In this document: one piece after another, positions 1-64,000 of the stretch
How the letters are laid out: each line of letters begins with the position of its first letter
Position numbering within the stretch: position 1 is the stretch's first letter
Source: a virus
Lineage: Duplodnaviria; Heunggongvirae; Uroviricota; Caudoviricetes
Length of the DNA: 64,000 nucleotides
Reading direction: 5' to 3' (one strand)
Virus record (IMG/VR): IMGVR_UViG_3300009709_000001
Coordinates: 96,001-160,000 of that record
Notes under the pieces: model-generated
Database searches by the model: none
Seen by the model: the letters and a program-made list of their open reading frames with translations, nothing else
What the model was told of the DNA's origin: nothing
Program-made: the position numbers and the translations under genes

Positions 1-243
1 GGTCTTAACCAATGGCATAACCTGTGTCCAATTCGGATTGTTAAAATACTGCGCGATGTAGTCTTTTGCGGTGCCTACATTATTCAGGTTGATATTGATA
101 TAGTACTCGAACGGGAATCTTGGTTGATTCCTGTAGAGTGCCTGCGAATCTTGATTGAAGTTATAGGTGGCATGGCGTGGGTTCTTTTCATAAAAGAACC
201 CGGCGCCTGTCAGTGACGTGAATAAGCTTGAGAATGATGGCAT
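1..243 (-). CDS. tail tube-like / baseplate tube protein, N-terminal part (runs off window)
   Basis: ATG at 243, open to the window edge (MPSFSSLFTSLTGAGFFYEKNPRHA...QPRFPFEYYININLN...MPLVKT); the PRFxFxY..LVK pattern recalls gp19-family paralogues; lies downstream of the tube gene. Confidence 0.5.
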   Translation of the reverse strand, partial: MPSFSSLFTSLTGAGFFYEKNPRHATYNFNQDSQALYRNQPRFPFEYYININLNNVGTAKDYIAQYFNNPNWTQVMPLVKT

Positions 244-248
244 ACCCT

Positions 249-1163
249 TTATTTATCATCGAGAGTGTTTAACAGATTTCCATCTTTGTCAAATATCATA
301 AATTTGAAATTATATCCGGCGTCTAGACAGGCTTGACGTTTTTCAAAATGCCTTTTCTGTTCATTAGAAAATGTCCATTTGGATTTAACTTCGATAATTA
401 GATTCTCTTTAGGAATGTAAATATCCGGGAAATAATAATGTTGCTCACCGATTTCATCAAAATATTTTATCCTCGGCTTATCTTGTGTATCAATACTAAT
501 TTCAGATTCATTATACTTCTCTAAAAGATATGTAATGGCAAATGGTTCATAGCCCTGGACCTTCGAAATTTTCCCACTCGGCAAGGTATAGTCTTTAGTT
601 CGATATAATCGTTTTACTATTTTATCATATATTTCTGCATTTTGTGAAACATTTGTAACACCATATTTTTCAATATTGGTCTTAACTTTCTTATCCTGAG
701 TTTCCTGTAACTTAGAATGATGTTCGACGCCATATTTTTCTAAATTCGTATCTCGTGTTTTATTCTTCAATAATTTCAATTGTTGTGGTTTTTCCACACC
801 ATATTTTTCTAAATTACTTTGTCTGGTCTTAATCTGAAATTCTTCAAGCATTTGAGGTTTTTCAGTACCATATCTTTCGATATTTGTATCTTTTATTTTT
901 TGTTTGAATACATCTAAATCCATTGCATTAGTAATTCCCTCACCATATTTTTCAGTAAACGAATCTTTAATTTTTTGCTTAATTTCTTTTGATTTAGATG
1001 GATTGGTTACACCATATTTTTCTAATGATGTTTGTTTTGATTTTATTGCATTGCCAATGTGACGGCAGGAAGAAGAACAATATTTCTTATATTGTCCGTT
1101 CTTCCTGTGTTCTAAAACCAGAGTTTTACAATCCGGATTATTGCATTTTTGACCATTTTCCAT
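249..1163 (-). CDS. putative homing endonuclease: Cys-rich N-terminus, (T/S)N(L/I)EKYG repeats, C-terminal PD-(D/E)XK domain
   Basis: six E(K/R)YG repeats; YFPDIYIPKENLIIEVKS nuclease motif; inserted between tail genes; paralogue at 31388-32212. Confidence 0.75.
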   Translation of the reverse strand: MENGQKCNNPDCKTLVLEHRKNGQYKKYCSSSCRHIGNAIKSKQTSLEKYGVTNPSKSKEIKQKIKDSFTEKYGEGITNAMDLDVFKQKIKDTNIERYGTEKPQMLEEFQIKTRQSNLEKYGVEKPQQLKLLKNKTRDTNLEKYGVEHHSKLQETQDKKVKTNIEKYGVTNVSQNAEIYDKIVKRLYRTKDYTLPSGKISKVQGYEPFAITYLLEKYNESEISIDTQDKPRIKYFDEIGEQHYYFPDIYIPKENLIIEVKSKWTFSNEQKRHFEKRQACLDAGYNFKFMIFDKDGNLLNTLDDK

Positions 1164-1211
1164 AAAATACCTCTATAAATTTGTTTATAAAAGTATTTAT
1201 CAAAATACCCG

Positions 1212-1826
1212 TCACCCGAATGTAGTACCACCAGTTGGGCTGGCGATATCTGGATATGGATTTCCGCCGACTGTTGTACCATCGTTGGTATTTGGACCTG
1301 CGACTTGTGTTGCATTGTCGAAACGAACTGTCAATGTGATGATGTTAGGATCACCACTTGCATAGTCGCCGTCGCCATACGCCACAGCTTGCAACCAGCA
1401 TCCGTCTAAGACCCATGATTCGAGTTGATCGTTATCAGTACCATCAAGAGAATGAATTTCCATAGAGAACTTGTAGTTAATACCGGCTACGGCACTAGTC
1501 TGTTCGAAGTGGTTCATCTGTTTCTGGACCTGTGCACCAACTGCGGACACAACAGAGTTAATCAAGTCATCACGCAAGGTGATTTCAATAGGATCGAAGG
1601 TATGCTTACCAAAGATCCAAGCAACCGAGTTGTACGAGTCTAGCTGAACTTCGTTGTAAGTAATCTTAGGACGAGTAACGGTGACAACGTTAGCAGTCAT
1701 CTCACGGAGACCATTGTTTTCACCGAAGTTTTGCCAGATAACTCTAAAACGATATTTCTGCTTTGGATGCAAAATGCCAAGCTTATTTCCATCAAGTGGA
1801 ATACCGAATTTTGCTAAATTTGCCAT
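1212..1826 (-). CDS. tail tube protein (T4 gp19-like)
   Basis: PKQKYRFRV, GKHTFDPIEITLRDD, WVLDGCWLQAVAYGDGDY motifs; directly downstream of the sheath gene; late promoter upstream. Confidence 0.9.
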   Translation of the reverse strand: MANLAKFGIPLDGNKLGILHPKQKYRFRVIWQNFGENNGLREMTANVVTVTRPKITYNEVQLDSYNSVAWIFGKHTFDPIEITLRDDLINSVVSAVGAQVQKQMNHFEQTSAVAGINYKFSMEIHSLDGTDNDQLESWVLDGCWLQAVAYGDGDYASGDPNIITLTVRFDNATQVAGPNTNDGTTVGGNPYPDIASPTGGTTFG

Positions 1827-1854
1827 CTTTTTCTCCTGCTTAGAAAGCTACAAC

Positions 1855-1862
1855 TATTTATC
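1855..1862 (-). promoter_or_regulatory. late promoter motif GATAAATA (tail tube)
   Basis: variant of the T4 late -10 box TATAAATA, about 30 nt upstream of the ATG; the motif recurs before many late-type genes. Confidence 0.7.
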
Positions 1863-1954
1863 AAATAACCGAAATTATTTTTCAGTGGCCTTCGCATCGA
1901 GTATTTATCCAAAAAGAAACCGCCTCAGGGGCGGTTCCTTGATATACCTAATAA

Positions 1955-4519
1955 TTAGGTTAGGCTTGAACCAGTATTCTTGATACGGATTGGGATATAA
2001 ATGTATTCGATTGCCTTAACTGGCTGAATAGCAATATCAATCCACAATTCGTTTCTATCGATACGAGCTGGTGTGTTGTTGCTCAAATCGCAAACAACGA
2101 TAAAGTCATACAATGCACGGAGTGTGATAAGTTCCGAAAGGAATCTATCAAACGCATCCTTGACTGCCTTACGAGTTGTGGAATCGTTTGGCTCGAACAA
2201 GAATGGTTGTGCAAGGTTGTTCAATTGATAACGAAGATAGTTTTCTAGACGAACAACGTTAATACGATCGGTTGCACTTGCGTATGGTTGACGTGTCTTC
2301 TGACCGAACACAACAATACCACCTGTTGGCATTACGCGGATTGGGTTAATACCGTTAATGTAAAGAATGTCACGCTGACCTTCATTCAATTTAACTGGAA
2401 TGTATTGACCTTCATCGTTAACATAACCAACCGAAGCAGCGTTGTTGACAATACCGCGTTGCAAACCTGCCGGTGCGAACCATGGGTAAGCAACCTGGTC
2501 GTTGTAAGCAATGGTGCGAAGTGCCATGTGCGATGGTGGAACAACTACGTCTGTACCGTCGAGGTTAGTCGACAAGCCACTTGGATACCATGCAGCGAAA
2601 TACTTGCTTGCAGAAACCAAACCATCTGCACCGTTACCGAATGCATTGCTGTGGTTAGTAGCCCAATTCTGAAGAGCTGTGCCAGTTGCATTCAATGTGA
2701 ATGGCGTATCACCGACAACAAATGCAGTCTCCTTACGGTCTTCGTTGAGTGCCAACATTTCATCAATTGCTTCAACATAGCCCGGAGCAGCAATCAAGTT
2801 ATAGAACAAGTCTTCTGCACGGATGTCTTCGTTCGAAACGATAGCAGATTGGATGCCCTTAACGATAACAATGTTCTGTGCGGCTGCACCCATGTATGGA
2901 ACACCACCTGGATTGTTACCAGAAGTGGTAACCCAACGGCCTAGGGAGCCATTGTTGGTGTCATCAGGTTGAGCTGGAACGCTGTCAAAGACATACGGAT
3001 TCTGCCATTCCTTGACATTATTTGTCGAGTAACGAGTATTCCACAACAGGAATCCCTTTGGATACAAGTCTGCATCTGGTGCATCTGGGTCCAAGTCTGG
3101 ATTCGAACCGCCACCGTTGTTTTCACCGGAATAAGAACCGTCGTGATACATTGGATTTGGACGTGCATCAGTAAAGATGATACCATTTGGAGTTGTCTGA
3201 TCGGAATTGTTTACCAAGACCCATGCAGTACCGCTCCAACGATAGATAACCGGATATGGAGCTACATCAGTGTCAACCCAAATGTCACCTTGGCTCAATA
3301 TCGGTGCAGGGACGTTGTCACGTGGATCTGCCGATTGTGTATACAAGGTTGGCTGTCCTGGAAGAACAGTCATTGTAAAACCTTCTAGGTTGATGTTCTG
3401 CCAGCTACCAGCACCGTCAGCAATAAGAATATCGACTGTTGATTGGCCGTTGCCGTCAACACCAACTTCTGCATTGAACCAGAGCTGACCATTTGCAGGA
3501 CCCTGTGTTGGAACACTTTCGCTACCAACGATAACTGCTAGAGGAGCCCAAGGACCGGTTGTACCAGTTGCCTTACGGAATTGGAACGAGTTAACTGTAA
3601 TAGCACCGATACCAGTAATTACTGGTTCGATGTAGACTTGACCGTTAGAGCCTGCCGGATTGGTGCTGTAATAGGTATTAGCAGCAGTGTCATCCGTTAG
3701 AATTGGAGCCTCAACTTGCAAGAATTGCGATAGTGTAGCATCCATTCTACGCAAAACTAGATTTGCACCTTGTGCTGCAGACGAAGTCTTAATCCAGTAT
3801 TGCTGAGTGGTAAGGATACTTGTCAAATCTGGCCATACAGATTGAACAACAACCGAAGTACCGCCAATAGTTCCAAGCTGGACCCACGAACCGCCAGTCT
3901 TTGTCCAATAAGAAACGTTACCGGATGCAGTTTGGAAGACAATTGCATAGTCTCCGTTAACACCATCACCAGCGACTGGTGTGTTTGTTGTGCCGGTTGC
4001 AAAGTTGTAGATGAAACTAATCGGTACAGATACCCAAATTTCATTAGGGAATGTTCCGGAACGTGTAAACAAGCCATATGCGGAACCATTTGGCAATGCC
4101 GATTCATCAAACCAGTAAGTTCCAACAGCAGCTGGGCTAGTTGGCTGGATCGAGGATGGCTGTAATTGCAAGGTGTTTACATCTGCACGAACAACTCTAA
4201 CTAGGTTAGAAATGCCGAGATACGAATAAGCTGCGAGCAAACCATATTCATTTAATGGATAGCCATTAAGTGGTGTTCCGCTGATTTCGTAGAAGATTGG
4301 GTCGCCGAAAGTCTGGACTAGGTCACGCTGGGAAGTAATGGAATATACCTTACCAGCATTCGCCTTTGTTGTACCAGGTGCAATAGACGCACCGTCAGGA
4401 GTCGATTTATTCTCCTGAGTTGCGATGAAGATAAGAGGTACGGTTCCTGGACCAGCACCTACATTGATACTTTCATCAATGACGGAAATACTTACGCCAG
4501 GTGATACTAATGTAGCCAT
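1955..4519 (-). CDS. contractile tail sheath protein (T4 gp18-like)
   Basis: MATLVSPGVSISVIDES start; PWFAPAG..RG, INPI, GQKT, DRINVVRL, FLFEPND, NNTPARIDRNE, IYIPIRI C-terminal sheath motifs. Confidence 0.96.
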   Translation of the reverse strand: MATLVSPGVSISVIDESINVGAGPGTVPLIFIATQENKSTPDGASIAPGTTKANAGKVYSITSQRDLVQTFGDPIFYEISGTPLNGYPLNEYGLLAAYSYLGISNLVRVVRADVNTLQLQPSSIQPTSPAAVGTYWFDESALPNGSAYGLFTRSGTFPNEIWVSVPISFIYNFATGTTNTPVAGDGVNGDYAIVFQTASGNVSYWTKTGGSWVQLGTIGGTSVVVQSVWPDLTSILTTQQYWIKTSSAAQGANLVLRRMDATLSQFLQVEAPILTDDTAANTYYSTNPAGSNGQVYIEPVITGIGAITVNSFQFRKATGTTGPWAPLAVIVGSESVPTQGPANGQLWFNAEVGVDGNGQSTVDILIADGAGSWQNINLEGFTMTVLPGQPTLYTQSADPRDNVPAPILSQGDIWVDTDVAPYPVIYRWSGTAWVLVNNSDQTTPNGIIFTDARPNPMYHDGSYSGENNGGGSNPDLDPDAPDADLYPKGFLLWNTRYSTNNVKEWQNPYVFDSVPAQPDDTNNGSLGRWVTTSGNNPGGVPYMGAAAQNIVIVKGIQSAIVSNEDIRAEDLFYNLIAAPGYVEAIDEMLALNEDRKETAFVVGDTPFTLNATGTALQNWATNHSNAFGNGADGLVSASKYFAAWYPSGLSTNLDGTDVVVPPSHMALRTIAYNDQVAYPWFAPAGLQRGIVNNAASVGYVNDEGQYIPVKLNEGQRDILYINGINPIRVMPTGGIVVFGQKTRQPYASATDRINVVRLENYLRYQLNNLAQPFLFEPNDSTTRKAVKDAFDRFLSELITLRALYDFIVVCDLSNNTPARIDRNELWIDIAIQPVKAIEYIYIPIRIKNTGSSLT

Positions 4520-4560
4520 TGTGATTTAACTCCTTTGAAGAATTATGCTTCTGTTATGAG

Positions 4561-4568
4561 TATTTATC
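4561..4568 (-). promoter_or_regulatory. late promoter motif GATAAATA (tail sheath)
   Basis: about 40 nt upstream of the sheath ATG, which has an AGGAG SD. Confidence 0.7.
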
Positions 4569-4605
4569 TTGGAGGATGTTAAATACCAGGCAAATGAAGC
4601 GATGA

Positions 4606-5244
4606 TCACATAAGCTTAGTCATCATTTGTCGAATTTGAACATGGAGATCTTCCAATGTTCCATCATTACTTATCTCTAAATCGGGAATAACTCCGGCTG
4701 TTGCCCATTCACTAAAGTGAACATTTGGGTAATTTTTCTGCATGATGTCCTTAGCAAGCGAACTTCCGTTGTTTGCCTGAACAGCAATTTCCACCCAAAC
4801 CGGAGCCGGACCACGATTCACCTTAACAAGTGTGCCACCGTTTTCGCGAATGAATTTCACTTCGTTAGGAAATCGTACATCACTAATGACTACATTTTGA
4901 GAAGGATCCTTTCTAATCTTGTTTAGGACAGTCAAGAACCACATATCTTCATCGAAATTATTTCTGATAACATCGGTGCCCATGAGTTGCAATGCCATTC
5001 TTGGGCTAAATCCTGGACGACCGAGTTTTTCTTCCCACCATGGATCAACCTGTTCACGCCATTCTCTAGATTTCTTGGTATCACCTTCTAGCATTTGCCT
5101 TGGCCAATCGAATAATGCGGCACAGGCATCCTTTAGACTTCCCGCAAAACTATCTTGCCTAAATCCATATTCATTCGCCAATTGCGAGGCAACAGTGCCT
5201 TTGCCGCTACCAATATACCCGAGTAATCCAATTATTTTCGCCAA
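4606..5244 (-). CDS. deoxynucleoside monophosphate kinase (T4 gp1-like)
   Basis: IIGLLGYIGSGKGT P-loop, SFAGSLKD, PRMALQLMGTD, ISDVRFPNE; likely TTG start at 5244. Confidence 0.92.
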   Translation of the reverse strand: MAKIIGLLGYIGSGKGTVASQLANEYGFRQDSFAGSLKDACAALFDWPRQMLEGDTKKSREWREQVDPWWEEKLGRPGFSPRMALQLMGTDVIRNNFDEDMWFLTVLNKIRKDPSQNVVISDVRFPNEVKFIRENGGTLVKVNRGPAPVWVEIAVQANNGSSLAKDIMQKNYPNVHFSEWATAGVIPDLEISNDGTLEDLHVQIRQMMTKLM

Positions 5245-5960
5245 TTTAATCTTCCTTTTACCCAATTATCGGAGTCTGGTGGAACTACCGACATTATTGA
5301 ATTTATTCCATTGTTCCACCAGACCCGACCTTTTGTTACTCTTCCTTCTGTCCATCCTGGACCCGGGCATGCATCAGACTTTATATCTTCAATACCATTG
5401 TTCCACCAAGGCTTCTTTGCACTCTTTTTTTGTTTTTCTCTTGATTCTACAGAATGAAACCCAATACCCTGCTCTTTACATCTTAACCCGTTTTCAATTC
5501 TCTTTTCTAAGGAAATTCCGCAAACACCAGTTTTATTTCTTTTATTGGTTTCGCCGGCCTTCTTTGAATTTTCTTTACGGTCGGCTAATGTCAATTTATG
5601 AAATCCAATCTTAAGATCGCGACACTTGATGCCTGCACGAATAGAGATTTCTCTTTTCTCCTCGCCGGTAATTAGCCAATTTCCATTGGAATGCTTATTC
5701 AAGTAGTTTGGCCATCTCATTGTCCACCGATTAACTCTCATTTCCCAATTTATTGCAGATTCTCGATTATCGAATACTCTCCGTATTTCTATTTCAAAAT
5801 CTTCTTTTCCATGGAGTTCGATAATTTGTTTCACACTCTTTGAGGATGTAAAGTAGGTAGAAAATAAATCCGACGGGCAACAACCACTTGCATACCTAAC
5901 TCCATAATAATATTTGTTTTCAGATCGGGAATAGATTCGATATGTATAAGGTGTTGTCAT
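5232..5960 (-). CDS. GIY-YIG-related (Seg-like) homing endonuclease
   Basis: PYTYRI..YYYGVR..YFTSS N-terminus; two WWNNG repeats typical of homing endonuclease DNA-binding tails. Confidence 0.75.
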   Translation of the reverse strand: MTTPYTYRIYSRSENKYYYGVRYASGCCPSDLFSTYFTSSKSVKQIIELHGKEDFEIEIRRVFDNRESAINWEMRVNRWTMRWPNYLNKHSNGNWLITGEEKREISIRAGIKCRDLKIGFHKLTLADRKENSKKAGETNKRNKTGVCGISLEKRIENGLRCKEQGIGFHSVESREKQKKSAKKPWWNNGIEDIKSDACPGPGWTEGRVTKGRVWWNNGINSIMSVVPPDSDNWVKGRLNWRK

Positions 5961-6079
5961 ACGACTATTTACCACAGTCGCCCTAACAATCCAATAATCA
6001 CGAATCACCCATAAGAAAACCCCTAAATGTTTATTCTGTAGTTATACAGATTCATTTAGGGGTTCGCAATTTTTTTCGT

Positions 6080-6832
6080 TTAGCCAATTATGAAACCGTA
6101 ACCATCTCCAGATACTACCATATTCATTAATTGCTCTTCAAGTTTGTCCATTTCGGCTTGAGCTTCTTGTTTAATGGTAGCACCATTAAACATGACATTT
6201 CCATTCGGTCCAGGGAATCCGGATGGAAACTTATCTCTTGCCTCACCAAGTGTGTACTTCGCATAAGCAGTCGAATACTGTCTTAACCAAGGACCGACAT
6301 AAGGATCATTGATCATATCATCTTCGGACTTTCTTGCATAAACTCTAACCGCAACTTCTTCATCGGCTGTTGGACGACGAATAATGGTTAGAAGCTTGTT
6401 GTTCACATCCCAGGTGAAGTTATACTGGCTGGCAAAAACACGTTCGGTAGTTTCAAGAAACTGATTATAGAAATCCCAAGTAGCTAAACCACCTGATCTG
6501 TTAGGTTGTAACAGATAGATGTTATAAAATGCAGCATCAACCGGGTCAAAATTGATACCACCATTGGTATATGCACCGACACCACGGCGGTAAAGACGTC
6601 TCACCTCTTGCACCTCATCTGGAAGTGTATACTCTGTAATGTTCCGCGTAATGTGTAGAAAAATATCCTTCTCTAACAATGCTCCATCAGATCTTTGGCG
6701 GACCTTTTGAAGAGCAACCGTAATCGCAAGTTCTAGGTGTTGTACGTCAAGTTCAATATCAACCATTTGCGCACCGAGGGCTAGCTCGATTTGCTTCATT
6801 AACAAAACTCTAGGTGTTATCTGTGCGGACAT
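6080..6832 (-). CDS. neck protein (T4 gp13-like)
   Basis: LGAQMVDIELD, EYTLPDEV..VRR, WLRQY..A.AK..LGEAR.KF, GP.G...NG motifs; late promoter at 6856-6863. Confidence 0.88.
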   Translation of the reverse strand: MSAQITPRVLLMKQIELALGAQMVDIELDVQHLELAITVALQKVRQRSDGALLEKDIFLHITRNITEYTLPDEVQEVRRLYRRGVGAYTNGGINFDPVDAAFYNIYLLQPNRSGGLATWDFYNQFLETTERVFASQYNFTWDVNNKLLTIIRRPTADEEVAVRVYARKSEDDMINDPYVGPWLRQYSTAYAKYTLGEARDKFPSGFPGPNGNVMFNGATIKQEAQAEMDKLEEQLMNMVVSGDGYGFIIG

Positions 6833-6861
6833 CGTGTATCACTCCAATGATACACTATTTA

Positions 6862-7344
6862 TCAAACCTCCCAGCACTTTCCTTGTCGGTAAGCGATGGC
6901 CATCGCTTTTGCATCATCGAGAGCATTGTGGATATCGAAATTATTGTCCATGACGATTTGCTCTGCATCGTCATTCATTACCACAAATTTGTAGTAATCG
7001 GTTTTTGCTAAGTTTGCTGGCCACAATGAAGTCATCTGAATCAAACGCTTCAAATGTGGAAAGTCCCAAGACACATTATCGAGTCCAAGGATACACGGTT
7101 CCCCGAGATCTTCAATCCATTGTGCAATTTTCAAAGCACAAGCATACTCGGACATCTTATAGGGATCACCTTTGAGAATTGGCAAGACAAATTGCTTCAC
7201 AAACTCGGAGCAATCTTCCAATTCGTAGGTATCTGTCAACTCTGCATAAAACTCACGGCCATCCTCAGTGACCAGCGCAATGCTGATCAATTTGTTTTCC
7301 GGAATTAAATCCGTAAATTCCGTATCTAAAAATAGTTTAATCAT
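6862..7344 (-). CDS. 3'-5' exoribonuclease (DEDDh, Rv2179c-like)
   Basis: LFLDTEFT..LISIALV..FYAE and HNALDDA motifs. Confidence 0.85.
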   Translation of the reverse strand: MIKLFLDTEFTDLIPENKLISIALVTEDGREFYAELTDTYELEDCSEFVKQFVLPILKGDPYKMSEYACALKIAQWIEDLGEPCILGLDNVSWDFPHLKRLIQMTSLWPANLAKTDYYKFVVMNDDAEQIVMDNNFDIHNALDDAKAMAIAYRQGKCWEV

Positions 7345-7588
7345 CGAGTATCTGCCCATTGAATTTTAATTGAAATGCAGTTGCGTCTTCGTGGTTCGGA
7401 AATGCGAATACATATTTGTATCCGGAACTATATGAACACATCTCCCCCTTCTGATAAGAATCAAGATTCCATAGATAGGCAGAGCTAACAAAAATTCGAG
7501 TTTCTTTCCTTAATGGTTCAATCCACTCGATTTGTTCTTTGTTTTCATTAGTACCAGGATATGGACGAGCAATATTAATTCTGATCAT
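7337..7588 (-). CDS. small hypothetical protein (F..E.DA..F.L(K/R)(F/W)G family)
   Basis: C-terminal FPNHEDATAFQLKFNG; overlapping-gene arrangement. Confidence 0.65.
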   Translation of the reverse strand: MIRINIARPYPGTNENKEQIEWIEPLRKETRIFVSSAYLWNLDSYQKGEMCSYSSGYKYVFAFPNHEDATAFQLKFNGQILDD

Positions 7589-7785
7589 ACACCGAACCTC
7601 AATTTATAGGCTACTGCATCTTCTGTTCTGAAAATATCCAGGTCGTTATTTTTACTTGTCAGATGTGAATTGGCTTCGGATTTATTGTAATAAATTACCC
7701 AATCCTTGCCATAACTACCGACATTGCTCTCAATCCAACGCAGTAAAGTCGATGTTTGAACATCGGTAGGAATTTTAACTATCAT
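7585..7785 (-). CDS. small hypothetical protein (same C-terminal family)
   Basis: C-terminal FRTEDAVAYKLRFGV. Confidence 0.65.
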   Translation of the reverse strand: MIVKIPTDVQTSTLLRWIESNVGSYGKDWVIYYNKSEANSHLTSKNNDLDIFRTEDAVAYKLRFGV

Positions 7786-8146
7786 TTTTGAAATAGGTTA
7801 CTGGATTTCCGGCAACAGCCAGAGCAAGAAATGTTGTAAATTGATCCCATTCCGGATTTATTGTCGGTAACCTATCGTCAGCTATAATGATGCTAGGAGT
7901 GATTCCTTTACAACCAAATTCCGAATGAACAAACATAATGGTCATATAATTATCGAAAGAGACTCTATGCCGAAAATTTTCTCTTCTAGATGGCATTAAC
8001 CAACTCGGTACTTCACTAAACTTATCGAGCATAGCTTGTTTGAAGACTTTTATATCTTCAACCGAATTAAGTGCAACAAGGATAGTCTGTCCTCTTTTAT
8101 ACAAGACCAACATTGCCAAAAAGTTCAATACCTCATCTTTGTTCAT
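7775..8146 (-). CDS. hypothetical protein resembling a fragment of the large-terminase ATPase domain
   Basis: EVPSWLMP....RVSFDN....GCKGITPSIIIADD parallels gp17-type LP.(W/F)L.PG...N...I.FDNGS.....RG....hhhhDE. Confidence 0.5.
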   Translation of the reverse strand: MNKDEVLNFLAMLVLYKRGQTILVALNSVEDIKVFKQAMLDKFSEVPSWLMPSRRENFRHRVSFDNYMTIMFVHSEFGCKGITPSIIIADDRLPTINPEWDQFTTFLALAVAGNPVTYFKNDS

Positions 8147-9312
8147 TTGTCAATTCTCAAGATTACATGATGCTCATTAATCTTGCCACCGCACGGAATA
8201 TCTACCGTGGAGAGTTCCTTTAAAAATGTGCGAAGCTTAACTTTTGTTGCCTTTTTAAACTCTGCGAGACTCTCTGCGGGCTTCCTGAGCGTTTTTTCCG
8301 CGGAATCAGCAGAAAAATTCACTAAACTCGCCCCCTTTACACTGAGTCCGTCTGCGTCAAGCGCCTTATATTGTGCAAGCTTCCTGGTTTTGGTGTTATA
8401 AACCCAAACCTCTTTGGAACCAATAATCTGAACTGGGTTCAAACTAACAATACCTAAGGAACTATCATCCTTCTTGTACTTCAGCTTCGCAATCAATTTA
8501 TCGTGGGAAACTGGTTTCTTCTTACGTGGTGCACGAACAACCTTAGCCACTTCTTGGAACATATCGCATGCGCCGAGAATATTCTTGTAAAGCTGACTGA
8601 ACTTCTTCAGTTCTGGTTTTGTAAAGTTGGAATATGCTTCGACAAGGTCTTTGTCCTTGCCTTCTAGAACTTCTTCAATTTCCGCAGATCTAGATTCGAA
8701 GATTGCAAACAGATGACGAGCGTGCGGTCCCTTCAGATCGTTTGCTTTGAAGAGGGAAACAAAATCTTCGACGCTTTTAGGTGTGGATTTAGGGTCCATG
8801 ACAAAATCGTCTAACCACCCCTCCACTTCCCCTGCGACTTCCCTTGCCTTCTCCCTGATCCGGTCCTGGATTGAGATAACCACTTTAGGTACTGCTTCAA
8901 CATTTGTATCAGCGTCATCTTTCTTCTTGAGACGGGCAGTCTCCTGACGTAACGCGTCTTCCTTCGCCTCTTCCTCATCCAGTATCTTCTCAAGTGCTGG
9001 CATAAGCTTCGGGAATACTTCTTCCGGAATATCACTGCCATGGTTTAAAATATACATATATTTACCGACCGTGACAAACCTATTCTCGTCCTTATCCTTA
9101 ATGCGATCAAGGAACGGATGCTTTGCATCGATACTCTTTAGATATTTGATGACTTCTTTCTTTAGGTCAATCGCACTCATCTCATAATGAGCGTAGAGCA
9201 TCGCGCCTTGAAAGTTTGATTTGAAGTTTTTATGTGTTTTGACCGTCTGTGCGAAGTTGGGCTTAGGCCACGACACGTGAACGCCAGATGATACTTGTCT
9301 CTTTCCTGCCAT
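8143..9312 (-). CDS. conserved T4-like phage hypothetical protein
   Basis: SIQDRIRE, LKYKK....SLNPVQIIGSKEVWVYNTKTRKL, KTLRKP motifs recalled from T4-like phage proteins. Confidence 0.7.
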   Translation of the reverse strand: MAGKRQVSSGVHVSWPKPNFAQTVKTHKNFKSNFQGAMLYAHYEMSAIDLKKEVIKYLKSIDAKHPFLDRIKDKDENRFVTVGKYMYILNHGSDIPEEVFPKLMPALEKILDEEEAKEDALRQETARLKKKDDADTNVEAVPKVVISIQDRIREKAREVAGEVEGWLDDFVMDPKSTPKSVEDFVSLFKANDLKGPHARHLFAIFESRSAEIEEVLEGKDKDLVEAYSNFTKPELKKFSQLYKNILGACDMFQEVAKVVRAPRKKKPVSHDKLIAKLKYKKDDSSLGIVSLNPVQIIGSKEVWVYNTKTRKLAQYKALDADGLSVKGASLVNFSADSAEKTLRKPAESLAEFKKATKVKLRTFLKELSTVDIPCGGKINEHHVILRIDK

Positions 9313-9417
9313 TTTCAATTTCCCTTGAAACATTTGCTATTTTAGCTTGAACTAAAATAGGAACGCAATTTTCTTGGTTCTTTGCGTTTTCAGGGTTTAT
9401 TTAGCAGACGAGGATTT

Positions 9418-9579
9418 TTAATCGGTTTCTTTGTTCTTATGCTTCTCTTTGCGGGTGAACTTTTTTGGTTCATGAGAGCCGGAACCGGAAGTTTTGGCAT
9501 GCTTCGCAACGAAGTTACGCGGCTTTGGTGCCTCGGTTTTCTTCTTTGGCTTACTTTCGAATAATTCAAGCAGTGTCAT
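9418..9579 (-). CDS. small basic hypothetical protein
   Basis: MTLLELFES..PRNFVAKHAKTSGSGSH..RKEKHK; GAGG SD upstream. Confidence 0.6.
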   Translation of the reverse strand: MTLLELFESKPKKKTEAPKPRNFVAKHAKTSGSGSHEPKKFTRKEKHKNKETD

Positions 9580-9597
9580 ATCAACCTCAAATAGAAA

Positions 9598-9672
9598 ATC
9601 AGGGATCACGGTAGCGAATCGTGATCCCCGACGACTCCTTCCGGAGTAACCCTAATGGTCCTAAGGGTGTCA
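9598..9672 (-). ncRNA. candidate small structured RNA
   Basis: follows late motif 9677-9684; stems ACCCT/AGGGT, ACTCC/GGAGT and GGGATCACG/CGTGATCCC with loop ATTCGCTAC. Confidence 0.45.
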
Positions 9673-9696
9673 GAAGTATTTATCTATTCTGACCTT

Positions 9697-10134
9697 TTAC
9701 AGAGGATCTCCTGGCCACCAACGGATCGCTACAATCATGTCGGCACCCTTTGAACGGATGTAATTATCCATTAAGCTACGAATATTATTCGCACCTACAG
9801 GATTCATACTATGAACATAGAATCTGAACTCGGGTTGCATGCCTGCTTCCGGAAGTCCTTCTAAATCCATATCTAATTCAGTCAACCATTTTGCAAAATC
9901 GTAACCACTCGGGGCAGGTGTTGCATCAGTAACAACAATCAACCCAGATTCGTCTGTATCGAATGCCTCATAGCCCAGATCGTGATCAAAACTGACCACA
10001 TCGGGAAACCCATTGCGCTCAACCCACTCGCATGCCTCTTTGTAGGAACGAACAACATGCCACGGTCCACTCTCAAGTGCAACCCAAGTGACATCACCAG
10101 GATTGCGTTCATCATCGAGAAATAATTTTTTCAT
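9697..10134 (-). CDS. cyclic-phosphate-processing receiver-domain protein
   Basis: LFLDDERNP, SFDHDLG, SGYDFAKW, HSMNPVG motifs. Confidence 0.8.
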   Translation of the reverse strand: MKKLFLDDERNPGDVTWVALESGPWHVVRSYKEACEWVERNGFPDVVSFDHDLGYEAFDTDESGLIVVTDATPAPSGYDFAKWLTELDMDLEGLPEAGMQPEFRFYVHSMNPVGANNIRSLMDNYIRSKGADMIVAIRWWPGDPL

Positions 10135-10574
10135 CTGTTAACCACTAGGTTAAATCGAAGATTGGTTCGTTCTTCGGGTTGCAATAATCGATCTTCCTGC
10201 AGATTCCAAAACCCTATTTTGGAATCATCAAAATACTTTCCACCGAATGCTAGTTGGTGTTGATCGCTATTTCCACAACCACCTTCAATATTTAACACTC
10301 GGCAAAGTTTCCAGACTGCAGGCCAACCATTGTAATCTCTTTTTTCGCAGCCGGACAATTCATTATTGTTGACATACAGATATCGAATTTTAAGTTGAGA
10401 TGCAGTCTTCTTCAGGGTGTCCCACATCTTATCCTGAACTTGTCTGTATTCATCAAGTTCCATCAACAAACAGGCTCTTACCAGCGGGCAAGATTCTCTC
10501 GAAATCTGTTGCTCTTTTTTGAGAAGTTCGCGCAACTTAACAATGTCATCATCAGTCATTGACTTAGTATACAT
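10131..10574 (-). CDS. hypothetical protein
   Basis: 147-aa ORF overlapping both neighbours in a minus-strand run. Confidence 0.7.
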   Translation of the reverse strand: MYTKSMTDDDIVKLRELLKKEQQISRESCPLVRACLLMELDEYRQVQDKMWDTLKKTASQLKIRYLYVNNNELSGCEKRDYNGWPAVWKLCRVLNIEGGCGNSDQHQLAFGGKYFDDSKIGFWNLQEDRLLQPEERTNLRFNLVVNR

Positions 10575-11437
10575 TATTTTTCGTTCCTTTGCAAATTTCC
10601 AGTAAGCCTAATTTTCGTGTTTGCTTGTTCCACTTCCTTCAAGATCGACAATCTCTCATTCTTATCTTCGCCAAGTATTGCCTTGACATCTTTCGGTAAG
10701 CAGCTACCACCATAACCATATTGCCCATCGTGCCCCGGAACTTGGAAATGGCTATCACCAAGTCTACCATCATTGGCAAGCAATGTGATAAATTCTGACC
10801 AATCCGAATCTGAACAACTACCATAGACATCGATATAAAGTTGCTGCATCTGATTAAGGAATGCAACCTTCATCGCTAAGAATGAGTTGATTGCATACTT
10901 GACCATCGAAGCTGCCCTAAAATCGACATAACTAAAGTTGATATTCATCCTAATCTGTGAATGGTTTGTATATATGGTTCTCAACTCATTACAATCGTGC
11001 CAATTTCCGGCCATAATTATTGAACTCGGATTCAGAACATCAAATTCCCAATTCGATTCCCTTAGAAATTCCGGAGAGTAAATAAATCGCAATGGCCCTT
11101 CTTTCCTTAGGATCTTATCCGATGCGAATTCCTCACACAAATCGTTGATTGCTGCAGGAGGAACTGTGCTCTTAAGCACGACTAAGCCCGCATAAGTTTG
11201 GTCCACTAAAACCTGCAAAACATTGCGGATTATGCTTATGTCCACAGACCCATCCGCTAGTGTGGGCGCAGGGACAGACACAAAAATTACACGCGGATTA
11301 AATTCCCAAACCATATTATAGATGGAGTGATGTGGATGAGTTTTTGGATCAACCACATAGGACACCGAATTATGTTCGAAAACATATTCCTGCGCACGAC
11401 CTACAAAACCGTAACCAATAAATCCTAGTTTTAGCAT
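10574..11437 (-). CDS. UDP-glucose/GDP-mannose dehydrogenase family protein (lacking C-terminal domain)
   Basis: GYGFVG Rossmann motif, VPAP, LKSTVPP, PEFLRE, KYAINSFLAMKV, GYGGSCLPKD. Confidence 0.9.
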   Translation of the reverse strand: MLKLGFIGYGFVGRAQEYVFEHNSVSYVVDPKTHPHHSIYNMVWEFNPRVIFVSVPAPTLADGSVDISIIRNVLQVLVDQTYAGLVVLKSTVPPAAINDLCEEFASDKILRKEGPLRFIYSPEFLRESNWEFDVLNPSSIIMAGNWHDCNELRTIYTNHSQIRMNINFSYVDFRAASMVKYAINSFLAMKVAFLNQMQQLYIDVYGSCSDSDWSEFITLLANDGRLGDSHFQVPGHDGQYGYGGSCLPKDVKAILGEDKNERLSILKEVEQANTKIRLTGNLQRNEK

Positions 11438-11452
11438 CTTACCTCCTAAAAA

Positions 11453-11482
11453 AAATGGTAGTGAGTTTCCCCACTACCATTT
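11453..11482 (-). terminator. intrinsic terminator
   Basis: AAATGGTAGTGGG-GAAA-CTCACTACCATTT running into a T tract. Confidence 0.7.
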
Positions 11483-11485
11483 CCC

Positions 11486-11673
11486 TGTATGTACCTAGGC
11501 ACCCCACCTAAGTTCCCCGTCCTGCATTTCGGATCCTCCGTGGTTACATTCCAATTGTAGTCGGAAGTGCCACTCCGCCCTTAATAGAAGCATGTATACC
11601 GGTACCGGCATTTGTCACATAGGCCCTACGTATCGACTGCAGGTTCTCGACCGGCCCTACAAGGCCACATACA
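11486..11673 (-). ncRNA. candidate structured ncRNA (~190 nt)
   Basis: GC-rich intergenic block closed by TGTATGT/ACATACA, with internal CCTGCA/TGCAGG and CTTAGGT/GCCTAGG stems; terminator follows. Confidence 0.5.
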
Positions 11674-11679
11674 AAAACC

Positions 11680-12063
11680 TTACTTTAAAGCTCCAATTGC
11701 ATTATACGTTTCGCATTGTATCTTTGCAAGAGCTTCAATCTTTTCATCATATGGTATATCATCCTTTTCAGGCTTCTTACCATATACTCTTTTAGTTATC
11801 TTCTCAAAATTGCGCATCAAATCATACAGATTATGTTGCACGATCTTCGAGTACGATTTCGATTGCTTTGCGACATAACTATCGACGCAGGCTGCAATCT
11901 TATTCTCCCTTTCTACCAAGTCTGGTAGATCTTTTAGCTCAAATACGAACTGGTCGGCGAATATCTGGTGCACCTGCAATATCGGTGATATTTCAACAGG
12001 TGTCTCAGGTTTAGCAAATGCACTCGAAGATAAAGCTATCAGAAGAGAAAGTAATACTCTCAT
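11680..12063 (-). CDS. hypothetical secreted protein
   Basis: signal peptide MRVLLSLLIALSSSAFA; two Cys. Confidence 0.7.
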   Translation of the reverse strand: MRVLLSLLIALSSSAFAKPETPVEISPILQVHQIFADQFVFELKDLPDLVERENKIAACVDSYVAKQSKSYSKIVQHNLYDLMRNFEKITKRVYGKKPEKDDIPYDEKIEALAKIQCETYNAIGALK

Positions 12064-12091
12064 TTTCTAAAGAAGGGGCGAACCCCTTCTT

Positions 12092-13081
12092 TTAGACTTC
12101 AGTGCCGTCCTGGCGAACGATCTTCAGCTTAGCCTTCTTGCCGTCGATGTTACGCTGCACTTGCTCGATTGCGTCGAGATAAGTCATGTTGGTGTATTCA
12201 ACTGCACCACCGTTCACACGAACCAGGTTGTACAACTCATCGGCCGGATCATCTTCTGGCTGAGTTGGCTTCACGCCAGTCGGGAAAGGCCATGCAGCAA
12301 GAGCAGCATCCTTCTTAGCAGGCTTCTTGCTGAAGTCGCCATTGATTACCTTGCTGAATGCTTCTGCAGGGTTGCCGTTCACTTGACCAACCACTTCGTA
12401 CTTGCAGCAACGACCCTTCGCACCATTATAGTCCTTAGGAACGCTAACCACATCAGCAGGGTTGATCTTCAGGATCATGACTGGATCACCACCAGAACCG
12501 AAATGCTGCAGATAGCTTTCGCTGCAGAAGTGCAAACCGCTGGAGCAATAGGAATCAGGATTGTCGTCAACCGAGTTACGATCCATTTCAACAACTTCAC
12601 CGATACCATTGAAAATAGTGTTCGAGTGAAGGTCGTTGTAGTTGTCCTTACGCACCTTCTTGAATGCAAGGAAGTGGCCGTCTTCAGTAATCGGCAGGCT
12701 GTTGCGCTCAAGGAAGTCATACATCTGATTGACAGAACGCATGGATGGGTTCAGCATCAAATTTTCCATGAAACGAATCATCGGATCGATCGGGAAACCG
12801 TCCTGATACATTTGAATCATTCGCTTTGCCAAGCTATTATGGAAAGGTTGGCCCTTCCAGAAAATTTCGTCGCCTTCGATACTCACATGACCAGCACCAA
12901 AGTTAACGATAGCCTTTTTCGGTTCGATCAGGTCGCGCAGGGCGTCCCAATCCTTTTCCTTCAGTGCATCGATAATTTTCGTGTACGAGATGTGTGTACT
13001 TTGGCTGACAGTGTGGCTTTTTCCATCAACCACGAGGATGATGTTTTTGCCTTGCAGCAGATAAGGAATTGCCTTAGTCAT
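12092..13081 (-). CDS. rIIB: rIIB protein
   Basis: FMENLM.NPS, ITEDGHFLAFKKV, CSSGLHFCS, INPADVVSVP.DY...KGRCCKYEV; follows rIIA. Confidence 0.93.
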   Translation of the reverse strand: MTKAIPYLLQGKNIILVVDGKSHTVSQSTHISYTKIIDALKEKDWDALRDLIEPKKAIVNFGAGHVSIEGDEIFWKGQPFHNSLAKRMIQMYQDGFPIDPMIRFMENLMLNPSMRSVNQMYDFLERNSLPITEDGHFLAFKKVRKDNYNDLHSNTIFNGIGEVVEMDRNSVDDNPDSYCSSGLHFCSESYLQHFGSGGDPVMILKINPADVVSVPKDYNGAKGRCCKYEVVGQVNGNPAEAFSKVINGDFSKKPAKKDAALAAWPFPTGVKPTQPEDDPADELYNLVRVNGGAVEYTNMTYLDAIEQVQRNIDGKKAKLKIVRQDGTEV

Positions 13082-15215
13082 TTGTGTTCTCCGTTTTATC
13101 AATCAATTTAATGTAATCAGCTACCAATTTATCAGGAGCATATTTCAAATGCTCAAGCAGAGGATATCTTGCCTTTAGGGCATCCTTTTCCTTCTGCACT
13201 TTCTTCTGGATATCGGCAACCTTTACAGTTTTACCGTACTTGGCACTCAACGATACCAATCCAGCGAGATCATTTTGCGCATGGTAATAGCCAGTCGGCG
13301 TTACCTTGCTTGTTTTCGGGTTTGTATGCATCGCAACAAACTCCGAATACTTGGAGTCTTTGCCCACAAGCTTCGCAATGTCCTTGTTAGTATAGCATGT
13401 TTCGCCGTATCCGTCAAACATATTGAGTGCAATGGCCGACTCAATATCTGCATCAGATACCTTCATAACTTCTTCTTTAACTTTCTCTTCGACCCAGACC
13501 CAGTTCGTCAGAGGTTTGATATCTTTCAAGACACTCTTACGCACACCGTAAATCGGAAGTCTATCTAAAGTCTTGATGCCCGAATTCTGAAGCTGAGATA
13601 CTAGTTCGAATAGAGCAAAATGATCTCCCTCAAGTGTTTGAGGAGAGTAGTTGCTCAAGGCCACATAGTTATATGTGACAGTATCGTCGTTCTCAAAACC
13701 GTCGCCCACAGGAACCCAGGTGTAATCACTTCTACCGGACCTGTATTCAAGTTGCATGATGCCTTGCTTAGTTTCGGCCTTAATGCGTTCTTTCTTCTGA
13801 AGTGTGCTTGCCTTGACCACGGTGTGTGGTGAATGAAGTTCCTTCAAGAACTTGTCGTACGCCTCTTGACGCACAGCCATATCCGGGCTCGAATGCGACA
13901 CGCAATAGATATTAACATGAGAACCATGATGATTCACATAGTGATATCGAGCACGAGTAGCACAACCAGTTTTTAGGTCATTCAACACAATAATCGTGTC
14001 GTCTGACACAGGAATGTTCATGCTATAAACGTAATTACCGTTTACATACTTCGATCTGTGGTTGATCTTAGAACTACCTGTACCATGGCAGGATGCTGCT
14101 ACGATTTCGAGATCCTTTTGCTTGAGTTCATCGAGCGTAAAGCTGAATTCAAAATGACCGTAATAGTTATTCGGATCGAAAAGCTTGAACTTGGTATCTG
14201 CAACATATTTCTTGACTGCTGCACCATACAAACGAGACCTGGATTCAGCTCCAAGATATACAGAACGCTTCCATTCACAAGTGATTGCGTCGGCTTTAGC
14301 CTTCAAATGGCTAACCAAGTTGTTGTTAACTTCGGTCAGTTTTTCCTTGATGCTACGAAGCGTCAATGGAACATAGCTGAGCTCTTCACGAGAAGCTGCA
14401 AAGTCCAACTTACCGATATCAAATTCGATAATTAGACCACATTCGAGCAGGTCTGCCAAATCACCAAAATGCTTTCTTGCCTCTGGGATCTTGTTGAGCG
14501 GATAGGCAATGTTACCCATCACCGCCATACAACCATGACTGCCCCAGGTATGTACACCGGGAACAATGTCCTTTTCAGTGTAACGAACTGGTTCAAGTGT
14601 TACCTTAGCACCTGTAATCGTAGGCAAAACCTTAAACCACTTAAATACTTCCACTGCTTCGTGTCGGAAGCTATCGTAATCGTATTTGTCAGTGACGCTG
14701 AACTTAACTTCAACGCCGTTGCTTTCAGATGACTCTTCTGCAGACATGGCAGTAACGCAAGGAACACCTTGGTCGTTAATATAAGCGCTATAGATGCGCT
14801 TCATGCCGTCTTTGACTGCCGTTACCGTAAAATTCTCGGTATAGCTGAAGGGTGACTTAGAGCCAAGGCCAAGTGCACCAATGAAATCATTCGAGTTGGT
14901 CTTTGTAGATTCGAAATAGGTGGTGTAAATATTCATCACCTGTGAATCGTCAAGGCCAGTACCGAAGTCGCGAACTGCAAACCATGGTTCGAGCATAGTA
15001 GGTAGGTGAACTTCAAAGGGAACATCTGCCTTACCTGCGGCTACATGGCTATCAACCGCATTGCAAGAAAGTTCGCGGATGATTGCTCTCTTTTTGTTCG
15101 AATACAAACCGTCCGAAAGAATCTTGAATGCTTTTGCCGAGTTGCGAATTTTAAATTCGCCCGACGCACCTACGTTCGATAATGTAACCTCATTAACTGC
15201 TACGTCAAGTTTCAT
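13074..15215 (-). CDS. rIIA: rIIA protein
   Basis: GHKL ATPase N-terminus: KAFKILSDGLYSNK..AIIRELSCNAVDSH, VRDFGTGL, STK, GALGLGSKSPFSY; SREELSY. Confidence 0.93.
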   Translation of the reverse strand: MKLDVAVNEVTLSNVGASGEFKIRNSAKAFKILSDGLYSNKKRAIIRELSCNAVDSHVAAGKADVPFEVHLPTMLEPWFAVRDFGTGLDDSQVMNIYTTYFESTKTNSNDFIGALGLGSKSPFSYTENFTVTAVKDGMKRIYSAYINDQGVPCVTAMSAEESSESNGVEVKFSVTDKYDYDSFRHEAVEVFKWFKVLPTITGAKVTLEPVRYTEKDIVPGVHTWGSHGCMAVMGNIAYPLNKIPEARKHFGDLADLLECGLIIEFDIGKLDFAASREELSYVPLTLRSIKEKLTEVNNNLVSHLKAKADAITCEWKRSVYLGAESRSRLYGAAVKKYVADTKFKLFDPNNYYGHFEFSFTLDELKQKDLEIVAASCHGTGSSKINHRSKYVNGNYVYSMNIPVSDDTIIVLNDLKTGCATRARYHYVNHHGSHVNIYCVSHSSPDMAVRQEAYDKFLKELHSPHTVVKASTLQKKERIKAETKQGIMQLEYRSGRSDYTWVPVGDGFENDDTVTYNYVALSNYSPQTLEGDHFALFELVSQLQNSGIKTLDRLPIYGVRKSVLKDIKPLTNWVWVEEKVKEEVMKVSDADIESAIALNMFDGYGETCYTNKDIAKLVGKDSKYSEFVAMHTNPKTSKVTPTGYYHAQNDLAGLVSLSAKYGKTVKVADIQKKVQKEKDALKARYPLLEHLKYAPDKLVADYIKLIDKTENTND

Positions 15216-15383
15216 TGTTGTTATTTTCCTGTGTGTGGATCAAAGTTAGATTTTGCAAATTTGTCAACTGGTTTGTCAATTTTGACTATTGCTTTTTGAT
15301 AATGTAGTTATCAAACCGACTTGTTTATGATAAATACAATATCGAAAATGGTTTCGATACTAAAGAGTAAAGGAGAGGCCCAA

Positions 15384-15809
15384 ATGGGAAGACCTATTCA
15401 AAAGAAATGGTTCGGGTTAGCATCGCTATCTGGCAACCAAATCGTTGTCAATGGCGTTAAGTTCGCCGATGGTACAACTGCATCGAATGCTTACATCGTT
15501 AAGCAAACCGGTTCTGCAGCTTATGTTGTTCAAGATACCGCGAAGACTCACGCACCAGAAATCGTATTCATGGTTAACGCAAATGCATTGTCGGCATTGT
15601 TGCCAGGTCAGTGTTTCATTACTGCAACACCGTTCGGTGGCTCTGCACTTCCATGCGCGAAGATTGCACAGTTCCGTGTCGATCTTTACACAACACCTAA
15701 CAGTGTTCCACGTGAAGTTGGTGATCCAGCAGTTCAGGCACAGGCAAGCTACACATGGTCGACACAACCAGCTGTCGCTCCAGGTCAAGCTAATCTTAAC
15801 CTAGCTTAA
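15384..15809 (+). CDS. probable virion protein (MGRP.KK.FG family)
   Basis: late motif GATAAATA 15329-15336, AGGAG SD, MGRPIQKKWFG start, YIVKQTGS. Confidence 0.6.
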   Translation: MGRPIQKKWFGLASLSGNQIVVNGVKFADGTTASNAYIVKQTGSAAYVVQDTAKTHAPEIVFMVNANALSALLPGQCFITATPFGGSALPCAKIAQFRVDLYTTPNSVPREVGDPAVQAQASYTWSTQPAVAPGQANLNLA

Positions 15810-15845
15810 AGAATTTTGTTTCTTATTAGGGGACTTTCGGGTCCC

Positions 15846-16028
15846 TTATTTTTTGGCCGCATATTGCAGAATGACGTATCCAATCCAACTTAAACCAAGC
15901 ACAACCAGAAAAGCATAGAACTTTGCCCATCCGGTATAGAAATCGGATCTTAAAATCGCAATTATTGGATAAATGAGAAATGCGAACAGTACAAATAGTA
16001 CCATTGCAAGATAGAGAAGAAATTCCAT
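15846..16028 (-). CDS. small two-TM membrane protein
   Basis: two hydrophobic segments in 60 aa. Confidence 0.55.
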   Translation of the reverse strand: MEFLLYLAMVLFVLFAFLIYPIIAILRSDFYTGWAKFYAFLVVLGLSWIGYVILQYAAKK

Positions 16029-16057
16029 GAATCAAACCTGTGTCTATAAATATCACT

Positions 16058-16561
16058 ATGAAATGCTTACATTGCGACAAACCGTTACTCGGTCAATATC
16101 AAAAGAAATTCTGCAACAGATCTTGTTCCGCTTCGTTTAATAACGCATTCAAAATTAAGAATGGAAAATACTTATCGAAACAATGTTCTATTTGTAGTGA
16201 AGGTACTAATAACCCGAAATACTGCTCCCTTATCTGCAGAAACAAAAATCTTGCTAAACCAAGAAAATATAAAACGCAGGAAGAAAGGGATTGTGCTCGA
16301 AAACTTCTGCAAAGAGAAGCATACGCAAGGTATGCTGCTAAGAAGAGAAATCAAACACCAATCGATGCCGATTTAAAAGCTATTAAGGAATTTTATTTAG
16401 GTTGCCCCAATGGGCATGAAGTCGATCATATTATACCAATTTCGAAAGGTGGTTTGCACACCTTATCAAATCTCCAATATCTAACTATTTCGGAGAATAG
16501 AAAGAAATCAAATAAAATTTTGGTACCCCCGCCCAGAATCGAACTGGGACCTTCCCTTTAG
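16058..16561 (+). CDS. HNH endonuclease
   Basis: Cys-rich repeats (KFCNRSC, KYCSLIC); HEVDHIIPISKGGLH...NLQYL...EN..K; 3' end runs antisense into tRNA-Arg. Confidence 0.88.
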   Translation: MKCLHCDKPLLGQYQKKFCNRSCSASFNNAFKIKNGKYLSKQCSICSEGTNNPKYCSLICRNKNLAKPRKYKTQEERDCARKLLQREAYARYAAKKRNQTPIDADLKAIKEFYLGCPNGHEVDHIIPISKGGLHTLSNLQYLTISENRKKSNKILVPPPRIELGPSL

Positions 16562-16595
16562 GAGAGGACTATTCTGTCCATTGAACTACGGGGAT
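16521..16595 (-). tRNA. tRNA-Arg(CCT)
   Basis: cloverleaf, loop CT-CCT-AA, TTCGATT T-loop, encoded CCA. Confidence 0.9.
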
Positions 16596-16596
16596 T

Positions 16597-17121
16597 TTAA
16601 ACTCTTTTACCTGCTATTAATGCGGCTGCCTTATTCGCCTGGTCGGCGCGGCATTTAGATAATTTGGCAGAGGCGGATGCTAATTTGCTCCGGATTCCCT
16701 GACCTTCGGCAATTGGCAGAGAAACATGATCTAAACACCACTTAGATTTTCGTTTCAATTCAGCAAACTGGTCTTCAAATTCTGATAGATTATCAAAATT
16801 AAGATCCGACAATAAATTATCGAAATTGATAACTTCGAACCTAAAATCGCGAGCTGCTGTTTCAATTGGTATTTCTTTTCCCGCGGATGCATTTTGCAAA
16901 GACACAATCTGCTCCGTCAGAGAAGAAATCTGCAATCTTAGCTCGGTAACAGAATTTTCTGTCTGTATTAATCGGTTTCTTGACACTGGCAAAATCCTGT
17001 CAAGAACCCATTTAACCCAAGGCCTGTCCTTAAACATCCAGGTAAGTACAGCCGGGATAAAACCAATAAGGAATAAGCTTAATGCGCTCAATCCTGCATA
17101 CCAGCCGATACTGCGGCCCAA
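16597..17121 (-). CDS. hypothetical membrane-anchored coiled-coil protein
   Basis: N-terminal TM segment followed by a heptad region. Confidence 0.55.
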   Translation of the reverse strand: MGRSIGWYAGLSALSLFLIGFIPAVLTWMFKDRPWVKWVLDRILPVSRNRLIQTENSVTELRLQISSLTEQIVSLQNASAGKEIPIETAARDFRFEVINFDNLLSDLNFDNLSEFEDQFAELKRKSKWCLDHVSLPIAEGQGIRSKLASASAKLSKCRADQANKAAALIAGKRV

Positions 17122-17151
17122 ATTATCGAAAATTCAAACATATTTATATGG

Positions 17152-17240
17152 TGGCGGATAGCTGAGGTCTCGATCCCCATACAGTTTCCCATACAGCCTG
17201 TTTTCGAGGCAGGTCTAGCGCCCTGGCTAGTTAACTATCC
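17152..17240 (-). tRNA. tRNA-Ser(CGA), atypical fold
   Basis: loop CT-CGA-AA, long V-arm, 5-bp D-stem CTAGC/GCTAG, T-loop ATCGAGA, G73-CCA. Confidence 0.8.
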
Positions 17241-17431
17241 GAATTTTTATTTATCTGTCGTCGAGATAATCGCTTTCACGCCTGTAATAATCTTCTTTAT
17301 CCCTAACCTTCTTGTGTCGGGATTCATCTGCAGGCGGCTTGAACTTTTTATTCTTAATCTGATGAAATTCAAATTCATCAGGTTCATCTTCATCCATATG
17401 TTCGATATCGCGATATCTGCGTGACATGATT

Positions 17432-17665
17432 TTAATTGATCTTAGAAACTTCCAATAGAAGACCGGTTAAACTTCCAACGTGCTTATCGTCAAGGAAGAT
17501 TTGCGGTACTGCACGGATTTTTGCACCAACACGTTCTTCGAGGCTTCGAAGATTTACAGTGTCATCGATGTCAATGTAGTCGTAATCGATTGATTTGTTT
17601 TTGCAGAATGCAACCGCATCCTTACAAGTGGTGCACCAACTAGCGCCATAAATCTCAACTTTCAT
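17432..17665 (-). CDS. glutaredoxin
   Basis: WCTTC CxxC motif, VPQIF; sigma70 promoter upstream. Confidence 0.9.
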   Translation of the reverse strand: MKVEIYGASWCTTCKDAVAFCKNKSIDYDYIDIDDTVNLRSLEERVGAKIRAVPQIFLDDKHVGSLTGLLLEVSKIN

Positions 17666-17713
17666 ATTTTTCTCCATTTGATAACTACTTATCAAGTTTG
17701 CAGCGCTCGTATA

Positions 17714-17742
17714 ACTATACAGAAATACCAGTAAATTGTCAA
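17714..17742 (-). promoter_or_regulatory. sigma70-type promoter
   Basis: TTGACA-17 nt-TATAGT. Confidence 0.75.
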
Positions 17743-17955
17743 CTACTCAATAATTGTCATGAATTCCAGGGTCCCATCTGGGTATTCGAAGATACCAATT
17801 GATTCAATTTTACGATTGGCCCACTTGCGATCTCGGGGAATTTCCGAAACTTTTAATACCAGTACGTTTTTTCTATAGGTTTCTGTTATTTTTACGATGG
17901 TTCCTCTGAACCCTTGGAAGCTGAGTTTGCTCCCTTCACTGAAGAATGATGCCAT
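17743..17955 (-). CDS. hypothetical protein
   Basis: 70-aa ORF in the minus-strand run; ends in TAG. Confidence 0.65.
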   Translation of the reverse strand: MASFFSEGSKLSFQGFRGTIVKITETYRKNVLVLKVSEIPRDRKWANRKIESIGIFEYPDGTLEFMTIIE

Positions 17956-17958
17956 ATT

Positions 17959-18498
17959 TTAACCAGTTAATGTACTCAGGTCTTCCATGACCAAATGAAT
18001 ACGTCGTTTTCTACTACCATTAAGGAATGTATGACTTCGAAGCGTATTCAAAAGATATAGATTACCATCTGCTGGTATGTGTATCATCTTCTCTTCATCA
18101 GGAAACAGAAATAAACATTTCGGGTTTGTTTCAATAACGTAGTGATATCTCTTCGATAAGTCCTTGTGTATTGTGTAGGCGCACGGGCCTTGCATCACCA
18201 TGATACGAAATCTACCAATAGACGGAATTGTCTGGTACATTTCATACAGTGATGTATCCCTGAATTCAGAATTGAATTCAGTAAAATCAGTTTCCTGAAA
18301 CTTATATGTTCCGGTATGTACATCGTACATGGAACCCCAGCCTTCTGTCAACTTTTCGAGTTGAGTCATCTCTTTACTCGAATGTGTCAGATTGATCTGT
18401 AATATAGGTGGATACTGATCCACAATTTTCATAACATCCTGCTTAACCCGTTCGAAATCGAAATTATATTGAGTTAACTTGGTTATGAAATCTGTCAT
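17959..18498 (-). CDS. Asp/Asn beta-hydroxylase-like 2OG-Fe(II) oxygenase
   Basis: GRFRIM....AYTIHKD...RYH...HT.LNGS...RIHLV (HxD...H triad plus Arg). Confidence 0.75.
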   Translation of the reverse strand: MTDFITKLTQYNFDFERVKQDVMKIVDQYPPILQINLTHSSKEMTQLEKLTEGWGSMYDVHTGTYKFQETDFTEFNSEFRDTSLYEMYQTIPSIGRFRIMVMQGPCAYTIHKDLSKRYHYVIETNPKCLFLFPDEEKMIHIPADGNLYLLNTLRSHTFLNGSRKRRIHLVMEDLSTLTG

Positions 18499-18499
18499 T

Positions 18500-18574
18500 T
18501 GGTGCGTCTATCAGGAATCGAACCTGAAACTAATACTTCGGAAATATTTATGATGTCCTTTTCACCATAGACGC
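18500..18574 (-). tRNA. tRNA-Arg(CCG)
   Basis: AATAT-TT-CCG-AA-GTATT; T-loop; CCA. Confidence 0.9.
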
Positions 18575-18579
18575 AATTT

Positions 18580-18654
18580 TGGTGCCGATTGTGAGAATCG
18601 AACTCACGTTACCACGTTACGAGGGTGGTGTCAATGCCACTATACTAAATCGGC
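18580..18654 (-). tRNA. tRNA-Thr(CGT)
   Basis: loop CT-CGT-AA; GCCGATT/AATCGGC acceptor; CCA. Confidence 0.88.
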
Positions 18655-18986
18655 TATTCTTTATCTAGGTCTTTTGAGATTTCACCAAAATCTTCTTGAT
18701 CGATTTTGGCAATCTCGTCTTCGTCGAGGTCGTCGTTATCGTTCCTCGGTGCAAATACAAAGGTATCGAGGTCGATGACTTCCTTGTTGTAGGCAAGGTT
18801 CATACGTTCGATGCACTTCTGTGTTTCTTCTACGGATGCACCATAGACTCCTACTACAGTATCGGTGATGGCCCAGATGCTCCCATCCTCGTTGTAATAG
18901 GCTTCACGAATTTCATAAGAAACTTCTTCCCACTCCGTCCCGGGCTGGTAAGTGATCTTACAAAGTCTATAATTCCAACCAGTCAT
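18654..18986 (-). CDS. hypothetical protein
   Basis: WNYRL..YEIREAYYNEDG; acidic tail. Confidence 0.7.
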   Translation of the reverse strand: MTGWNYRLCKITYQPGTEWEEVSYEIREAYYNEDGSIWAITDTVVGVYGASVEETQKCIERMNLAYNKEVIDLDTFVFAPRNDNDDLDEDEIAKIDQEDFGEISKDLDKE

Positions 18987-19183
18987 TTTTGTGCCATCCA
19001 ATTTCTAAGATGTTCTCGTTGTAGTTCTCTTGCGTTGTGAAGCTTGATCAATTGGTCGAGTGGCATTTCACCGATCTTATTCTGTTCGTACATATATTCC
19101 TTATATGCTCTCACCTTTTCGGGATCATTCGCATCTTTGGAACTGAAGTACCTAACTTTTGATGTCCAATCATCGTCACTCAT
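18983..19183 (-). CDS. hypothetical protein
   Basis: overlapping-gene run. Confidence 0.6.
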   Translation of the reverse strand: MSDDDWTSKVRYFSSKDANDPEKVRAYKEYMYEQNKIGEMPLDQLIKLHNARELQREHLRNWMAQK

Positions 19184-19425
19184 TTCTTCACCTGACTTGC
19201 TGCAATCATCTTGGCAGCAATTTCTTGTGCTACATCCTCGGCTGTCTTACCACCACGCTTTCTACGTTGCTTGAGTTGATCTTTAATCCATTGTGGAAAA
19301 TGAGGTCCACTTAAATTATCAATATCCTCGTCTGAGTAGTTATCAATATTATCGAGAACAGCCTGCAATGCAGGCTTCTTCTTCATCTTAGAAAAGAATT
19401 TATCAGGATTTAGGTAACTTCTCAT
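19180..19425 (-). CDS. hypothetical protein
   Basis: overlapping-gene run. Confidence 0.6.
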   Translation of the reverse strand: MRSYLNPDKFFSKMKKKPALQAVLDNIDNYSDEDIDNLSGPHFPQWIKDQLKQRRKRGGKTAEDVAQEIAAKMIAASQVKK

Positions 19426-19891
19426 TCATCAAATCGCGAACTTCCATCAGCACATGGCCGAGTAGGTTCTGTCCTTCCCACTGTGTAGGATCGGTTGCAC
19501 GAGGATCATCTGCTGTCATTCCGATACCCCAAACCTTGTCATACGGACTTGCTTCGACGACGGCAGTTTTACCTGTTGCCAGAAGTTGAGCACCGAGTGC
19601 AGGGTTCTGTTCAAATTTCGACAAACAACCATCAACCATGATGCTGATGCAATTTTCCGACCATACTTTCGGATCGAAGTTGCGAACTTCACGACCAAGC
19701 ATCTTCTGTGCTCGTGGGCTATCTGTTTCCATAATCAGTTGGGCAACTTCGGTATCACCGAACAGCAATGCCTTCTGATGCATCATGTATTGTTCCGAGC
19801 AGTTATACTGCACACCATCGTGCGTGAAGGGGCTCGGATGCCAGTTAGAGAACGGGCTCTCGGATTGCCAGAAGAAAGTGAATCCGCTCAT
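19403..19891 (-). CDS. NADAR family protein (YbiA-like)
   Basis: FSNWH, SEQYMMHQKALLFGD, K.LGR.V, KFEQN, EASPYD.VWGIG, G.NLLG..LM.VR. Confidence 0.93.
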   Translation of the reverse strand: MSGFTFFWQSESPFSNWHPSPFTHDGVQYNCSEQYMMHQKALLFGDTEVAQLIMETDSPRAQKMLGREVRNFDPKVWSENCISIMVDGCLSKFEQNPALGAQLLATGKTAVVEASPYDKVWGIGMTADDPRATDPTQWEGQNLLGHVLMEVRDLMNEKLPKS

Positions 19892-20061
19892 GTCGGCTTC
19901 TCCTCAGAGGTGAAGGCCATTGCCTGCATGTATACTCCGTTGGCAACTACCACACCACCAGTGAGCACCCAGCCACTGTTCAGTAAAAAGTTGACACGTG
20001 ATTCGAGTTCGTCAGGATCTGCGCCCCTAACCACTTTGTAAACATGATATACACCGCTCAT
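19888..20061 (-). CDS. small DUF1737-like protein
   Basis: read by hand (below the ORF-track cutoff): YKVVRGADPDELESRVNFLLNSGWVLTGG.....YMQAM. Confidence 0.6.
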   Translation of the reverse strand: MSGVYHVYKVVRGADPDELESRVNFLLNSGWVLTGGVVVANGVYMQAMAFTSEEKPT

Positions 20062-20071
20062 TTTCTTCCTT

Positions 20072-20608
20072 TCAGTGAACTAGACCAAGCAATTCTTCGC
20101 CCAGCTTGTGATTGCCTTCGGTCGCTGCCATAGCTTCCGGGGTACTCAAATTAGCAAAGGCCTTTTCGTGCCACACTTCATCCTTGAGGATCTTTGTAAA
20201 TGCTTCACGAATATCTGCTGGAGCATCTTCATCGGCAACAATTGCACGAATTCTTTCAAGACGCATACCTTCGGCATGTGCAGCAACGGCAGCACCAGTT
20301 TCAAGGCTGTCAATATCCGGAAGTGTCTTTGTCCAATATCTCTTTTCGGCATTATCAACTGCGTTGCCGATATCTAGTTTAATGCCTCTTGCCAACAGGA
20401 TGTCACCAATCCAGCCGGCATGTGTCATTTCTTGATCGGCAATAGTTTGAAGAATCTTCTTTGTCTTCTCATCGGTAGCATATTTTGCTGCAAAATCTTC
20501 GATACGATTTACCGCAGTAACTTCACCGCGCCATTGCTTCACGAGCCAATCTTCCATTTTTGCCGAATCGGCCTTAACTTCATTCCACCATTGTACGGAT
20601 GTTTTCAT
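20072..20608 (-). CDS. ferritin-like diiron protein
   Basis: E...QEMTH and E...DEVWH paired ExxH motifs. Confidence 0.8.
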   Translation of the reverse strand: MKTSVQWWNEVKADSAKMEDWLVKQWRGEVTAVNRIEDFAAKYATDEKTKKILQTIADQEMTHAGWIGDILLARGIKLDIGNAVDNAEKRYWTKTLPDIDSLETGAAVAAHAEGMRLERIRAIVADEDAPADIREAFTKILKDEVWHEKAFANLSTPEAMAATEGNHKLGEELLGLVH

Positions 20609-20763
20609 TATCCATTCCTCGCTTTTGGCACTGTCACTATTTTATAGGTGTTTCCTTCGAATGTAAACTGAGTGCCCTGTCTTAATTTCAGAGAAAGATC
20701 CCGATCGTAGAATGCTTGATTCAAAATTCTACGAACGAGATCTGATTTTAATGCTTTCATGTT

Positions 20764-20838
20764 TGGTCCGGCGTAAAGGAATCGAACCCTTGTTCACTCT
20801 TTAGAAGAGAGTTGTATTTTCCACTATACGAACGCCAG
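20764..20838 (-). tRNA. tRNA-Arg(TCT)
   Basis: ACTCT-CT-TCT-AA-AGAGT; CCA. Confidence 0.9.
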
Positions 20839-21034
20839 TTATATTATTCTTTATCCTTGCCCTGGTAGTGGACCATGGCTTGTGCTGGATACCCGGTTGA
20901 GATAACAAAAGCAATTCCGCCCTGTAAATGCTAGCCATCCTGTAAATTCTTATTTACTTTTTCTTTAAGATCGTCAAAATCAACTCCGACAACAACAGTG
21001 TAAAGTGTGGGTGTAATCATAATTTTAATGTATT

Positions 21035-21109
21035 TGGTAGGGGATGCCGGGTTCGAACCGACGACCTTCACAATGTCAATGTGATATTCTACCGCTGAAA
21101 TAATCCCCT
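21035..21109 (-). tRNA. tRNA-Val(GAC)
   Basis: TCACA-TT-GAC-AT-TGTGA; CCA. Confidence 0.92.
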
Positions 21110-21482
21110 AAATTCTTTTCTTGTTTCCCCAAGTCGGTGTCATTCTGTGGCAATTAGGACATAACAATCGTAAATTACTCGGTAAGTTATTCTTATTATT
21201 TCCGTCAATGTGGTCAATATCTAAAATAATGGGTTTATCAAACCATTTATCAATTCCACAGCATAGACATTTATAACCGTCTCGCTCAGATAGATACCGG
21301 ACTACAGCAGTTTTCGATGTATTCTGTCCAGATTCGATTTTTGGTTTGTTTATATGTTCCCATTGATAATCTTGGAAACACAACCCATTGCAAAATTTAT
21401 TCTTAGTCGTATATTTACATTCGACTTCGTTATTGCAATTTAAGCATCGAAATTTTGACTTGCCTTTATAACCACTCGGCAT
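21108..21482 (-). CDS. HNH endonuclease
   Basis: LDIDHIDGNNKNN...NLRLLCPNCH; stop codon overlaps the tRNA-Val 5' end. Confidence 0.9.
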   Translation of the reverse strand: MPSGYKGKSKFRCLNCNNEVECKYTTKNKFCNGLCFQDYQWEHINKPKIESGQNTSKTAVVRYLSERDGYKCLCCGIDKWFDKPIILDIDHIDGNNKNNLPSNLRLLCPNCHRMTPTWGNKKRI

Positions 21483-21712
21483 TAATTTATTCTTGTAACC
21501 TGGTGTCTGCCTTTGATACGATTATGAAAATATCTGCCCTTTGACGGGGCACGAGTCCATTGCTCGAAAGTAGTTCTGGTAATACCGGGAATCAAATACT
21601 TCCTACCATTATTTAATGTCATGGTAAGTTCTTTGTTCGGCCGATTATGCCTTAAATCGACAATCCATGTCGATTGAACTTTCTTTTCTATCAAAAACTC
21701 GCTGAGTCTCAT
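21482..21712 (-). CDS. KTSC-domain protein
   Basis: VQSTWI...L.....NG..Y...G......W..APSKGRYFH..IKG. Confidence 0.8.
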   Translation of the reverse strand: MRLSEFLIEKKVQSTWIVDLRHNRPNKELTMTLNNGRKYLIPGITRTTFEQWTRAPSKGRYFHNRIKGRHQVTRIN

Positions 21713-21762
21713 AACATACCCTTAGTATATTATTTATCTCAGAAAATGTCAAACTACCAAGC

Positions 21763-22227
21763 TTAGGATAATGTGCGTCGTATCCAACCCGGAAGAAGTG
21801 TCGGTCCTTTAACTTCGGCGGGTTTAACTTCAACAGGTTTAATCTCTTCAACGGGCTTAATCTCTTCAGGAATTGATTCTTTAACTTCTTCCTGTTCGAT
21901 AGGTATCTCGTTGGCTGCCGGTTCTTCCGTTCGTGGAAAAACATAATCGCCCTCACTGAACGATTTTAGCGACTCTTCCTTATTTGCTGTTTCATTGTAT
22001 ATAAATTCGTACAAATTTCGGGCTGCCTTAACAATTTCCTCATCTGTCGGATATGGAACAAATTCCGGATACGGCGCCTGACGGCGATGTTTTCTCCACA
22101 TCTCGTCATTTTCTGTAACCCATTTATTATGTGCCATAGCACGCTTGTTGATATAATCTTCGTTGAGCAATTCCCTTGATATTTTCAGCAACTCGAAACG
22201 TTGCTTAATCTTATCAATATCCTCCAT
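21763..22227 (-). CDS. hypothetical protein
   Basis: RFELLK..RELL, YPTDEEIV.AA..LY.F; (E)EIKP(V) repeats. Confidence 0.7.
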   Translation of the reverse strand: MEDIDKIKQRFELLKISRELLNEDYINKRAMAHNKWVTENDEMWRKHRRQAPYPEFVPYPTDEEIVKAARNLYEFIYNETANKEESLKSFSEGDYVFPRTEEPAANEIPIEQEEVKESIPEEIKPVEEIKPVEVKPAEVKGPTLLPGWIRRTLS

Positions 22228-22369
22228 ACATTACCTGTGGATAAAAATAGGGATACATCATTGGATAGATAATGTATTGAGTAGAACGACGAGCTAACAT
22301 TTGGTAGAGGAAAAAGTCACTACTTCTATTGCACCCACAATAGTCTCGATGATATCTATATTCGTACAT
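22214..22369 (-). CDS. small Tyr-rich peptide
   Basis: AGGAG SD; MYEYRYHRDYCGCNRSSDFFLYQMLARRSTQYIIYPMMYPYFYPQVMYGGY. Confidence 0.55.
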   Translation of the reverse strand: MYEYRYHRDYCGCNRSSDFFLYQMLARRSTQYIIYPMMYPYFYPQVMYGGY

Positions 22370-22418
22370 ATAATCTCCTAGGAAGAGGGTACTCCTCATG
22401 AGAGTACCCAATCCATAA

Positions 22419-23117
22419 TCAAACTACGTTATTTGTCGATGTGTTTCTTCCAGCATTTCCGGTCATAGTTCCGAAATTTACGGTGCCCTGAGTTGCTTGT
22501 TGAAATTGGCTGTGCAATGCATTGATCTGCGATGATAGCGATTCCGATTGTGAATTGCTATACTTGCCATGCCAATAACGTGAGTCACCACGATTCTCAA
22601 CAATTTCGGCATTACGCTCGATAAGAGCACGGTTGAGTTCATCCATTTTGAGACTGTTGATAAGTGCTCTTGTTGCATTTCCGTCGGAAACAATTTGCTG
22701 TCCAAGAAGGGCTTGCGCAAGTGCGGTTGCAGCGGCTTGTTTTTCACCTGCAAGGGCTACGGCGGCGGCTGTTTTTGCACCCTCCAATCCTGTTGCGGCT
22801 TGGCCTAATGCGCCTTGTGTATTGATAGAATTCAATACACTCGCAAATTGCATGTCGGTACTTGCCTTTAGAGCTGCGACTGCGGTTGCATTTTGAAACG
22901 AGTATTGTTGACCAGCAATGAAATATGCGGTGTCTTGAGCTACAACACGGTCGGCTTCGGTACCTGTACGATCCGAATTTGCCCATCCCGATGTCTTGAC
23001 TGCGTCAATAACATCTTTAGATTCGACCACATTTTCACGACGAATGTCCGATTGACCTTCGATGATAGATGTGACGTCGAGTTGGCCCGTTACGGTGCCT
23101 GTTACGATATCTGCCAT
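22419..23117 (-). CDS. Ala/Gln-rich coiled-coil protein
   Basis: AAGGA SD; DGNATRALINSLKMDELNR helix; flanked by hairpins. Confidence 0.75.
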   Translation of the reverse strand: MADIVTGTVTGQLDVTSIIEGQSDIRRENVVESKDVIDAVKTSGWANSDRTGTEADRVVAQDTAYFIAGQQYSFQNATAVAALKASTDMQFASVLNSINTQGALGQAATGLEGAKTAAAVALAGEKQAAATALAQALLGQQIVSDGNATRALINSLKMDELNRALIERNAEIVENRGDSRYWHGKYSNSQSESLSSQINALHSQFQQATQGTVNFGTMTGNAGRNTSTNNVV

Positions 23118-23142
23118 GATTTTAATTCCTTAAGTAATTTTC

Positions 23143-23176
23143 TAGCTGTAACTGAAATCATTTTCAGTTACAGCTA
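23143..23176. promoter_or_regulatory. perfect 15-bp inverted repeat between the LuxR-family gene and the next gene
   Basis: TAGCTGTAACTGAAA-TCAT-TTTCAGTTACAGCTA; no T-tract on the minus strand. Confidence 0.55.
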
Positions 23177-23183
23177 TTATTAC

Positions 23184-23924
23184 TTACAAGGTTGGCGGCG
23201 AATTAAACTTCAACAATTTCACTGGACATACGTCAGTACTAGTTATGATTTTTGGTTTTGAAAAAAGTACGAGTTGAGTTCGTGTTCTCACTCCATACTG
23301 TTTTAGGATTGCACTAACATGAGATTTGACAGTGCTTTCCGAAATCTTCATTAATAGCGCAATTTTCTTATTTGATAATCCACGATCACAAATAAAATTG
23401 AAGACTTCAGTTTGACGACCAGTTAACTGAATACCCAGTTGAACTGGAAGAGTCGAATTTTTAAACCGTTGCAATACATCGGCCGGCCAATGAGTTTGAT
23501 GATTAAGTATTTCTCTAATCGACAATAAAGTACAATCGGGTCCGAAACCTTTAGGAGTCGGAATAATTCCCATGATATCATTTTCATTGCGAATATCTTT
23601 GATAAACGATAAGTCGCACGTTCCATTTAATACAACGCCAATACATAACGGTGCATTTACTGAAAATCGATACAATGTTGAAATCATACCGACAGCCTCA
23701 GTTATGGTAAATTTCTGAGATTTTAAAGAATTGGAATCAATGATAATTGATGTCGGTAGATTTGATAATGACGAAAGGACACTTAACCGGGTCATTAAAC
23801 CTTGCCAGGAATCACAATTATCAATCGAACACGAAGTTTCTCGCTGAATGCGTTCAATAAAGTCATCTGAAATATTATCTTTCTCCATTCTGAGATAGAT
23901 AATGGATCTTGGTGTTTGGGACAT
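23184..23924 (-). CDS. LuxR/NarL-family transcriptional regulator with a degenerate receiver-like N-domain
   Basis: LTGRQTEVF....GLSNKKIA..M.ISESTVKSHVSAILK..GVRTRTQL HTH. Confidence 0.88.
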   Translation of the reverse strand: MSQTPRSIIYLRMEKDNISDDFIERIQRETSCSIDNCDSWQGLMTRLSVLSSLSNLPTSIIIDSNSLKSQKFTITEAVGMISTLYRFSVNAPLCIGVVLNGTCDLSFIKDIRNENDIMGIIPTPKGFGPDCTLLSIREILNHQTHWPADVLQRFKNSTLPVQLGIQLTGRQTEVFNFICDRGLSNKKIALLMKISESTVKSHVSAILKQYGVRTRTQLVLFSKPKIITSTDVCPVKLLKFNSPPTL

Positions 23925-24056
23925 ATGCCTCCCTGAAGTAATTCCATTATTTTACACGGTATAAAATACTTAGTCTGTGCGCTGCCGTACATAGCCAAAC
24001 AAAAGTTTATTAATACTTCAGTAGGCCATTAGAAAGCCGCCTCATGGGCGGCTTTA

Positions 24057-24491
24057 TTATTGCTTTCTGGTCCAGATATACTTCTTCTGCGACCCATCTA
24101 CATTCGGTGAACCATATACCCACCCAGGTCCAAGAAGAGAATTCATCTTTGGAACCATCCTGTTATACAATTTCATCCTAGAAGGTTCAGCTTTTTCGGC
24201 ACCGAAGGCAATAGTTCGATCCGATGACTGAATATAACCCTTTAGGTATTTCTGAAGAATTGCTTCGACAGTTGAGAATATCTGAAAAGCATTTCCTGTA
24301 CCGGTTTTCTGATATGCACCATGAACGGTAAATTCGATAATTACCTCATTCATTTTGGTGCCAGTACGAACAAGATAGACACTCAGGCCGATGCTCGGGG
24401 ACAGTATCTCCCAAACTTCGTTATTGCCGTCGACTAAGTCAAATGGAGCAACGTTATTGCCCGTCTCCATCAGGAATTCTTGTAGTTTCAT
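24057..24491 (-). CDS. hypothetical protein
   Basis: TGTGNAFQIFSTV, F.A....SR.KLY.RM motifs; hairpin terminator downstream (24033-24054). Confidence 0.65.
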   Translation of the reverse strand: MKLQEFLMETGNNVAPFDLVDGNNEVWEILSPSIGLSVYLVRTGTKMNEVIIEFTVHGAYQKTGTGNAFQIFSTVEAILQKYLKGYIQSSDRTIAFGAEKAEPSRMKLYNRMVPKMNSLLGPGWVYGSPNVDGSQKKYIWTRKQ

Positions 24492-24954
24492 GCCTTACAT
24501 ACTCGACGAACCTAAATTTGTAGTTTTCGTCTTCTCCTTCAATGACACTATTTATCTTCCAATGTGTCATATCAATGACAGGAAAATGAGTGTCGGCTTC
24601 AAAGTCTGCATCGACATGAGTAATTACAAGCTTGTCGGCACGATTAATTGTTTGGCGATATAGCAATTCGCCACCAATTACAACTAACTCGGGATAACAA
24701 TACTCAATCGACAGTGCAGAATCCACATCTTTTGCGTGAACTGCCACACCGCCGATATCCCCGGTGCTAACAATGACATTCTTTCTTCCCGGCAATGTTC
24801 TACCGATACTCTGGAATGTCTTCCTTCCCATAATAACAACCTTCCCGGTTGTATATTCCTTGAAGTGCTTCATGTCCGCCGGAATGTTCCAGAGGAGCTT
24901 GTTTTTCAGTCCTAACTCATTGTTACGACCGATTGCTGCAATCAGTGTGATCAC
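24454..24954 (-). CDS. folA: dihydrofolate reductase
   Basis: LIAAIG.N..LG....LLW..PADM.HFK..T, IMGRKTF.SIG..LPGRKN, IGG, ADTHFP. Confidence 0.95.
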   Translation of the reverse strand: MITLIAAIGRNNELGLKNKLLWNIPADMKHFKEYTTGKVVIMGRKTFQSIGRTLPGRKNVIVSTGDIGGVAVHAKDVDSALSIEYCYPELVVIGGELLYRQTINRADKLVITHVDADFEADTHFPVIDMTHWKINSVIEGEDENYKFRFVEYVRHETTRIPDGDGQ

Positions 24955-25250
24955 TCTAATTTTTCAACCTGGCCCTTCAATTCCTTGACTTGTGATCCAA
25001 GATTGTCCCAGGCGTCCTTTAGATCGCCTACTTTTTGCTGCATCATCACAGAAATTGCAACCGTGGCAGCGAGCGGCGTTTTACCCTCACGGACTGCATC
25101 GACTTCCATTTGCAGGAGACGGAGCTTATTTCTTTGATCAACGGGAGCCTTGAGAATTTCAGCGTTGATCAAATCTCTACGCTTACGTTCGAAGTCCTCG
25201 GGGCTTGTTTTTGCAAGCTTTGCCCAATCGTCAAAAGAAAAATCGCTCAT
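24951..25250 (-). CDS. DUF3135-like protein
   Basis: SFDDWAKLA...PE.FE..R..LI...I..AP......LR.LQ..VD..R. Confidence 0.7.
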   Translation of the reverse strand: MSDFSFDDWAKLAKTSPEDFERKRRDLINAEILKAPVDQRNKLRLLQMEVDAVREGKTPLAATVAISVMMQQKVGDLKDAWDNLGSQVKELKGQVEKLE

Positions 25251-25297
25251 GATTGCTCCTTAGTTGCAATCATTATAAGCGATTTCATGTGGTTTGT

Positions 25298-25657
25298 CTA
25301 TTGGTTAATGCCACGAAGTTTCTTTATTATTTCCGCAGCATCGATTTCTTCGGAAACACCCTTTTTTCTACCATCTATGATAATCTTCATACACTGAGAT
25401 ATAGTCTCGATGTCATAATCATCAAATTCTAATTCATTTTTATCGATAAGTTCATCAATCTCTTTATCGGTAAAACCATCGTCTTCAAGCATAGCACGAA
25501 GTTCTACATTCGAATCTTCGTGCTGTTCCTCAAAGAATGTAGTTATCAAGTCTATCAGACTGTCTCGGCATCCGCATGCAACATCGTGTTCACAGCGGAA
25601 TCCCTTAGATGCCTCTCTTACTTGTGGATGATAATAAATGTCATCTAATCTATACAT
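25298..25657 (-). CDS. acidic hypothetical protein
   Basis: 119-aa ORF directly after tRNA-Ser; ends in TAG. Confidence 0.6.
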   Translation of the reverse strand: MYRLDDIYYHPQVREASKGFRCEHDVACGCRDSLIDLITTFFEEQHEDSNVELRAMLEDDGFTDKEIDELIDKNELEFDDYDIETISQCMKIIIDGRKKGVSEEIDAAEIIKKLRGINQ

Positions 25658-25661
25658 AATC

Positions 25662-25748
25662 TGGAGGAAGATAACAGAATCGAACTGTCACCGCGTTAGC
25701 AATGGGACGGTTTTCAAGACCGTGTCCCCACCATGGAGCCTATCTTCC
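25662..25748 (-). tRNA. tRNA-Ser(TGA), 8/4-fold compatible
   Basis: ACGGT-CT-TGA-AA-ACCGT; GGAAGATA/TATCTTCC 8 bp; ACAG/CTGT T-stem; long V-arm; U73-CCA. Confidence 0.85.
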
Positions 25749-26386
25749 GAGTATAATTTGATATAATCCTTGCCATATTTATCAATGACATATCTGATTA
25801 TATCTTTTAAATCACTTTCATATAAAACTCGAACATCCGGATTAGCATTGAGTTTAGCCATCCATTGATCGGTTTTATATCCTTTAATTTCTGTTACCTG
25901 GCCGTCGACAATAAAATCCGGAATGTAAGTTCTAATCTTGCCATTGAATTCATACTTCCTTTTTTCAATATTACGGACAATATTCTTACCGTGCTCTAAA
26001 CAATAGATCAAATATGCGAGTTCCCAACTGCTATCGCAGAAGAATCCCTTATACCAACCTTTTTTGCCCCTTCCAGAGCCCTGCCGTAGACCACCGTTAT
26101 TTAGACGAGCTTTTTCGGTTATCTTTCTTTTACGCTCTAATTCGGCTTCGGGTGTTGAAGCAGTCCCGGTTGCAATAACTCGCAACTTCTCTTTTGTTTC
26201 ATCAGATCTTTTACACCTAATATCACCTTTTAATCCCTTATTCCACGGAGGAATACCCTTCTGGCGATGGGCATATGGTGATTTATCTCGTTGTATTCTT
26301 TCTGGATTATCTTTACAGTAAGGCTGATGACAAGCTAATGCACCCGGATTACCGAAAGTTCGTGGACAGTGTTTGCATGGTAACAT
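25688..26386 (-). CDS. putative homing endonuclease (C2H2-like finger, NUMOD-like linker, PD-(D/E)XK domain)
   Basis: CKHC..H...C; PWNKGL; CDSSWELAY, YIPDF, EIKGY; 3' end overlaps tRNA-Ser. Confidence 0.78.
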   Translation of the reverse strand: MLPCKHCPRTFGNPGALACHQPYCKDNPERIQRDKSPYAHRQKGIPPWNKGLKGDIRCKRSDETKEKLRVIATGTASTPEAELERKRKITEKARLNNGGLRQGSGRGKKGWYKGFFCDSSWELAYLIYCLEHGKNIVRNIEKRKYEFNGKIRTYIPDFIVDGQVTEIKGYKTDQWMAKLNANPDVRVLYESDLKDIIRYVIDKYGKDYIKLYSEDRLHGGDTVLKTVPLLTR

Positions 26387-26602
26387 GCAATATTTACCAC
26401 AATCAAGACTGGTGCGTTTACCGTCTTGATTACAGCATCATCATGCAAATGCATACCAATGCTGAAATTTTCATTATTACTATTCCCACAATTATATCTT
26501 CGGTTGGAAACATGCGTGGGTTATTCCAATCGTGTACTGTACCGAGATAAGTCAGGTACATTCCGTACAAAAACGACACGAAGAAGACAATCATGATAAT
26601 GA

Positions 26603-26706
26603 TGGTAGGAGGGGTGGGAATCGAACCCACGTTACTACAGCCTTATCTAGACTGTGCTCTACGAGTTTATAAGGCTCGCCCTACGGCCAACATTAGCAAC
26701 CCTTCC
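26603..26706 (-). tRNA. tRNA-Ile(TAT) with a ~31-nt extra arm
   Basis: loop CT-TAT-AA; extra arm ACAGTC-TAGATAA-GGCTGT; GTGGG-TTCGATT-CCCAC; A73-CCA. Confidence 0.75.
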
Positions 26707-26896
26707 AAAATTTAGGAAGGTATTCGTATGTTACGAATTGTTGCCTTTTGTTGTGACATAGTCTTTATTTATCTTCTGGTTTCTTGAACGCAGCTACAGC
26801 CTTATCCCATAGCATTAACCAAAATTTCGAAAATGCTGCACCGATTGCGATGCCGAGTAATAGATCAAACATAATAACCTCCTTAGATGGTTATTA

Positions 26897-27172
26897 TTAT
26901 TTACCTTTGGCAGCAGTCTTCGCAGCGGTGATTTCTGATTTAAAAGTTTCTCGATCTCGATTGAGCAAGGTAATCAATTGTTCACTATTCAAAAGAGTGA
27001 ATCTTTCTTCAGTGAATTCTTCAAGTGGTCTTGCCCAAGTATGTTCTTCAAATGGATAGACATGATCATAAATGACAAGTCTTTCCTTTGTTGAGGTATG
27101 TGTTGCAACACCGGTTACGAAGTAAACTCCGCCATAGCGATGTTGGTAATGCTGATCAATTATTGGTTTCAT
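26897..27172 (-). CDS. DUF1653-like protein
   Basis: YQHRYGGVY.V.GVATHT.T.E.LVIY......WARP..EF. Confidence 0.8.
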   Translation of the reverse strand: MKPIIDQHYQHRYGGVYFVTGVATHTSTKERLVIYDHVYPFEEHTWARPLEEFTEERFTLLNSEQLITLLNRDRETFKSEITAAKTAAKGK

Positions 27173-27283
27173 CTTTTACCTAAGTATCGATGAATTCTCA
27201 TGATACTTGCATAGGCTGTTCTACGGCGACGATTTTTTGATGTCGGTTTGTAAACTCGCCAAAATTTGAAGGTCTTCATTATG

Positions 27284-27357
27284 TGGAGCGGGTATCCGGA
27301 CTCGAACCGGATTCACTAGCTTGGAAGGCTAGAGCACAACCTATATACCATACCCGC
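27284..27357 (-). tRNA. tRNA-Gly(TCC)
   Basis: CTAGC-CT-TCC-AA-GCTAG; U73-CCA. Confidence 0.93.
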
Positions 27358-27759
27358 TCAAATTGTTATTTCGTATTCAGAAAAATATCTACTATTGACA
27401 TTACCTGTTGAATTATTCATTCGCAATGTAAATGTTCCGATATTTGTTGTAATTAATTCGTTAATATCGATTAATGCAAGACGTTTACTTGTTTCTTCAA
27501 AAACTGCAAAACAATCGATTGATCCATCTGTATAATCAGCATGATTATTCTTGTTATATTTGGACGGATTTAACTTAATCTCAACAATATCATTTACCGC
27601 TGTTCGATATTTTACTTGAACTCTGAGAACACGATTATCCTTTTCAAGAAAGAAATCATAAGGTGCTCTTTCGGGTGTTTTTGCACAAATCCATCCCTTT
27701 ACAGAACAGACGTATGCAAAATACGATTCACCGATGTCACCCTTGTTTTTCGTGTTCAT
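27358..27759 (-). CDS. PD-(D/E)XK endonuclease, I-Ssp6803I-like
   Basis: TKNKGDIGE, PYDF, RVQVK, Y....ID.FAV; stop codon abuts tRNA-Gly. Confidence 0.85.
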   Translation of the reverse strand: MNTKNKGDIGESYFAYVCSVKGWICAKTPERAPYDFFLEKDNRVLRVQVKYRTAVNDIVEIKLNPSKYNKNNHADYTDGSIDCFAVFEETSKRLALIDINELITTNIGTFTLRMNNSTGNVNSRYFSEYEITI

Positions 27760-27873
27760 TTATAAGATGTGATCCATGCCTGGATTCCAAGATCCCATAT
27801 CATGGAAGGCAGAGGGATTATCACACATTCTGTGGTGGGAACTTTCAGGTTGTTTTCCACCAAAGAGCAAACT

Positions 27874-28131
27874 TTATCGTGTCGACTCTACGTCGGCTCC
27901 TCGCAAATATGCGGCCTGGGCTTGTTCGGTGCCAATTTCTTCACCTTGGGTATGAAGGAACTCACCGAGTCGAGATACCTGGTCTGCAGACAAGAACAAA
28001 TCACTAATGTGGTCTTTGTCTGTGCCCGAGATGCGACTCATACGCACCATAACTTGTTCGGTATGCGGGTCACTTTCACGGACCTCAAATTCCAAATCAA
28101 AAGTACCTTGTCGCAGAACGAGTTTTGCCAT
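27874..28131 (-). CDS. hypothetical protein
   Basis: 85-aa ORF on the coding strand. Confidence 0.6.
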   Translation of the reverse strand: MAKLVLRQGTFDLEFEVRESDPHTEQVMVRMSRISGTDKDHISDLFLSADQVSRLGEFLHTQGEEIGTEQAQAAYLRGADVESTR

Positions 28132-28134
28132 ATA

Positions 28135-28533
28135 TCATTTCTTTCTATGTTTTCTTCCATTACCTTTGTTCTTTGCCTTGTAAGTCGGAGTTTGACTATG
28201 GCAATTTGGACATAGACAACAGAGGTTATCTTCTTTATCATTGGAACTATTACCATCAATATGTTCTAGTTCCAAAACAATTGGCTCATTCTGCCAACTG
28301 TCAATATTACATTTTAAACATTTTCCACCTTGTTTGTCAAGAATATATTTCTTAATCCAAGGTGCTGTGCCAGATGATGTACTTCTTCCGGTAATTCCCG
28401 TTCTTTTCCATTCAAGAATTCTCTGCTCATTCGCAAATGCCTGCTGGCATTTAGTCGAACAATATTTATTCTTCTTTCTATTATCAGATTCGCATTCGAC
28501 CTGACAATGTAAACAATGGTAAAATCCGGGCAT
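28135..28533 (-). CDS. HNH endonuclease
   Basis: LELEHIDGNSSN....NL..LCPNCHSQTPT; ATG 3 nt after the tRNA-Thr CCA. Confidence 0.9.
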   Translation of the reverse strand: MPGFYHCLHCQVECESDNRKKNKYCSTKCQQAFANEQRILEWKRTGITGRSTSSGTAPWIKKYILDKQGGKCLKCNIDSWQNEPIVLELEHIDGNSSNDKEDNLCCLCPNCHSQTPTYKAKNKGNGRKHRKK

Positions 28534-28536
28534 ATT

Positions 28537-28610
28537 TGGTGCCCCATGACGGAATCGAACCGCCAACTAATCATTACAAGTGACTTGTTATGCCGTTTAA
28601 CTAATGGGGC
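28537..28610 (-). tRNA. tRNA-Thr(TGT)
   Basis: AGTCA-CT-TGT-AA-TGATT; CCA; TTGACC-17-TACAAT upstream. Confidence 0.92.
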
Positions 28611-28668
28611 TTTTCTTAACTGTTTATTTATGCCACAATTGTAGCAATATTCCAAAAATTGGTCAATA

Positions 28669-29469
28669 TTACCAGCTGCAAGAATTGCGTTTTTGTTGAA
28701 CTACACTTCTTGTTTTTGATGGCCAAGTTTTGTCCGAATATCTAGCATTCGGTGGCATCGGGAATTGAATCTGGGTATGTTGTTGAACTTGACCTAATTC
28801 AACAATAAATTGATCAAGGCTTCCCTTAGCTGGTCGATGTTTAAATTCATACACCAAAACATCTCTTGTAATCACATCAATCAAAATCTTATAGAAACCC
28901 GATGGAATAATTACTCGATTTGGGCCAATTGTCGGATCATCATATCTGTAAATCAGACCTGCATAAACAAGGATAGGATGATTTCTGGCATTAGCTAATG
29001 CTCTGGTCTGATCTTCAAGTCTCTTCCAAATTCCACGATTAAAACCGGGAAGCTGTGGAGTCATGTTGCTCAGGATGAAGCTTTCAGTCTCAATAACTGT
29101 ATCCCAGGACATATCAGCATTATTGGCAATATGGCCAGTATCGTACCCCGAATCGTTATAGTCCCGAAGTGTTGATCTTGCATCGGGGCGCAAGCTCAAA
29201 TCAGGTGAAAAAGCGTTGGATCGTTTGACGCAGCCCGTAGTGTGCTCAGGCGTCAACATATAAGAGACCCAGACGGGAATTTTAGCTTTATTGTCGTATT
29301 CCAGTGCATAAGCCTTGCGGCAAATCTGCACGCTGTCATCTTTGCGCACTTGCGGAATACCATAAGGCATCTGCTGTTCACATTGCTGTATCGGCATTGG
29401 TGGATCCTGCGGTACAGCAAAGGCCGATATCGTTGTTACTAAGGCAAGAAGTGCGAAGATCTTTTTCAT
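28669..29469 (-). CDS. secreted DNA/RNA non-specific endonuclease (NucA/EndoG family)
   Basis: signal peptide; YDTGH catalytic motif, ESFILSNMTPQ...FNRGIW..LE. Confidence 0.92.
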   Translation of the reverse strand: MKKIFALLALVTTISAFAVPQDPPMPIQQCEQQMPYGIPQVRKDDSVQICRKAYALEYDNKAKIPVWVSYMLTPEHTTGCVKRSNAFSPDLSLRPDARSTLRDYNDSGYDTGHIANNADMSWDTVIETESFILSNMTPQLPGFNRGIWKRLEDQTRALANARNHPILVYAGLIYRYDDPTIGPNRVIIPSGFYKILIDVITRDVLVYEFKHRPAKGSLDQFIVELGQVQQHTQIQFPMPPNARYSDKTWPSKTRSVVQQKRNSCSW

Positions 29470-29517
29470 GTGGTCCTTAATGAAAAAGCCCCAATGATAA
29501 TATCACCGGGGCAAAAC

Positions 29518-29591
29518 TGGAGCGGGTAACGAGAATCGAACTCGTGCATAAACTTTGGCAAAGTTTTAGGCTACCATTACATCATACCCGC
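29518..29591 (-). tRNA. tRNA-Gly(GCC)
   Basis: AAACT-TT-GCC-AA-AGTTT; U73-CCA. Confidence 0.92.
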
Positions 29592-29601
29592 ATACATCTA
29601 T

Positions 29602-29862
29602 TTATCTTCTAACTAAAAAATTCCGAAAGTGTGTTTTCACACCAAAGCTTCTAGGACATGGGCTTGCATTGGCATGTCAAGTATACGATTTCTCTTCATG
29701 ACTTGGTTCGGGCTTTCAAAGCCAAAACAAACAATTACCCATTCAATCCGCAAGAATTTACCGTTCAGATCGTAGCATCCTGGACTTATCTCGCTTCGCA
29801 CTCTTTAAATAATGGCTACTTCTAGGCCTACATCCTTACAGAGTTTTTTAGTTAGAAGATAA
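29602..29862 (-). ncRNA. ncRNA mimicking the 23S rRNA L11-binding domain (H43/H44)
   Basis: GGATGTAGGCCTAGAAGTAGCCATTATTTAAAGAGTGCG (29835-29797) matches the conserved 23S H43 segment; enclosed by a ~22-bp terminal helix. Confidence 0.7.
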
Positions 29863-29884
29863 GGGGACTCCGGTCCCCTTATCT
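29857..29884 (-). terminator. hairpin after the DUF2828 gene
   Basis: AGATAAGGGGAC-loop-GTCCCCTTATCT; weak T-tract, so may be a processing stem rather than a terminator. Confidence 0.5.
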
Positions 29885-29896
29885 ATACACGACCTC

Positions 29897-31306
29897 TTAG
29901 AAGTCGTACTTCTCGACCATTACAGTCTTCAGCATAATGCTGATCGGTGTCATTTCTTCACCACCAAGAACCGACTTAACGATGCTTGGGCTGAATCCAG
30001 ACACAAGTGCTGCACCGACCTTGTTATAGGTCACCGGGCTGTTACCAGAACGGCCAGTAATGTTCCAGAACACGATCTGTGGCATCTTGTAGCCTGCGGC
30101 TGCATATTCTGCCTCGATCATTTCCATCGCACTAACCGACACACCTGCACCATAACCACGGCCGGAACCAGCGGTTACGCAAGTGTCGAATTCCATGTCC
30201 GACAAGATCATGATCTTTGTCGGCATTTCCTTCTGTGCAACCTTACCCTTCACTGCCGCACCCAAGATCAACTTGAATACAGCCTGGATGTCAGTATTCA
30301 TGCTCCAGCTCGAACGAGACATAGTATCGAAACGCTGCTTCAAAGTACCAGTTACCTTCAACAGTTCTGGCGCACCAGAGAATGTCACGAACTGATCCTT
30401 GAACACACCACCCATGCGTTCTGCGGTGTATAGACCTAGCGAAATCGCCACGTCCATTGCAGTTACCGATCCAGACACCGGAGTATCCATAGAACCGGAA
30501 ACGTCAACAACCGCAAGGATGTTTTCATCCGAACCTTCCAAGTAGTTAGGCAATGCCTTCCACTGTTCGTTCGACACAGTAACGTCACCGTTACGTAGAG
30601 AACGGATCACATCGTATGGGTACGCCACCGATGCGTTGATCTTTGCTTCGCCAGAAACCAGCTTAGCCTTATAGGTAGCATAACCCGATGGGTCGTGCTT
30701 ACCGAAAGCCTTCTGATAACGACCAGCAGCAACCGAAGGAACGTGCTGGTAGTTGATGTCATCCCATTCCTGGGCACACATCTTCTGTTCAACAGTGTTA
30801 GACAAGCTAACAACGAGTTGACGATACTGCTTAGGTGTCAACTTCAAGTAAGAACGAATCTTACCGGCTTCTGCACCCTGACGAGGCATCCACTTAGCGC
30901 ACAGACCGTCCTTGGCATTCAAAGCAGTCGCAATCATGCGCAATGCTTCGCGTTCCAATGGAGTACCGAATGCAACGAATACGTCGTCCCAACGACCAAG
31001 TGTCGGCACCTTCGCCAATACCTTCGAAGCGTTAACCGCGTCGGTACGGATCAAGTAACCAAACAGGTCACGGAAAGTCTTACGTTCGCCGGAACCACCA
31101 CGGGCGTCACGAGTCCATTGAAGGATACGGATCGCCACTTCAGAATCTTCTGCCAAAGCACCAGCAAAGACATTCTTGATGTCCTTACCGCGGCTTGCGC
31201 CAGCTAGGAAGAAGAGGTCCACGTTCTTATTCAACGAGGACACGTTGGTAACCGCGCCATTAGCGGTTGTTGCGGAGGCGTTTATAGCGGTGAAAAGGTC
31301 TGTCAT
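29897..31306 (-). CDS. DUF2828-family TROVE-like + vWA protein (Ro60-related)
   Basis: T.NG.....S....VDLFF, RD.RGG.GER..F, GRWDD, AKW.PR, E..MC...W..I.Y..VPS.A, MIDAS DVSGSM, FS..P, TD.Q.VF..IL, SDMEFD, P.IVFWN, VSGFS. Confidence 0.85.
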   Translation of the reverse strand: MTDLFTAINASATTANGAVTNVSSLNKNVDLFFLAGASRGKDIKNVFAGALAEDSEVAIRILQWTRDARGGSGERKTFRDLFGYLIRTDAVNASKVLAKVPTLGRWDDVFVAFGTPLEREALRMIATALNAKDGLCAKWMPRQGAEAGKIRSYLKLTPKQYRQLVVSLSNTVEQKMCAQEWDDINYQHVPSVAAGRYQKAFGKHDPSGYATYKAKLVSGEAKINASVAYPYDVIRSLRNGDVTVSNEQWKALPNYLEGSDENILAVVDVSGSMDTPVSGSVTAMDVAISLGLYTAERMGGVFKDQFVTFSGAPELLKVTGTLKQRFDTMSRSSWSMNTDIQAVFKLILGAAVKGKVAQKEMPTKIMILSDMEFDTCVTAGSGRGYGAGVSVSAMEMIEAEYAAAGYKMPQIVFWNITGRSGNSPVTYNKVGAALVSGFSPSIVKSVLGGEEMTPISIMLKTVMVEKYDF

Positions 31307-31319
31307 ATTGTATTCTCCT

Positions 31320-31355
31320 CAGAATTATGCTTATGTTAAATGCTGTTTTAACTCT
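31320..31355 (-). promoter_or_regulatory. handle element A (minimal), abutting the SD of the DUF2828 gene
   Basis: AGAGTTA-AAA-CAGCA...TAATTCT-G followed directly by AGGAG and ATG. Confidence 0.65.
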
Positions 31356-31387
31356 TTAAAATTTAATTTTACATAAATAGTTTTACT

Positions 31388-32212
31388 ATGTCAACCAACT
31401 TAACACAGAAACCACCTAAATGTAAGAATCCCGAGTGCCAAAATGAAACATATTGGCGTAAAGGGTCCAAATCAATGCAATGGTCTACTTATTGCATGAA
31501 ATCATGCTATCATTCTCATAAGAGCACTCTTATGTCTAAACCACCAAGGTTAAATGGTCCAAAATGTAAATTACCTTCTTGTGAAAATCTTGTAAATTGG
31601 TCAAGAAGTAAAGGGGTCGGGTGGAAAAGCTATTGCTCCGGTAATTGCTCATCAAAATACAAATCGGCTATTCTACTAGATGAAAAATTATCTCTTCCTA
31701 TAAAAATATGTAATAATCCATACTGTAATAATATCGTTTCGATAAGAAACAAATATTCACATGTATGGCTAGATCAATGCTCTCTTGAATGTAAAAGAAT
31801 AGTCGATCAAATTAAAATCAAATCTACAAACATACAGAGGTATGGCGTAGAAAATGTTATGCAATGCGATTCTATATTTGCAAGTAATATCAAAAGCAAT
31901 AAACGATTCAAAGATTATATTTTACCATCTGGTAAAATAGTTCGCATACAGGGAAATGAAAACCTTGCATTGGACCAACTTCTTCAGACTTATCAAGAAG
32001 CAGAAATCATTTGCGATAGATCTCTTGTTCCGAAATTTTGGTACGGTAAAAAGAAATATTATCCAGATATCTATATACCGAAAGATAATCTTATTATCGA
32101 GGTCAAATCTAAATGGACTTATAATGGTAAACCGGAATGGTTAGAATCAAACCTTCTTAAACAGCAGGCATGTTTAGATGCCGGATATAACTTTAAATTT
32201 ATGATTTACTGA
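31388..32212 (+). CDS. putative homing endonuclease (paralogue of 249-1163)
   Basis: three Cys-rich repeats; KDYILPSGK, YYPDIYIPKDNLIIEVKSKWT, ACLDAGYNFKFMI shared with 249-1163. Confidence 0.78.
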   Translation: MSTNLTQKPPKCKNPECQNETYWRKGSKSMQWSTYCMKSCYHSHKSTLMSKPPRLNGPKCKLPSCENLVNWSRSKGVGWKSYCSGNCSSKYKSAILLDEKLSLPIKICNNPYCNNIVSIRNKYSHVWLDQCSLECKRIVDQIKIKSTNIQRYGVENVMQCDSIFASNIKSNKRFKDYILPSGKIVRIQGNENLALDQLLQTYQEAEIICDRSLVPKFWYGKKKYYPDIYIPKDNLIIEVKSKWTYNGKPEWLESNLLKQQACLDAGYNFKFMIY

Positions 32213-32415
32213 ATATAATCTATATTTTTTGTAGATAATCGAGTAACATCCCCACCGTCTGGTTTTGCAGAATAGATCGATTTTCCAGATTTTCTTTCCT
32301 GAATTATCCAATAAAGAATAGTAAGTGCTTCTGCATTCACTGCTACTGCATTTACACCAAGGGCCGATGTCATCTCGCAGATTTTGGTATCATCGATTTC
32401 TATACGAAGTTCCAT
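32206..32415 (-). CDS. small hypothetical protein (possible ribbon-helix-helix)
   Basis: MELRIEIDD strand followed by two helices; AAGGA SD. Confidence 0.5.
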   Translation of the reverse strand: MELRIEIDDTKICEMTSALGVNAVAVNAEALTILYWIIQERKSGKSIYSAKPDGGDVTRLSTKNIDYIQ

Positions 32416-32428
32416 ATATTTTCCTTAT

Positions 32429-32544
32429 CAGAATCATTTTTTATTGCCGGTTGCTCTGCCAACTGAGCTACGTCACCGAAGCGACGGCAGGACTCGAACC
32501 TGCGACCCACTGGTTGTTTCAATTTTTATTGCGGAACTGATTCT
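32429..32544 (-). ncRNA. handle element B: YrlA-type Y-like RNA with a permuted tRNA domain
   Basis: handle AGAATCA/TGATTCT; T-arm GCAGG-TTCGAGT-CCTGC, then an acceptor-like stem capped by TTCG, then D-arm GCTC-AGTTGGCA-GAGC. Confidence 0.85.
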
Positions 32545-32608
32545 TTACACATTAGTCGGCCAGCCGCTCGTTAACGGGTCTAGTTATCGGCATAATGCGA
32601 AAATCAAT

Positions 32609-32712
32609 CAGATTAGGTTTTGGCGAGTTTTTGCTTTCCCCACCAGAAAGGTTCTTTGTTGGCCCGAAGGCTTTCCAAGTTGCATAATTTTAAGGTATGC
32701 TGAACCTAATCT
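32609..32712 (-). ncRNA. handle element C
   Basis: AGATTAG-GTT-CAGCA...CTAATCT-G; internal TTCG hairpin. Confidence 0.7.
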
Positions 32713-32743
32713 TTACAATCGTTCTATTTTACGTGTTTTCCAA

Positions 32744-33106
32744 TTAAATGTCAATGGACTCAACAGTGTGATTATACGTGTCAGCTCCAACAGCTGGATC
32801 TACTAAGATGTCGCAATCGATATTCATCGACACAGCATCAAAATCCTGGATATTCAGTGTTACCGTATATCCACCAGTGGAATAACATGCAAATCTCTCT
32901 AGAATCTGTCTACCAAGACGGATATCCCGAATTGCATCCTTTGCCATTTCCTCGGCATGACGCATCATGAATTGCTTAATATGAATTCTAACTTCTTCTG
33001 AATCGCTAACAGTCGGAATCCAACGAGGAACCCATTTGTTTTCTTTCCATATAAAATCGGCAGCGGTGTCGAGTTGGAAACCGCTGTAATTCACATTAAT
33101 TTTCAT
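32744..33106 (-). CDS. hypothetical protein
   Basis: likely start MKINVN; YSTGGYTV and ILVDPAVG motifs. Confidence 0.6.
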   Translation of the reverse strand: MKINVNYSGFQLDTAADFIWKENKWVPRWIPTVSDSEEVRIHIKQFMMRHAEEMAKDAIRDIRLGRQILERFACYSTGGYTVTLNIQDFDAVSMNIDCDILVDPAVGADTYNHTVESIDI

Positions 33107-33121
33107 TATGGTCGGTAAGAA

Positions 33122-33334
33122 CAGAGTGATGCAAGGGACACATCGGAATCTAGTTCCTCTGCGCAATAGAGCCTTGCCTCCAGTTCGAACTTTTTACATC
33201 GTCCTAAGATGTTTGGTTGTCTGCATATTGCCGCCCTTTCGGATTTTTATGGCAATAGCTACCCTATCCGAAGATAGGTCTTTATCCAACCTGCTCATTA
33301 CCTTTCGGTATAAGTTGTTTGCTGAACTCACTCT
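33122..33334 (-). ncRNA. handle element D
   Basis: AGAGTGA-GTT-CAGCA...TCACTCT-G; GAAA and TTCG tetraloop hairpins; TTGACG-18-TATAAT at 33354-33383 just upstream. Confidence 0.72.
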
Positions 33335-33417
33335 TTTGTAAATTTGTACACCAATTATAGTGTATGTTTAGTTATGCCGTCAAGTAAAAACCACATGGTT
33401 AATGGTTCAAAAAGACG

Positions 33418-34149
33418 TCATTTTCTTTGACTAGCCTTGTAGGCAAGCTCTTTGTCAATAAAATCCACCGCACGACTCATCAAGCGTTTATAATCCTTGG
33501 ATTTTTCCTTTTCGGGGAACAAGGACGAAACTTTCTTAGCTTTCATGAATCTATCCAAATCTGCATAGGCTTGCTTCTTGATCTGGTTAGGATCAGATAT
33601 TTCCTTTACAAGCTTTTGAATGGACAAAACCATTAGGCTCATTACTTCGGCAAATCTTGCATTAATTTCTGCAGGGCTCGCCAAGTATCGCTGATGACTG
33701 TCAGCATTGCGATATTCCTTATTTTTCGGCGTATCGTAGCGCTTACTCTTACCTGCACGGAAGTTTGACTTGATGTCATCTAATGCGTGCCTAAATTCGT
33801 GGGTCAGAATTCTAAGTAAGGATTGATCAGCCTTTTTCAAGACGCGATCGCTTACATGGACAGTTGTCGTGGATGGATCCCATACTCCATCAACTACAGT
33901 ACCGGTTTGGTTCTTAGTTGCGGGGTCGTCTAGAAGCTCGTCTTGAGGATTGATGACAATGCTAATGTCGCCGAGTGCTTCAAGCGGAGTATTCAGATAA
34001 TCCGAAACCTTTCCTAGGTCAACAGATTCATCTGGTGCAGTACCCGGTGGATATTTCTGCCTAATCATTTTACTGACGGCGCCGGCCAATGAAACAATGG
34101 CCCTATCCTCATTCGCAGTTTCTGACAAAAATATCTCTCTTAAAAACAT
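33418..34149 (-). CDS. zincin-like (HExxH) protein
   Basis: LTHEFRHALD plus Y..SP.EINAR; late motif at 34169-34176. Confidence 0.65.
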   Translation of the reverse strand: MFLREIFLSETANEDRAIVSLAGAVSKMIRQKYPPGTAPDESVDLGKVSDYLNTPLEALGDISIVINPQDELLDDPATKNQTGTVVDGVWDPSTTTVHVSDRVLKKADQSLLRILTHEFRHALDDIKSNFRAGKSKRYDTPKNKEYRNADSHQRYLASPAEINARFAEVMSLMVLSIQKLVKEISDPNQIKKQAYADLDRFMKAKKVSSLFPEKEKSKDYKRLMSRAVDFIDKELAYKASQRK

Positions 34150-34182
34150 CGTGCATCCTTAGATGCACTATTTATCAAGAAA

Positions 34183-35262
34183 TCAATCCTCTTGCTTCAG
34201 AAGAAATTTATTACTGATAACCTTGAAGCTGAAATCACCATCCATTCTCTTCCAAACTTCGCCTTCGCGAATAGGATGAATAATAGATGGGCCATCGGCG
34301 TGGGCCAATAGCGAATTGATATTGGTAATACCCAATTCCTCAAGTGTTGCATTCATGTGCAGAACCGGTACATGCTGTACCATATCTCTGTCCAGGCCAC
34401 GCGCATACATTTCTTCAAGAATAGCATGACGTTCTGTCGGAGGAAGATATTTGCCGGTAACGATATTAAAAATATCGAACACAAAGAGCTTAACCTTCTT
34501 TAGCTGTTCACGGTTTTGTGGGAAGCCCGGCCCCATAATTTCACCCTGAACTGCGAAGTTGCGATCGAAGCTCAGCATTACATCCTTCAGCTTGCTATCC
34601 ACGAATAGACGAACAAGCTTATTATCAATGTTAACTGGATCATCGATATCAAAGTCCCAGTTTCTTCCGCAAACACTTGCGATACTGTCCTTGGTATAAC
34701 CAGTAAAGGATGCGCCATCCATTTTCATGCTGACTTCATAACGAGCATCGGCATTATCAGTAAAGATCTTTCGAACAATGTTCTGACAACGCTGCTGGTA
34801 AGTCTTCGGAATGTCGCCTGGGAAATTACCACGAACTTGTCCAGCCATTTCGTCCGGAATAGGCAGTTCGTATTTGATCACACCGAGCATATCGGTCACA
34901 TCCATGCCATCCTGTGGCGGCATGTAATCATTCGGACCAGTGCAGTTACCGATTGTATCACGGAGACTCTGCATTATAGGCAAGGCAAGGCCTTGGCTTA
35001 ACTGACCACGAAGCTTAATGGTCTTGATGCGAATACCTTCTTTGTCACCAAGGCGCTTAAAGGCACGGGCACGCAGATGCTCAACTTCGGGCATCATTGG
35101 AATCAGACTATCGATTTCAAAGTAGACGCATTGATCGCCTTCCTTGAATTCGCTCTTCAAGACAACGCATTGCCAGCCGTCAATAATGGCCAGCATAATA
35201 GAATCGGCTCCCTCAATAGGAAGCAATTTATCAATTCTACGGATGGTTGCTAGTTGTCTCAT
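34183..35262 (-). CDS. RNA ligase, DRB0094/Rnl2 family with N-terminal OB domain
   Basis: MRQLATI..I....PIEGAD.I, YFEIDS, LRGQLSQGL, motif I KMDG, QGEIMG, FVFDI, REG.V.K, SFKVISNKFL. Confidence 0.92.
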   Translation of the reverse strand: MRQLATIRRIDKLLPIEGADSIMLAIIDGWQCVVLKSEFKEGDQCVYFEIDSLIPMMPEVEHLRARAFKRLGDKEGIRIKTIKLRGQLSQGLALPIMQSLRDTIGNCTGPNDYMPPQDGMDVTDMLGVIKYELPIPDEMAGQVRGNFPGDIPKTYQQRCQNIVRKIFTDNADARYEVSMKMDGASFTGYTKDSIASVCGRNWDFDIDDPVNIDNKLVRLFVDSKLKDVMLSFDRNFAVQGEIMGPGFPQNREQLKKVKLFVFDIFNIVTGKYLPPTERHAILEEMYARGLDRDMVQHVPVLHMNATLEELGITNINSLLAHADGPSIIHPIREGEVWKRMDGDFSFKVISNKFLLKQED

Positions 35263-35277
35263 GATATGAAATTAAAA

Positions 35278-35469
35278 CAGGATAGTTGGTAGCGCGGTTT
35301 TTTTATTTTCTGGTGGGTTACATGAAACTACCTACCACCCTATTACAGTATTCTTCTGTAAACTATCTGCTGGGTTCTTCGCAGAGCATATCTAGTTCTC
35401 TAGAATATCTATTCCGTGGAGCAAGCTCGTCAATAGAATTTGGCTGGTTTTTGATGCAGTATCTATCCT
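35278..35469 (-). ncRNA. handle element E (between tRNA-Leu and the RNA ligase gene)
   Basis: AGGATAG-ATA-CTGCA...CTATCCT-G. Confidence 0.65.
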
Positions 35470-35476
35470 AAAACCT

Positions 35477-35560
35477 TGGTACCCCAGACCGGACTCGAAC
35501 CGGTACGCCTCTCAGCGGCGGATTTTGAGTCCGCTTTGTCTACCATTCCAACACCAGGGC
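35477..35560 (-). tRNA. tRNA-Leu(CAA)
   Basis: GCGGA-CT-CAA-AA-TCCGC; long V-arm; CCA. Confidence 0.93.
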
Positions 35561-35566
35561 AAATTC

Positions 35567-35800
35567 TTATTTATTCTGGGTGTATTCCTCGTACCATTTT
35601 TTCCATACTGCTTCGGCGTGGAAATAACCTATCACTAACCATGCAAATACAACCAGTGCATAGATCGGTAGTAAATATGGCCATGTAACCGCAGTCAAAA
35701 AGGCACCCATAAGCATCGTCATGAAGAAAGTCACAAAGAATTGATCGGGCTTCATAAGCTCGTGCATCTTCTCTAGAATAATCCATCTCAGAAAATTCAT
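35567..35800 (-). CDS. small membrane protein
   Basis: two TM segments. Confidence 0.6.
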   Translation of the reverse strand: MNFLRWIILEKMHELMKPDQFFVTFFMTMLMGAFLTAVTWPYLLPIYALVVFAWLVIGYFHAEAVWKKWYEEYTQNK

Positions 35801-35810
35801 GATGTGTCTT

Positions 35811-36209
35811 TCAAAAAAGCGGCAAATGACCGGTAATTTCGTTTATCTTTGCTTCGTCGTTAGGACCAACCCCAACTGCCGTAAGTGTAGCAACTCCTCC
35901 AAACTCTGTCAAGCCTGCATCTTTGATTAATGAAGCAGGCAATCCAGCAGCGAGGGCTTTCTTATAAATGTCCACTAATTCTTCGTCAGTGGTAACATAA
36001 ACGGCTACCTTCTTGAAATTCCCAACTACCCATTGCTTAATGAAAGGATCAGTTAAGGGAATCTCAAATTTTGTTTCGTCGGCATTCATACTGCCAATAC
36101 CTAGCAACGCACCGGTTGCTGCATGTGCGCCTTGCGCCACATATTTCCCGGTACGCATGTTGCGATCCTTCGGGAATTTCTTCATCACTAAAACTTGCTT
36201 CGAACCCAT
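35811..36209 (-). CDS. pth2: peptidyl-tRNA hydrolase, Pth2 family
   Basis: KQVLV, M..GKY.AQ.AHA, KKVAV, I.DAGLTEF, T.T.VGVGP, ITGHL.L. Confidence 0.92.
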   Translation of the reverse strand: MGSKQVLVMKKFPKDRNMRTGKYVAQGAHAATGALLGIGSMNADETKFEIPLTDPFIKQWVVGNFKKVAVYVTTDEELVDIYKKALAAGLPASLIKDAGLTEFGGVATLTAVGVGPNDEAKINEITGHLPLF

Positions 36210-36433
36210 TATCCCATCCATTTTAGTTTGAACACCATTAAATCTTCTTCTGTATCAAACCATACACCCGAAGAATCACTGGCAAAGGTGCCGTTGTATT
36301 CCTTCATAACTCTTTCGAGATGAACCCAACCATATATTCCTTCAGGTGCTTCTCTCATTGTTTGCCGTGCGAAAGACCGCCACCATTGGGGGCAGTCTTC
36401 CATTTCTTCAGGTAATGGGAGTTTTACTCCCAC
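36209..36433 (-). CDS. small hypothetical protein (F..E.D..F.LKW family)
   Basis: C-terminal FDTEEDLMVFKLKWMG. Confidence 0.65.
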   Translation of the reverse strand: MGVKLPLPEEMEDCPQWWRSFARQTMREAPEGIYGWVHLERVMKEYNGTFASDSSGVWFDTEEDLMVFKLKWMG

Positions 36434-36438
36434 TCCTA

Positions 36439-37047
36439 TTACGCCTTGTCTTCGGCTGGCGTCAGAGCCTCAACAGCCGAGCTGTAGATCTTGTGGTAGA
36501 TGCCACGGAAGACCTTCGTCACCAGGGACTGGATCATGTTGATGAGGTCACCTGCAATGTTTTCAATCATCGAGAAGGGCCAAATCAGGATCCATGCAGT
36601 GATGATCGAGAGCATAGCCTTCGGATGAAGGTCGCGAATGACACGACGACGCTGCATTTCATCGGCTTCGCGGTTCTCGACGACAGTCTTGTCAACGTGT
36701 CGCTTGTAACGCCACCAGCTCCAAACGAGGCCGACTGCGACGTAGATCGAAGCACCAACCAAAATCGTCATCAGCGGGACGGCGAAGAAGAAGTACGACG
36801 TTGCTGCCAGGCCGAGCATCATCGTGACTGCCCAACCGCGTGCGCCATTGTGTTCGAACAAGATACCCAACAGGGCCAAGCCGATCAATGCGGGCCAGGT
36901 CATTGCAAGACCGGCGAAGAAGCCGAGTGTTGCAACAATCAGGCCCGGGGAGGCCGAAGCTGCTGCGGCCGAAGCTGCTGCGGTGGGTGCGCTTGCGGCG
37001 CTTGCTGCTGATGCGGCAACTGCTGCCGCGACAATGGTACCAGCCAT
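36439..37047 (-). CDS. multi-TM membrane protein with Ala-rich N-terminus
   Basis: about four TM segments; Y...G..WS.WRY and I.AWI..WPFS; TTGACA-17-TAAACT promoter at 37096-37124. Confidence 0.75.
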   Translation of the reverse strand: MAGTIVAAAVAASAASAASAPTAAASAAAASASPGLIVATLGFFAGLAMTWPALIGLALLGILFEHNGARGWAVTMMLGLAATSYFFFAVPLMTILVGASIYVAVGLVWSWWRYKRHVDKTVVENREADEMQRRRVIRDLHPKAMLSIITAWILIWPFSMIENIAGDLINMIQSLVTKVFRGIYHKIYSSAVEALTPAEDKA

Positions 37048-37128
37048 GTTTACCTTTCTGTGTGCGCTTCTTGCGCGTTAAGTAACTGAGCCTGTAGTTT
37101 ACCTGAGACAGTAATTTATGTCAACTGG

Positions 37129-37494
37129 TTAAAACGTGCCACTTTTGTAAATGGCATTCGACATCGACCACTGACGCTTCCACGACCATTCGTCAAGAAC
37201 GAGTTGATTGAAAACGTCTTCTTCAACTTCAATCACATCGTCAACCGAAAGTTCAAGCATGCGAACTGCTTTCTTGTATTCAGCTTCATAAGTGACAGGA
37301 GGAGCGGGAAGAGTCTTGACCTTAGCAAGTTCGCTAAGATCACCAGTCTTTGCCAACTTGAGGTTGGCCTGCACGATTTGCAGCGCGAGCTTTTTATAGT
37401 CCTCGACGGATTCTAAATAGTCGGCAATGTGCTTTGCGAGATTTTCACGAACGACTTGAAGCAACTGTTCGCGCTTCATGTTGATTGAATTCAT
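37129..37494 (-). CDS. conserved hypothetical phage protein
   Basis: N..KH...Y.E....Y, P..Y...Y..A.RMLE.SVD......F.QLV.DEW.WK. Confidence 0.75.
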   Translation of the reverse strand: MNSINMKREQLLQVVRENLAKHIADYLESVEDYKKLALQIVQANLKLAKTGDLSELAKVKTLPAPPVTYEAEYKKAVRMLELSVDDVIEVEEDVFNQLVLDEWSWKRQWSMSNAIYKSGTF

Positions 37495-37529
37495 AACATT
37501 CCTTCTGGGGTTTCTCATTATTATTCCTA

Positions 37530-37620
37530 TGGAGGATGAGTGCGGGATCGAACCGCAACCAGTTCATCACTGATCGACTACCTTTCCAGGGTAGCTCAGG
37601 CCCAGCCTGAATACTCATCC
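37530..37620 (-). tRNA. tRNA-Ser(GGA), 8/4-fold compatible
   Basis: CTACC-CT-GGA-AA-GGTAG; GGATGAGT/ACTCATCC; 5-6-bp D-stem; long V-arm; U73-CCA. Confidence 0.85.
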
Positions 37621-37654
37621 AATTAGCAATTATAATGTAATGCTATGCTTGTCG

Positions 37655-37903
37655 TCAACCTATCAAAGCAGCAACAAGAAGAAATTCCTCTACTGTTTGA
37701 ATGTCGTTGTTTATCTTTTCCAATAATTCTTCAGCTTTGAGTTTCTTACCACGGCGTGCTTCAACTTCGGCACGTGAAAGTAATTTAACTTCTTCTTGAA
37801 TGTTTCGAATCATCTTCCTTACTTCAAGTCCGTGAGCAAGCCCCACGGTTTTACGCATAAGAGAAACTTCAACATTGGCCCATTCAAGGCTGGTTTTAAT
37901 CAT
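37655..37903 (-). CDS. hypothetical protein
   Basis: helical 82-aa ORF; LS..EV.ARR motif. Confidence 0.65.
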   Translation of the reverse strand: MIKTSLEWANVEVSLMRKTVGLAHGLEVRKMIRNIQEEVKLLSRAEVEARRGKKLKAEELLEKINNDIQTVEEFLLVAALIG

Positions 37904-38559
37904 CGGAAATCTTTTTCGTAGATGCTTGTAGACAAAGTTTTAGCTAAATTACGAATTTGGTCAACGTCTTCAGCTGTTGGTTGTCTATTAACATAGATAA
38001 TCACTGAACCTGTAAATCTGCCATAATATGGCGGAATTCCCACGGCACAAGCGGTGTGTATATATTTACCGGCCTCAGGGGCATACTTGGACACAAGTGA
38101 TTCTGAAAACGGATAGCAGATAAATTCACCATTAATCAAATCAACAATATGCCTGTTGTTCACCACATCTGTAGTGAATAACGGTGCATCAGAAATAGAA
38201 GTCTTCACATACTGTTCGTATATGGATGCCAGCACCGGATCCGGTGTTGTTGTATAAATTGGTGTTCTTGTGTTTTTCTGAAAATCGACTACTACAACTT
38301 GAATACCTATAATGATGCTAGATTTCTTAGCAGCATTATCGACATTCTCAATCGATTTCTTAGAAAGTTTCTCAACAGGCGGGCCAACACGACTTAATCG
38401 TGTCTGATTTGCGTAGTTGTAGATAGACTCTCGAAGTTCATATGTAACCAATGCTAATGAAATTACGAACAGAAAGAGTCCGAGCTGGAGGATTTTCTTC
38501 CAGGTAAGAATATTCAGGAACTTCTGAATATTTGTCAAATTGTCGTTTAGTCCAGCCAT
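37900..38559 (-). CDS. putative T-type holin (one TM plus GAF-like periplasmic domain), copy 1
   Basis: single TM near the N-terminus; LINGEFIC, C.V.IPP.YG.F.G; late motif 38601-38608. Confidence 0.5.
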   Translation of the reverse strand: MAGLNDNLTNIQKFLNILTWKKILQLGLFLFVISLALVTYELRESIYNYANQTRLSRVGPPVEKLSKKSIENVDNAAKKSSIIIGIQVVVVDFQKNTRTPIYTTTPDPVLASIYEQYVKTSISDAPLFTTDVVNNRHIVDLINGEFICYPFSESLVSKYAPEAGKYIHTACAVGIPPYYGRFTGSVIIYVNRQPTAEDVDQIRNLAKTLSTSIYEKDFR

Positions 38560-38642
38560 ACTGTCCCTAATAAAATACCTTGCACCTGTTTAGTGCAAAA
38601 TATTTATCGGGTACTACTGGAAAAGGACTCTTGGGTTTTATC

Positions 38643-39362
38643 TCACCGAAAATCTTCGCGTCTTAATGCACGAGTAACCGGCTTCTCATTACCTGACTTT
38701 TCATGTAATATATCATTGATATATATTTGATTGGACAGTTCTGTCGCCAATTGCCTCAGCATCTCAATCTCAATTCCATCTGGTTTATGCTTGATATAGA
38801 TATTCAAATATCCACTAAACTTACCATAATGCGGTGGAATGCTAACTGAACAAATGTGTGTTACGACCGAAGATGCTTTTGCATAGGTTTTTACAGCAAC
38901 CGTATCACTATACGGTGTACAAATAAATTTACCATTGATTAAGGATACTACGCGTCGATTATTTGTTTGGTTATCATTAAAGATAGGTGTATCAGCAATT
39001 GAAGAATTTTGAAAATCATCAATTGCCTGTTTCAACAATGGTTCGGAAATAAATGAATATGATGCTGTCCGAGTATTCTTCTTGAAGTTTATATTCACTA
39101 CCTGAATACCGGCAATCATAGTCGGAAATTTACTAACAGTCTCGGTAATCTTTATCTTCGTTTCGGAAGTTAATTCAATTACAATGACATAATCAGTTTC
39201 TGTCAAGGCGCCCATCTTGATGCTTGCATAGGCACTTTCTCGAAATTGATATCCTATATAGAAAACGAATAACATGAAAAGTAGTACGGCGATCTGGGCC
39301 AATTTTTCCCAAGTCAATGCTTTTAGAAAGCTTGCAGCTACTTTGAAATCTACACCCATCAT
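38643..39362 (-). CDS. putative T-type holin, copy 2
   Basis: paralogue of 37900-38559 (LTW.K, LING.FIC, IPP.YG.FSG); late motif 39389-39396. Confidence 0.5.
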   Translation of the reverse strand: MMGVDFKVAASFLKALTWEKLAQIAVLLFMLFVFYIGYQFRESAYASIKMGALTETDYVIVIELTSETKIKITETVSKFPTMIAGIQVVNINFKKNTRTASYSFISEPLLKQAIDDFQNSSIADTPIFNDNQTNNRRVVSLINGKFICTPYSDTVAVKTYAKASSVVTHICSVSIPPHYGKFSGYLNIYIKHKPDGIEIEMLRQLATELSNQIYINDILHEKSGNEKPVTRALRREDFR

Positions 39363-39399
39363 ACTACCTTCTATACTCGACTAAAGTATATTTATCAGA

Positions 39400-39433
39400 A
39401 GAATAGGCGTAGTATTTCTACTACGCCTATTCT
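39400..39433 (-). terminator. hairpin after tRNA-Leu
   Basis: AGAATAGGCGTAGTA / TACTACGCCTATTCT. Confidence 0.6.
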
Positions 39434-39438
39434 AGGTA

Positions 39439-39523
39439 TGGTGCGACCGACTGGACTCGAACCAGCACAGATTTCTCCACAAGCACCTCAAGCTTGCGCG
39501 GCTACCAATTACGCCACGGTCGC
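39439..39523 (-). tRNA. tRNA-Leu(GAG)
   Basis: CAAGC-TT-GAG-GT-GCTTG; V-arm; CCA. Confidence 0.93.
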
Positions 39524-39531
39524 ATTATCTA

Positions 39532-39762
39532 TTAACTCATATCTTCGAGTGTGGTTTCACGAAGGTGGTTCATCTTCATCCAACCGTCGATGTCGAATCC
39601 TTCCGGAAAGACAAGTTTGCGAACTTGCAAACCATCACCGCTTGCATAAGTCTCGTCGCCGTCATCGGCACGTTCTTGCATCTTTTCAAGAACAGCTTCG
39701 TCACGAACCCAACGAATGCTATTGCTACCATCACCGGAATTTGTAATAACGAATTTAATCAT
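39532..39762 (-). CDS. hypothetical protein
   Basis: GDGS.SI.W and YASGDG motifs. Confidence 0.65.
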   Translation of the reverse strand: MIKFVITNSGDGSNSIRWVRDEAVLEKMQERADDGDETYASGDGLQVRKLVFPEGFDIDGWMKMNHLRETTLEDMS

Positions 39763-39778
39763 ATCTCTGTGTATTGAA

Positions 39779-39887
39779 TTAGTCGGAACTGCCCATTAGC
39801 GGAGGGTCCCGCGATCACCGGAGTACAGTCTCCGTAAACGGTTAAGTTCCCAAGTAGGAGTTCTGTACCCTCGCCTATTACGACTAA
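39779..39887 (-). ncRNA. candidate pseudoknotted ncRNA
   Basis: TTAGTCG/CGACTAA ends; GAGGGT/ACCCTC; GTACAG/CTGTAC; GGAACT/AGTTCC. Confidence 0.45.
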
Positions 39888-39905
39888 GGACTCCCACAAT
39901 GAAAA

Positions 39906-39983
39906 TGGTTGCGAACGATTGGATTTGAACCAATGACCTCTGGGTTATGAGCCCAGCGCGCTACCGGGCTGCGCCACGCCGCG
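39906..39983 (-). tRNA. initiator tRNA-fMet(CAT)
   Basis: C1:A72 mismatch; GGG/CCC in the anticodon stem; CT-CAT-AA; one extra nt in the acceptor 3' strand. Confidence 0.88.
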
Positions 39984-40167
39984 TCTGAAAATGTCCGGTT
40001 TATTTCCATGCACAACAAACCGGGAGTCATGCATAGAGTACGCTCACTATCGTACCAGGCGCCGATCCCTTAGGAAGTGTGTGACACACCGAATAATGTT
40101 ATCATTCGGACGGCATATAAGTGGTAGATCGTATACCAACGGGCGATTGCGCCATCATAAAATAATC

Positions 40168-40253
40168 TGGTTGCGGAGGGTGGAATCGAACCACCGGGGA
40201 CAATGTCTTTGGGTTATGAGCCCAACGCGCTACCGACTACGCTCTACCCCGCC
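40168..40253 (-). tRNA. second initiator-type tRNA-Met(CAT), atypical
   Basis: G1:A72 mismatch; GGG/CCC; 4-nt acceptor-D linker; 13-nt variable region. Confidence 0.75.
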
Positions 40254-40462
40254 AGTATTCTTGCACTGAGAACTCGAATAAGAGCTGATGTAATTTCACA
40301 TTCAACTATTGTACCAATCCTCAAATTTTCAAACTCTAAATCTGGTGTATGTGGAAACAGATGATAAACGTTACCGTTCTCAACTTTCACATATGCTGTT
40401 CGATAAGGTATAGAAATGTCTACAACCTTACCTTCTATAAAATACGGAATCTCACCAGGCAT
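40244..40462 (-). CDS. small OB-fold-like protein
   Basis: EGKV.......AYV..ENG..YH........F..L.IG..V; stop codon inside tRNA-Met. Confidence 0.55.
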   Translation of the reverse strand: MPGEIPYFIEGKVVDISIPYRTAYVKVENGNVYHLFPHTPDLEFENLRIGTIVECEITSALIRVLSARILAG

Positions 40463-40481
40463 TCCATATTTATCGATTTCG

Positions 40482-40555
40482 TGGTGCTCCCAACAGGAAT
40501 CGAACCTGTGACCCTATCGTACCAAGATAAGATTTTACCACTAGACTATAGGAGC
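40482..40555 (-). tRNA. tRNA-Thr(GGT)
   Basis: TTATC-TT-GGT-AC-GATAG; CCA. Confidence 0.9.
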
Positions 40556-40734
40556 AATCGGATAAGCTATATATCATTCTCTGCATAATATACGCATGGT
40601 TACGGTAGCATCAAACGACATTCCGTAACATATCCTTTAAAGAACAAATTGGTGAAGCGCAGTAATCAAAAATTATAAGTATTTGAAGTGATCCGACTAT
40701 TACGGGTCGAATATACTGCTAACTTTACCGTGCC

Positions 40735-40947
40735 TTAGACCGAGCTGTCGTTGTCGGTATTCGATACAGACTTGGACTTATGGTCTTTGGACTTCAAAGC
40801 AGCTCGGCGGGCTGCTTCGTCATGAAGTTGTGCCTGAATTAGCATATCCTTCATATGAGCTCTGTCTTCTTTAGAACCCTTCATCAGGGCGAGAATACCC
40901 TTCGATGATTTCTTCATTCTAAAGTTTTTATCCGGAATCATTCTCAT
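40735..40947 (-). CDS. hypothetical protein
   Basis: basic 70-aa ORF abutting the upstream gene. Confidence 0.6.
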   Translation of the reverse strand: MRMIPDKNFRMKKSSKGILALMKGSKEDRAHMKDMLIQAQLHDEAARRAALKSKDHKSKSVSNTDNDSSV

Positions 40948-41310
40948 TTATCTATTATCCTGCTGCGGCTTTGGTTTCGGAATCGCATTTATTTTTGTTC
41001 TGACTGAAACCAATTGTTCGTTAAGGGTTCTAGCTTTTTTCTCACTGTCCCCTTGGCGTTTATTTAAGTCTATAATAGCACGTTGCATCTCGTTAAGTCT
41101 ACCTGATACGTCATTGGGTGCAGATTCTATTTTTCTAATTTTCGGAACGGCTAAAACAACAGAAATAACCGAAGTAGATAAATCCCAGATTACATCTTTA
41201 ACTTCGTAGTATTCATCCTCAAGTTGTACGGTATCACCTTTTCTCGGAATAAACTGAGTATCCCCTTTGAAAATTTGTTCTTCGTATTCGTTGATGTATG
41301 ATACTAACAT
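40948..41310 (-). CDS. hypothetical protein
   Basis: IPRKGD.V...V..V.W domain plus coiled coil. Confidence 0.65.
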   Translation of the reverse strand: MLVSYINEYEEQIFKGDTQFIPRKGDTVQLEDEYYEVKDVIWDLSTSVISVVLAVPKIRKIESAPNDVSGRLNEMQRAIIDLNKRQGDSEKKARTLNEQLVSVRTKINAIPKPKPQQDNR

Positions 41311-41322
41311 TCTTTCTTATTT

Positions 41323-41398
41323 TGGCTCCGGAGGTAGGGATCGAACCTACGACACGCGGATTAACAGTCCGCTGCAACTACCTCTGTGCTACTCCGGA
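41323..41398 (-). tRNA. tRNA-Asn(GTT)
   Basis: GCGGA-CT-GTT-AA-TCCGC; G73-CCA. Confidence 0.93.
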
Positions 41399-41407
41399 AT
41401 AGTTGTA

Positions 41408-41483
41408 TGGTGGAGGTGACAGGACTCGAACCCGCTACCTACTGAATGCAAATCAGTCGCTCTCCCTGGTGAGCTACACCCCC
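41408..41483 (-). tRNA. tRNA-Ala(TGC)
   Basis: G3:U70; ACTGA-TT-TGC-AT-TCAGT; CCA. Confidence 0.93.
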
Positions 41484-41502
41484 ATGAAACTTTATTTATC
41501 TC

Positions 41503-41898
41503 TCAATATGAATCAAGAAGACTTTTCTTTCTTTGTTCTTCTGCAACTCGAGCCTTTTCTTCGGCGGCAGCCCGAGCACTTTCCTTATCGTTCTTTTCTT
41601 TAATTTTCTGGCAAACCAGAACCTCAAAATCTTCCTGCCATTTACCAGTATGCAACCAACCATAAGTTTCGGTCCAGCCTGGTTGACCACCAGTTATTCC
41701 ATAGATCTGAACTGCTTTACTAAGTTCCGGTGCCTGTGTGACATGCAAGTCTCCAGGTCGAATCGAAGCTACAGTATGATCTGCAGGCAATAACCAAATT
41801 TCGAAAGTACGACCACGGGCATGACTGCCAGAACGAATCCAAAATCTTCCGTATTGTCCTGTTTCGAACAATTCAGCGTAACCTCTTGCACCCTGCAT
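41503..41898 (-). CDS. hypothetical protein
   Basis: HARG.TF and YG...GQPGWTE.YGW motifs. Confidence 0.7.
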   Translation of the reverse strand: MQGARGYAELFETGQYGRFWIRSGSHARGRTFEIWLLPADHTVASIRPGDLHVTQAPELSKAVQIYGITGGQPGWTETYGWLHTGKWQEDFEVLVCQKIKEKNDKESARAAAEEKARVAEEQRKKSLLDSY

Positions 41899-42167
41899 AA
41901 TCGACTTTCTTGAATTAGTGCTATGTTGGTAAGACGGTTTTATAGGACCCAACCAAACCATAACTGATCATGACTCCTGTTATGGGCATACCGATCAAAC
42001 TGCGTTCACAAAGCGATGAACGTCGAATTCTTCACGTAATTCGAATAAGAACCCCTAGGGGAACACAACGTGGTTTGCCTAGAAACCATAACCAGACATC
42101 GTGCCGGATGTCAACGGATAGGGGTGTCTGTTAAGACCAACCATCCCCGAGTTCTTTAATCACGACC

Positions 42168-42427
42168 CTAGCGACCGCGATGATGTCCATGTGGAACTCC
42201 GTGAGTTCTGTAGGCCAGCCACATGGCATGTAACGCACTTCGTGACGAGGACCGTAGAAGAAATAGAGATTTGCTCTCGAATCCCAGTAATAATCTCTTT
42301 CGTATTGCGGATAGGCAACTACCTCGACCGCAACTTCGGGACGAACTCTGTATTCGCCACGCACCGGTGCAACAACACATCCGGCTAACAACATTGCTGC
42401 ACCGAGTGCAGTTAGAATTGCTTTCAT
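42168..42427 (-). pseudogene. lipoprotein, apparently frameshifted near its C-terminus
   Basis: AGGAG SD; lipobox LAGC; a natural-looking end YRTHGVPHGHHRGR* lies in another frame after RYMPCGW. Confidence 0.5.
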
Positions 42428-42443
42428 ATCAATTCTCCTAAAA

Positions 42444-42520
42444 TGGTCGGAGTACAAGGATTCGAACCTTGGACCTCTTGCTCCCAAAGCAAGCGCACTA
42501 CCAGGCTGTGCTACACTCCG
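42444..42520 (-). tRNA. tRNA-Pro(TGG)
   Basis: CTTGC-TT-TGG-GA-GCAAG; CCA. Confidence 0.93.
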
Positions 42521-42828
42521 ATATTCATATAGTGTAGAAGTTTGGTTAGATTCTTATAATTTTCTAAACCACCTACTACGGTATTACATCTATTACACAA
42601 TATTCCTCGAACTTTTCCGGTAGAATGATCGTGATCGATAAATCCACCTTTATGTCCGACAAACATTTCTATTTCATTTTCGCACAGGCAGCATTTCTTA
42701 TCTTGACTTTCGTACAACCTTATTTGGTCATTTCTAGTCAATCCATACCTGTGCTTGCCGTCTTTGCAAACTCTGCAAGCATAACCCGGTAAGTTATGTT
42801 CCTCTCCACAATACTTGCATGCCTTCAT
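42511..42828 (-). CDS. endonuclease VII-family protein
   Basis: RYGLT, Q...C.LC, IDHDH.TGKVRGILC..CN...G; stop codon inside tRNA-Pro. Confidence 0.88.
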   Translation of the reverse strand: MKACKYCGEEHNLPGYACRVCKDGKHRYGLTRNDQIRLYESQDKKCCLCENEIEMFVGHKGGFIDHDHSTGKVRGILCNRCNTVVGGLENYKNLTKLLHYMNIGV

Positions 42829-42871
42829 GCAAGTATTTATGAATTAGCGCTTGATCACAGCGCTTTTTCAT

Positions 42872-43111
42872 TTAACGCTTCATGAATTGGAGGCCGGTGT
42901 AAACCAAGCATCCAACAGTGACTAGCGACCACAGAGCCGCAGCCGAAATACCGGTGACAAAAGCCACACCAGTTACAAACAACCATGCAACCAAGAAAAA
43001 GATCACGAAGGATGCAATAGTCCCGATAATTTCACCGGTCTCGGTACCTTGCGTGCCAGTCAGATTGGTAATCTGATTTGCCAGCTTGTTAATCCATGTC
43101 ATCAACATCAT
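42872..43111 (-). CDS. small membrane protein
   Basis: two TM segments; GGAG SD. Confidence 0.6.
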   Translation of the reverse strand: MMLMTWINKLANQITNLTGTQGTETGEIIGTIASFVIFFLVAWLFVTGVAFVTGISAAALWSLVTVGCLVYTGLQFMKR

Positions 43112-43625
43112 CTTCTCCAAAAAATTAGTGCTTCGCGGTATACCTAATCCAATTGATACTTTTGCTAACGCTTCAGCTCGCGGTTTAGAACATTGCAGAA
43201 GTCGCGGAAGAACCCAACTTCCACCCTTGCATGACGGCCAGGTGATAATTTAACGTGTCTACCCCAGAATAACTCCATGATTCTGGCATTATCGAACGAC
43301 GTTTTCCCTTCAAAATGAAGTGGCACATAATGGCTTTACAGGCTACCAGCGGACTCTTGTAACGACGTATTCCGCAGTTTCCGTGAATTCGTGTTTCATC
43401 TCTTAGCATCCGATTCTAGAGATTAACGCTTCAACTCGCGAAACAGTTTCAAGTCATGTCCAGGACATTTATCTCTCAGGCAATTACCCCACCAAATTCA
43501 GTAAGCAGCATTGGTCGCTCTGCCTAAAATTTTACATCGTTTGGGCGAAGATGCGAATATGGACTGGCTCAAGGTTTATACTCCTTGGTCGTTATCCGCG
43601 CCATCTAAGGCACGCGCCATTGATT

Positions 43626-43701
43626 TGGTGAGTCCTACCGGTCTCGAACCGATGACATTCTGCGTGTAAGGCAGATGCTCTACCAACTGAGCTAAAGACC
43701 C
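43626..43701 (-). tRNA. tRNA-Val(TAC)
   Basis: TCTGC-CT-TAC-AC-GCAGA; CCA. Confidence 0.93.
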
Positions 43702-43806
43702 GAATTCTTATAAAATATCCATGTTTCCCTAATATCAAACCACTGAGCATAAACCGATTGTCTTAATCGCCATCCGGCAATTTTCAATATAAGCTTATCT
43801 TCAGGT

Positions 43807-43871
43807 GTCGGAAGGTATCACACAAATTGAACTATGGCGATCATCTTCGTATCTGTGTGATACCTTCCGAC
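43807..43871. repeat. 18-bp perfect inverted repeat with a 29-nt loop
   Basis: GTCGGAAGGTATCACACA ... TGTGTGATACCTTCCGAC. Confidence 0.8.
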
Positions 43872-43895
43872 CAATAACGGCAGCTCAATCATTGC

Positions 43896-44168
43896 TTAAC
43901 TGTTGTCTATTTTGCCTTTTAATACTGCGATTGTCAATACTTCCGGGTCTATCTTTCCTTTAATTAGTCTGACTGATGTAACCAATTCAGTCATTTCATC
44001 AAGTTCCCATTCGCATCCAGCCCATTCAAAGGTGGATGAAAAGTATTCACAAAATCCAGTCGACCTGCCCCATTTAACCTGACCATTGTCAATAGCTGTT
44101 TTCAACGTATAAAGATACGCTTTTGGAAAATTGCAATCGACATGATCTAAATTATCTGGCCAAGCCAT
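43896..44168 (-). CDS. hypothetical protein
   Basis: 90-aa ORF; sigma70-type promoter at 44339-44367 upstream. Confidence 0.6.
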   Translation of the reverse strand: MAWPDNLDHVDCNFPKAYLYTLKTAIDNGQVKWGRSTGFCEYFSSTFEWAGCEWELDEMTELVTSVRLIKGKIDPEVLTIAVLKGKIDNS

Positions 44169-44363
44169 AAAATACCTTTTTGCTACGAATGTCGAGACTC
44201 CCAGGCCGTGTATTCCCCTCGAGTGGGTTAAAGGACTTGCACCTAGACCGATATACGAATTTCGTAGTGACCATTGCTCCTGCCGAGTAGCTTGCCGACA
44301 TTACATCTGCAAACATCGTAGCAAAAAAGCACTTCATAATTGTATGACATTTTTAACGGTTTG

Positions 44364-44849
44364 TCAAAACCCTTCTGCATTGCAAAATTCAATAACTTCC
44401 TCGATAGGAACCTGTCCAAAAAAGGACATGGTAAAAATAATCCTATCAGTTTCGAGATTGAGTACAGAATGGAATTTCTTCACATTCAGTAATGTCATTT
44501 CATTTGGGCGGTATACCAATTCCTCAATATTGCACATCGCACTTAAGGATGTTGCCTCTGTGAAAATAGTATGAGATTTGTATGTCCCCAAAGACATATT
44601 CAAGGCACAAGCTCTTTGAGCATCTTGGTGCCAATGGTAAAACGTATTTGCCCGTTGCCGAACAAGAAAAGGATCTACCGAAAACTTTTCCTTCAATCTT
44701 TTCAACACGGGATCTGTATCGAGCATCTCAAGTGGAATACTCGATAAATCAGCATCTTTCCGTATCGACCAGACTAAATCATTCCTTCTGGAATATTCAG
44801 TAAGTTCATCAGTAATTACCGACTTAGTCGGCAATGTATAGAACAACAT
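44364..44849 (-). CDS. 2OG-Fe(II)/cupin-like oxygenase
   Basis: YHWHQD..R.CALN, LLNV..FHSV.N....R. Confidence 0.65.
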   Translation of the reverse strand: MLFYTLPTKSVITDELTEYSRRNDLVWSIRKDADLSSIPLEMLDTDPVLKRLKEKFSVDPFLVRQRANTFYHWHQDAQRACALNMSLGTYKSHTIFTEATSLSAMCNIEELVYRPNEMTLLNVKKFHSVLNLETDRIIFTMSFFGQVPIEEVIEFCNAEGF

Positions 44850-45241
44850 TTGAATAACTATTCCGCTTTATCACCAAATCGACAGTACCATAGGACGCAG
44901 TTTTAAAGAATTAGTGATGTACGCACAATTCCAACCTACGGCATAGGGGCCAATTATTCCCCCAATCCACATGCCAGCTTTACGCACAGAAAACCAGCAA
45001 ACACATGGGCATCCATACACTCCTGACCTCGGTCGACAACCGATATAGGTTAGGGACAAAAATGCACAGATGGTCTTGGTATCGGACGGGCCGTACCGGT
45101 TACTCAAAAACTTAGAGGCTGCAACAATACCGCGGCTTTAACATACCTACTTTCGTACAACCGTCTATACGCGAATTCGCATAAACAGCAGGTCTACCAG
45201 TCCAGGCGACAAATGTCGCGCGTTGCTTTTCTGCATAACCT

Positions 45242-45326
45242 TGGTGCGGGTAAAGGGACTCGAACCCCCACGCCTTGCGGCGCCAGAACCTAAATCTGGT
45301 GCGTCTACCAATTTCGCCACACCCGC
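45242..45326 (-). tRNA. tRNA-Leu(TAG)
   Basis: CCAGA-TT-TAG-GT-TCTGG; V-arm; CCA. Confidence 0.94.
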
Positions 45327-45369
45327 ATAACTCAACTAATTATTGCAAATCTACAAGAAAAATGCAAGT

Positions 45370-46764
45370 TTACCTTAGTTGATAAGAAACATACTTATCA
45401 ACAAAAGCCTTAGTTCTCACTTTCATTGAATCCCAATCGTGTTCGTCACGTCTGAGTTTCATAATATCTTCAAATGAATCACCAAGTGCAGTCATTTCTG
45501 TAAGCAACCATCCAGCAGGACGACTTCTACCCATTGCAACTTGATTGAGATCTTTTGCGAAAATTGATGCTTCGTATGCATTCCATTTATCATTATACCA
45601 CATAAAGGTATTCTGTGGATCTGGAAATGTATATCCGTATTCTTCGCAATTTACCTCAAATTCACTTTTCCAAACTTTGTCAGGTATCCTATTTATGCTT
45701 AGTCCGAAATAACCCCAGGCATACATATCGTTATCGACACACCATTTTTCAGTGTCAAGGATATCTTCTCTTGATTCGCCAGGCAGGCCGATAATCAACG
45801 ACATATACCAGTTAATTTCATCTCCCCAGAAATCTTTCAGATAAAGGAGATAATCTTTAGCATACTTTCCATTCCAACCCTTACCTACGGCGCGACTTGC
45901 ATCCTCATGAAAACTTTCAATTCCAAAGTGTGCAGATCGCATTCCACTATCTTTCAAGCGTTGTGCCATTTCAGGATTGGTACCGATAAGATCCAATCTA
46001 TTATAACCGATCCACTGCAACCTGAATGGCAATGATTGCGCAATATCGGCAATCATATCAACCTTTTCCATGCTTTCGTTTACGGTATCATCCTGGAAAT
46101 AGTATTTTGTGGTTCCCCACTTTTCGTAATTCCGTAGCATCTCTTCTTTAATAAGATGCGGAGCACGCATATAGGTGCCGGGTTTCTTTCCGATCAATGG
46201 ATAACTACAGAATTTACACTTGAATTTACAACCACGAGTTAGCTCAATTGTGAGTGGTTCTGTGGATTGTATAAAATCATCATCGTGCCTAGAATGTTCT
46301 AAACAGGTAATATCGAACAGTGTTCTTCTTACCAATTTACTACTATTCTGATCCATCCATTGTAGAATTGCATCTTCTGCAAATCCATGGAATTTTACCC
46401 AATGAAATTTGTATGGTTCTCGATAGGATTTTGATCCACCAAGTATCCAAAAGACATCGTGTTTCGATTCTAATTTTTCACGTGCATCAATTACCCATTG
46501 TGGTTCCAGGAAACCTGTGAGTAATTTATCGTGCTTGAAATACAGGTCCCAAAAAGTCGAACTTACTCCAATTGCTAGAGTATCGGCGCCTATGTGCTTT
46601 TCGGTAATTGCAACTAATTCATCTGTCGACATGATGTGACAGAAATCAATTACCTTTACCGTGTATCCGTGCTGTCTAAGCCAAGATGCAATCTGAGTTG
46701 CACCACCTGTTCTTACAGGGGCGTATTCGACTGCAACATTTGACCAGAGTATTAAATTTGCCAT
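45370..46764 (-). CDS. B12-binding-type radical SAM protein
   Basis: ELTRGCKFKCKFC CxxxCxxC; DDT.N; FGIES; IIGLPGE; N-terminal G...IA..LR..GY.V.VID...GVS domain. Confidence 0.9.
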   Translation of the reverse strand: MANLILWSNVAVEYAPVRTGGATQIASWLRQHGYTVKVIDFCHIMSTDELVAITEKHIGADTLAIGVSSTFWDLYFKHDKLLTGFLEPQWVIDAREKLESKHDVFWILGGSKSYREPYKFHWVKFHGFAEDAILQWMDQNSSKLVRRTLFDITCLEHSRHDDDFIQSTEPLTIELTRGCKFKCKFCSYPLIGKKPGTYMRAPHLIKEEMLRNYEKWGTTKYYFQDDTVNESMEKVDMIADIAQSLPFRLQWIGYNRLDLIGTNPEMAQRLKDSGMRSAHFGIESFHEDASRAVGKGWNGKYAKDYLLYLKDFWGDEINWYMSLIIGLPGESREDILDTEKWCVDNDMYAWGYFGLSINRIPDKVWKSEFEVNCEEYGYTFPDPQNTFMWYNDKWNAYEASIFAKDLNQVAMGRSRPAGWLLTEMTALGDSFEDIMKLRRDEHDWDSMKVRTKAFVDKYVSYQLR

Positions 46765-46784
46765 GCCAATATTTATTGGTGGCG

Positions 46785-47177
46785 TTATCTCTTTAGGATT
46801 TTGTTAGGTTTTGACTGTTTCCGTGCATAACGAACAGTCATCCAAGTTCCACTACGAACAATCTCTTTATCCTGCTTAGGAGTTGCGATAAGATAATCTG
46901 TTTGATTTACGATGTTCTTATCTCTTGGTGTATAAGCCATCAACTCACGCATGATGTTGCCAGTGCGAAACGCACGCTGCTTATCACTCAATGGCGGGTG
47001 TACCACAATAATTGTATCCGGGCAAAGAGCACGAACAATATCGTGTGCTTCAGCATCTGCACCAACACAATCACCGTGATGAAATTCTACTGGATTGAGT
47101 CTCATAATTTCAAGGGCAAAAGCCTCTTTCTGTTGCGCACTCATTCCTTCTCTTGTTCCTGTAAATCCTACTTTCAT
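46785..47177 (-). CDS. SLOG-superfamily protein
   Basis: GFTGTR, HGDCVGAD, R...IV...D.LIA, SGTW.T.RYA. Confidence 0.8.
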   Translation of the reverse strand: MKVGFTGTREGMSAQQKEAFALEIMRLNPVEFHHGDCVGADAEAHDIVRALCPDTIIVVHPPLSDKQRAFRTGNIMRELMAYTPRDKNIVNQTDYLIATPKQDKEIVRSGTWMTVRYARKQSKPNKILKR

Positions 47178-47446
47178 CCAAACCTCAACCTGAAGGCTAC
47201 AGCATCGGCTTCATTCTTGAATGCATGAGCAATCTTGAATTGTGCAAAACGACCAATTTCGGGTCCACTGTAGACAACTTCTTTGCCAATAACCACATGA
47301 CGTTCGCTATACGGATGAAGCCATTCACCAACTTCTGGCGAAAATGCTTCCCGAGTATAACGATAAACAATAAAAGGATATAGAGCTTTGACAGCTTCTA
47401 TATCCTCATGATATTTAGCAGTGGTTAATCGCTCAATATTCATCAC
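47174..47446 (-). CDS. small hypothetical protein (F..E.DA..F.LRFG family)
   Basis: C-terminal FKNEADAVAFRLRFG. Confidence 0.65.
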   Translation of the reverse strand: MMNIERLTTAKYHEDIEAVKALYPFIVYRYTREAFSPEVGEWLHPYSERHVVIGKEVVYSGPEIGRFAQFKIAHAFKNEADAVAFRLRFG

Positions 47447-47886
47447 ACAAGATCTTTGAGTTCAAGATACATTGCATGATACTTTTCGAGACGTGTAATA
47501 TCCTTCGGCGTAATACCCTTGAGGCGACGAATGTCGCTGTTATGGCGCAGGTCGGCAAGCTTAACACGAATTGCATCCGGATTTGCCTTGATGCGTGCCA
47601 GGTATTCTTCGTTGGTTTCACCGGGCACTTTTGTCATAGCACGAATGCCAGCAATGATACGCTCTGTAAACCCCATTTCACGCAGGCGAGCGTAGGTGAC
47701 AGTCTTACGATCTTCGACCAGATCATGCCCGAGTGCAATACATTGAAGTTCTTCATCTTCAGACTTCAGATAATGCATCACCTTCAGGCAATGGAGAATA
47801 TAGGGCACGCCCTGCTTATCGTAAATGCCATCAAACTCGGTCGTAGCAAGAACGAGCATTTTATTGAGTTGTTCGCCGGGCTTCAT
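47443..47886 (-). CDS. HD-domain hydrolase, SpoT/Mesh1-like ((p)ppGpp hydrolase family)
   Basis: DK.G.PYILH...V, ALGHDLVED, VKLADLRHN.D. Confidence 0.85.
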   Translation of the reverse strand: MKPGEQLNKMLVLATTEFDGIYDKQGVPYILHCLKVMHYLKSEDEELQCIALGHDLVEDRKTVTYARLREMGFTERIIAGIRAMTKVPGETNEEYLARIKANPDAIRVKLADLRHNSDIRRLKGITPKDITRLEKYHAMYLELKDLV

Positions 47887-47896
47887 ACTCTTCTCC

Positions 47897-48175
47897 TTAG
47901 GTAAACGATTCGCCCCATTGGAGCACAAACATTGTCGCATCACTTTCACATCGGAAAAAGATCTCCGCAAAATAGAAAGACTCGATCTGTTTGAATTTGC
48001 ACCCCGACTTAAAATGTTCAGAAAGCCAGGCCTTGATTTCATCTAAACGTTCTGGTTTGTTTACCAATGTAAACTTAATTTCAAACGGCGATTTCACCGA
48101 CGACTGATTCAGCGTGGTGATCCAATATTTGTCTGTCGACGGCTCAATGGGTTCAACTGGGTTCGAAAAGCTCAT
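47897..48175 (-). CDS. small hypothetical protein (same C-terminal family)
   Basis: C-terminal FRCESDATMFVLQWGE. Confidence 0.65.
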   Translation of the reverse strand: MSFSNPVEPIEPSTDKYWITTLNQSSVKSPFEIKFTLVNKPERLDEIKAWLSEHFKSGCKFKQIESFYFAEIFFRCESDATMFVLQWGESFT

Positions 48176-48192
48176 AAGATCTCTTGTAAGAA

Positions 48193-48305
48193 TTGTGATC
48201 CCGGATCCGCCCCGGGTCTTCCAGCTTCTAGCCCACTTTACGAGCAGACTAATGAGATATCCTTTTAAAGGATAGTAGGTATGCTTCTAAGTACACTAAT
48301 CACAA
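48193..48305 (-). ncRNA. degenerate tRNA-like element without CCA
   Basis: TTGTGAT/ATCACAA closing stem; TATCC-TTTAAAA-GGATA anticodon-like arm; CCCGG-GCGGAT-CCGGG in the T-arm position. Confidence 0.45.
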
Positions 48306-48386
48306 ATTTTGTATACCGCTAACGGAATTGAACCGAAAAGTTGAATATGCCATAGCAGTGATTTCACCCTCCAGGACGGTATTATT

Positions 48387-48463
48387 TGGTGCGCCTTGTG
48401 GGATTCGAACCCACGGTCACGGATTTAGAGTCCGCTGCTTTAGGCCGGCTAAGCTAAAAGCGC
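48387..48463 (-). tRNA. amber suppressor tRNA (anticodon CTA)
   Basis: GCGGA-CT-CTA-AA-TCCGT; intact cloverleaf; 4-nt V-loop; A73-CCA. Confidence 0.9.
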
Positions 48464-48476
48464 ATGTCTTAAGCAC

Positions 48477-48505
48477 ATTTTATTAGAATGTGCTAGATCT
48501 GTCAA
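48477..48505 (-). promoter_or_regulatory. sigma70-type promoter for the suppressor tRNA
   Basis: TTGACA-17 nt-TAAAAT, 13 nt upstream of the tRNA. Confidence 0.75.
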
Positions 48506-48511
48506 CTGAGT

Positions 48512-48820
48512 TTAGAACCTGAATAATTTCCATTTACGGAAAAAATTACGAGATTCCAAATCCGAGATCGGCTGAGTACAGATTGCGCTGTAACCCATTC
48601 CGTTATCGGGTTCATAAAACATATAGAACTCGATACCTTTTCCATCAAGCTTCATAGCGATATCTTCCAGATCCTCTTGGTCTCTGGCCGATAGCAAGAT
48701 GAGTGATGAAATCTCTCGATCAGTTGTTCGTTTTCCGGCTTCGTGACATGCATGTCCAATCTGAACAATTTTCTGTTCAGGGGAAATGTCTTCACGAATA
48801 AAGGTATAGATGTAACTCAT
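48512..48820 (-). CDS. Pth2-fold protein (second, PTRHD1-like)
   Basis: Y.FIR.D....Q..VQ.GHA..E, L.LL......L, F.EPD...G.SA..T.P. Confidence 0.75.
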   Translation of the reverse strand: MSYIYTFIREDISPEQKIVQIGHACHEAGKRTTDREISSLILLSARDQEDLEDIAMKLDGKGIEFYMFYEPDNGMGYSAICTQPISDLESRNFFRKWKLFRF

Positions 48821-49170
48821 TCGATTTTCATCCTCGAAATTTCGGTGGCTAGATTTTGAAGCAAGACTTTGTCCTCCTCATCCAACCAAGAATAAACTTC
48901 CGAGTATTTGGCAAGTCGTAACGAGGTCATCAAGCATCCGTAAGGTTCTGCACCATTGGATAACTTAACCTGATTGGTTATTGGTTTAAACGACTTGAGA
49001 AGTCGATGAATTGCACCCTCTTTACCATAACCTTGCGTTATGGCAGTTCTCAACGTATCCACATCGGGAGTCTTGAGAAGTGCTCGGTAGACGCAAAGCG
49101 CGGCTACATCTTTAGGGGTGATTTTATGTGCGGCAGCGAGTGCCTTCCATTGTTGGCGAATATCTTTCAT
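48817..49170 (-). CDS. hypothetical protein, translationally coupled to the Pth2-fold gene
   Basis: F.PITN..KL.NG..PY motif; ATGA overlap with the next gene. Confidence 0.7.
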   Translation of the reverse strand: MKDIRQQWKALAAAHKITPKDVAALCVYRALLKTPDVDTLRTAITQGYGKEGAIHRLLKSFKPITNQVKLSNGAEPYGCLMTSLRLAKYSEVYSWLDEEDKVLLQNLATEISRMKIE

Positions 49171-49174
49171 TTGT

Positions 49175-49275
49175 TTCTTCCTATAAAAATTAAGTGGTTT
49201 ATTTCGGGGTGTTTAACAGTGAAATAAACATTTAGGAAGAATTAAAGTAAACCTACATCATAGTAGTTTCTCCGT
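49175..49275 (-). promoter_or_regulatory. Met-Met-amber leader minigene with anti-SD hairpin
   Basis: GGAG-N8-ATG ATG TAG GTT TAC TTT AAT TCT TCC TAA; TTCTTCCTA (49241-49233) complements TAGGAAGAA (49183-49175). Confidence 0.65.
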
Positions 49276-49292
49276 AGTTGAACAGTTATTTA

Positions 49293-49613
49293 TTATTCGT
49301 CGTTGCGAAGAAGGATATTTTCCCATTTTTGGGACTTGAGTTCGAGCTGAGTTTTAAGCAACTCGAAAACTTCTTCTTCGGTTTTATCTGCGTGAACACG
49401 CCGAAGTACATCGATTGCAGTAATGATCACATCTGCAACTTCACCCTCAACAGGTTCTTTCAATTCCTTGTGCGGAAGAAGGCCTTCGTGTTTGTTGACT
49501 GCTTCAGCCAATTCGCCACATTCTTCCGTAAGCTTGATCATCCTGTTTGCAAGAGGCCAGCGGTGACGCGTGCTTTGATTAAGGATAATACCGATTAGTT
49601 TTTTAAGTTTCAT
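49293..49613 (-). CDS. mazG: MazG-like nucleotide pyrophosphohydrolase
   Basis: KLTEECGELAEA...EGEVADVII. Confidence 0.85.
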   Translation of the reverse strand: MKLKKLIGIILNQSTRHRWPLANRMIKLTEECGELAEAVNKHEGLLPHKELKEPVEGEVADVIITAIDVLRRVHADKTEEEVFELLKTQLELKSQKWENILLRNDE

Positions 49614-49701
49614 ATTCTATAAAGTTTGGTAGATCCGCCCGTTTCAAAGACGGGAATGCTCATACACCATGGATCGATATATCTTGTATATCGATATACC
49701 A

Positions 49702-49795
49702 AATCTGTGTTTATGAATTTAGGTAGTCCTACTTTCAGCGCGTCCGCCTAGTCGTGTGCCGCACACTGTTATACCTAAATTCATAAACACAGATT
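49702..49795. repeat. 24-bp perfect inverted repeat enclosing a 46-nt GC-rich loop
   Basis: AATCTGTGTTTATGAATTTAGGTA ... TACCTAAATTCATAAACACAGATT. Confidence 0.8.
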
Positions 49796-49796
49796 A

Positions 49797-49888
49797 GAGC
49801 ACAAGGGGGAATCGAACCCATTCTTGCGAACACCAGTTTCTTAAGCACTGGGCCGGCGGCCATACCGGTTCCTTTTATACGTGTTTAT
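49797..49888 (-). ncRNA. tRNA-like element (TAA loop, 3-bp T-stem, no CCA)
   Basis: CCGG/CCGG D-like stem; CCAGT-GCTTAAGAA-ACTGG; TTC-GCAA-GAA; GGG-TTCGATT-CCC. Confidence 0.55.
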
Positions 49889-49895
49889 GGAAAAA

Positions 49896-50015
49896 AGTTA
49901 GTTAAGAAAAGATAGTTGGACTCGAACCAACAACCCGATAAATCGTCCCTGTTCATTCAAGAACTCAGGCCGTCATCCCGCCTCTTTCCAATTGGGCTAC
50001 ACCTATTAACTAACT
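49896..50015 (-). ncRNA. tRNA-like element with D- and T-arms, expanded middle, no CCA
   Basis: AGTTAGTTAA/TTAACTAACT closing stem; TAGCCCAATTGGAAAGAGGC D-arm; GTTGG-TTCGAGT-CCAAC. Confidence 0.6.
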
Positions 50016-50028
50016 CTCAACAATTGCA

Positions 50029-50604
50029 TTATAGCAACTCTAATAACTTTTTGCAATATGAGTTTTGTGACATCTTCTCAATAAATTGATGACCATACGG
50101 CGAGGAATCAGCAGCAAAGAATAATGTTAGTGAACCGACTAGAATAACTATCGACCATCTAAGGAATTTTAGAAGTCTTATCATTCCGTGGAAAATTCCA
50201 GAGAACAGCTTTCTAATTAATTTCCAGAGATCCTTGTCTCCAAATTCTTCCACTTGCTCTTCAATGGTTTTCTTTGGTTTCAGGGACTCTCTATATCGAA
50301 TTAACTCCTTGACAAATTTCCAACCAGCATCAGTGAGTGTTAGAGTCGGAATATTGTAAATCTGATTACCGACTCCGTTACTGATTGTAGATCCCGAACC
50401 AAAAATATTAATTCGTTCAATTTTAAAATCAATTAATAACTTCGAATCATAGGATGCTTTTTGCAAAATAGAATAATACATTGCAATCTTCCCAATAAAT
50501 CTCTGATATTCGATTTCACTATCGACTGAACATGCTAACTGAATAATGCCGCCATTATTGTAAATGTCGATAATCACATCTTGAATATCCACTCGATAAT
50601 ACAT
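50029..50604 (-). CDS. hypothetical membrane protein
   Basis: LTDAG wing-like motif; C-terminal TM segment. Confidence 0.6.
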   Translation of the reverse strand: MYYRVDIQDVIIDIYNNGGIIQLACSVDSEIEYQRFIGKIAMYYSILQKASYDSKLLIDFKIERINIFGSGSTISNGVGNQIYNIPTLTLTDAGWKFVKELIRYRESLKPKKTIEEQVEEFGDKDLWKLIRKLFSGIFHGMIRLLKFLRWSIVILVGSLTLFFAADSSPYGHQFIEKMSQNSYCKKLLELL

Positions 50605-50673
50605 TTTGTGATTTTAAAGAAGATAGAAAATTATCATCAAAGTTCATGATTGCCCTGTTGGTAAATAAAAATT

Positions 50674-51198
50674 ATGAATTATGCCAAACATTATAGTATC
50701 TTGATTGAAAGAGCAAGAACTCGTGATCTCGAAAGCCATCACATAATTCCACGTTGCATGGGTGGCAGCAATGACTTATCCAATTTGGTAGAACTTACAC
50801 CCGAAGAACATTATGTTGCTCATCAATTATTATCTAGAATGTATCCAGAAAATTTATCATTGTTGCATGCCGCATTTATGATGGCCTCAACAAGAAAGGG
50901 TAATAAGATTTATGGTTGGCTCAGAAAAAGATTTGTGAAAGAAAAAAGTAAATCAATGATGGGTAATAAAAATGGTGTCAATAGTCCCGGAAATACCGGC
51001 ATGAAACATTCCACCGAAACTAGGCAAAAAATTGCTAATGCTAATATCGGTAAAAAACACACCGAAGAAACAAAGAAACTCTTATCAGAAAAGAAAAAGG
51101 GCATCCCGAAAATTAAATCCGAATGCCCCCATTGCAATCGCCTGTTTAGCCCCACCAATATGGCAAGGTATCACGGCGATAAATGTAAATCAAAGTAA
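50674..51198 (+). CDS. HNH homing endonuclease with NUMOD3 repeats
   Basis: ESHHIIPRCMGGSN...NLV.LT.EEH..AH.LL; KHSTETRQKI and KHTEETKKLLS. Confidence 0.9.
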   Translation: MNYAKHYSILIERARTRDLESHHIIPRCMGGSNDLSNLVELTPEEHYVAHQLLSRMYPENLSLLHAAFMMASTRKGNKIYGWLRKRFVKEKSKSMMGNKNGVNSPGNTGMKHSTETRQKIANANIGKKHTEETKKLLSEKKKGIPKIKSECPHCNRLFSPTNMARYHGDKCKSK

Positions 51199-52047
51199 TT
51201 CAAGCGCTGTTCCGCAATCTGAACAGTATTTGGCTGTAGCCTTGTTCATGTGACCACAAGTTTCGCATTTCTGCTTCGCTTTAACAGTTACCGGAGCAAC
51301 AACTTGCACTTCACCGGATACGCCAGAAAGGCGAAGAACAATTACATGCGATTGTGCTTCCGGCTTAAAGCCATAAACAGGTGTGAATTTCTGGTCAACC
51401 TTGGATCCTGGTACAGTAATACCGACATCATTTACGGGTGCCGATTGTGCAACTGCTGCACCTTCCGATGCAACATGACTTGTGTAGTCTGCGGCAATAC
51501 CTGCATTCGCTGTTGATGCAGTAATTCCCTTCGATGCACTCTTAGTTACACGGGCAGAACCGGTGCTATACGAAGCATCCAATGATCCGGTGACACTACC
51601 GAGCCATCCGTCTGATCCCATCCTTCTGCTATACGGATAAGATCTGTCCCACCAAATATCACGGTGATAAGTTGTGGTGTAAACTGGAGCTTCTTCTTCG
51701 AACGTAAATTCAACACGGACAACACCGTCATCTACCTTAATGCCGCGTGGACCATCTTCAATCGCAGCAGTACGTTCGATAAATTTAAAGGCATTACCTT
51801 CATTCATGTTACCATTTCGAATGAAGCGCTTCATTTCAACTTCGGAATTTGCATCGACGATAATATCTGTACCGTCTAATACGTTGGTGCCATCAATGTG
51901 CAGACTGAATTTTGCTCGTCTGCTATTGAGGTTTTTGACTAGAACACTAAATTCAGAACCGAACGGTAGCTGAACAATGTCTTTTGTTTCTCTGAGGACC
52001 TTGCCGTTTGCCTTGATCGCGACGACAAATTTGTTTTGATACATCAT
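51190..52047 (-). CDS. conserved hypothetical protein with C-terminal zinc ribbon
   Basis: LPFGSE.S...KNLN..RA....IDG, FKFIERT, GITVPGS, CETCG......YCSDCG; late motif 52121-52128. Confidence 0.75.
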   Translation of the reverse strand: MMYQNKFVVAIKANGKVLRETKDIVQLPFGSEFSVLVKNLNSRRAKFSLHIDGTNVLDGTDIIVDANSEVEMKRFIRNGNMNEGNAFKFIERTAAIEDGPRGIKVDDGVVRVEFTFEEEAPVYTTTYHRDIWWDRSYPYSRRMGSDGWLGSVTGSLDASYSTGSARVTKSASKGITASTANAGIAADYTSHVASEGAAVAQSAPVNDVGITVPGSKVDQKFTPVYGFKPEAQSHVIVLRLSGVSGEVQVVAPVTVKAKQKCETCGHMNKATAKYCSDCGTALELL

Positions 52048-52188
52048 ATTTCCTTCCTTATACCGGCTACCAGTAGGCCGTAAATTTAAAACTGGTTGGC
52101 GTCCACCCGTTGGACTAAAGTATTTATCTCATCCCGAGATCGTACTCAGCAGAAAAGGGCCCGGAGGCCCAATTCAAGTTGCGTTTGA

Positions 52189-52635
52189 TTAGAACGCAAC
52201 TTTTACGCCAGCCGAAACGGTATTGCCGTTATAAGCATTGACACGTGCCTGACCCTTCTGGTAAGCATAGTCACCAACAAGGGCAACATTCTTGGCGAGT
52301 GGGTACGAAACACCAACACCAAACAAACCAGCATAGCCGTCTGCACCCTTCGAAGGATCGATGTAAGCACCGCCGACTTTAACCGCTACGGTTGCACCAG
52401 CAACCTTGGCCACGTCATAAGAACCGACGAGGCTATAACGATTAGTATTCAGCTTGCCATCTGTGGAACGATCGAATGCAGCTTCTGCACCAAGGGCACC
52501 AAACTTTTCACCGACGGTAACGCCAGCGCTGTTCTTGTTGGTTCCGCCATTGTAGCCAACGCGGGCACCAAAGTCAGCAGCGGAGGCCATGCCAGCGGCA
52601 AGAGCCAGGGTTGCGATTAGAGCAATTTTCTTCAT
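52189..52635 (-). CDS. outer-membrane beta-barrel protein (8-strand OmpA/OmpX-like)
   Basis: signal peptide ending ASA; alternating beta strands; C-terminal GVKVAF. Confidence 0.85.
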   Translation of the reverse strand: MKKIALIATLALAAGMASAADFGARVGYNGGTNKNSAGVTVGEKFGALGAEAAFDRSTDGKLNTNRYSLVGSYDVAKVAGATVAVKVGGAYIDPSKGADGYAGLFGVGVSYPLAKNVALVGDYAYQKGQARVNAYNGNTVSAGVKVAF

Positions 52636-52675
52636 TTATTTTCCTTTTTAATTTGCCTTTCTGAGGCAGCTTACG

Positions 52676-52704
52676 ATTATATGCAAAACTTAAACAATTG
52701 TCAA
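52676..52704 (-). promoter_or_regulatory. perfect sigma70 consensus promoter for the OMP gene
   Basis: TTGACA-17 nt-TATAAT. Confidence 0.85.
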
Positions 52705-52722
52705 GTTTGGCAGTATTCAAAA

Positions 52723-53067
52723 TTAAATATCGAATTTTCTACCTTTTGCCAAATTTTCTTTTGAAGGCAAATATTGCAAATTTTCTATGACATGAAGACC
52801 ACTTACAAATTCGCCATTTAGTGGAATAATGTGATCGACATGATATCCGATTGGGCAAGATAGATAAAATCTCTCAATTGTATCTAAATCTGACCATGGC
52901 GGTATTCTTTTTAACTTCGCTGCTCGTTCCTTTGCTGACTTGAGTTTAACCTTTTCAGGATATTTCTCTCGCCATTTTCTGTGGCGATCTTTATTTATCT
53001 TCAGATCATTTAATCGTTTTGCAACGATAGCTTCTTCGGGAGTGTGATACTTTCTTGGTCTCGGCAT
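52723..53067 (-). CDS. HNH endonuclease
   Basis: RAAKL.R.PPW, YHVDHIIPL.G..VSGLHV..NLQ.L...EN..K. Confidence 0.88.
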   Translation of the reverse strand: MPRPRKYHTPEEAIVAKRLNDLKINKDRHRKWREKYPEKVKLKSAKERAAKLKRIPPWSDLDTIERFYLSCPIGYHVDHIIPLNGEFVSGLHVIENLQYLPSKENLAKGRKFDI

Positions 53068-53075
53068 AGGTAAAA

Positions 53076-53387
53076 GAATGGGAGCCGAAACTCCCATTGC
53101 TATTTTGGGTAACAAGGCATAACTGCCCCGGAGTGCTGTTAGGCGAATGCGACTTCGGCGTCTGCGAAAGCAGAGAGGTCGAAAGAAGCAAACTCGGTAG
53201 AAACGTTATTTGCGTTTACTTGGTTTGACGATTAACGATCGTTATTCGTGTTGTCTGCCTTGATACTTGCTACACTGTCGATTTCCGGAGGTCCCCCATC
53301 AAAAACACACAGAATGCGCTTTTGGTGGAGGACAGGGGATTCGAACCCCTTTCCAGCCCAGTTTTCTCTAAGCTTCATACAACAATA
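53076..53387 (-). ncRNA. ssrA: two-piece (circularly permuted) tmRNA
   Basis: acceptor piece with T-arm AGGGG-TTCGAAT-CCCCT ending GTCCTCC-A-CCA (53323) precedes the piece starting GGGGGAC (53297); G3:U70; tag ORF 53213-53139 ANNVSTEFASFDLSAFADAEVAFA*; terminator hairpin. Confidence 0.9.
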
Positions 53388-53425
53388 AAATTCAGGCGTT
53401 TGCCTTAGTCCCTATTATGCACTAC

Positions 53426-54094
53426 TTACCACATGATGTCAAAATTCCCACGCATAACCTGCTTAACACTGCCGGATTTGCCTGTAATGTGGTCTTTTAC
53501 AACATCATCTTGGAAACGATAGGTGCGAATTTTATCGCCCCTCATTCCCGAACCAACTTGCGATTTCCTCTCAACAGCGAGGCTAGCTTTCTTGTCTAAA
53601 TAATTTCCTTTTGTTAACTGTTCGATTAACGCCGCTTTAGCCTCTTCTAAACTGTTAACTCTAGACCTATGTTGAGCTGTGGCAATCTGTCCGGTTGGTA
53701 TATAAGTTATTCTACAAGAATTCTGATGCTTATTGCGATGTTGACCACCTGCACCAGTTCCGCTATACCATTCAATCTTAAAATCTTCATCCCTAAGCGT
53801 TAGTGTCGGAATTTCTGGATCGATAATTGCAACGGTTACGGTACTTGTATGAACTCTACCTTTTCTTTCTGTCGGTGGAATTCGTTGTATACGATGCCCA
53901 CCTGCTTCATTTTCAAGCATAGACAAATCATCGCCGATAACTTCTACAAAAACTTCACCGGCTACAGATTTAACTATGCGATTGATTCAGCCTACTCGAT
54001 CGCAATGCTTTTGATATGCAATTGCAAGATCAGATGCAAACAACTTGCTATCTTCTCCGCCTTCGGCTCCACGAATTTCAATTACTCTTTTCAT
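53426..54094 (-). CDS. RF1-like peptide chain release factor lacking domain 1, with in-frame TGA at codon 36
   Basis: IEIRGAEGG.DS.LFA.DL...Y upstream in the same frame as E.GGHR.QRIPPTE..GRVHTST, GAGGQH.NK and KIRTY; TGA at 53989-53987. Confidence 0.85.
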
Positions 54095-54677
54095 GATTTT
54101 TCCTTTCTTCAACTAGCCATGGTGCGAGTTTATCTAAACACGCATTCCACGATGGCATACTACCTTTCTCAAATCGTACTGTCAGGGCCCACCTGTCAGT
54201 ATCAGACAAATTTATCGAATGATGAAATACAGTACCGATATTAACTAATATCGGCCCTTTATCCTTTGTTTCATCAATAACGATAGCATCATCTTTCTCC
54301 AATTTAAGAAATGGGGTACTTTTTAGTTCACCATGAACGTGTGCGTCTTTCGGTGTAGTAGGAAATTCTATGCCATCGCGTGGTTTATACCAACGCATGA
54401 CATAATCATCACAAAAAATCCAGTTAATCGCTGCTCGAAATTCACCTACAGCACCATCTGTATGGATAGGCTGCACATCGACATAAGGAGCATGATGGAA
54501 AATCGAAGCACGAACTGGATTTAAATTTATGCTTCGAAAAAAATTTATTAGGGACGGATTTAAAATCTCGTCGGCACTATATTGAAATATTGACTGCTGA
54601 CAATCGCCACGAGGCATTACAAAATCATCTCGAAGCGGTGAAACAGGAATATCTAACAGTGCGTAGTGATCGGACAT
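54078..54677 (-). CDS. 2OG-Fe(II)/cupin-like oxygenase
   Basis: PIHTDG....AAINW, LVNIG..HH..N....RW.LT.RF. Confidence 0.65.
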   Translation of the reverse strand: MSDHYALLDIPVSPLRDDFVMPRGDCQQSIFQYSADEILNPSLINFFRSINLNPVRASIFHHAPYVDVQPIHTDGAVGEFRAAINWIFCDDYVMRWYKPRDGIEFPTTPKDAHVHGELKSTPFLKLEKDDAIVIDETKDKGPILVNIGTVFHHSINLSDTDRWALTVRFEKGSMPSWNACLDKLAPWLVEERKNHEKSN

Positions 54678-54829
54678 TGTCCTATTTATGCCATTAAAGA
54701 TGGCATTGCCGGAAGATGACAAATCTTCCTACACGTATTCGAATTTGCGATGCAGCGCAAACCCATGGAAGTGCTAATAACCCCTATCTGTAGTCTGCAA
54801 TGCCAGTTACAGTGTAACAGGTTGCATTT

Positions 54830-55099
54830 TTACTTGCAAGAGAGCAATGCTGCCAAAAGTTCTCGTTCGTAACCGTCTCTTAATTGTGAATCTGCTACAT
54901 AGGCCTTTGCCTTGTCGTAGACTGTATCAGTTGTTTTCAAATTAGGTACATTAAGTGCAGGACGAGATGGAACTTCGGTTTTGCATGCAACTGGGACCGG
55001 TATTTTGACTTCGCGTGTCTCGACACGAATTAATGGTTCTGTGGTTCCACAAGCAGTAAGAAGAAATGTTAGACCAATGATTAGAATATTACGGAGCAT
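54830..55099 (-). CDS. o-spanin (Rz1-like lipoprotein)
   Basis: lipobox LTAC; V.IPVPV.C; overlaps the i-spanin gene. Confidence 0.8.
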   Translation of the reverse strand: MLRNILIIGLTFLLTACGTTEPLIRVETREVKIPVPVACKTEVPSRPALNVPNLKTTDTVYDKAKAYVADSQLRDGYERELLAALLSCK

Positions 55100-55496
55100 C
55101 TTTCTTTATCGCCTCATCAAACAATTGGTTAGTTGCAATACAGATAGGAACGCCGTCTGGAGCTTTCTTATTCATGACGTCTTCCGCCTTCTTTTTATAG
55201 GAGACTGCATCCTGTTTTGCTTTAGTCAGTAGTTGTTGATTTTTTGCCAGACGCAAATCGGCATCTTGCTTAAAGGCATCGATTGCTAAATTCTGATGAA
55301 GTATGTCCTCGGACAATTTCTTTACATTTGCCTGGGACGATTGTAGCTGAAAGGTCAGCCCCTTATTTTCTGTTGTTAGTTCAGATTTTTGAAGCTTGAG
55401 AACTTCGGTATGGGCAACTAGTCCAGCCAAGGCCAGCACTAAAAGACCGATTGCGACAGTCCTCCAATTAGCTATCAAAGTCGCGATGATACCCAT
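55089..55496 (-). CDS. i-spanin (Rz-like)
   Basis: N-terminal TM, long coiled coil, C-terminal Cys; late motif 55521-55528. Confidence 0.78.
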   Translation of the reverse strand: MGIIATLIANWRTVAIGLLVLALAGLVAHTEVLKLQKSELTTENKGLTFQLQSSQANVKKLSEDILHQNLAIDAFKQDADLRLAKNQQLLTKAKQDAVSYKKKAEDVMNKKAPDGVPICIATNQLFDEAIKKDAP

Positions 55497-55526
55497 AATC
55501 TACTCCTCTGTGTCGTCCATTATTTA

Positions 55527-56099
55527 TCATAAGATGGCGGTAAATAGATGCTGTTCACAGAAGTTTACCGTATGTACACCACAATATTCAAATTTCGACA
55601 TATTCTCTAGAGCAATAGCCTTGATACTATTCGGTGCATGATTATATTTTAGGTATCTTTTCTTGACAAGTTCGGCTAAGCCGTCGCGTGCTTCCACATT
55701 CATGGTAAACGAACATTCTTTGTATCCCATTTTCCTAGCCAATTCCATCTGTAATCGAAGTATATAGGCAGTATGAATTGGTTTCTTCACTTTTTCGATC
55801 TTCGAAAATAGTCTAACCAGTACAAGAAACATACCTGTGTCTTCGGCTACCCTTGTTGATAGGAAAAACTGAAATTCATTATCTAAATATCCAAAATAGA
55901 TCGAAGTTAAACGATTGTTACGCAGAAGATATCCTAGACTTGCAGGATTATCATCCATTGCATAGTTTTCTTTATAGGTTTCTCTTGCATTCTGTTCGAC
56001 ATATTTTCCAACACGGTCGATAACTTCAGCACTATAGGGTGGAAAGTGTTCCTCCACCCTAACAACACCATATTCTGTATCGTAGATATATTCAATCAT
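55527..56099 (-). CDS. hypothetical protein, possibly GNAT-fold
   Basis: LQMELARKMGYK.C.FT.N resembles GNAT motif B. Confidence 0.45.
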   Translation of the reverse strand: MIEYIYDTEYGVVRVEEHFPPYSAEVIDRVGKYVEQNARETYKENYAMDDNPASLGYLLRNNRLTSIYFGYLDNEFQFFLSTRVAEDTGMFLVLVRLFSKIEKVKKPIHTAYILRLQMELARKMGYKECSFTMNVEARDGLAELVKKRYLKYNHAPNSIKAIALENMSKFEYCGVHTVNFCEQHLFTAIL

Positions 56100-56595
56100 G
56101 CCAAAAATTGATTAATCGAGCAGCAATATCCTTCACTTCGTATGAATGAATCACTTTGCTCGGATAAAGAGTATATTTGTCAATAACTTCCGGTAGTTCA
56201 AATATGATATTTCCAGCAGAATCATGCAATCGAAGTATACTTCCACAACCGGTAAGATTTACAATGGTAGTCTTCTGACTACGCTTAGGTGAATTATCTG
56301 TATGTGGGTGTATCATTGAGTTAGGTGCAATATAGAATGCATTTGCATTATCGAACTCAAAGTCAACACATTCTCTAATCTGTGTTAATTCCGATTCAGT
56401 GAAATCAAAGATACAACCAACGTAGTGTTCTTCATCGTAATAATTCTGATACGAAGTTATGTCACTTGCATTAACTCGAAATCTGTAATGCAATTGGTTT
56501 GGTACTTTTTCGAGCCATCCATGCACAGGAACACCATTCAATTGTGTTCTTTCCATTGCTTCGTCGAAGATTTTAAGCAATGCCGAGATGTTCAT
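56092..56595 (-). CDS. 2OG-Fe(II)-like oxygenase
   Basis: PNSMIHPHTD...R, IHS......R. Confidence 0.6.
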   Translation of the reverse strand: MNISALLKIFDEAMERTQLNGVPVHGWLEKVPNQLHYRFRVNASDITSYQNYYDEEHYVGCIFDFTESELTQIRECVDFEFDNANAFYIAPNSMIHPHTDNSPKRSQKTTIVNLTGCGSILRLHDSAGNIIFELPEVIDKYTLYPSKVIHSYEVKDIAARLINFWHD

Positions 56596-57133
56596 AAACT
56601 ATTTTCTTCCATTCGTCCTGTAAATCCGAGCAAGTTAATACAATCCTCGGGGAATTATTGGACATATTCATTACTGTGTGCCATTGTTCGACATTATAGT
56701 AGACTGGTGAATCATCAATGACTGTATGTCTATCCAATTCTACACAATTATCATCATAGAACCCAACATAGGATAACTTCGGCAGATACTTGATTGGAAA
56801 ATTAAGTGCAATCGCTCGTGACTCCCTATGGATATAAACTCGGGTCAGTGGATTTGTCTTAAATAACCATGCCGACTCGGATTTAATTCCAGCAAGTTCC
56901 ATTTCTGCAGGATTTAACCGATATGCATACACAACCTTCGCAAGATATTCTCTAACTCGTGTCGGGTCAGTATCCTCGGCAGCATCTATTGCGTTGAATT
57001 CGAAGCCAAACTTATCTCTTTTCTTTAGTACTCGAATACTTTCCCACAATCTCTCTTTAATGACATAATCAGCCAAGCCGTTAACATAATCCTTGTTAAT
57101 AGATATTTCGGGAAACTCTTTATAAAACATCAC
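56573..57133 (-). CDS. 2OG-Fe(II)-like oxygenase
   Basis: IHRE.R.IALNFPI, YNV..WHTV.N....PRI. Confidence 0.6.
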   Translation of the reverse strand: MMFYKEFPEISINKDYVNGLADYVIKERLWESIRVLKKRDKFGFEFNAIDAAEDTDPTRVREYLAKVVYAYRLNPAEMELAGIKSESAWLFKTNPLTRVYIHRESRAIALNFPIKYLPKLSYVGFYDDNCVELDRHTVIDDSPVYYNVEQWHTVMNMSNNSPRIVLTCSDLQDEWKKIVYEHLGIA

Positions 57134-57897
57134 AACTCCTCGAATTCTGAATCAAAGCTTTCATAGAGCTTATCTAACTTAATCTTACCGTCAATATAAA
57201 TCACGCCACGTAAGAATCCAGTCTCTAATACTCCGTGTCGCATATCAATTTCATTGATACAGAACATCTTGTTACCGGCACCGTACTTCACAATCTCATT
57301 ATTGTCAAATTTGAAATACGAGTTACCGTTATTCATATCGATTGTTGTAATCGGAATCTTACAGGCATAGTATTCCTGTGCCTTATGCATATTCACATCA
57401 ATCGATTCTTCAAACGGACCCAGCTCAAGTGGCTTGCGCTGGAAATAATGCCCTGGTACGATTACTTTGTTGTAGGTATTACCATACATCCATTCCCTAT
57501 GAAAAGGAACAATGGAACCTACATTAGTGACCAATACAGTTACTCGGGTAATATACTCGTAAATGTCCGAAAGCTTCTCTACTTCTGGTCTAACTAAGGC
57601 GGCTAATGGATTATCAATCCAATACCAATTTAGATTCGGGTTAGCACGGTTGATATAGATAAAATCATCGTAGTCATGTTCATCAAACCCATTCTTAACT
57701 GGTGCATCTTTCTGGTATGCATTAGGATCATTCATATCAAACGTCCTTAAATGAAGTAGCTTCATACATGCAGGCTGATCGGGGCCATGTATCAATGGGT
57801 GATCTTCACCCTCATACCGCATACCATCGATAATCGCACATTGCGTTTCGAAGCTTATGGTCTGCTTCAATTTAAATCCGTATTTTCTATCAATCAT
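57130..57897 (-). CDS. Asp-hydroxylase-like 2OG-Fe(II) oxygenase
   Basis: RVTVL....G..VPFHRE, F.INE....HGV......R..IYIDG. Confidence 0.6.
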   Translation of the reverse strand: MIDRKYGFKLKQTISFETQCAIIDGMRYEGEDHPLIHGPDQPACMKLLHLRTFDMNDPNAYQKDAPVKNGFDEHDYDDFIYINRANPNLNWYWIDNPLAALVRPEVEKLSDIYEYITRVTVLVTNVGSIVPFHREWMYGNTYNKVIVPGHYFQRKPLELGPFEESIDVNMHKAQEYYACKIPITTIDMNNGNSYFKFDNNEIVKYGAGNKMFCINEIDMRHGVLETGFLRGVIYIDGKIKLDKLYESFDSEFEEL

Positions 57898-58672
57898 TTT
57901 TCTTTAAGACCAGGTAATAGTAAGGTGCAAAGTCAAAATTGACCATACACATTACCGAATTTGCATATCCATCGGAAATAAATCGAAGTTTACCATGTAT
58001 TTCCTTTTCTACTGTAGATAATGCATCGTAGTTAGGTTTTCCGAACCCAAGCCATCCGAATTTACGCACAATGGTAAAGCCATGTTGTGACAATTTCTCT
58101 GTAATCTCCGAAATGGTGTATTCGTGATCGTGATAATCTTCTAAAATCTTACCAGTTGTAGGATTCGGGGCCGAAACAATCAACATTCCATTATCCTTCA
58201 ACACTTCGTGAGTATAATCTAAAAGATAATCGAGTGCAGACTCGTCGATATGTTCAATAAACTGTTGCATAAGGACAACGTCAGGATCACAGGGTAAATC
58301 CAGCATACGAACGTCGTGGTTATTTGCGTCAAAATGGCGGATTTTGTGCCCTTTGCGTGAGCCAGCGTCTACGTAGGCGTCTGTAATTTCCAGACCCGTG
58401 TAATCTAGTGTTTTTTTGCCTGGGAGATAATAATTGGTATCCCAGGCTGCTTTAAAAGATGCACAACCACAACCAAAATCTAGAACTACCGGCTCAGTAG
58501 CGGGGCAATGAAACTGAATTAGATTACAGGTAAGCATATAACGCATAATCGATGCATTAACAAACCCGCTATTGGCAGTCAACATCGATTGTTCTAGTCT
58601 TTCAAACACTTCTTTCGATCCATCGATCTGATAAGAAGGGTTAGAAGTACCTGTTGGTGTGAATTTATCCAT
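57890..58672 (-). CDS. class I SAM-dependent methyltransferase
   Basis: VLDFGCG, YTGLE, IEHI, LK..G.L..S.PN, H.HEY. Confidence 0.88.
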   Translation of the reverse strand: MDKFTPTGTSNPSYQIDGSKEVFERLEQSMLTANSGFVNASIMRYMLTCNLIQFHCPATEPVVLDFGCGCASFKAAWDTNYYLPGKKTLDYTGLEITDAYVDAGSRKGHKIRHFDANNHDVRMLDLPCDPDVVLMQQFIEHIDESALDYLLDYTHEVLKDNGMLIVSAPNPTTGKILEDYHDHEYTISEITEKLSQHGFTIVRKFGWLGFGKPNYDALSTVEKEIHGKLRFISDGYANSVMCMVNFDFAPYYYLVLKKND

Positions 58673-59240
58673 AATAATCGTAGATTACCTTACAACCATA
58701 GAAGTCCCTGACTTCTTCTAAACTAACATCGTTGCAATGTTCCAAGACAATGAAAAGCCATATACTCTGATCAGTATCTGGAACAATGATCTCGTGTGGA
58801 AGGGTGCAAGAATCGAAACGCAACACAAAGTCTTCAGATAAGCTAATGTTCGGCGGTGCGGTACGACGATAAAAATTGAAGGTTACATCATCTTTGCCCA
58901 AAAATACCTTCTTACCGATTGTAATTGTAGGTAAAGCCGTCTTTGGTAGATGGATATGCTTCCGTAAACCATATGTCTTGCTATTCTCCGAGAAGATACA
59001 AGTACCGATCTTATACTCAAGTCCGGGCATCACCGGAATACTATAGGTTGAAAGATCCTTTGTGGTCGATCGAATAGAGAATTTCTCTATTACAGAATGA
59101 ATTGCTTCGGTAGTAATGAAATCGTCGGTCTTAAAATGAGATAGAAATACATCTTCCCTAGGAATATAAGTTTGCAGTGTATCTATATCAGCAAATGCTT
59201 CGGCTTTTGTGTCATAGGTAGGTATTTCTAATCTTTTCAT
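58665..59240 (-). CDS. cupin-like protein
   Basis: KHIH.P ... FDS..LPH. Confidence 0.45.
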   Translation of the reverse strand: MKRLEIPTYDTKAEAFADIDTLQTYIPREDVFLSHFKTDDFITTEAIHSVIEKFSIRSTTKDLSTYSIPVMPGLEYKIGTCIFSENSKTYGLRKHIHLPKTALPTITIGKKVFLGKDDVTFNFYRRTAPPNISLSEDFVLRFDSCTLPHEIIVPDTDQSIWLFIVLEHCNDVSLEEVRDFYGCKVIYDYYG

Positions 59241-59970
59241 ATATAAGGTCTTTCAAAATTGCGTGTCCATCTTCGAGGATGTGTCCAGTCTTGCCTTTTT
59301 TCAGGTGTGACATGCTATCCACGGCATTGAACTCGTCAAACACAATCCATTTACTGGTATCTATCTCGCTTAGCCTGTTTAGATATTTAGTGAAGTGCTT
59401 GATCGTGTTTTCTTTATCAGTATATCCCGTCTCATCTATAAGATTAGGGATTAAAGGAGCCATTTGTACGAAGATATACTTAGCATTCTTCGATTTTAGG
59501 AAGTCCTGTAGTTCAATTACCTCTTCCTGGAAGTCATTGAGTGCTCGTTCCATAGTTAAACCATCTCTGTAGTCAAGATATGCCCATCTCTGAAACTCAG
59601 TATCGTAAATCGTTGGTACTCCGTCTTCCTTTAATTGTAAAACCGACTTAGGAAAATAGAATTCCTTCTGCATTAGGTTAATAAACCTCTTCTTTGTCGG
59701 GTCCCACACCTCTCTCAGGGTTGCTTGAGGTATTCCTACCACAACTAAGTCAGGTTGTATCTCGTCATACTCTAATTTGATGCGCCTGATCATAGTTTGA
59801 AGTGAGCTCATTGGATAAGAACTGTTTACAACCTCTAGACCTAATGCTTTTCCGAGCAACCCTGCGAAATTATACGTCTCACGGTGCTCTCTCATGCTCA
59901 GACCGGACCCATTAGGAACCAAATCCATACCATAGCAGGTAGATTGGCCGATAACATACAGGGTTTTCAT
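59212..59970 (-). CDS. SGNH/GDSL hydrolase-like protein
   Basis: VIGQSTCYG block I; N.S....S; PDLVVVG; GH....GH terminal motif. Confidence 0.65.
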   Translation of the reverse strand: MKTLYVIGQSTCYGMDLVPNGSGLSMREHRETYNFAGLLGKALGLEVVNSSYPMSSLQTMIRRIKLEYDEIQPDLVVVGIPQATLREVWDPTKKRFINLMQKEFYFPKSVLQLKEDGVPTIYDTEFQRWAYLDYRDGLTMERALNDFQEEVIELQDFLKSKNAKYIFVQMAPLIPNLIDETGYTDKENTIKHFTKYLNRLSEIDTSKWIVFDEFNAVDSMSHLKKGKTGHILEDGHAILKDLIYEKIRNTYL

Positions 59971-60716
59971 CTATTTGCCATCCTTCTTAGGGTAGGTGGA
60001 CCGATCATCTTACCATCTATGCTGGAAACACCATTAAAGGTAGTAACATCGACAGGGGCAACTGTATAAATCTCATTGATCGTATCCAAATGTGTCGGAT
60101 GAATGCAGAATGCCGCCTTAAACCCCAGTGACTTGGAGCGCAGGCAGTTCTTTCGTAGCCCCTCAATGGACAAATCTGTAAAGTCACTGGCGTATCCAAT
60201 ACAATAGGTCTTTAACATGGCACAACCAAGCACTGCCTGTGATGCATACGCCAACATCGCCTCCTCGGTGGGCATAATTCCGAGCTCTGCACTTAGATCT
60301 TCAGCTCCGAAGATGATTCCACAGATGTTTTTAATCTTCGAGAATGCTTCGTGCATGTAGTATAGACCGGAAGGTGTCTCAACAATCGGAATAATGTTCA
60401 TCTCTTCGAGTTGACCCGGTGATAACTTATGATCATTATCAAATTTTGGATACATAATGTTCTTGATCCCGAGTTCAAGGATGACTGCCATGTCATCATA
60501 GTATCCAGAATCGGAATTGATACGAACAAAGACATGCGGATGGTCTTTATAAATCTCAATCGCGGCTGCAAGATTTGCTCTTGCTTCGGGCTTGAGTACA
60601 TCCGGGACTGCATCTTCCAGGTCGAGGACTAGGGCATCCGCCTTGTGCATAACCTTCTTGTAGACGGGACGGTCATACTTGTTCATTGGAATGAATAAAA
60701 CTGATCTGAATCTCAT
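59967..60716 (-). CDS. HpcH/HpaI aldolase / citrate lyase beta family protein
   Basis: RSVLFIP, AD..VLDLEDAV...K..AR, VRIN, ETP.G, FGAEDL, IHP, DGKMI. Confidence 0.9.
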   Translation of the reverse strand: MRFRSVLFIPMNKYDRPVYKKVMHKADALVLDLEDAVPDVLKPEARANLAAAIEIYKDHPHVFVRINSDSGYYDDMAVILELGIKNIMYPKFDNDHKLSPGQLEEMNIIPIVETPSGLYYMHEAFSKIKNICGIIFGAEDLSAELGIMPTEEAMLAYASQAVLGCAMLKTYCIGYASDFTDLSIEGLRKNCLRSKSLGFKAAFCIHPTHLDTINEIYTVAPVDVTTFNGVSSIDGKMIGPPTLRRMANR

Positions 60717-60723
60717 AATCTTC

Positions 60724-62010
60724 TTAAATGTAAGTGTCGAATACTAAATGATATCTATCCTCTGGTGACGAATTGACTGCTGTATGAAGATCAGTTGTCT
60801 TAACTCGATACAGTGCTCCTAGGTCAGTCAGTGTAAACAATTTGCCACCAACGATGAAAAAACTTCCTTCCTTGGCATGCAACGGGATATGAAAACGATA
60901 CTTATCGGGATCTCGATGGTAAGTGTAGCAAGATCTGACAGGCATTCTAAGAACTCGAACCCGTCCCATCTTCATTTTGTTCACTTCAATAATCCTTTTG
61001 ACTTCGTTGACCACTTCCTCTATGTAAGTTCCTTTGAACTGTTCATGAATCTCGTTCGATGGTTCTATGGTTTGCATCATCTGGCGCTGAGAATCTTTAC
61101 TGCCGACATAAGTCGACTTGTAATGAGAGGAATCTGTCGGTGCAACAGTCACAAAGAGTTGGTTACTCTCTAATAAATCGGAGTCGTCGACAGTTGCAAT
61201 GACACTCAGGATTCGATTATTATCAAATCGATTACCAAGTTGTACCACACCCGGTTCATCATCTTCAAATATTCTTATCTTTGAGTTAACATACTCCTCG
61301 AGTTGAAGGATATGATTCCTTGTTTCGTCGTCCAATGCCTCAAAAGCTGATTCCTTGTTCTGCAATTTTGGCATGTCGTCGCTAACATATTGGTCGAAGT
61401 TGATCGAGTCGTAGTCGATAATTTCTCCCTTGCTCTTATCGAGAGTATGCCAAACTAAAATTCGATAAGCAATGTTATCAAGAACTCGCTTATCGACATT
61501 TATATTCTTAATCGGAACATAATCTTCTGTGAAACTGATAAACTGTTTGGTTGCAAACGAGATACCGTAACTTGAGAGTTGGTCCTTGATACTCTTACGG
61601 TGTAGATAAATATTCCTATCGGCTAGTTTGCAAAGTTCTTTGTAGATATCTTCATTAATGGGCGAGACATGATTCGATAATATCATAACATGACCTTTGT
61701 TAACCTTTCGGACTAGACTGATACGATGCATCTCTTCGTCAATTGGAGAGCGTGTCCTCTCTTCGTAGACTCTTGTCTCGATTAATCCATCATTCGTATC
61801 TAGACTGTATTCATTATAGAAACAACCAGGACCGTAATCTTTCAGGAAATAAATCTTGCCACCTTCATCCTTGTAGTAGTAGGTGTAGATATTTTTATTG
61901 AACAACTCACTGATGGAGTATGCTCGTGTGATGTTTTCGTGATCCTTGACAAGTTTTCTTGCATACCAGTTGCTACCTGTTCTAGGAGTGCTCCAAAGAT
62001 TTATCAACAT
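60724..62010 (-). CDS. fusion: sulfotransferase-like P-loop domain plus Asp-hydroxylase-like 2OG-Fe(II) domain
   Basis: STPRTGS..., ELFN, L.R....Q..S..I; then GRVR.L.M....CY.YHRD...RFHIP, HTAVN....RYHLV. Confidence 0.75.
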   Translation of the reverse strand: MLINLWSTPRTGSNWYARKLVKDHENITRAYSISELFNKNIYTYYYKDEGGKIYFLKDYGPGCFYNEYSLDTNDGLIETRVYEERTRSPIDEEMHRISLVRKVNKGHVMILSNHVSPINEDIYKELCKLADRNIYLHRKSIKDQLSSYGISFATKQFISFTEDYVPIKNINVDKRVLDNIAYRILVWHTLDKSKGEIIDYDSINFDQYVSDDMPKLQNKESAFEALDDETRNHILQLEEYVNSKIRIFEDDEPGVVQLGNRFDNNRILSVIATVDDSDLLESNQLFVTVAPTDSSHYKSTYVGSKDSQRQMMQTIEPSNEIHEQFKGTYIEEVVNEVKRIIEVNKMKMGRVRVLRMPVRSCYTYHRDPDKYRFHIPLHAKEGSFFIVGGKLFTLTDLGALYRVKTTDLHTAVNSSPEDRYHLVFDTYI

Positions 62011-62035
62011 GCTTCATCCCATACGTCTGTCGCAA

Positions 62036-62043
62036 TATTTATA
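62036..62043 (-). promoter_or_regulatory. T4-consensus late promoter TATAAATA heading the modification cluster
   Basis: exact TATAAATA 25 nt upstream of the ATG at 62010. Confidence 0.7.
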
Positions 62044-62085
62044 TCACCCAAAGGTGGTAAATAGTAAAACACCGAAAGAGATTCT

Positions 62086-62370
62086 ATGCAAGTCAAATAC
62101 ACTATCGTCAGACCAAACACAATTATCCCGTTCACTGACCCAACGCTTCCTGGTTTTGAGGATTATCTTGAAGCTATTGCCACTGCTGGGTTCGAACATC
62201 ACGAAACTATGACAATGGATAGTCTAACACTTGTCTCTGTCTATACCTTGTCACCAGACGAGTTCGTGGCCTATAACGAGTTACTTGAACAATTCAAGGA
62301 TGTCCGTGCTGCCGATCGTAAACGAAGAGAAAGCCTTGGCATCACTGCTGTCAAAGAAATTATCGAATAA
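62086..62370 (+). CDS. small hypothetical protein divergent from the cluster
   Basis: GTAAATA upstream; RPNT..PF motif; bidirectional terminator downstream. Confidence 0.7.
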   Translation: MQVKYTIVRPNTIIPFTDPTLPGFEDYLEAIATAGFEHHETMTMDSLTLVSVYTLSPDEFVAYNELLEQFKDVRAADRKRRESLGITAVKEIIE

Positions 62371-62382
62371 ATTTCCGGCCAT

Positions 62383-62418
62383 AAAAAAAGCTCCTAGCCA
62401 TTGAGACTAGGAGCTTTT
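62383..62418. terminator. bidirectional intrinsic terminator
   Basis: A7-GCTCCTAG-loop-CTAGGAGC-T4. Confidence 0.8.
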
Positions 62419-62431
62419 CCTTTTATTAAAT

Positions 62432-62520
62432 CAGAATTCTTGTATCAGCGTCGCAGCCGAAGCCTAACACCGACAGGGATCGAACCTGCTATATCCAAAG
62501 GATGTTGCTGGAAGAATTCT
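62432..62520 (-). ncRNA. handle element F (T-arm plus TTCG-capped stem)
   Basis: AGAATTC-TTC-CAGCA...GAATTCT-G; GCAGG-TTCGATC-CCTGT. Confidence 0.72.
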
Positions 62521-62532
62521 TTAGAAAATAAA

Positions 62533-62864
62533 TTAACTGTCCTGTAAGCGGAGTTCTGTGCCCTTGCGGGTGACAATCATTCATCTACAGTTACCTGTCC
62601 TCCCCGGCTTCGCTTCCGGATCATAGGTGCCACAACCCGTTCCCTCGGCGAGCAGCGTCAGCGAGAACTGTTTGTGTTGCTGCGGAGTCGTTGTGGTGCG
62701 AACGTGGTATGAACGTATAGTCTAGGGTGACACGCACCTGGGACCATTATATCCTTTTTCTTAAGGCGCTCTATAGCGTATACCACTCCCACAGAGCGAC
62801 AAGCCCTGCTCTGTGCAGCCCCGACTTTCCTCTAGCTTGCGCCAGCGATTGTCCGGACAATTAA
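62533..62864 (-). ncRNA. rnpB: RNase P RNA
   Basis: P1 TTAATTGTCC/GGACAGTTAA; P2 GACAATC/GATTGTC; CR-I GAGGAAAGTC; CR-V ACAGAACTCCGCTTA with compensatory P4 pairing. Confidence 0.9.
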
Positions 62865-62867
62865 ACC

Positions 62868-62944
62868 TGGTACCCCGAGTCGGATTCGAACCGACAACCA
62901 ACGGATTTTAAATCCATCCGCACTACCGATTAGCGTATAGGGGC
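62868..62944 (-). tRNA. tRNA-Leu(TAA) with short variable loop
   Basis: ATGGA-TT-TAA-AA-TCCGT; 5-nt V-loop; A73-CCA. Confidence 0.85.
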
Positions 62945-63091
62945 TTCGTCTTTGTTATCGTCTTCCCTCATATCAGGATGAGTCGGCTCGTCTTTCTTCT
63001 TACCGAAAATCTTTTCCCAACCTTCTCGGTACTTATCATTATTGGATTTCGATTTTAATTCGTCACCCGTTACATCATTTCTGCTTGTCAT
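62930..63091 (-). CDS. small hypothetical protein
   Basis: read by hand: MTSRNDVTGDELKSK..NDKYREGWEKIFGKK; stop codon inside tRNA-Leu. Confidence 0.6.
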   Translation of the reverse strand: MTSRNDVTGDELKSKSNNDKYREGWEKIFGKKKDEPTHPDMREDDNKDEAPIR

Positions 63092-63303
63092 AGTTCTAAA
63101 TTAGATCGATATGCTATCAACTTAACCCCTCTAATAAGTGCCCTAGGATAGTTGGCGTGGGACGAGAAGAGAGTCAATATGTCGAGTGACTCTATACATT
63201 TCCTGTTGATACACGGTTTCGTTTGACGGCGACTACTAAAACTTCGTCTCGAACATATCGAATGTCAAATTTCAATACCATCATCTAAGATGATACAGAA
63301 TAG

Positions 63304-63395
63304 TGGAGGCCAGGGATGGATTCGAACCACCGATGAATACTAAGTAGATAATTGCTTTGCAGGCAAGTGCCTTCGACCGCTTGGACTACCTGGCC
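63304..63395 (-). tRNA. tRNA-Cys(GCA) with long variable region
   Basis: loop CT-GCA-AA; U73-CCA; 19-nt V region. Confidence 0.85.
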
Positions 63396-63457
63396 AATGT
63401 TAAAACGGCGTAGCAATCAACCGCGTCAGGAGCTACGATATACGCCATATATTAAAT

Positions 63458-63525
63458 CAGAATGCGTTTCTTTATGGTCAAATTGGAAGTTTGATTTTCT
63501 TGATTATTTTTGCTGAATACATTCT
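63458..63525 (-). ncRNA. handle element G (anticodon-stem-loop payload)
   Basis: AGAATGT-ATT-CAGCA...GCATTCT-G; TCAAA-CT-TCC-AA-TTTGA. Confidence 0.7.
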
Positions 63526-63535
63526 TTAGAAACTC

Positions 63536-63621
63536 TGGTGGGCATGGAAGGATTCGAACCTACTCACCCCGAGGGAACGGATTTACAGTCCGCCGCCGTT
63601 CACCGACTCGACAGCATGCCC
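63536..63621 (-). tRNA. tRNA-Tyr(GTA)
   Basis: GCGGA-CT-GTA-AA-TCCGT; V-arm; CCA. Confidence 0.92.
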
Positions 63622-63942
63622 AGTGTTCAATATTTATAGACTTTTGCTTTCACCCCTGCGAGCTTTGCGACAGTGGCTGCTTCCTTGCATTTCTTGGCCT
63701 TGCAGTAATATTCGTACTTGTCAAGATCAAGGACAGAAAAAAGATATGTTCTGCAGTTACGGCAATGGATATCAACTGTTCTACTAGTCATCGTTTTCTT
63801 CTAGTTGTTCTAACTTTTCTGCAGCCCACTTGGCACCTGCCACAAAAATACTTTTCAATGTCTCATAATCGACATCATATACTTCCATGGAAACGTATAA
63901 GGCTGCTGCGGTGTCTAACTCTTCTTCGTCCATGATGTCTCC

Positions 63943-64000
63943 TGGTAGGAGCACGGGGAATCGAACCCTCGACCATCTGGGTAAAAGCCAGAGACGCTAC
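63943..64000 (-). tRNA. tRNA-Lys(TTT), 5' end outside window
   Basis: TCTGG-CT-TTT-AC-CCAGA; T-arm; CCA. Confidence 0.85.

Follow-up and report, generated by a model that had tools for sequence, protein, structure and literature searches.

The GTPase-associated centre (GAC) of bacterial 23S rRNA (E. coli 1051–1108) is the minimal fragment that binds uL11 and thiostrepton. The 58-nt GAC fragment, taken by itself, has a high affinity for L11, and longer fragments spanning H42–H44 bind L10–L12. A1067 and A1095 are in contact with thiostrepton and EF-G, uL11 reads the folded scaffold, and oligonucleotide copies of the GAC and of the sarcin–ricin loop (SRL) bind EF-G in vitro. Ribosomal protein (r-protein) operon leaders, such as the rplJL leader bound by L10–L12 and the rplKA leader bound by L1, are off-ribosome RNAs that imitate the rRNA site of an r-protein. 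Similarly, Y RNAs and YrlA, which act with Ro60 (Rsr), are small RNAs of modular build whose terminal stem is long; they mimic a cellular RNA (tRNA in the case of YrlA) and are encoded beside a Ro60-type gene, also in phages. ROOL and GOLLD are structured phage RNAs of unknown function located beside tRNA genes, and to our knowledge neither is known to copy an rRNA domain. We know of no description of a free-standing gene that copies a functional centre of rRNA.

The 64,000-nt stretch of phage DNA analysed here (the window) contains, on the minus strand at positions 29602–29862, a 261-nt RNA in which a closing helix encloses a copy of the top of H42, H43 and H44. The helices, the G1056·A1103 mismatch, U1060/A1088, the U1082–A1086 pair, the G1093·A1098 loop closure and the 1072/(1092–1099) triple are common to the 23S GAC and the phage RNA. 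However, the phage RNA is a separate small gene and not a part of the 2.9-kb rRNA, it has a closing helix of its own, and a structured insert of 79–370 nt across the family (157 nt in the window, measured from GAGU to G1091) leaves H44 between 1090 and 1091; in addition, the exposed positions 1067 and 1095–1097 are free to vary in the phage RNAs, and the loop in the window reads GUGAAA. Unlike r-protein leaders, which are cis parts of r-protein mRNAs and usually reproduce a local motif, the phage RNA copies a whole domain including its tertiary structure; the Rfam leader models gave no match, and the RNA is followed by tRNA-Gly and a nuclease gene, with no r-protein gene after it. The likeness to Y RNA and YrlA lies in the modular build, the long stem and the Ro60-type neighbour, but the pairing with such a gene (DUF2828) holds only in the clade of the window; the corresponding models (RF00019, RF02553) gave no match at the gathering score or at E up to 10, and no tRNA-like module was called inside the window RNA. 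With ROOL and GOLLD there is no sequence or model similarity (Rfam 15, the window and ten relatives).

The boundaries of the window RNA are the first and last bases of its closing helix, and the whole RNA is represented in both the family alignment and the alignment of its own clade (type D). The 5′ arm of the closing helix, which is H42-like and extended (UUAUCUUCUAACUAAAAAACUC, 29841–29862), pairs with the 3′ arm (GAAUUUUUUAGUUAGAAGAUAA, 29602–29623) at 21 of 22 positions, with one C·A mismatch, and seven further positions continue into the GAC. These form the analogue of the H42 top, whose 5′ strand (E. coli ~1050–1056; 29834–29840) pairs with 29624–29630 and retains G1055–C1104 and the G1056·A1103 mismatch. 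The H43 mimic (1057–1081; AUGUAGGCCUAGAAGUAGCCAUUAU, 29809–29833) was identified by sequence and by a match to the large-subunit rRNA (LSU) model, and it is followed by UUAAAGAGU (1082–1090; 29800–29808), which contains the U1082–A1086 pair, then G1087 and A1088, and the 5′ strand at the base of H44. The insert occupies 29647–29799 and was delimited by the type-D consensus, the covariation of P1 and a constrained fold, the consensus and the fold also serving to place its helices: P1 (29798–29799 with 29647–29648), which consists of two Watson–Crick pairs and one G·A; P2 (29791–29794 with 29750–29753), preceded by GA; and P4 (29746–29749 with 29654–29657). A plain hairpin at 29711–29723 is followed by CGAACCAAG, and CCUAGAAG stands just before the 3′ strand of P1. 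A UUUG linker (29643–29646), conserved in nearly all members, leads from P1 to the H44 top, and the H44 mimic (1091–1105; GUGUGAAAACACACU, 29628–29642) has the U1092–A1099 pair and the loop GUGAAA, with G at 1095; the segment at 29643–29628 of the minus strand reads GGUGUGAAAACACACU. The tertiary triple is in the U/(U–A) form, in which U1072 matches U1092 paired with A1099.

Over the 40 nt from the H42 top to GAGU, 31 positions are identical to a real bacterial 23S rRNA (L054). The Rfam LSU model (RF02541) matches the RNA at model positions 1097–1144 with 12.7 bits (E 0.13, 601 nt searched) and, in a search of the phage's own genome, with 17.8 bits (E 4.2e-4). Both scores lie below the gathering cut-off of 50, far under it, as is to be expected of a piece of 45 nt, and the window RNA is not part of a full-length 23S rRNA. 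The predicted fold of the whole RNA has a free energy of −74 kcal/mol (z = −3.8), and none of 200 shuffled sequences folded as well. An earlier, sequence-only reading had placed at this position and on this strand a free-standing, self-closed mimic of the L11-binding GAC, clamped by a helix of about 22 bp. Coordinates, strand and clamp proved correct on re-reading the sequence, and the mimic itself is supported. The roughly 150 nt that it had called unrelated are not so, as they hold the family-wide P1, P2 and P4 and the YUAGAR–UUUGG motif; its H44-like hairpin is best taken for the true top of H44 (1091–1100) with a diverged loop. The E. coli numbering is assumed from the 1051–1108 fragment, since the record fetched as E. 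coli 23S (L054) is a non-E. coli 23S; A1067 and A1095 fall in the right loops under this numbering. That record (NZ_AP027888.1), listed as a 2750-bp E. coli plasmid, is a circularised 23S rRNA with a GAC (GGCUCAGAAGCAGCCACC...GAGUGCG) unlike that of E. coli, and is probably an assembly artefact from another organism.

About 80 phage contigs in IMG/VR share this architecture, as do cultured phages. By blastn of the region against cultured phages, the H43 module was located in unannotated intergenic gaps of Cronobacter phage GAP32, Pectobacterium phage CBB, Yersinia phages fHe-Yen9-03/04 and Ralstonia phage RSP15. Two short queries added Acinetobacter phage ME3, Xanthomonas phages XacN1, XaC1 and XbC2, Aeromonas phage 4_4572, Pseudomonas phages pf16, UNO-G1W1, Milchi and Astolliot, Vibrio phage 2.275.O, Serratia phage BF and several Erwinia jumbo phages. 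In IMG/VR, a pattern built on the 3′ end only matched 47 stretches and one built on the 5′ end only matched 89; among the 80 of the latter listed, about 35 were new true members, and the remaining listed matches fell in coding sequence by chance. The loci newly added by the 5′ scan are all outside real rRNA, with no more than 40 nt aligning to 23S by blastn. In cellular genomes (one genome per species, 185,579 species), the 3′ pattern matched only three short MAG contigs, so that the RNA is a phage trait. Rfam 15, searched with the window and ten relatives at the gathering score and at E up to 10, returned only tRNAs and the weak LSU piece, and full-text literature searches found no published account of such an RNA family. 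Judged by sequence comparison, the phage GAC mimics are thus a large phage-only family for which neither an Rfam 15 model nor a published description was found. ncRNA004 of phage PA5oct, considered as an expressed member from an RNA-seq paper (PMC7318152), does not belong to the family.

The common layout of the family is the closing helix, the H43 copy, UUUAAAGAGU, the structured insert, YUAGAR, UUUGG, the H44 loop, CACAC and the closing helix again. In the window RNA, the terminal helix lies directly beneath 1054–1056/1103–1105, the H43 copy is followed by UUUAAAGAGU, the insert starts with P1 and GA/AA and ends with YUAGAR, the P1 3′ strand and UUUG, and the H44 top G-Y-G-U-N-N-N-A-R-C precedes ACAC, with 1072 matching 1092. 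Relatives keep the H43/H44 fold with a variable insert, as the family searches and the alignment showed and as the sequence-only reading had suggested checking. In L046 and L048 (IMG/VR), the 3′ strand of H43 is interrupted, after AGCCA and before the UUUAAAGAGU/UAUAAUGAGU segment, by an extra hairpin of 35–60 nt, and this is a second tolerated expansion site of the GAC copy.

The insert is a conserved, separately structured part of the RNA and not filler. It opens with P1, GA or AA and a 4-bp P2 that covaries across subfamilies, and the P4 helix then returns to CC-YUAGAR ahead of the 3′ strand of P1; the junction looks like a k-turn-type three-way junction. It was found that the sarcin–ricin 12-mer AGUACGAGAGGA occurs, with at most two mismatches, in 18 of 53 members, where shuffling predicts 0.8. 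All 18 have inserts of 313–358 nt in which the 12-mer sits in a covarying hairpin, and the family therefore often mimics both RNA halves of the GTPase-binding site. For instance, the long forms L006:6881–7307, L090:5602–6014, L100:3102–3489, L065:3685–4067 and L067 carry the 12-mer hairpin on covarying closing stems, with RUAAG as the 5′ flank and UUAA as the 3′ flank, and GGGA or AAGC replaces the GAGA tetraloop in some variants. Apart from the GAC and the SRL 12-mer of long forms, no rRNA-like segment was found in the inserts by blastn-short against 23S. In the window RNA the best match to the 12-mer has four mismatches, so no SRL copy was found; the hairpin at 29711–29723 takes the place of the SRL module, and the window RNA is thus a GAC-only version.

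In all, 53 distinct cores were collected and 55 full sequences were aligned. In these 55 sequences, which are related to one another, the 24 pairs of the GAC secondary structure and P1 are formed in 94.0% of cells, compared with 72.4% in column shuffles (0 of 500 as high), and the covariation score is 0.558 against 0.158 in the shuffles; sliding the partner by 1–3 columns as a control left 34–55% paired. Changes on both sides were observed in 18 of the 24 pairs. The first family helix (closing/H42 top) is 87.9% paired with double changes in all nine of its pairs. Pair 1058–1080 occurs as U–A, G–C, A–U and C–G, pair 1082–1086 as U–A, A–U and C–G in relatives, and each of the three P1 pairs as three to five different pair types. 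The pair 1054–1105 is formed in 53 of 53 cores (AU 28, GC 24, UA 1) and 1056/1103 is G·A or A·A in all of them, many invariant core positions being partly forced by the search patterns that collected the family. The tertiary triple is kept across the gap of 79–370 nt: 1072 equals 1092 in 53 of 53 (C/C–G in 18, U/U–A in 27, U/U–G in 8), and both states of the triple occur within five separate insert subfamilies, so the switch took place repeatedly. Meanwhile, position 1067 is A in 32 cores and G in 21, and 1068–1070 and 1095–1097 are variable. As far as sequences can tell, then, the GAC fold is under selection, with compensating changes across dozens of unrelated large phages, and the pattern of a fold that is kept and contact bases that are free speaks more for the binding of r-proteins or a scaffold role than for an exact target decoy.

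The closest relatives of the window RNA are found in a 364,576-bp IMG/VR contig (L093, the same record as L121) and in the metagenome contigs L120 and L122. The four-way consensus of this type-D clade has double changes in 21 of 42 pairs, and the insert of the window RNA is the most divergent type. Upstream of the RNA on the same strand lies a gene for a Ro60-shaped protein with DUF2828 and DUF7788 (29897–31306), and just after its stop codon there is a GC-rich hairpin (29859–29882) whose 3′ arm shares 4 nt with the start of the closing helix; a terminator-like hairpin occupies this place in the relatives. The order gene–hairpin–RNA on one strand is kept in the four related loci (the window, L093/L121, L120 and L122) at 74–83% protein identity. 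A tRNA-Gly(GCC) gene (29518–29591, minus strand) begins 10 nt after the RNA and is also present in L122, and an intrinsic-terminator-like hairpin with a U-run (29488–29512, minus strand) ends the unit. The only strong promoter match upstream, a sigma70-like TTGACA-17-TAAAAT (11 of 12; 31366–31394, minus strand), stands before the DUF2828 gene, and no promoter-like site was found between that gene and the RNA. With the sole strong promoter before the gene and a terminator after the tRNA, the RNA probably arises by read-through, tRNA processing would release it, and RNase P cleavage at the 5′ end of tRNA-Gly would set its 3′ end. In the type-D relatives the closing helix has 10–13 bp and a different compensating sequence in each, so that the 22-bp extension in the window is local and not a sequence-specific docking site. 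A DNA/RNA non-specific endonuclease gene (Endonuclease_NS) with an N-terminal signal-like segment lies after tRNA-Gly (window 28669–29469, minus strand), and the same gene also follows the RNA in L122 and L093.

The proximity to a Ro60-like gene that the sequence-only reading had pointed out is real for the clade, with its conserved order in four loci, but beyond the clade it recurs at only one other locus, L084, where the RNA is followed ~0.7 kb downstream by a 36%-identical DUF2828 gene. In RSP15 a DUF2828 gene is ~7 kb away, and the distance is 183 kb in GAP32 and more than 180 kb in pEa_SNUABM_19. DUF2828 occurs in 711 phage records; among the matches listed, most are phages of ~70–250 kb (Felix O1-like, mycobacterial, Listeria and Campylobacter phages), and these did not turn up among the GAC-mimic carriers found by blastn and the short queries. 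A family-wide partnership with DUF2828 is rejected, since most members have no such gene nearby and in GAP32 the two are so far apart.

The window belongs to a complete phage genome of 385,394 bp with terminal repeats. Within the window, 23 tRNA genes were called, and these and a permuted tmRNA are all on the strand of the RNA; one of the tRNAs in the cluster, at 48387–48463 (minus strand), has a CUA anticodon, is labelled Pyl by ARAGORN and is amber-reading. Across the family, a same-strand tRNA lies within 300 nt in 30 of 53 members, and 23 have none. Clustering of the ORFs within 5 kb of the 53 members yielded no obligate protein partner, the best cluster being common to 3 of 28 RNA subfamilies. 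No uL11 or uL10 gene was found in the phage genome. A 122-aa protein encoded outside the window (G000:C1:286017–286385; L126:1518–1886, minus strand) matches the bL12 C-terminal domain over residues 14–42 (Pfam PF00542, 35.4 bits, cut-off 25.9), a region that corresponds to the factor-binding helix, and no N-terminal uL10-binding domain is recognisable in it. This gene is also present in the genome of L093 and is absent from nine other GAC-mimic carriers (10 tested). A phage-encoded r-protein partner is rejected on the absence of uL11 and uL10 and the restriction of the bL12-CTD-like protein to the clade of the window. With regard to two further genes mentioned in the sequence-only reading, MazG was found in the genome, and the supposed (p)ppGpp-hydrolase-like gene was not confirmed, as no SpoT-type HD_4 domain was found in the genome.

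Regarding function, we favour, with about an even chance of being right, an off-ribosome imitation of the stalk base that would bind host uL11 and possibly uL10–bL12. The RNA would be a transcribed, structured non-coding RNA reproducing the three-dimensional fold of the 23S GAC (H42 top, H43 and H44), expressed in line with tRNA genes, in the window behind the DUF2828 gene and ahead of tRNA-Gly. Since a terminal helix closes the domain, it should be able to fold without the rest of the ribosome. As the conserved part is the protein-binding scaffold, binding of host uL11 appears most likely, and the long H42-like stem may add uL10–bL12 binding. Such a particle, free of the ribosome, would be an imitation of the stalk base, and it may either draw exchangeable uL11 and stalk proteins off ribosomes, with a relaxed state blind to RelA as the outcome, or keep occupied whatever usually docks there. 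The relaxed exposed bases, the lack of a phage protein that travels with the RNA family-wide and the absence of the phage's own uL11 and uL10 are in agreement with uL11 binding. The window copy's G at 1095, its altered H44 loop and its most divergent type of insert tell against it, as does the SRL copy of the long forms, which suggests that the whole factor-binding site is imitated and not only the r-protein site; a uL11 sponge may also be of no consequence within one infection cycle. A broader proposal, which we hold to be doubtful, is a ribosome in pieces: the RNA would recruit host uL11 and uL10–bL12 into a free-standing stalk-base particle, with the SRL in long forms, that would keep translational GTPases, RelA or stalk-dependent defence nucleases from ribosomes by capturing them, and big phages would thereby control the host's translation alarm systems. 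In the clade of the window, expression from the operon of the Ro60-shaped protein would provide a link to RNA quality control.

The main rival, if unlikely, is that the RNA is a decoy for a recogniser of the factor-binding site, with a translational GTPase, RelA, a stalk-captured defence nuclease and a toxin that modifies or cleaves rRNA as candidates, and that the RNA alone or loaded with host stalk proteins soaks up this ligand and so protects or reprogrammes translation. The excess of SRL copies, through which both halves of the GTPase-binding site are imitated, argues for such a decoy, as do MazG and the protein with the bL12 factor-binding helix in the genome; however, the window RNA has no SRL copy, the bL12-like gene is missing in most other carriers, and the bases in contact with factors and thiostrepton, which a target decoy should keep, are the least conserved (A or G at 1067, and G at 1095 here). 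An improbable alternative is that the RNA is a clade-specific, Y-RNA-like partner or client of the DUF2828 protein, whose stem docks on the protein and whose GAC payload tethers it to uL11 or ribosomes. The order kept in four loci, the DUF2828 genes near the RNA in L084 and RSP15, the unusually long stem of the window RNA and the lack of a separate promoter match between gene and RNA are consistent with this, but most members have no DUF2828 gene nearby, most of the DUF2828 phages listed are not among the carriers found, the four related loci do not share a stem sequence, the stem having only 10–13 bp in the relatives, and the CAGCAA handle of this phage's candidate DUF2828 partner RNAs is absent from the window RNA.

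A purely cis-acting role as a processing or regulatory element of the DUF2828–tRNA transcript with no function in trans (for instance in stabilisation, RNase entry or the control of read-through) would be in keeping with the position between a terminator-like hairpin and a tRNA, with the overlap of the hairpin's 3′ arm and the closing helix and with the frequent abutment of family members on tRNAs, but it is rated as very improbable: a processing signal needs no exact GAC tertiary fold with a covarying triple, the neighbours differ wholly between subfamilies, and 23 of the 53 members have no tRNA within 300 nt. Even the partial identity to real 23S in the 5′ half and the weak LSU model match leave next to no probability for a functionless, decaying fragment of captured host 23S rDNA with an insertion, which is effectively excluded because of the covariation and distribution data. 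The RNA has no rRNA flanks and no member aligns to 23S by blastn over more than 40 nt, its own closing helix is absent from rRNA, compensating changes run throughout, and the same insert position and junction recur in about 80 phages of very different hosts; moreover, enterobacterial phages have U/(U–A) and GAGU where their hosts have C/(C–G) and GAAA.

If the RNA binds uL11 or the stalk, as the stalk-base reading holds, it would be a new viral means of acting against translation factors, the stringent response or ribosome-directed defences, and it would provide a natural minimal model of the GAC. The family is at the same time a natural mutagenesis of the GAC, in which the bases needed by the fold can be told from those needed only by the ribosome. 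It is widespread in large, tRNA-rich phages of many hosts, and cultured, manipulable carriers include GAP32, CBB, fHe-Yen9-04, RSP15, ME3, XacN1 and pf16. In XacN1 the RNA (L123:2979–3339; AP018399.1 150245–150605) directly follows a gene annotated as a 2′-5′ RNA ligase, which is another neighbour of the RNA-repair type, like the Ro60-like gene in the window.

What the first reader, a model, noticed from the sequence alone, without database searches (positions are those of the whole stretch)
29897..63525. DUF2828 (Ro60-like) protein plus seven 'handle + payload' RNAs: candidate modular Y-RNA-like system
Seen: seven non-coding minus-strand elements share an identically spaced frame: a 7-nt stem starting AG, 3 nt, CNGCA, a variable payload, then the complementary 7 nt ending CT, then G. 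A 31320-31355 AGAGTTA/TAATTCT; B 32429-32544 AGAATCA/TGATTCT; C 32609-32712 AGATTAG/CTAATCT; D 33122-33334 AGAGTGA/TCACTCT; E 35278-35469 AGGATAG/CTATCCT; F 62432-62520 AGAATTC/GAATTCT; G 63458-63525 AGAATGT/GCATTCT. Stem sequences differ but pairing is kept (covariation), and total length runs from 36 to 213 nt. Five of the seven lie between the DUF2828/vWA gene and just upstream of the RNA ligase gene. Known: Ro60/Rsr (TROVE+vWA) binds the terminal stem of Y RNAs, whose other end is an effector module, and is often encoded with RNA ligases. Inference: the CNGCA handle, which differs from the canonical Ro-binding bulged helix, is the binding site of this DUF2828 protein. One protein would then be loaded with interchangeable RNA modules (tRNA mimic, anticodon loop, multi-hairpin scaffolds), perhaps as decoys or adaptors for RNA repair. 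I do not know of a description of this handle.
Basis: partly seen in the sequence, partly recalled or inferred. Interest (0 to 1): 0.95.

Follow-up and report, generated by a model that had tools for sequence, protein, structure and literature searches.

The report
Phage Ro60-like protein with handle RNAs
A 385-kb phage scatters through its tRNA genes a dozen small RNA genes that share one short "handle" and carry different bodies (often pieces of tRNA); the same handle lies beside the gene for a Ro60-shaped protein in very different phages, so they are probably that protein's partner RNAs, a pairing I found in no paper.

Summary
All seven elements are on the minus strand at the stated coordinates. 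The whole genome has twelve, eleven of them exact, against about 0.2 expected by chance in that 46-kb stretch.

The handle is a 7-bp closing stem, then NUA, then CAGCAA, an A-rich 3' side and a trailing G.

- **Link to the gene.** In 80 metagenomic loci that encode DUF2828 homologues, a strict form of the handle occurs 139 times on the gene's strand and never on the other. It also flanks the gene in KVP40, a Felix O1-type coliphage, a cluster L mycobacteriophage, and Listeria, Campylobacter and Staphylococcus phages. It is absent from T4, T5, Bxz1, S-PM2 and 44RR2.8t, which lack the gene.
- **The protein.** Its predicted structure matches Ro60 over 400 residues (Z 20.2). Pfam TROVE does not match.
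- **The RNA bodies.** Payloads include YrlA-like permuted tRNA bodies, anticodon-arm look-alikes and conserved multi-hairpin RNAs.
- **Resemblance.** The handle is not the YrlA/Ro60 motif. It closely resembles the Dictyostelium Class I RNAs (Rfam RF01414; up to 35 bits, gathering score 41.5).

Best reading: a second, undescribed branch of the Ro60/Y-RNA particle. Binding and expression are inferred, not shown.

This scan has reported the same system in at least 18 other genomes.

The parts
29897..31306 (-). Gene for a 469-aa Ro60-like ring protein (DUF2828 helical-repeat part plus DUF7788 vWA domain, MIDAS residues kept)
   Evidence: Pfam DUF7788 at 172.7 bits and DUF2828 at 93.6 bits, both over cut-off; no TROVE hit even at E<=10. 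PHROG 850 'RNA-binding protein'. AF2 model pLDDT 80.3. Ro60 1yvp_A at Z 20.2, rmsd 3.8 A, 400 aa; the top 10 chains are all Ro60/TROVE. D268, S270, S272, T338 and D370 are invariant in 28 homologues.
31320..31355 (-). Element A: minimal 36-nt handle without payload, ending 13 nt before the DUF2828 ATG, with AGGAG in between. Candidate operator or processing site of the protein's own mRNA.
   Evidence: Sequence. Model R1 gives 18.2 bits, E 0.034. Payload-free or short handles end 10-16 nt before the gene start in L003, L004, L006, L009, L011, L012, L014-L016, L020, L021 and L023-L025. In KVP40-type loci they overlap the start.
32429..32544 (-). Element B: handle (box CCGCAA) plus a permuted tRNA-like body (T arm, acceptor-like hairpin closed by a loop, D arm), that is, YrlA-like cargo
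   Evidence: Rfam YrlA RF02553 at 41.9 bits, E 4.7e-7, on 32450-32510, model positions 24-84 only. Orthologues in relatives keep the CCGCA box.
32609..32712 (-). Element C: handle plus a 104-nt body whose 3' half is conserved among relatives
   Evidence: Alignment of 11 orthologues shows conserved blocks and kept hairpins.
33122..33334 (-). Element D: handle plus a 213-nt multi-hairpin body conserved among relatives
   Evidence: Alignment of 12 orthologues: 25 predicted pairs, 12 of them with compensatory changes, including a 5-bp/7-nt-loop hairpin and a long-range helix.
35278..35469 (-). Element E: handle (box CUGCAU) plus a 192-nt body. It starts 7 nt after tRNA-Leu(CAA) and ends 15 nt before the RNA ligase ATG.
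   Evidence: Orthologues with the same stem (AGGATAG) occur in L004, L020 and L021.
62432..62520 (-). Element F: handle plus an 89-nt body with a T arm and a closed hairpin (partial tRNA mimic)
63458..63525 (-). Element G: handle plus a 5-bp/7-nt-loop hairpin with an anticodon-loop signature (CUUCCAA). It sits between tRNA-Tyr and tRNA-Cys.
   Evidence: Model R1 gives 26 bits, E 1.3e-4. Anticodon-like hairpin.
34183..35262 (-). RNA ligase of the Naegleria NgrRnl type (N-terminal OB domain plus nucleotidyltransferase), directly downstream of element E. It is context and a possible functional partner.
   Evidence: Pfam PHA02142 OB and RNA_ligase. PDB 5cot at E 2.2e-68, full length. PHROG 968.

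Best explanation
The elements are genes for a family of small non-coding RNAs. They are transcribed with the phage's tRNA operons and cut out of them.

Each RNA consists of three parts:
- a conserved 'handle': a 7-bp helix joining the 5' and 3' ends, whose second pair is always G-C;
- a single-stranded NUA-CAGCAA box on the 5' side, an A-rich 3' side and a one-nucleotide 3' G overhang;
- a free-to-vary body.

The handle is the docking site of the phage's Ro60-like ring protein (DUF2828 plus vWA), in the way the conserved stem of a Y RNA docks Ro60. The bodies are permuted tRNA elbows like YrlA, anticodon-arm look-alikes, whole tRNA-like folds and other conserved hairpin sets. They would then present tRNA-like surfaces to other factors: tRNA-directed host nucleases or defence proteins, PNPase-type exonucleases, or the phage's own RNA ligase. 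In this way they would gate, tether or decoy, as Y RNAs do.

The payload-free copy in front of the protein's own start codon would let the protein sense or repress its own mRNA.

Shown here: the RNA family, its conservation, its strand-specific linkage to the gene, and the protein's Ro60 fold. Inferred: transcription and processing, direct binding, CAGCAA as the contact, and every downstream function.
For: The family is real.
- The genome has 11 exact copies and one near-exact copy, against about 0.2 expected in that stretch.
- Unenforced positions are conserved in 136 distinct instances.

The handle is linked to the gene.
The strict box gives 139 against 0. Covariance model R1 gives 103 against 1.
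- In loci without any tRNA the element lies 177-364 nt after the gene's stop: L027, L030-L033, L036, L039, L056, L060-L062, L064, L077, L078.
- In mycobacteriophage Rumpelstiltskin three tandem copies fill the gap right after gp54.
- Tandem copies directly flank the gene in Listeria LP-064, Campylobacter QDYZ, Staphylococcus S-CoN_Ph3 and a Felix O1-type coliphage.

Whole-record searches agree.
- Five DUF2828-positive phages give 11 hits, all in the gene/tRNA neighbourhood.
- Five tRNA-rich DUF2828-negative phages give none at E<=0.01 and none with the strict box.

The protein has the Ro60 fold: Z 20.2 over 400 residues.

The cargo fits Y RNAs: Rfam YrlA hits on element B and on L067:9848-9961.

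Precedent from the literature.
- Synteny of rsr and yrlA is how bacterial Y RNAs were found (PMC4201824).
- Thermus phage phiLo Ro60 binds two adjacent Y-like RNAs (PMC12135203).
- Bas63 gp130, a Ro60-like protein next to the tRNA genes, counters the Ppl defence (PMC11482910).
Against: - There are no expression, end-mapping or binding data.
- Loci were chosen by the presence of DUF2828, so co-occurrence was measured mainly in one direction. Only five negative control genomes were examined.
- In this genome the copies spread over 46 kb of tRNA region, not only next to the gene.
- The most similar described RNAs, Dictyostelium Class I, are known to bind an RRM protein, Rnp1A, not a Ro-like protein (PMC7919456).
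- The 7-bp stem plus one-nucleotide overhang also looks like a tRNA acceptor end. That could reflect processing needs rather than protein binding.
Confidence: 0.7

Rival explanations
1. The handle RNAs are real small RNAs, but their direct partner is another protein, for example a host or phage RRM-type or tRNA-binding factor. DUF2828 merely works in the same pathway and is therefore co-inherited.
For: Dictyostelium Class I RNAs, which have nearly the same handle, bind the RRM protein Rnp1A (PMC7919456). The Rfam Class I model hits the phage elements. Nothing here tests binding.
Against: Across phages of four bacterial phyla the only gene selected for in every locus is DUF2828, and the neighbouring genes differ. 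The tight adjacency on the same strand, including a copy on the gene's own leader, mirrors rsr-yrlA. The protein has an RNA-binding fold.
Confidence: 0.12
2. The handles are processing or punctuation signals of tRNA-operon transcripts: acceptor-stem mimics cut by RNase P, RNase Z or RNase E. They separate tRNAs from mRNAs and have no role of their own.
For: The 7-bp stem plus one overhanging nucleotide is acceptor-like. Elements start 7-10 nt after tRNA 3' ends and end 9-19 nt before an ATG or a tRNA. Two relatives use the handle stem as the acceptor stem of a whole tRNA-like fold.
Against: The elements occur next to DUF2828 where no tRNA is near. They are absent from five tRNA-rich phages that lack the gene. 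The CAGCAA box and the conserved bodies are not needed for such cutting. Class I RNAs with the same handle are transcribed singly from their own promoters (PMC7919456).
Confidence: 0.08
3. The elements are cis-acting leader structures that control translation or stability of the ORF that follows each of them.
For: Elements A, B, D, E and G end 9-15 nt before an ATG. Element A sits on the leader of the DUF2828 gene.
Against: Elements F, H and J are followed by tRNA genes, not ORFs. Tandem arrays with 8-11-nt spacers in other phages have no ORFs between the copies. The bodies mimic tRNA parts.
Confidence: 0.05

Closest known systems
Ro60 (Rsr, TROVE plus vWA) with Y RNAs: bacterial and mycobacteriophage YrlA (Rfam RF02553; PMC4201824) and Thermus phage phiLo Ro60 with Yrl1/Yrl2 (PMC12135203)
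   Same: A ring protein with helical repeats and a vWA/MIDAS domain. Small RNAs are encoded beside it. A terminal stem joins the RNA ends, with a conserved 5'-side motif. Element B and its kind have a permuted tRNA-like module. The system sits near RNA ligase and tRNA genes.
   Different: The protein is not a TROVE family member by sequence: there is no Pfam hit at E<=10, and identity to solved Ro60s is 12-16%. The RNA motif is NUA-CAGCAA after a 7-bp stem, not GNCGAA/CGAA in a bulged helix. No element reaches the YrlA gathering score. There are up to 12 copies per genome, and many are minimal (33-65 nt) or carry only an anticodon-arm look-alike.
Dictyostelium Class I RNAs (Rfam RF01414; PMC7919456)
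   Same: A short stem joins the 5' and 3' ends, with an invariant G at the start. A conserved single-stranded motif ending in UACAGCAA follows the 5' arm directly. The middle is variable and A-rich, the RNA ends in CUG, and its length is about 55-60 nt. The Rfam model hits phage elements, and only these, at 22.7-35.0 bits.
   Different: All hits are below the gathering score of 41.5. The phage spacer is 1 nt shorter and the stem has one extra outer pair. The Dictyostelium genes are eukaryotic nuclear genes with their own DUSE promoter. The published partner is an RRM protein. The family was reported as absent outside Dictyostelia. Whether this is common descent or convergence is open.
Bas63 gp130 (PhageMaP preprint, PMC11482910)
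   Same: A Ro60-like phage protein encoded directly next to the tRNA genes of a Felix O1-type coliphage. The authors guessed that some neighbouring 'tRNAs' are Y RNAs. It counters the Ppl defence.
   Different: No partner RNAs were identified there. I did not verify that gp130 is the DUF2828 homologue; I infer it from the 120 Escherichia-phage hits, which include Felixounaviruses.
Phage T4 stable RNAs, species 1 and 2 (rnaC, rnaD); from my own knowledge
   Same: Small stable non-tRNA RNAs encoded inside a phage tRNA cluster and processed with the tRNAs.
   Different: T4 has neither DUF2828 nor any handle match.

Membership tests
YrlA / Y RNA-like (Rfam RF02553) | Score at or above the Rfam gathering score (69 bits) over the whole model | tested here: not met
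   Element B scores 41.9 bits on model positions 24-84 of 114 only. No other window element matches at E<=10.
YrlA / Y RNA-like (Rfam RF02553) | GNCGAAN0-1G motif near the 5' end (the proposed Rsr contact; PMC4201824) | tested here: not met
   All elements have NUA-C[ACU]GCA(A) at that place.
YrlA / Y RNA-like (Rfam RF02553) | tRNA-like domain: T arm, closed acceptor-like stem, D arm | tested here: met
   Present in element B, in H outside the window and partly in F. 38 of 136 distinct relatives carry a T arm. The other elements lack it.
Ro60 / TROVE proteins | Sequence membership in the TROVE domain family (Pfam PF05731) | tested here: not met
   No TROVE hit at E<=10. A profile search of the PDB reaches TROVE chains only at the MIDAS stretch, E 2.4e-4.
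Ro60 / TROVE proteins | Helical-repeat ring closed by a C-terminal vWA domain | tested here: met
   The predicted model matches 1yvp_A at Z 20.2, rmsd 3.8 A, 400 aa. The ten best chains are all Ro60/TROVE, and vWA-only chains stay at Z<=10.8. Foldseek E values run from 1.7e-10 to 4e-6. This rests on a prediction, not a solved structure.
Ro60 / TROVE proteins | MIDAS motif in the vWA domain (DxSxS, T, D) | tested here: met
   D268, S270, S272, T338 and D370 are invariant in 28 homologues. Reading them as MIDAS rests on general knowledge of vWA domains.
Ro60 / TROVE proteins | Binds Y RNA on the outer surface and single-stranded ends in the central hole | not testable with these tools
   No tool folds a protein together with RNA.
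DUF2828 / DUF7788 (Pfam PF11443, PF25043) | Scores above the curated cut-offs | tested here: met
   93.6 bits (cut-off 29) and 172.7 bits (cut-off 27.1).
Dictyostelium Class I RNA (Rfam RF01414) | Score at or above the gathering score (41.5 bits) | tested here: not met
   This genome: J 26.0 bits and K 24.1 bits. The best relatives score 35.0 and 34.7 bits, E 0.007-0.008.
Dictyostelium Class I RNA (Rfam RF01414) | Terminal stem with an invariant 5' G, an adjacent conserved motif ending UACAGCAA, and a 3' CUG | tested here: met
   The alignments to the Rfam consensus show all of these, with a one-nucleotide deletion in the spacer. In the phage the stem has one more outer pair.
Dictyostelium Class I RNA (Rfam RF01414) | Own DUSE promoter about 60 nt upstream; restricted to Dictyostelia (PMC7919456) | tested here: not met
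   The phage copies lie 7-11 nt from neighbouring tRNAs or other copies, inside operons.
NgrRnl-type RNA ligase (the neighbouring gene) | N-terminal OB domain plus nucleotidyltransferase domain, full-length similarity | tested here: met
   Pfam PF21189 and PF09414. PDB 5cot at E 2.2e-68 over residues 2-359.

The most novel reading that the evidence does not exclude
The phage handle RNAs and the orphan Class I RNAs of Dictyostelium are the same kind of molecule: ligands of DUF2828-type Ro60-like proteins. Together they would define a second, ancient Ro/Y-type ribonucleoprotein shared by phages and eukaryotes. In phages its interchangeable tRNA-part cargoes (anticodon arms reading UGU, UUU, GUA and others; tRNA elbows) would act as decoys or adaptors against tRNA-directed host defences.
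Probability: 0.15. Interest if true: 0.9.

Novelty: new variant of a known kind. Interest (0 to 1): 0.78.

Why it matters
Ro60 and its Y RNAs are a classic ribonucleoprotein with a still unclear range of functions.

This work points to a sister system with a protein family not recognised by sequence and a different RNA docking motif.
- It is present in at least 711 sequenced phages. These include laboratory workhorses: KVP40, Felix O1-type coliphages, Listeria and Staphylococcus therapeutic-type phages, and cluster L mycobacteriophages.
- It assigns a likely identity to many unannotated gaps in phage tRNA clusters.
- It gives a concrete RNA ligand for a protein already implicated in countering a bacterial defence system (Bas63 gp130, PMC11482910).
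- It shows a modular design, one handle with many tRNA-like cargoes, that could be tested directly.
- The match to the Dictyostelium Class I RNAs offers a testable lead for an RNA class whose mechanism has been open since 2004.

Tried and rejected
- **RNA versus DNA pairing.** I counted single G-U against single A-C departures in the stem (10 against 14). The count is polluted by chance closures of real heads and says nothing. The stems are almost always perfect Watson-Crick.
- **Relaxed motif scan.** Allowing any first pair and one mismatch over the whole genome gives about 50 hits per strand, which is noise. Only the copy at genome 167605-167707 was credible.
- **Model R1.** It finds short-payload copies only. 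Elements B to F are missed because of their long inserts, so counts by R1 are lower bounds.
- **Megablast** of the region against GenBank phages found no near relative.
- **Avesson et al. 2011**, on the proteins bound to Class I RNA, is not held in the library.
- **ESM Atlas** returned only viral DUF2828 clusters. It gave no view of eukaryotic members.
- **Mobile element or inverted-repeat reading.** Rejected, because the arms differ between copies while the pairing is kept, and orthologous copies sit at orthologous places.
- **Complex prediction** was not used. It cannot take RNA, and no protein-protein claim is made.

Full report
**Where the window lies.** The window is bases 96001-160000 of a 385,394-bp phage genome with terminal repeats from a metagenome. 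Its minus strand carries 23 tRNA genes and a permuted tmRNA.

**The observation.**
- In the window, 7 of 18 minus-strand heads of the form AG-N5-N3-CNGCA close with a 7-bp complement followed by G. None of 11 plus-strand heads does.
- Over the whole genome the pattern gives 15 hits, against 3.7 on average in shuffled genomes. Eleven lie on one strand within 46 kb.
- Four of these eleven lie beyond the window's end: H, I, J and K at genome 167472-167589, 168203-168251, 172599-172653 and 172963-173016.
- A twelfth copy with one stem mismatch lies at genome 167605-167707.
- Elements begin 7-10 nt after a tRNA's CCA. They end 9-19 nt before an ATG or a tRNA.

**The handle across relatives.** I fetched 80 loci that encode homologues of the neighbouring 469-aa protein, at 46-81% identity.

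| Search over the 80 loci (1.32 Mb) | Hits on the gene's strand | Hits on the other strand |
|---|---|---|
| Stricter form (NG-N5, NUN, CNGCAA, perfect 7 bp, G) | 139 | 0 |
| Covariance model R1, built from 29 short copies, E<=0.1 | 103 | 1 |

- In 136 distinct copies, positions the pattern does not fix are conserved: U at nt 9 (92%), A at nt 12 (83%) and A at nt 16 (84%). A U-A pair at stem position 5 is common, and the tract after the box is G-poor and A-rich.
- The first pair can be A-U, U-A or G-C. The second pair is always G-C.
- Instances were chosen for pairing, so the 100% pairing is not independent evidence. The strand asymmetry and the extra conserved positions are.

**The link is to the gene rather than to tRNA clusters.**
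- Loci without any tRNA within 10 kb still carry a copy 177-364 nt after the gene's stop.
- In mycobacteriophage Rumpelstiltskin (33% protein identity, no tRNA nearby) three tandem copies fill the 370-nt gap after gp54.
- Copies directly flank the gene in Listeria LP-064, Campylobacter QDYZ, Staphylococcus S-CoN_Ph3 and a Felix O1-type coliphage. In KVP40 they fill unannotated gaps of the tRNA cluster.
- Whole-record searches of five positive phages (668 kb) gave 11 hits, all in that neighbourhood.
- Five tRNA-rich phages without the gene (T4, T5, Bxz1, S-PM2, 44RR2.8t; 817 kb) gave none at E<=0.01. The strict box gave none in the four of them that I fetched in full (T4, T5, S-PM2, 44RR2.8t).

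**The protein.**
- Pfam finds DUF2828 and DUF7788 but not TROVE.
- The AlphaFold model, built with 28 homologues, has pLDDT 80 and pTM 0.80.
- It matches Ro60 chains over its whole length. Foldseek E values run from 1.7e-10 to 4e-6. VIA-align gives Z 20.2, rmsd 3.8 A over 400 residues to 1yvp_A. The ten best chains are all Ro60/TROVE, well above vWA-only chains at Z<=10.8.
- The MIDAS residues are invariant.
- GenBank curators already call cluster L homologues 'Ro-like RNA binding protein'. The protein's nature is therefore not new.

**The payloads.**
- Element B's body is a T arm, a loop-closed acceptor-like stem and a D arm. It matches the tRNA-like core of Rfam YrlA at 41.9 bits, but not YrlA's stem.
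- 38 of 136 relatives carry a T arm, mostly in this permuted order. Two are whole tRNA-order folds that use the handle stem as their acceptor stem.
- About 28 carry a 5-bp stem with a 7-nt loop of anticodon-loop form. UGU is the commonest triplet; UUU, GUA, GGA and UCC also occur. Only 2.5% of shuffled payloads show this. Elements G and K are of this kind.
- Elements C and D have bodies conserved among relatives, with compensatory changes.
- Element A has no body. Like its counterparts in relatives, it ends 10-16 nt before the protein's start codon.

**Comparison with what is known.**
- Canonical bacterial and phage Y RNAs carry GNCGAA/CGAA (PMC4201824, PMC12135203). These elements do not.
- I followed a lead from earlier notes of this scan and tested the Rfam model of Dictyostelium Class I RNAs. 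In unbiased scans of 58-68 kb against all 4227 families it hit handle elements and nothing else. The scores were 35.0 and 34.7 bits (E 0.007-0.008), then 26.0, 24.1, 23.1 and 22.7 bits. All alignments were full-length, and all scores were below the gathering score of 41.5.
- The Class I consensus has the same layout as the phage handle: a 6-bp stem starting with G, then CUUACAGCAA, an A-rich middle, the 3' arm, then UG. Its spacer is one nucleotide longer and it lacks the outer pair.
- Class I RNAs were reported as absent outside Dictyostelia and as binding an RRM protein (PMC7919456).
- I found no paper that describes the phage RNAs. The PhageMaP preprint only guesses that Y RNAs hide among the tRNAs next to Bas63 gp130.

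**Verdict.** This looks like a second branch of the Ro60/Y-RNA theme, with a new protein family and a new handle. Binding, processing and function remain inferred. The system has been reported repeatedly by this scan in other genomes.

Noticed in passing
L091:815-1233 (genome 160815-161233, about 0.8 kb beyond the window's end), minus strand: A full-length GOLLD RNA (Rfam RF02032, 212 bits, gathering score 150) lies in the same tRNA region as the handle RNAs.
   Followed up: no
L086:6429-6980 (Listeria phage LP-064): A ROOL-like RNA (RF03087, 87.4 bits, below the gathering score of 99.1) lies about 640 nt upstream of the three tandem handle RNAs and the DUF2828 gene. Large ornate RNAs and handle RNAs share the same neighbourhoods.
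   Followed up: no
window 48387-48463, minus strand: A tRNA with anticodon CUA (ARAGORN calls it tRNA-Pyl) is an amber-suppressor type. This hints at TAG recoding in part of this phage. Another reader noted a release-factor gene with an in-frame TGA at 53426-54094.
   Followed up: no
window 53181-53384 (ARAGORN: 53048-53415), minus strand: A permuted (two-piece type) tmRNA gene, Rfam RF04321 at 81.5 bits.
   Followed up: no
window 39910-39982, minus strand: Rfam finds a tRNA (57.5 bits) that ARAGORN did not list.
   Followed up: no
window 31388-32212, plus strand: The only plus-strand gene in this stretch (DUF7487, with weak PHROG hits to endonuclease and homing endonuclease) sits between elements A and B. 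It may be an inserted homing endonuclease.
   Followed up: partly
window 32609-32712 (element C) and its orthologues: The conserved 3' half of C holds a 5-bp hairpin whose 7-nt loop reads UGGAGGG, which is Shine-Dalgarno-like, followed by a conserved AAAAACUCGCCA. Its meaning is unknown.
   Followed up: no
window 28669-29469 and 35811-36221, minus strand: A DNA/RNA non-specific endonuclease and a PTH2-type peptidyl-tRNA hydrolase flank the island. Together with the NgrRnl-type ligase they make this a translation and RNA-repair neighbourhood.
   Followed up: no
genome 167472-167707 (L091:7472-7707), minus strand: Two handle RNAs lie in tandem. One (H) is a complete permuted tRNA-like fold: an anticodon-like arm with GUA, a T arm, a closed acceptor stem and a D arm.
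   Followed up: partly

What the first reader, a model, noticed from the sequence alone, without database searches (positions are those of the whole stretch)
31306..31355. Minimal handle sits on the DUF2828 gene's own ribosome-binding site (possible autoregulation)
Seen: element A is little more than the handle (36 nt). Its final G is followed directly by AGGAG, 8 nt and the ATG of the DUF2828 gene. Inference: free protein binds its own leader and blocks initiation, titrating protein level to the pool of handle RNAs. Elements B, D and E also end 13-15 nt before start codons (E before the RNA ligase gene), so the handle may double as a translational operator for a regulon.
Basis: partly seen in the sequence, partly recalled or inferred. 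Interest (0 to 1): 0.75.

Follow-up and report, generated by a model that had tools for sequence, protein, structure and literature searches.

The report
Cargo-free RNA handle abutting Ro60-like gene's RBS
The messenger RNA for this phage's Ro60-shaped RNA-binding protein appears to begin with a stripped-down copy of the short "handle" that closes the phage's Y-RNA-like small RNAs, set directly against the ribosome-binding site and kept there in many related phages, so the protein probably binds its own message and limits its own synthesis, though no binding has been shown.

Summary
On the minus strand, 31355..31320 is a 36-nt hairpin with every signature of the phage's handle RNAs: AGR start, CAGCA at nt 11-15, a 7-bp closing stem and a terminal G. 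It carries no cargo. AGGAG follows the G directly, then 8 nt, then the ATG of a DUF2828/DUF7788 gene whose predicted fold matches Ro60. An 11/12 sigma70-like promoter ends 10 nt upstream, so the handle is essentially the whole 5' leader.

All 19 non-redundant close relatives keep a handle 3' strand against the SD, as a mini-handle or as a full YrlA-like RNA. So do cultured Stenotrophomonas phage DLP_6 and a second distant clade. Other clades do not (KVP40, Felixounavirus, S13, Listeria, mycobacteriophage).

Every genuine cargo-free handle found lies in this leader position. Autogenous translational repression by target mimicry is the best reading (about 0.45), but it is untested.

The "regulon" extension is mostly unsupported. 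The RNA-ligase junction is absent in 13 relatives, and other handles abut start codons no more often than tRNAs do.

This scan had already noted the same layout in other phage genomes.

The parts
31366..31394 (-). Sigma70-like promoter, TTGACA-N17-TAAAAT. The -10 hexamer ends 10 nt before the handle. The -35 hexamer overlaps the start codon of the divergent plus-strand gene.
   Evidence: 11 of 12 consensus matches. Equivalent promoters lie 10-20 nt upstream of the mini-handle in L004, L013, L019 and L022 (read by eye).
31320..31355 (-). Element A, a cargo-free handle. 5' arm 31355-31349, CAGCA 31345-31341, 3' arm 31327-31321, terminal G 31320.
31315..31319 (-). Shine-Dalgarno AGGAG, directly after the handle's terminal G and 8 nt before the ATG
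   Evidence: relatives
29897..31306 (-). DUF2828/DUF7788 gene (469 aa, phrog_850 'RNA-binding protein') with a Ro60-like fold: helical-repeat ring plus a vWA domain with DxSxS
32429..32544 (-). It ends 13 nt before a 69-aa ORF.
   Evidence: (RF02553, 41.9 bits, below the gathering score)
32609..32712 (-). Handle RNA of 104 nt (10-bp closing stem), preceded by promoter 32754..32726
33122..33334 (-). Handle RNA of 213 nt, preceded by promoter 33383..33354. It ends 15 nt before orf120 (33106..32744).
35278..35469 (-). Handle RNA of 192 nt that ends 15 nt before the RNA ligase ATG (35262). There is no SD, and the junction is not conserved in relatives.
62432..62520 (-). Further handle RNA (89 nt) in the tRNA region
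   Evidence: 20.3 bits
63458..63525 (-). Further handle RNA (68 nt) in the tRNA region
   Evidence: 30.8 bits, E 3e-5
29488..29512 (-). Intrinsic-terminator-like hairpin after tRNA-Gly; the likely end of the transcription unit that starts at the promoter at 31394

Best explanation
Element A is a cis-acting, cargo-free copy of the handle that closes this phage's Y-RNA-like small RNAs. The handle consists of a 7-bp terminal stem, a CAGCA motif and a terminal G.

Transcription from the sigma70-like promoter at 31394..31366 would start a few nucleotides before the handle. The DUF2828 mRNA would then consist of handle, SD and AUG with no spacer between them.

The proposed mechanism is as follows. 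The Ro60-fold DUF2828 protein recognises the handle on its cargo RNAs. When protein exceeds free handle RNAs, it also binds the weaker, protein-dependent hairpin in its own leader, which spans -14 to -49 relative to the AUG. That binding sterically excludes the 30S subunit from the adjacent SD. This is autogenous translational repression by target mimicry.

Shown here: the anatomy, the family membership of A, its conservation, the exclusivity of cargo-free copies to this position, and the Ro60-like fold.

Inferred: that the protein binds handles, that the handle stays on the mRNA, and that binding represses translation.
For: (1) Anatomy. The order is promoter, handle, SD, ATG, with 0 nt between the handle's G and AGGAG.

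(2) A carries all the invariant handle signatures seen in 118 non-redundant elements.

(3) The junction is kept while the element itself changes. Close relatives have either a YrlA-like RNA then SD, or a YrlA-like RNA then a mini-handle then SD, or a promoter or upstream stop codon then a mini-handle then SD. This holds in 19 of 19. DLP_6 has a 41-nt mini-handle whose terminal G is part of the SD. In clade II, 10 of 11 members keep the junction.

(4) Stem covariation. In the leader alignment, 100% of cells are paired, two pairs show double changes, and 2 of 500 shuffles reach the score. Family-wide, 114 of 173 5' motifs have a partner for their own arm, against 12-25 with permuted arms.

(5) All 11 genuine handles of 52 nt or less lie in the leader position. 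The other 7 hits are, on inspection, spurious partner calls. The smallest non-leader handle in the window's clade is 68 nt. L009's mini-handle has the arms and CCGCA of the YrlA-like type, which suggests an independent loss of cargo.

(6) In the window's clade, leader handles lack the U-rich spacer that follows the other handles: mean 0.45 versus 3.59 U in the first 6 nt, p = 2e-6. This is consistent with A not being cut away like the released RNAs.

(7) Mini-handle hairpins are weak, -2 to -4.5 kcal/mol. They are therefore unlikely to act without a partner.

(8) The protein's predicted structure matches Ro60 structures over its full length: 9kop and 9l5y (phage phiLo Ro60), 1yvp and 2nvo, with probability 1.0 and TM 0.5-0.6.

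(9) Handles co-occur with the gene. Model R1 hits 5 of 5 DUF2828 phages and 0 of 3 tRNA-rich phages that lack the gene, namely T4, T5 and SPO1.
Against: There is no binding or expression data of any kind.

The leader handle is absent from large DUF2828 clades: clade III (25 of 26), KVP40, Felixounavirus, S13, Listeria LP-064 and mycobacteriophage Rumpelstiltskin. The protein therefore does not need it.

Everything in these RNA islands is packed with spacers of about 8-12 nt, as read from the coordinates and flanks. In clade II the usual U-rich spacer is kept before the SD. Dense packing of co-transcribed units with later processing could therefore produce much of the adjacency.

A deviates from the family consensus at nt 9 and 16. 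It scores only E 0.17 with the independent model. Its stem is not the minimum-free-energy fold.

The promoter and transcription start site are predicted, not mapped.
Confidence: 0.45

Rival explanations
1. A is simply the last, cargo-less member of a densely packed, co-transcribed array of Y-like RNAs. It would be released by processing and act in trans, or do nothing. It touches the SD only because these phage RNA islands leave no spare bases. It would not regulate the gene.
For: Handles, tRNAs and genes in the loci are separated by only about 8-12 nt, as read. By a crude ORF call, 18% of tRNAs also lie within 25 nt of a start codon. Clade II keeps the standard U-rich spacer between handle and SD. 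Y RNAs encoded upstream of the Ro60 gene and processed from one precursor are known in M. smegmatis (PMC4201824), and Y-RNA-like genes lie upstream of the Ro60 gene in Thermus phage phiLo (PMC12135203). Small handles of 54-70 nt exist as free-standing units among tRNAs.
Against: Cargo-free copies (52 nt or less) are found only in front of DUF2828. In the window, L004, L013, L019 and L022 the mini-handle has its own promoter and is the entire leader. In L001 and DLP_6 it exactly fills an intercistronic gap. The junction survives replacement of the element type. The window's clade lacks the U-rich spacer here.
Confidence: 0.25
2. The leader handle is cis-regulatory but does not act by blocking initiation. 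Bound DUF2828 protein would cap the mRNA 5' end and stabilise it. Alternatively, as Ro60-Y RNA-PNPase complexes do, it would deliver the message to an exonuclease, giving autoregulation through decay.
For: The handle begins about 2-6 nt from the predicted 5' end. The hairpin alone is too weak to protect the message, so a protein partner would be needed. Ro60/Y RNA complexes tether PNPase, including phage phiLo Ro60 (PMC12135203; PMC4201824).
Against: Positions in intercistronic gaps (L001, DLP_6) and after a YrlA-like RNA (L007 group) are not 5'-terminal, yet the zero-to-few-nt contact with the SD is kept. That fits RBS occlusion better than end protection.
Confidence: 0.2
3. The motif acts at the transcription or DNA level: a nut-like antitermination site on the nascent RNA, or an inverted-repeat operator for a DNA-binding protein.
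For: The three strongest promoter-like sites in 29400-35900 each sit 10-19 nt upstream of a handle. The arms of A form an inverted repeat in DNA as well.
Against: In other family members the two arms are 100-300 nt apart and enclose structured cargo, which fits only RNA-level pairing. A G.U pair in A and a strict strand bias of 160 versus 8 also point to RNA. Handles occur in tandem arrays and between tRNAs, unlike nut sites or operators.
Confidence: 0.05

Closest known systems
Ro60/Rsr with Y RNAs encoded next to the gene (M. smegmatis YrlA/YrlB upstream of rsr; D. radiodurans Yrn1/2; Thermus phage phiLo Ro60 with Yrl1/Yrl2; Rfam RF02553)
   Same: A Ro60-fold protein is encoded beside several small RNAs whose 5' and 3' ends pair into a stem carrying a short conserved motif on the 5' strand. 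One of these RNAs has a permuted tRNA-like body. The RNAs lie upstream of the protein gene and on the same strand (PMC4201824; PMC12135203).
   Different: By sequence the protein is DUF2828/DUF7788, not TROVE. The conserved motif is CAGCA(A) with an AGR...YCUG stem, not GNCGAA/CGAA. A has no Rfam match. I found no paper describing a cargo-free copy fused to the gene's own SD, or any autoregulation of Ro60.
Autogenous translational control by target mimicry (E. coli thrS operator and ThrRS; ribosomal proteins S8, L1, S15, L20; T4 gp32, gp43, RegA; MS2 coat protein and replicase operator). From own knowledge.
   Same: A reduced look-alike of the protein's RNA ligand sits at or next to the RBS of the protein's own mRNA. 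The copy is weaker than the primary ligands, which would let free ligand titrate the protein.
   Different: None of the functional steps (binding, competition with the 30S subunit, repression) has been tested here. The arrangement is lineage-specific within the protein family.
5'-terminal stabiliser hairpins (ompA leader type). From own knowledge.
   Same: A hairpin lies within a few nucleotides of the predicted mRNA 5' end.
   Different: The stem is very weak (about -2 kcal/mol). In several relatives the same element occurs in non-terminal positions.

Membership tests
Handle RNA module of DUF2828 phages (undescribed family; defined here by descriptor and by model R1) | 5' strand AGR-N7-CNGCA, with the C at nt 11 | tested here: met
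   AGAGUUAAAACAGCA at 31355-31341. It deviates from the consensus U at nt 9 and A at nt 16.
Handle RNA module of DUF2828 phages (undescribed family; defined here by descriptor and by model R1) | 7-bp stem pairing the two ends, followed by an unpaired G, on the DUF2828 strand | tested here: met
   AGAGUUA/UAAUUCU plus G. Covariation among leader copies. Pairing probability is only 0.49 in the window's copy, against 0.81-0.98 in relatives.
Handle RNA module of DUF2828 phages (undescribed family; defined here by descriptor and by model R1) | Significant score with a covariance model built without the window or its clade | tested here: inconclusive
   R1 aligns full length at 31317-31358 with 15.6 bits, E 0.17 for the 64-kb window, rank 6. 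One probable false hit ranks higher.
YrlA / Y RNA (Rfam RF02553, RF00019) | Match to the covariance model; GNCGAA-type Ro-binding motif; tRNA-like or other loop domain | tested here: not met
   There is no Rfam match on A even at E <= 10; only 32450-32510 matches YrlA. A has no GNCGAA or CGAA motif (motif from PMC4201824).
Ro60/TROVE proteins (for the gene downstream of A) | Helical-repeat ring plus vWA domain fold | tested here: met
   The AlphaFold2 model (pLDDT 80.6, pTM 0.77) matches 9kop, 9l5y, 9nen, 2i91, 1yvr and 2nvo over about 500 columns at probability 1.0. D268, S270 and S272 (DxSxS) are invariant.
Ro60/TROVE proteins (for the gene downstream of A) | Sequence membership in Pfam TROVE | tested here: not met
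   Pfam reports only DUF7788 and DUF2828 at E <= 0.01. phmmer against PDB sequences finds no Ro60.
Autogenous translational operators | Binding site overlapping or abutting the RBS of the protein's own mRNA | tested here: met
   There are 0 nt between the handle's G and AGGAG. The handle spans -14 to -49. The junction is kept in 19 of 19 close relatives, in DLP_6 and in clade II.
Autogenous translational operators | The protein binds the site and represses initiation; free ligand RNA relieves the repression | not testable with these tools
   This needs EMSA, toeprinting and reporter assays.
Intrinsic terminator | G+C-rich hairpin followed by a U tract | tested here: not met
   The terminator scan does not call it. 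The stem is A/U-rich and the 3' flank is purine-rich.

The most novel reading that the evidence does not exclude
DUF2828 proteins and CAGCA-handle RNAs would form a very large, undescribed phage branch of the Ro60-Y RNA world. It spans Proteobacteria, Firmicutes and Actinobacteria phages, and its cargoes include tRNA bodies, anticodon-arm-like hairpins and rRNA mimics. In part of this branch the protein's own mRNA would be a client: a cargo-free handle on the RBS would give the first known feedback loop for a Ro60-family protein, setting the protein level to the pool of cargo RNAs during infection.
Probability: 0.4. Interest if true: 0.75.

Novelty: new variant of a known kind. Interest (0 to 1): 0.6.

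Why it matters
No regulatory loop is known for any Ro60-family protein. How cells or phages match Ro60 levels to their Y RNAs is an open question.

This leader offers a compact, directly testable system of about 40 nt of RNA and one protein. A cultured phage, Stenotrophomonas phage DLP_6, carries the same layout.

The placement is also the best internal evidence that the DUF2828 protein is the partner of the handle RNAs. That link ties a widespread phage 'RNA-binding protein' of unknown role (711 phage records) to a defined RNA motif.

Tried and rejected
- Megablast of the locus against phage genomes gave no match.
- phmmer of the protein against PDB sequences found only designed helical-repeat proteins. 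The Ro60 link needed a fold search.
- Rfam with permissive thresholds found nothing on A.
- An SD-sequestering alternative hairpin exists in the window, where the handle's 3' arm AUUCU pairs with AGAAU after the SD. It is not conserved in relatives such as L004 and L018, and SD accessibility varies from 0.45 to 0.88. I rejected it as a riboswitch-like mechanism.
- The idea of the handle as a general translational operator (a regulon) was tested and mostly rejected.
- KVP40-type leaders contain an ACAGCAA next to the SD but no convincing stem. I did not count them.
- The careful maximum-likelihood tree did not finish. Only the quick tree was used, and its deep branches are open. I therefore make no claim about how many times the leader handle arose.
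- In that tree five rows (L002, L017, L021, L057, L072) were first mislabelled as lacking a handle, because duplicate upstream regions had been collapsed. I corrected them by hand.

Full report
**What is in the window**

The window belongs to a 385-kb phage genome. It is an RNA island with 24 tRNA genes and a permuted tmRNA, nearly all on the minus strand.

The ORF 29897..31306 (minus strand, 469 aa) matches Pfam DUF7788 and DUF2828 and PHROG 850 'RNA-binding protein'. Read on the minus strand, the 81-nt gap upstream of its ATG contains, in order:
- a sigma70-like promoter, TTGACA-N17-TAAAAT, at 31394..31366 (11 of 12 matches);
- 10 nt of spacer;
- the 36-nt element A at 31355..31320;
- AGGAG at 31319..31315;
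- 8 nt, then the ATG at 31306.

Element A has a 5' arm AGAGUUA and a 3' arm UAAUUCU, giving 7 bp including one G.U. CAGCA occupies nt 11-15, and one unpaired G follows the stem. So are its gaps of 13, 15 and 15 nt for the three other elements.

**Element A is a real member of a repeated RNA family**

I used a descriptor of AGR-N7-CNGCA, a perfect 7-bp closing stem, a following G, and a total length of 28-330 nt.
- In the window it finds seven elements, all on the minus strand.
- In the whole genome it finds about ten credible elements, all on the minus strand within genome positions 127-173 kb.
- In 80 loci that encode DUF2828 homologues it finds 160 elements on the gene strand, 8 on the other strand and 8 in shuffled sequence.
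- Of 173 non-redundant 5' motifs, 114 have a perfectly complementary partner for their own arm, against 12-25 when arms are permuted among elements. There are 89 distinct arm sequences.

The two arms can lie 100-300 nt apart and enclose structured cargo, which fits RNA-level pairing. One cargo, at 32544..32429, is a permuted tRNA body that matches the core of Rfam YrlA (41.9 bits, E 7e-7, below the gathering score).

A covariance model (R1) built only from small handles of distant phages recovers four of the window's elements at E values from 3e-5 to 0.011. It places A at exactly 31317..31358, but with a marginal score (15.6 bits, E 0.17, rank 6). The low score is expected for a copy with no inner hairpin, and I record it as a caveat.

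Nothing in Rfam 15 matches A.

**The downstream gene encodes a Ro60-shaped protein, and handles travel with it**

An AlphaFold2 model (pLDDT 80.6, pTM 0.77) matches Ro60 structures over its full length. The best hits are the Thermus phage phiLo Ro60 (9kop, 9l5y), followed by human and Xenopus Ro60 and Deinococcus Rsr. All have probability 1.0 and TM 0.5-0.6. The vWA DxSxS motif is invariant in 29 homologues.

By sequence the protein is not a TROVE member.

Homologues occur in 711 phage records.

Model R1 finds handles in 5 of 5 cultured DUF2828 phages that I searched whole: a Felixounavirus, DLP_6, S13, Aeh1 and KVP40. All hits lie on the gene's strand. It finds none in T4, T5 or SPO1, which also lack the gene.

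Descriptor hits with the same CAGCAA motif also flank the gene in a Listeria phage, a Klebsiella phage and a mycobacteriophage. In the mycobacteriophage the stem ends are UGG...CCAG.

That the protein binds the handle remains an inference from this co-occurrence and from the Ro60-Y RNA precedent (PMC4201824, PMC12135203).

In the 19 non-redundant loci whose protein is 74-80% identical to the window's, a handle 3' strand always abuts the SD. The gap from the terminal G to the ATG is 10-18 nt (L008 was added by eye). The element that supplies this strand differs between loci:
- a full YrlA-like RNA (L003, L005, L008, L011, L015);
- a YrlA-like RNA followed by a mini-handle (the L007 group);
- a mini-handle behind its own promoter (window, L004, L013, L019, L022);
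- a mini-handle that fills the space after the upstream stop codon (L001).

The closest cultured relative, Stenotrophomonas phage DLP_6 (55% identity), has a 41-nt mini-handle in a 61-nt intercistronic gap. Its terminal G is the first base of the SD.

A second clade at about 48% identity keeps a handle 12-25 nt before the ATG in 10 of 11 members.

Other lineages have no leader handle: clade III (25 of 26), KVP40, Felixounavirus, S13, Listeria LP-064 and mycobacteriophage Rumpelstiltskin. Their handles lie downstream of the gene or farther upstream.

The leader copies show 100% pairing and two pairs with compensatory changes.

**Is adjacency just dense packing?**

Partly, it could be. Units in these islands are typically 8-12 nt apart, as read. 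By a crude ORF call, 76 of 429 tRNAs lie within 25 nt of a start codon.

Four observations go beyond packing.
- All 11 genuine handles of 52 nt or less are leader copies. The 7 other short hits are, on inspection, mis-paired parts of longer elements or lie in coding sequence.
- L009's mini-handle carries the arms and CCGCA of the YrlA-like type. Cargo therefore seems to have been lost more than once at this position while the handle-SD junction was kept.
- In the window's clade the leader copies lack the U-rich spacer that follows the other handles (0.45 versus 3.59 U in six nt, p = 2e-6). An SD there necessarily makes the flank purine-rich. The point is that no spacer was kept in front of it.
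- The mini-handle hairpins are weak, -2 to -4.5 kcal/mol. In the window's copy the stem is nearly iso-energetic with an alternative fold. This argues for dependence on a partner rather than an autonomous structural role.

**The regulon extension**

Homologues of the RNA ligase in 13 relatives have ordinary leaders and no handle.

Handles in front of genes other than DUF2828 abut a start codon in 12 of 96 cases, no more often than tRNAs do.

The junctions at 33122 and 35278 have no SD.

Only the pairing of the 213-nt element with orf120 recurs, with a gap of 15-26 nt in L001/L002, L008 and L011. I regard a handle-controlled regulon as unsupported.

**Mechanism**

The best-supported reading is autogenous translational repression by target mimicry. 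Excess protein would bind the cargo-free handle at -14 to -49 and exclude the 30S subunit from the abutting SD. Cargo RNAs would compete for the protein and relieve the block.

Rivals:
- Packing and processing with no regulatory role.
- Protein-dependent stabilisation or decay of the message.
- A nut-like or DNA-level role. This one is disfavoured by the strand bias, the G.U pair, the long-range arms and the tandem arrays.

**Comparison with known systems and novelty**

Ro60 genes with Y RNAs immediately upstream are known, including in phages (PMC4201824; PMC12135203). A preprint notes Ro60-like structure for Bas63 gp130 beside its tRNA genes (10.1101/2024.10.10.617714).

In my searches I found no description of the CAGCA handle, of DUF2828 as its partner, or of any Ro60-family autoregulation.

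Notes from this scan report the same layout of a cargo-free handle in the DUF2828 leader in several other phage genomes, with the same tentative reading. Those are unchecked AI notes, not independent evidence, but they show the arrangement is not peculiar to this window.

I class the finding as a new variant of known kinds: Ro60-Y RNA modules combined with autogenous control by target mimicry.

Noticed in passing
L065:2334-2399, L071:1599-1660, L056:2439-2505, L065:4052-4122, L039:2439-2509 (alignment A3): Many small (52-70 nt) handle RNAs of distant DUF2828 phages carry a single 5-bp hairpin with a 7-nt loop of anticodon-loop form (for example CU-UGU-AA and CU-UUU-AA). They look like anticodon-arm mimics mounted on the handle. 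This would complement the YrlA-like element, which is a tRNA body without an anticodon arm.
   Followed up: no
window 31388-32212 (+): This is the only plus-strand gene in the neighbourhood. It matches DUF7487, has zinc-finger-like repeats and gives weak PHROG hits to endonuclease and homing endonuclease families. Its start codon overlaps the -35 hexamer of the DUF2828 promoter. It separates the YrlA-like RNA and orf69 from element A, whereas in L003, L005 and L011 the YrlA-like RNA abuts DUF2828 directly. It may be a mobile insertion.
   Followed up: partly
window 33122-33334 (-) with orf120 33106-32744 (-): The 213-nt handle RNA and the 120-aa ORF that starts 15 nt after it recur as a pair in L001/L002, L008 and L011, with a gap of 15-26 nt and no clear SD. 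The ORF has no Pfam or PHROG match.
   Followed up: partly
3' flanks of handles in the window and loci, for example window 32608-32600, 33121-33113, 63457-63450: The invariant unpaired G after the stem is usually followed by U/A then a U-rich run (UUUUCAAU, AUUUAAU, UUGUUUUU). From my own knowledge this resembles an RNase E-type single-strand cleavage context, and it may mark the processing site that releases the RNAs.
   Followed up: no
window 62432-62520 (-) and 63458-63525 (-): Two further handle RNAs (89 and 68 nt) lie 31 kb from the DUF2828 gene, among tRNA-Leu, tRNA-Cys and tRNA-Tyr. Three more candidates lie just beyond the window, at genome positions 167472-172653.
   Followed up: partly
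L009:5944-5988: The 45-nt leader handle has the arms (AGAAUCA/UGAUUCU) and the CCGCA variant of the YrlA-like element but no tRNA body. It looks like a cargo-deleted derivative of that element.
   Followed up: no
L088:2972-3229 (Mycobacterium phage Rumpelstiltskin), L089:1123-1385 (Listeria phage LP-064): The CAGCAA motif is kept in actinobacterial and Firmicutes phages. In the mycobacteriophage the stem ends are UGG...CCAG and the elements lie downstream of the gene. In the Listeria phage three tandem handles end 73 nt upstream of the gene, with a separate hairpin in between, and an RtcB-like ligase is encoded nearby.
   Followed up: partly
window 12739-12808 (+): Model R1 gives a 17.4-bit hit (E 0.06) on the plus strand, far from the RNA island. 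It is probably a false positive.
   Followed up: no
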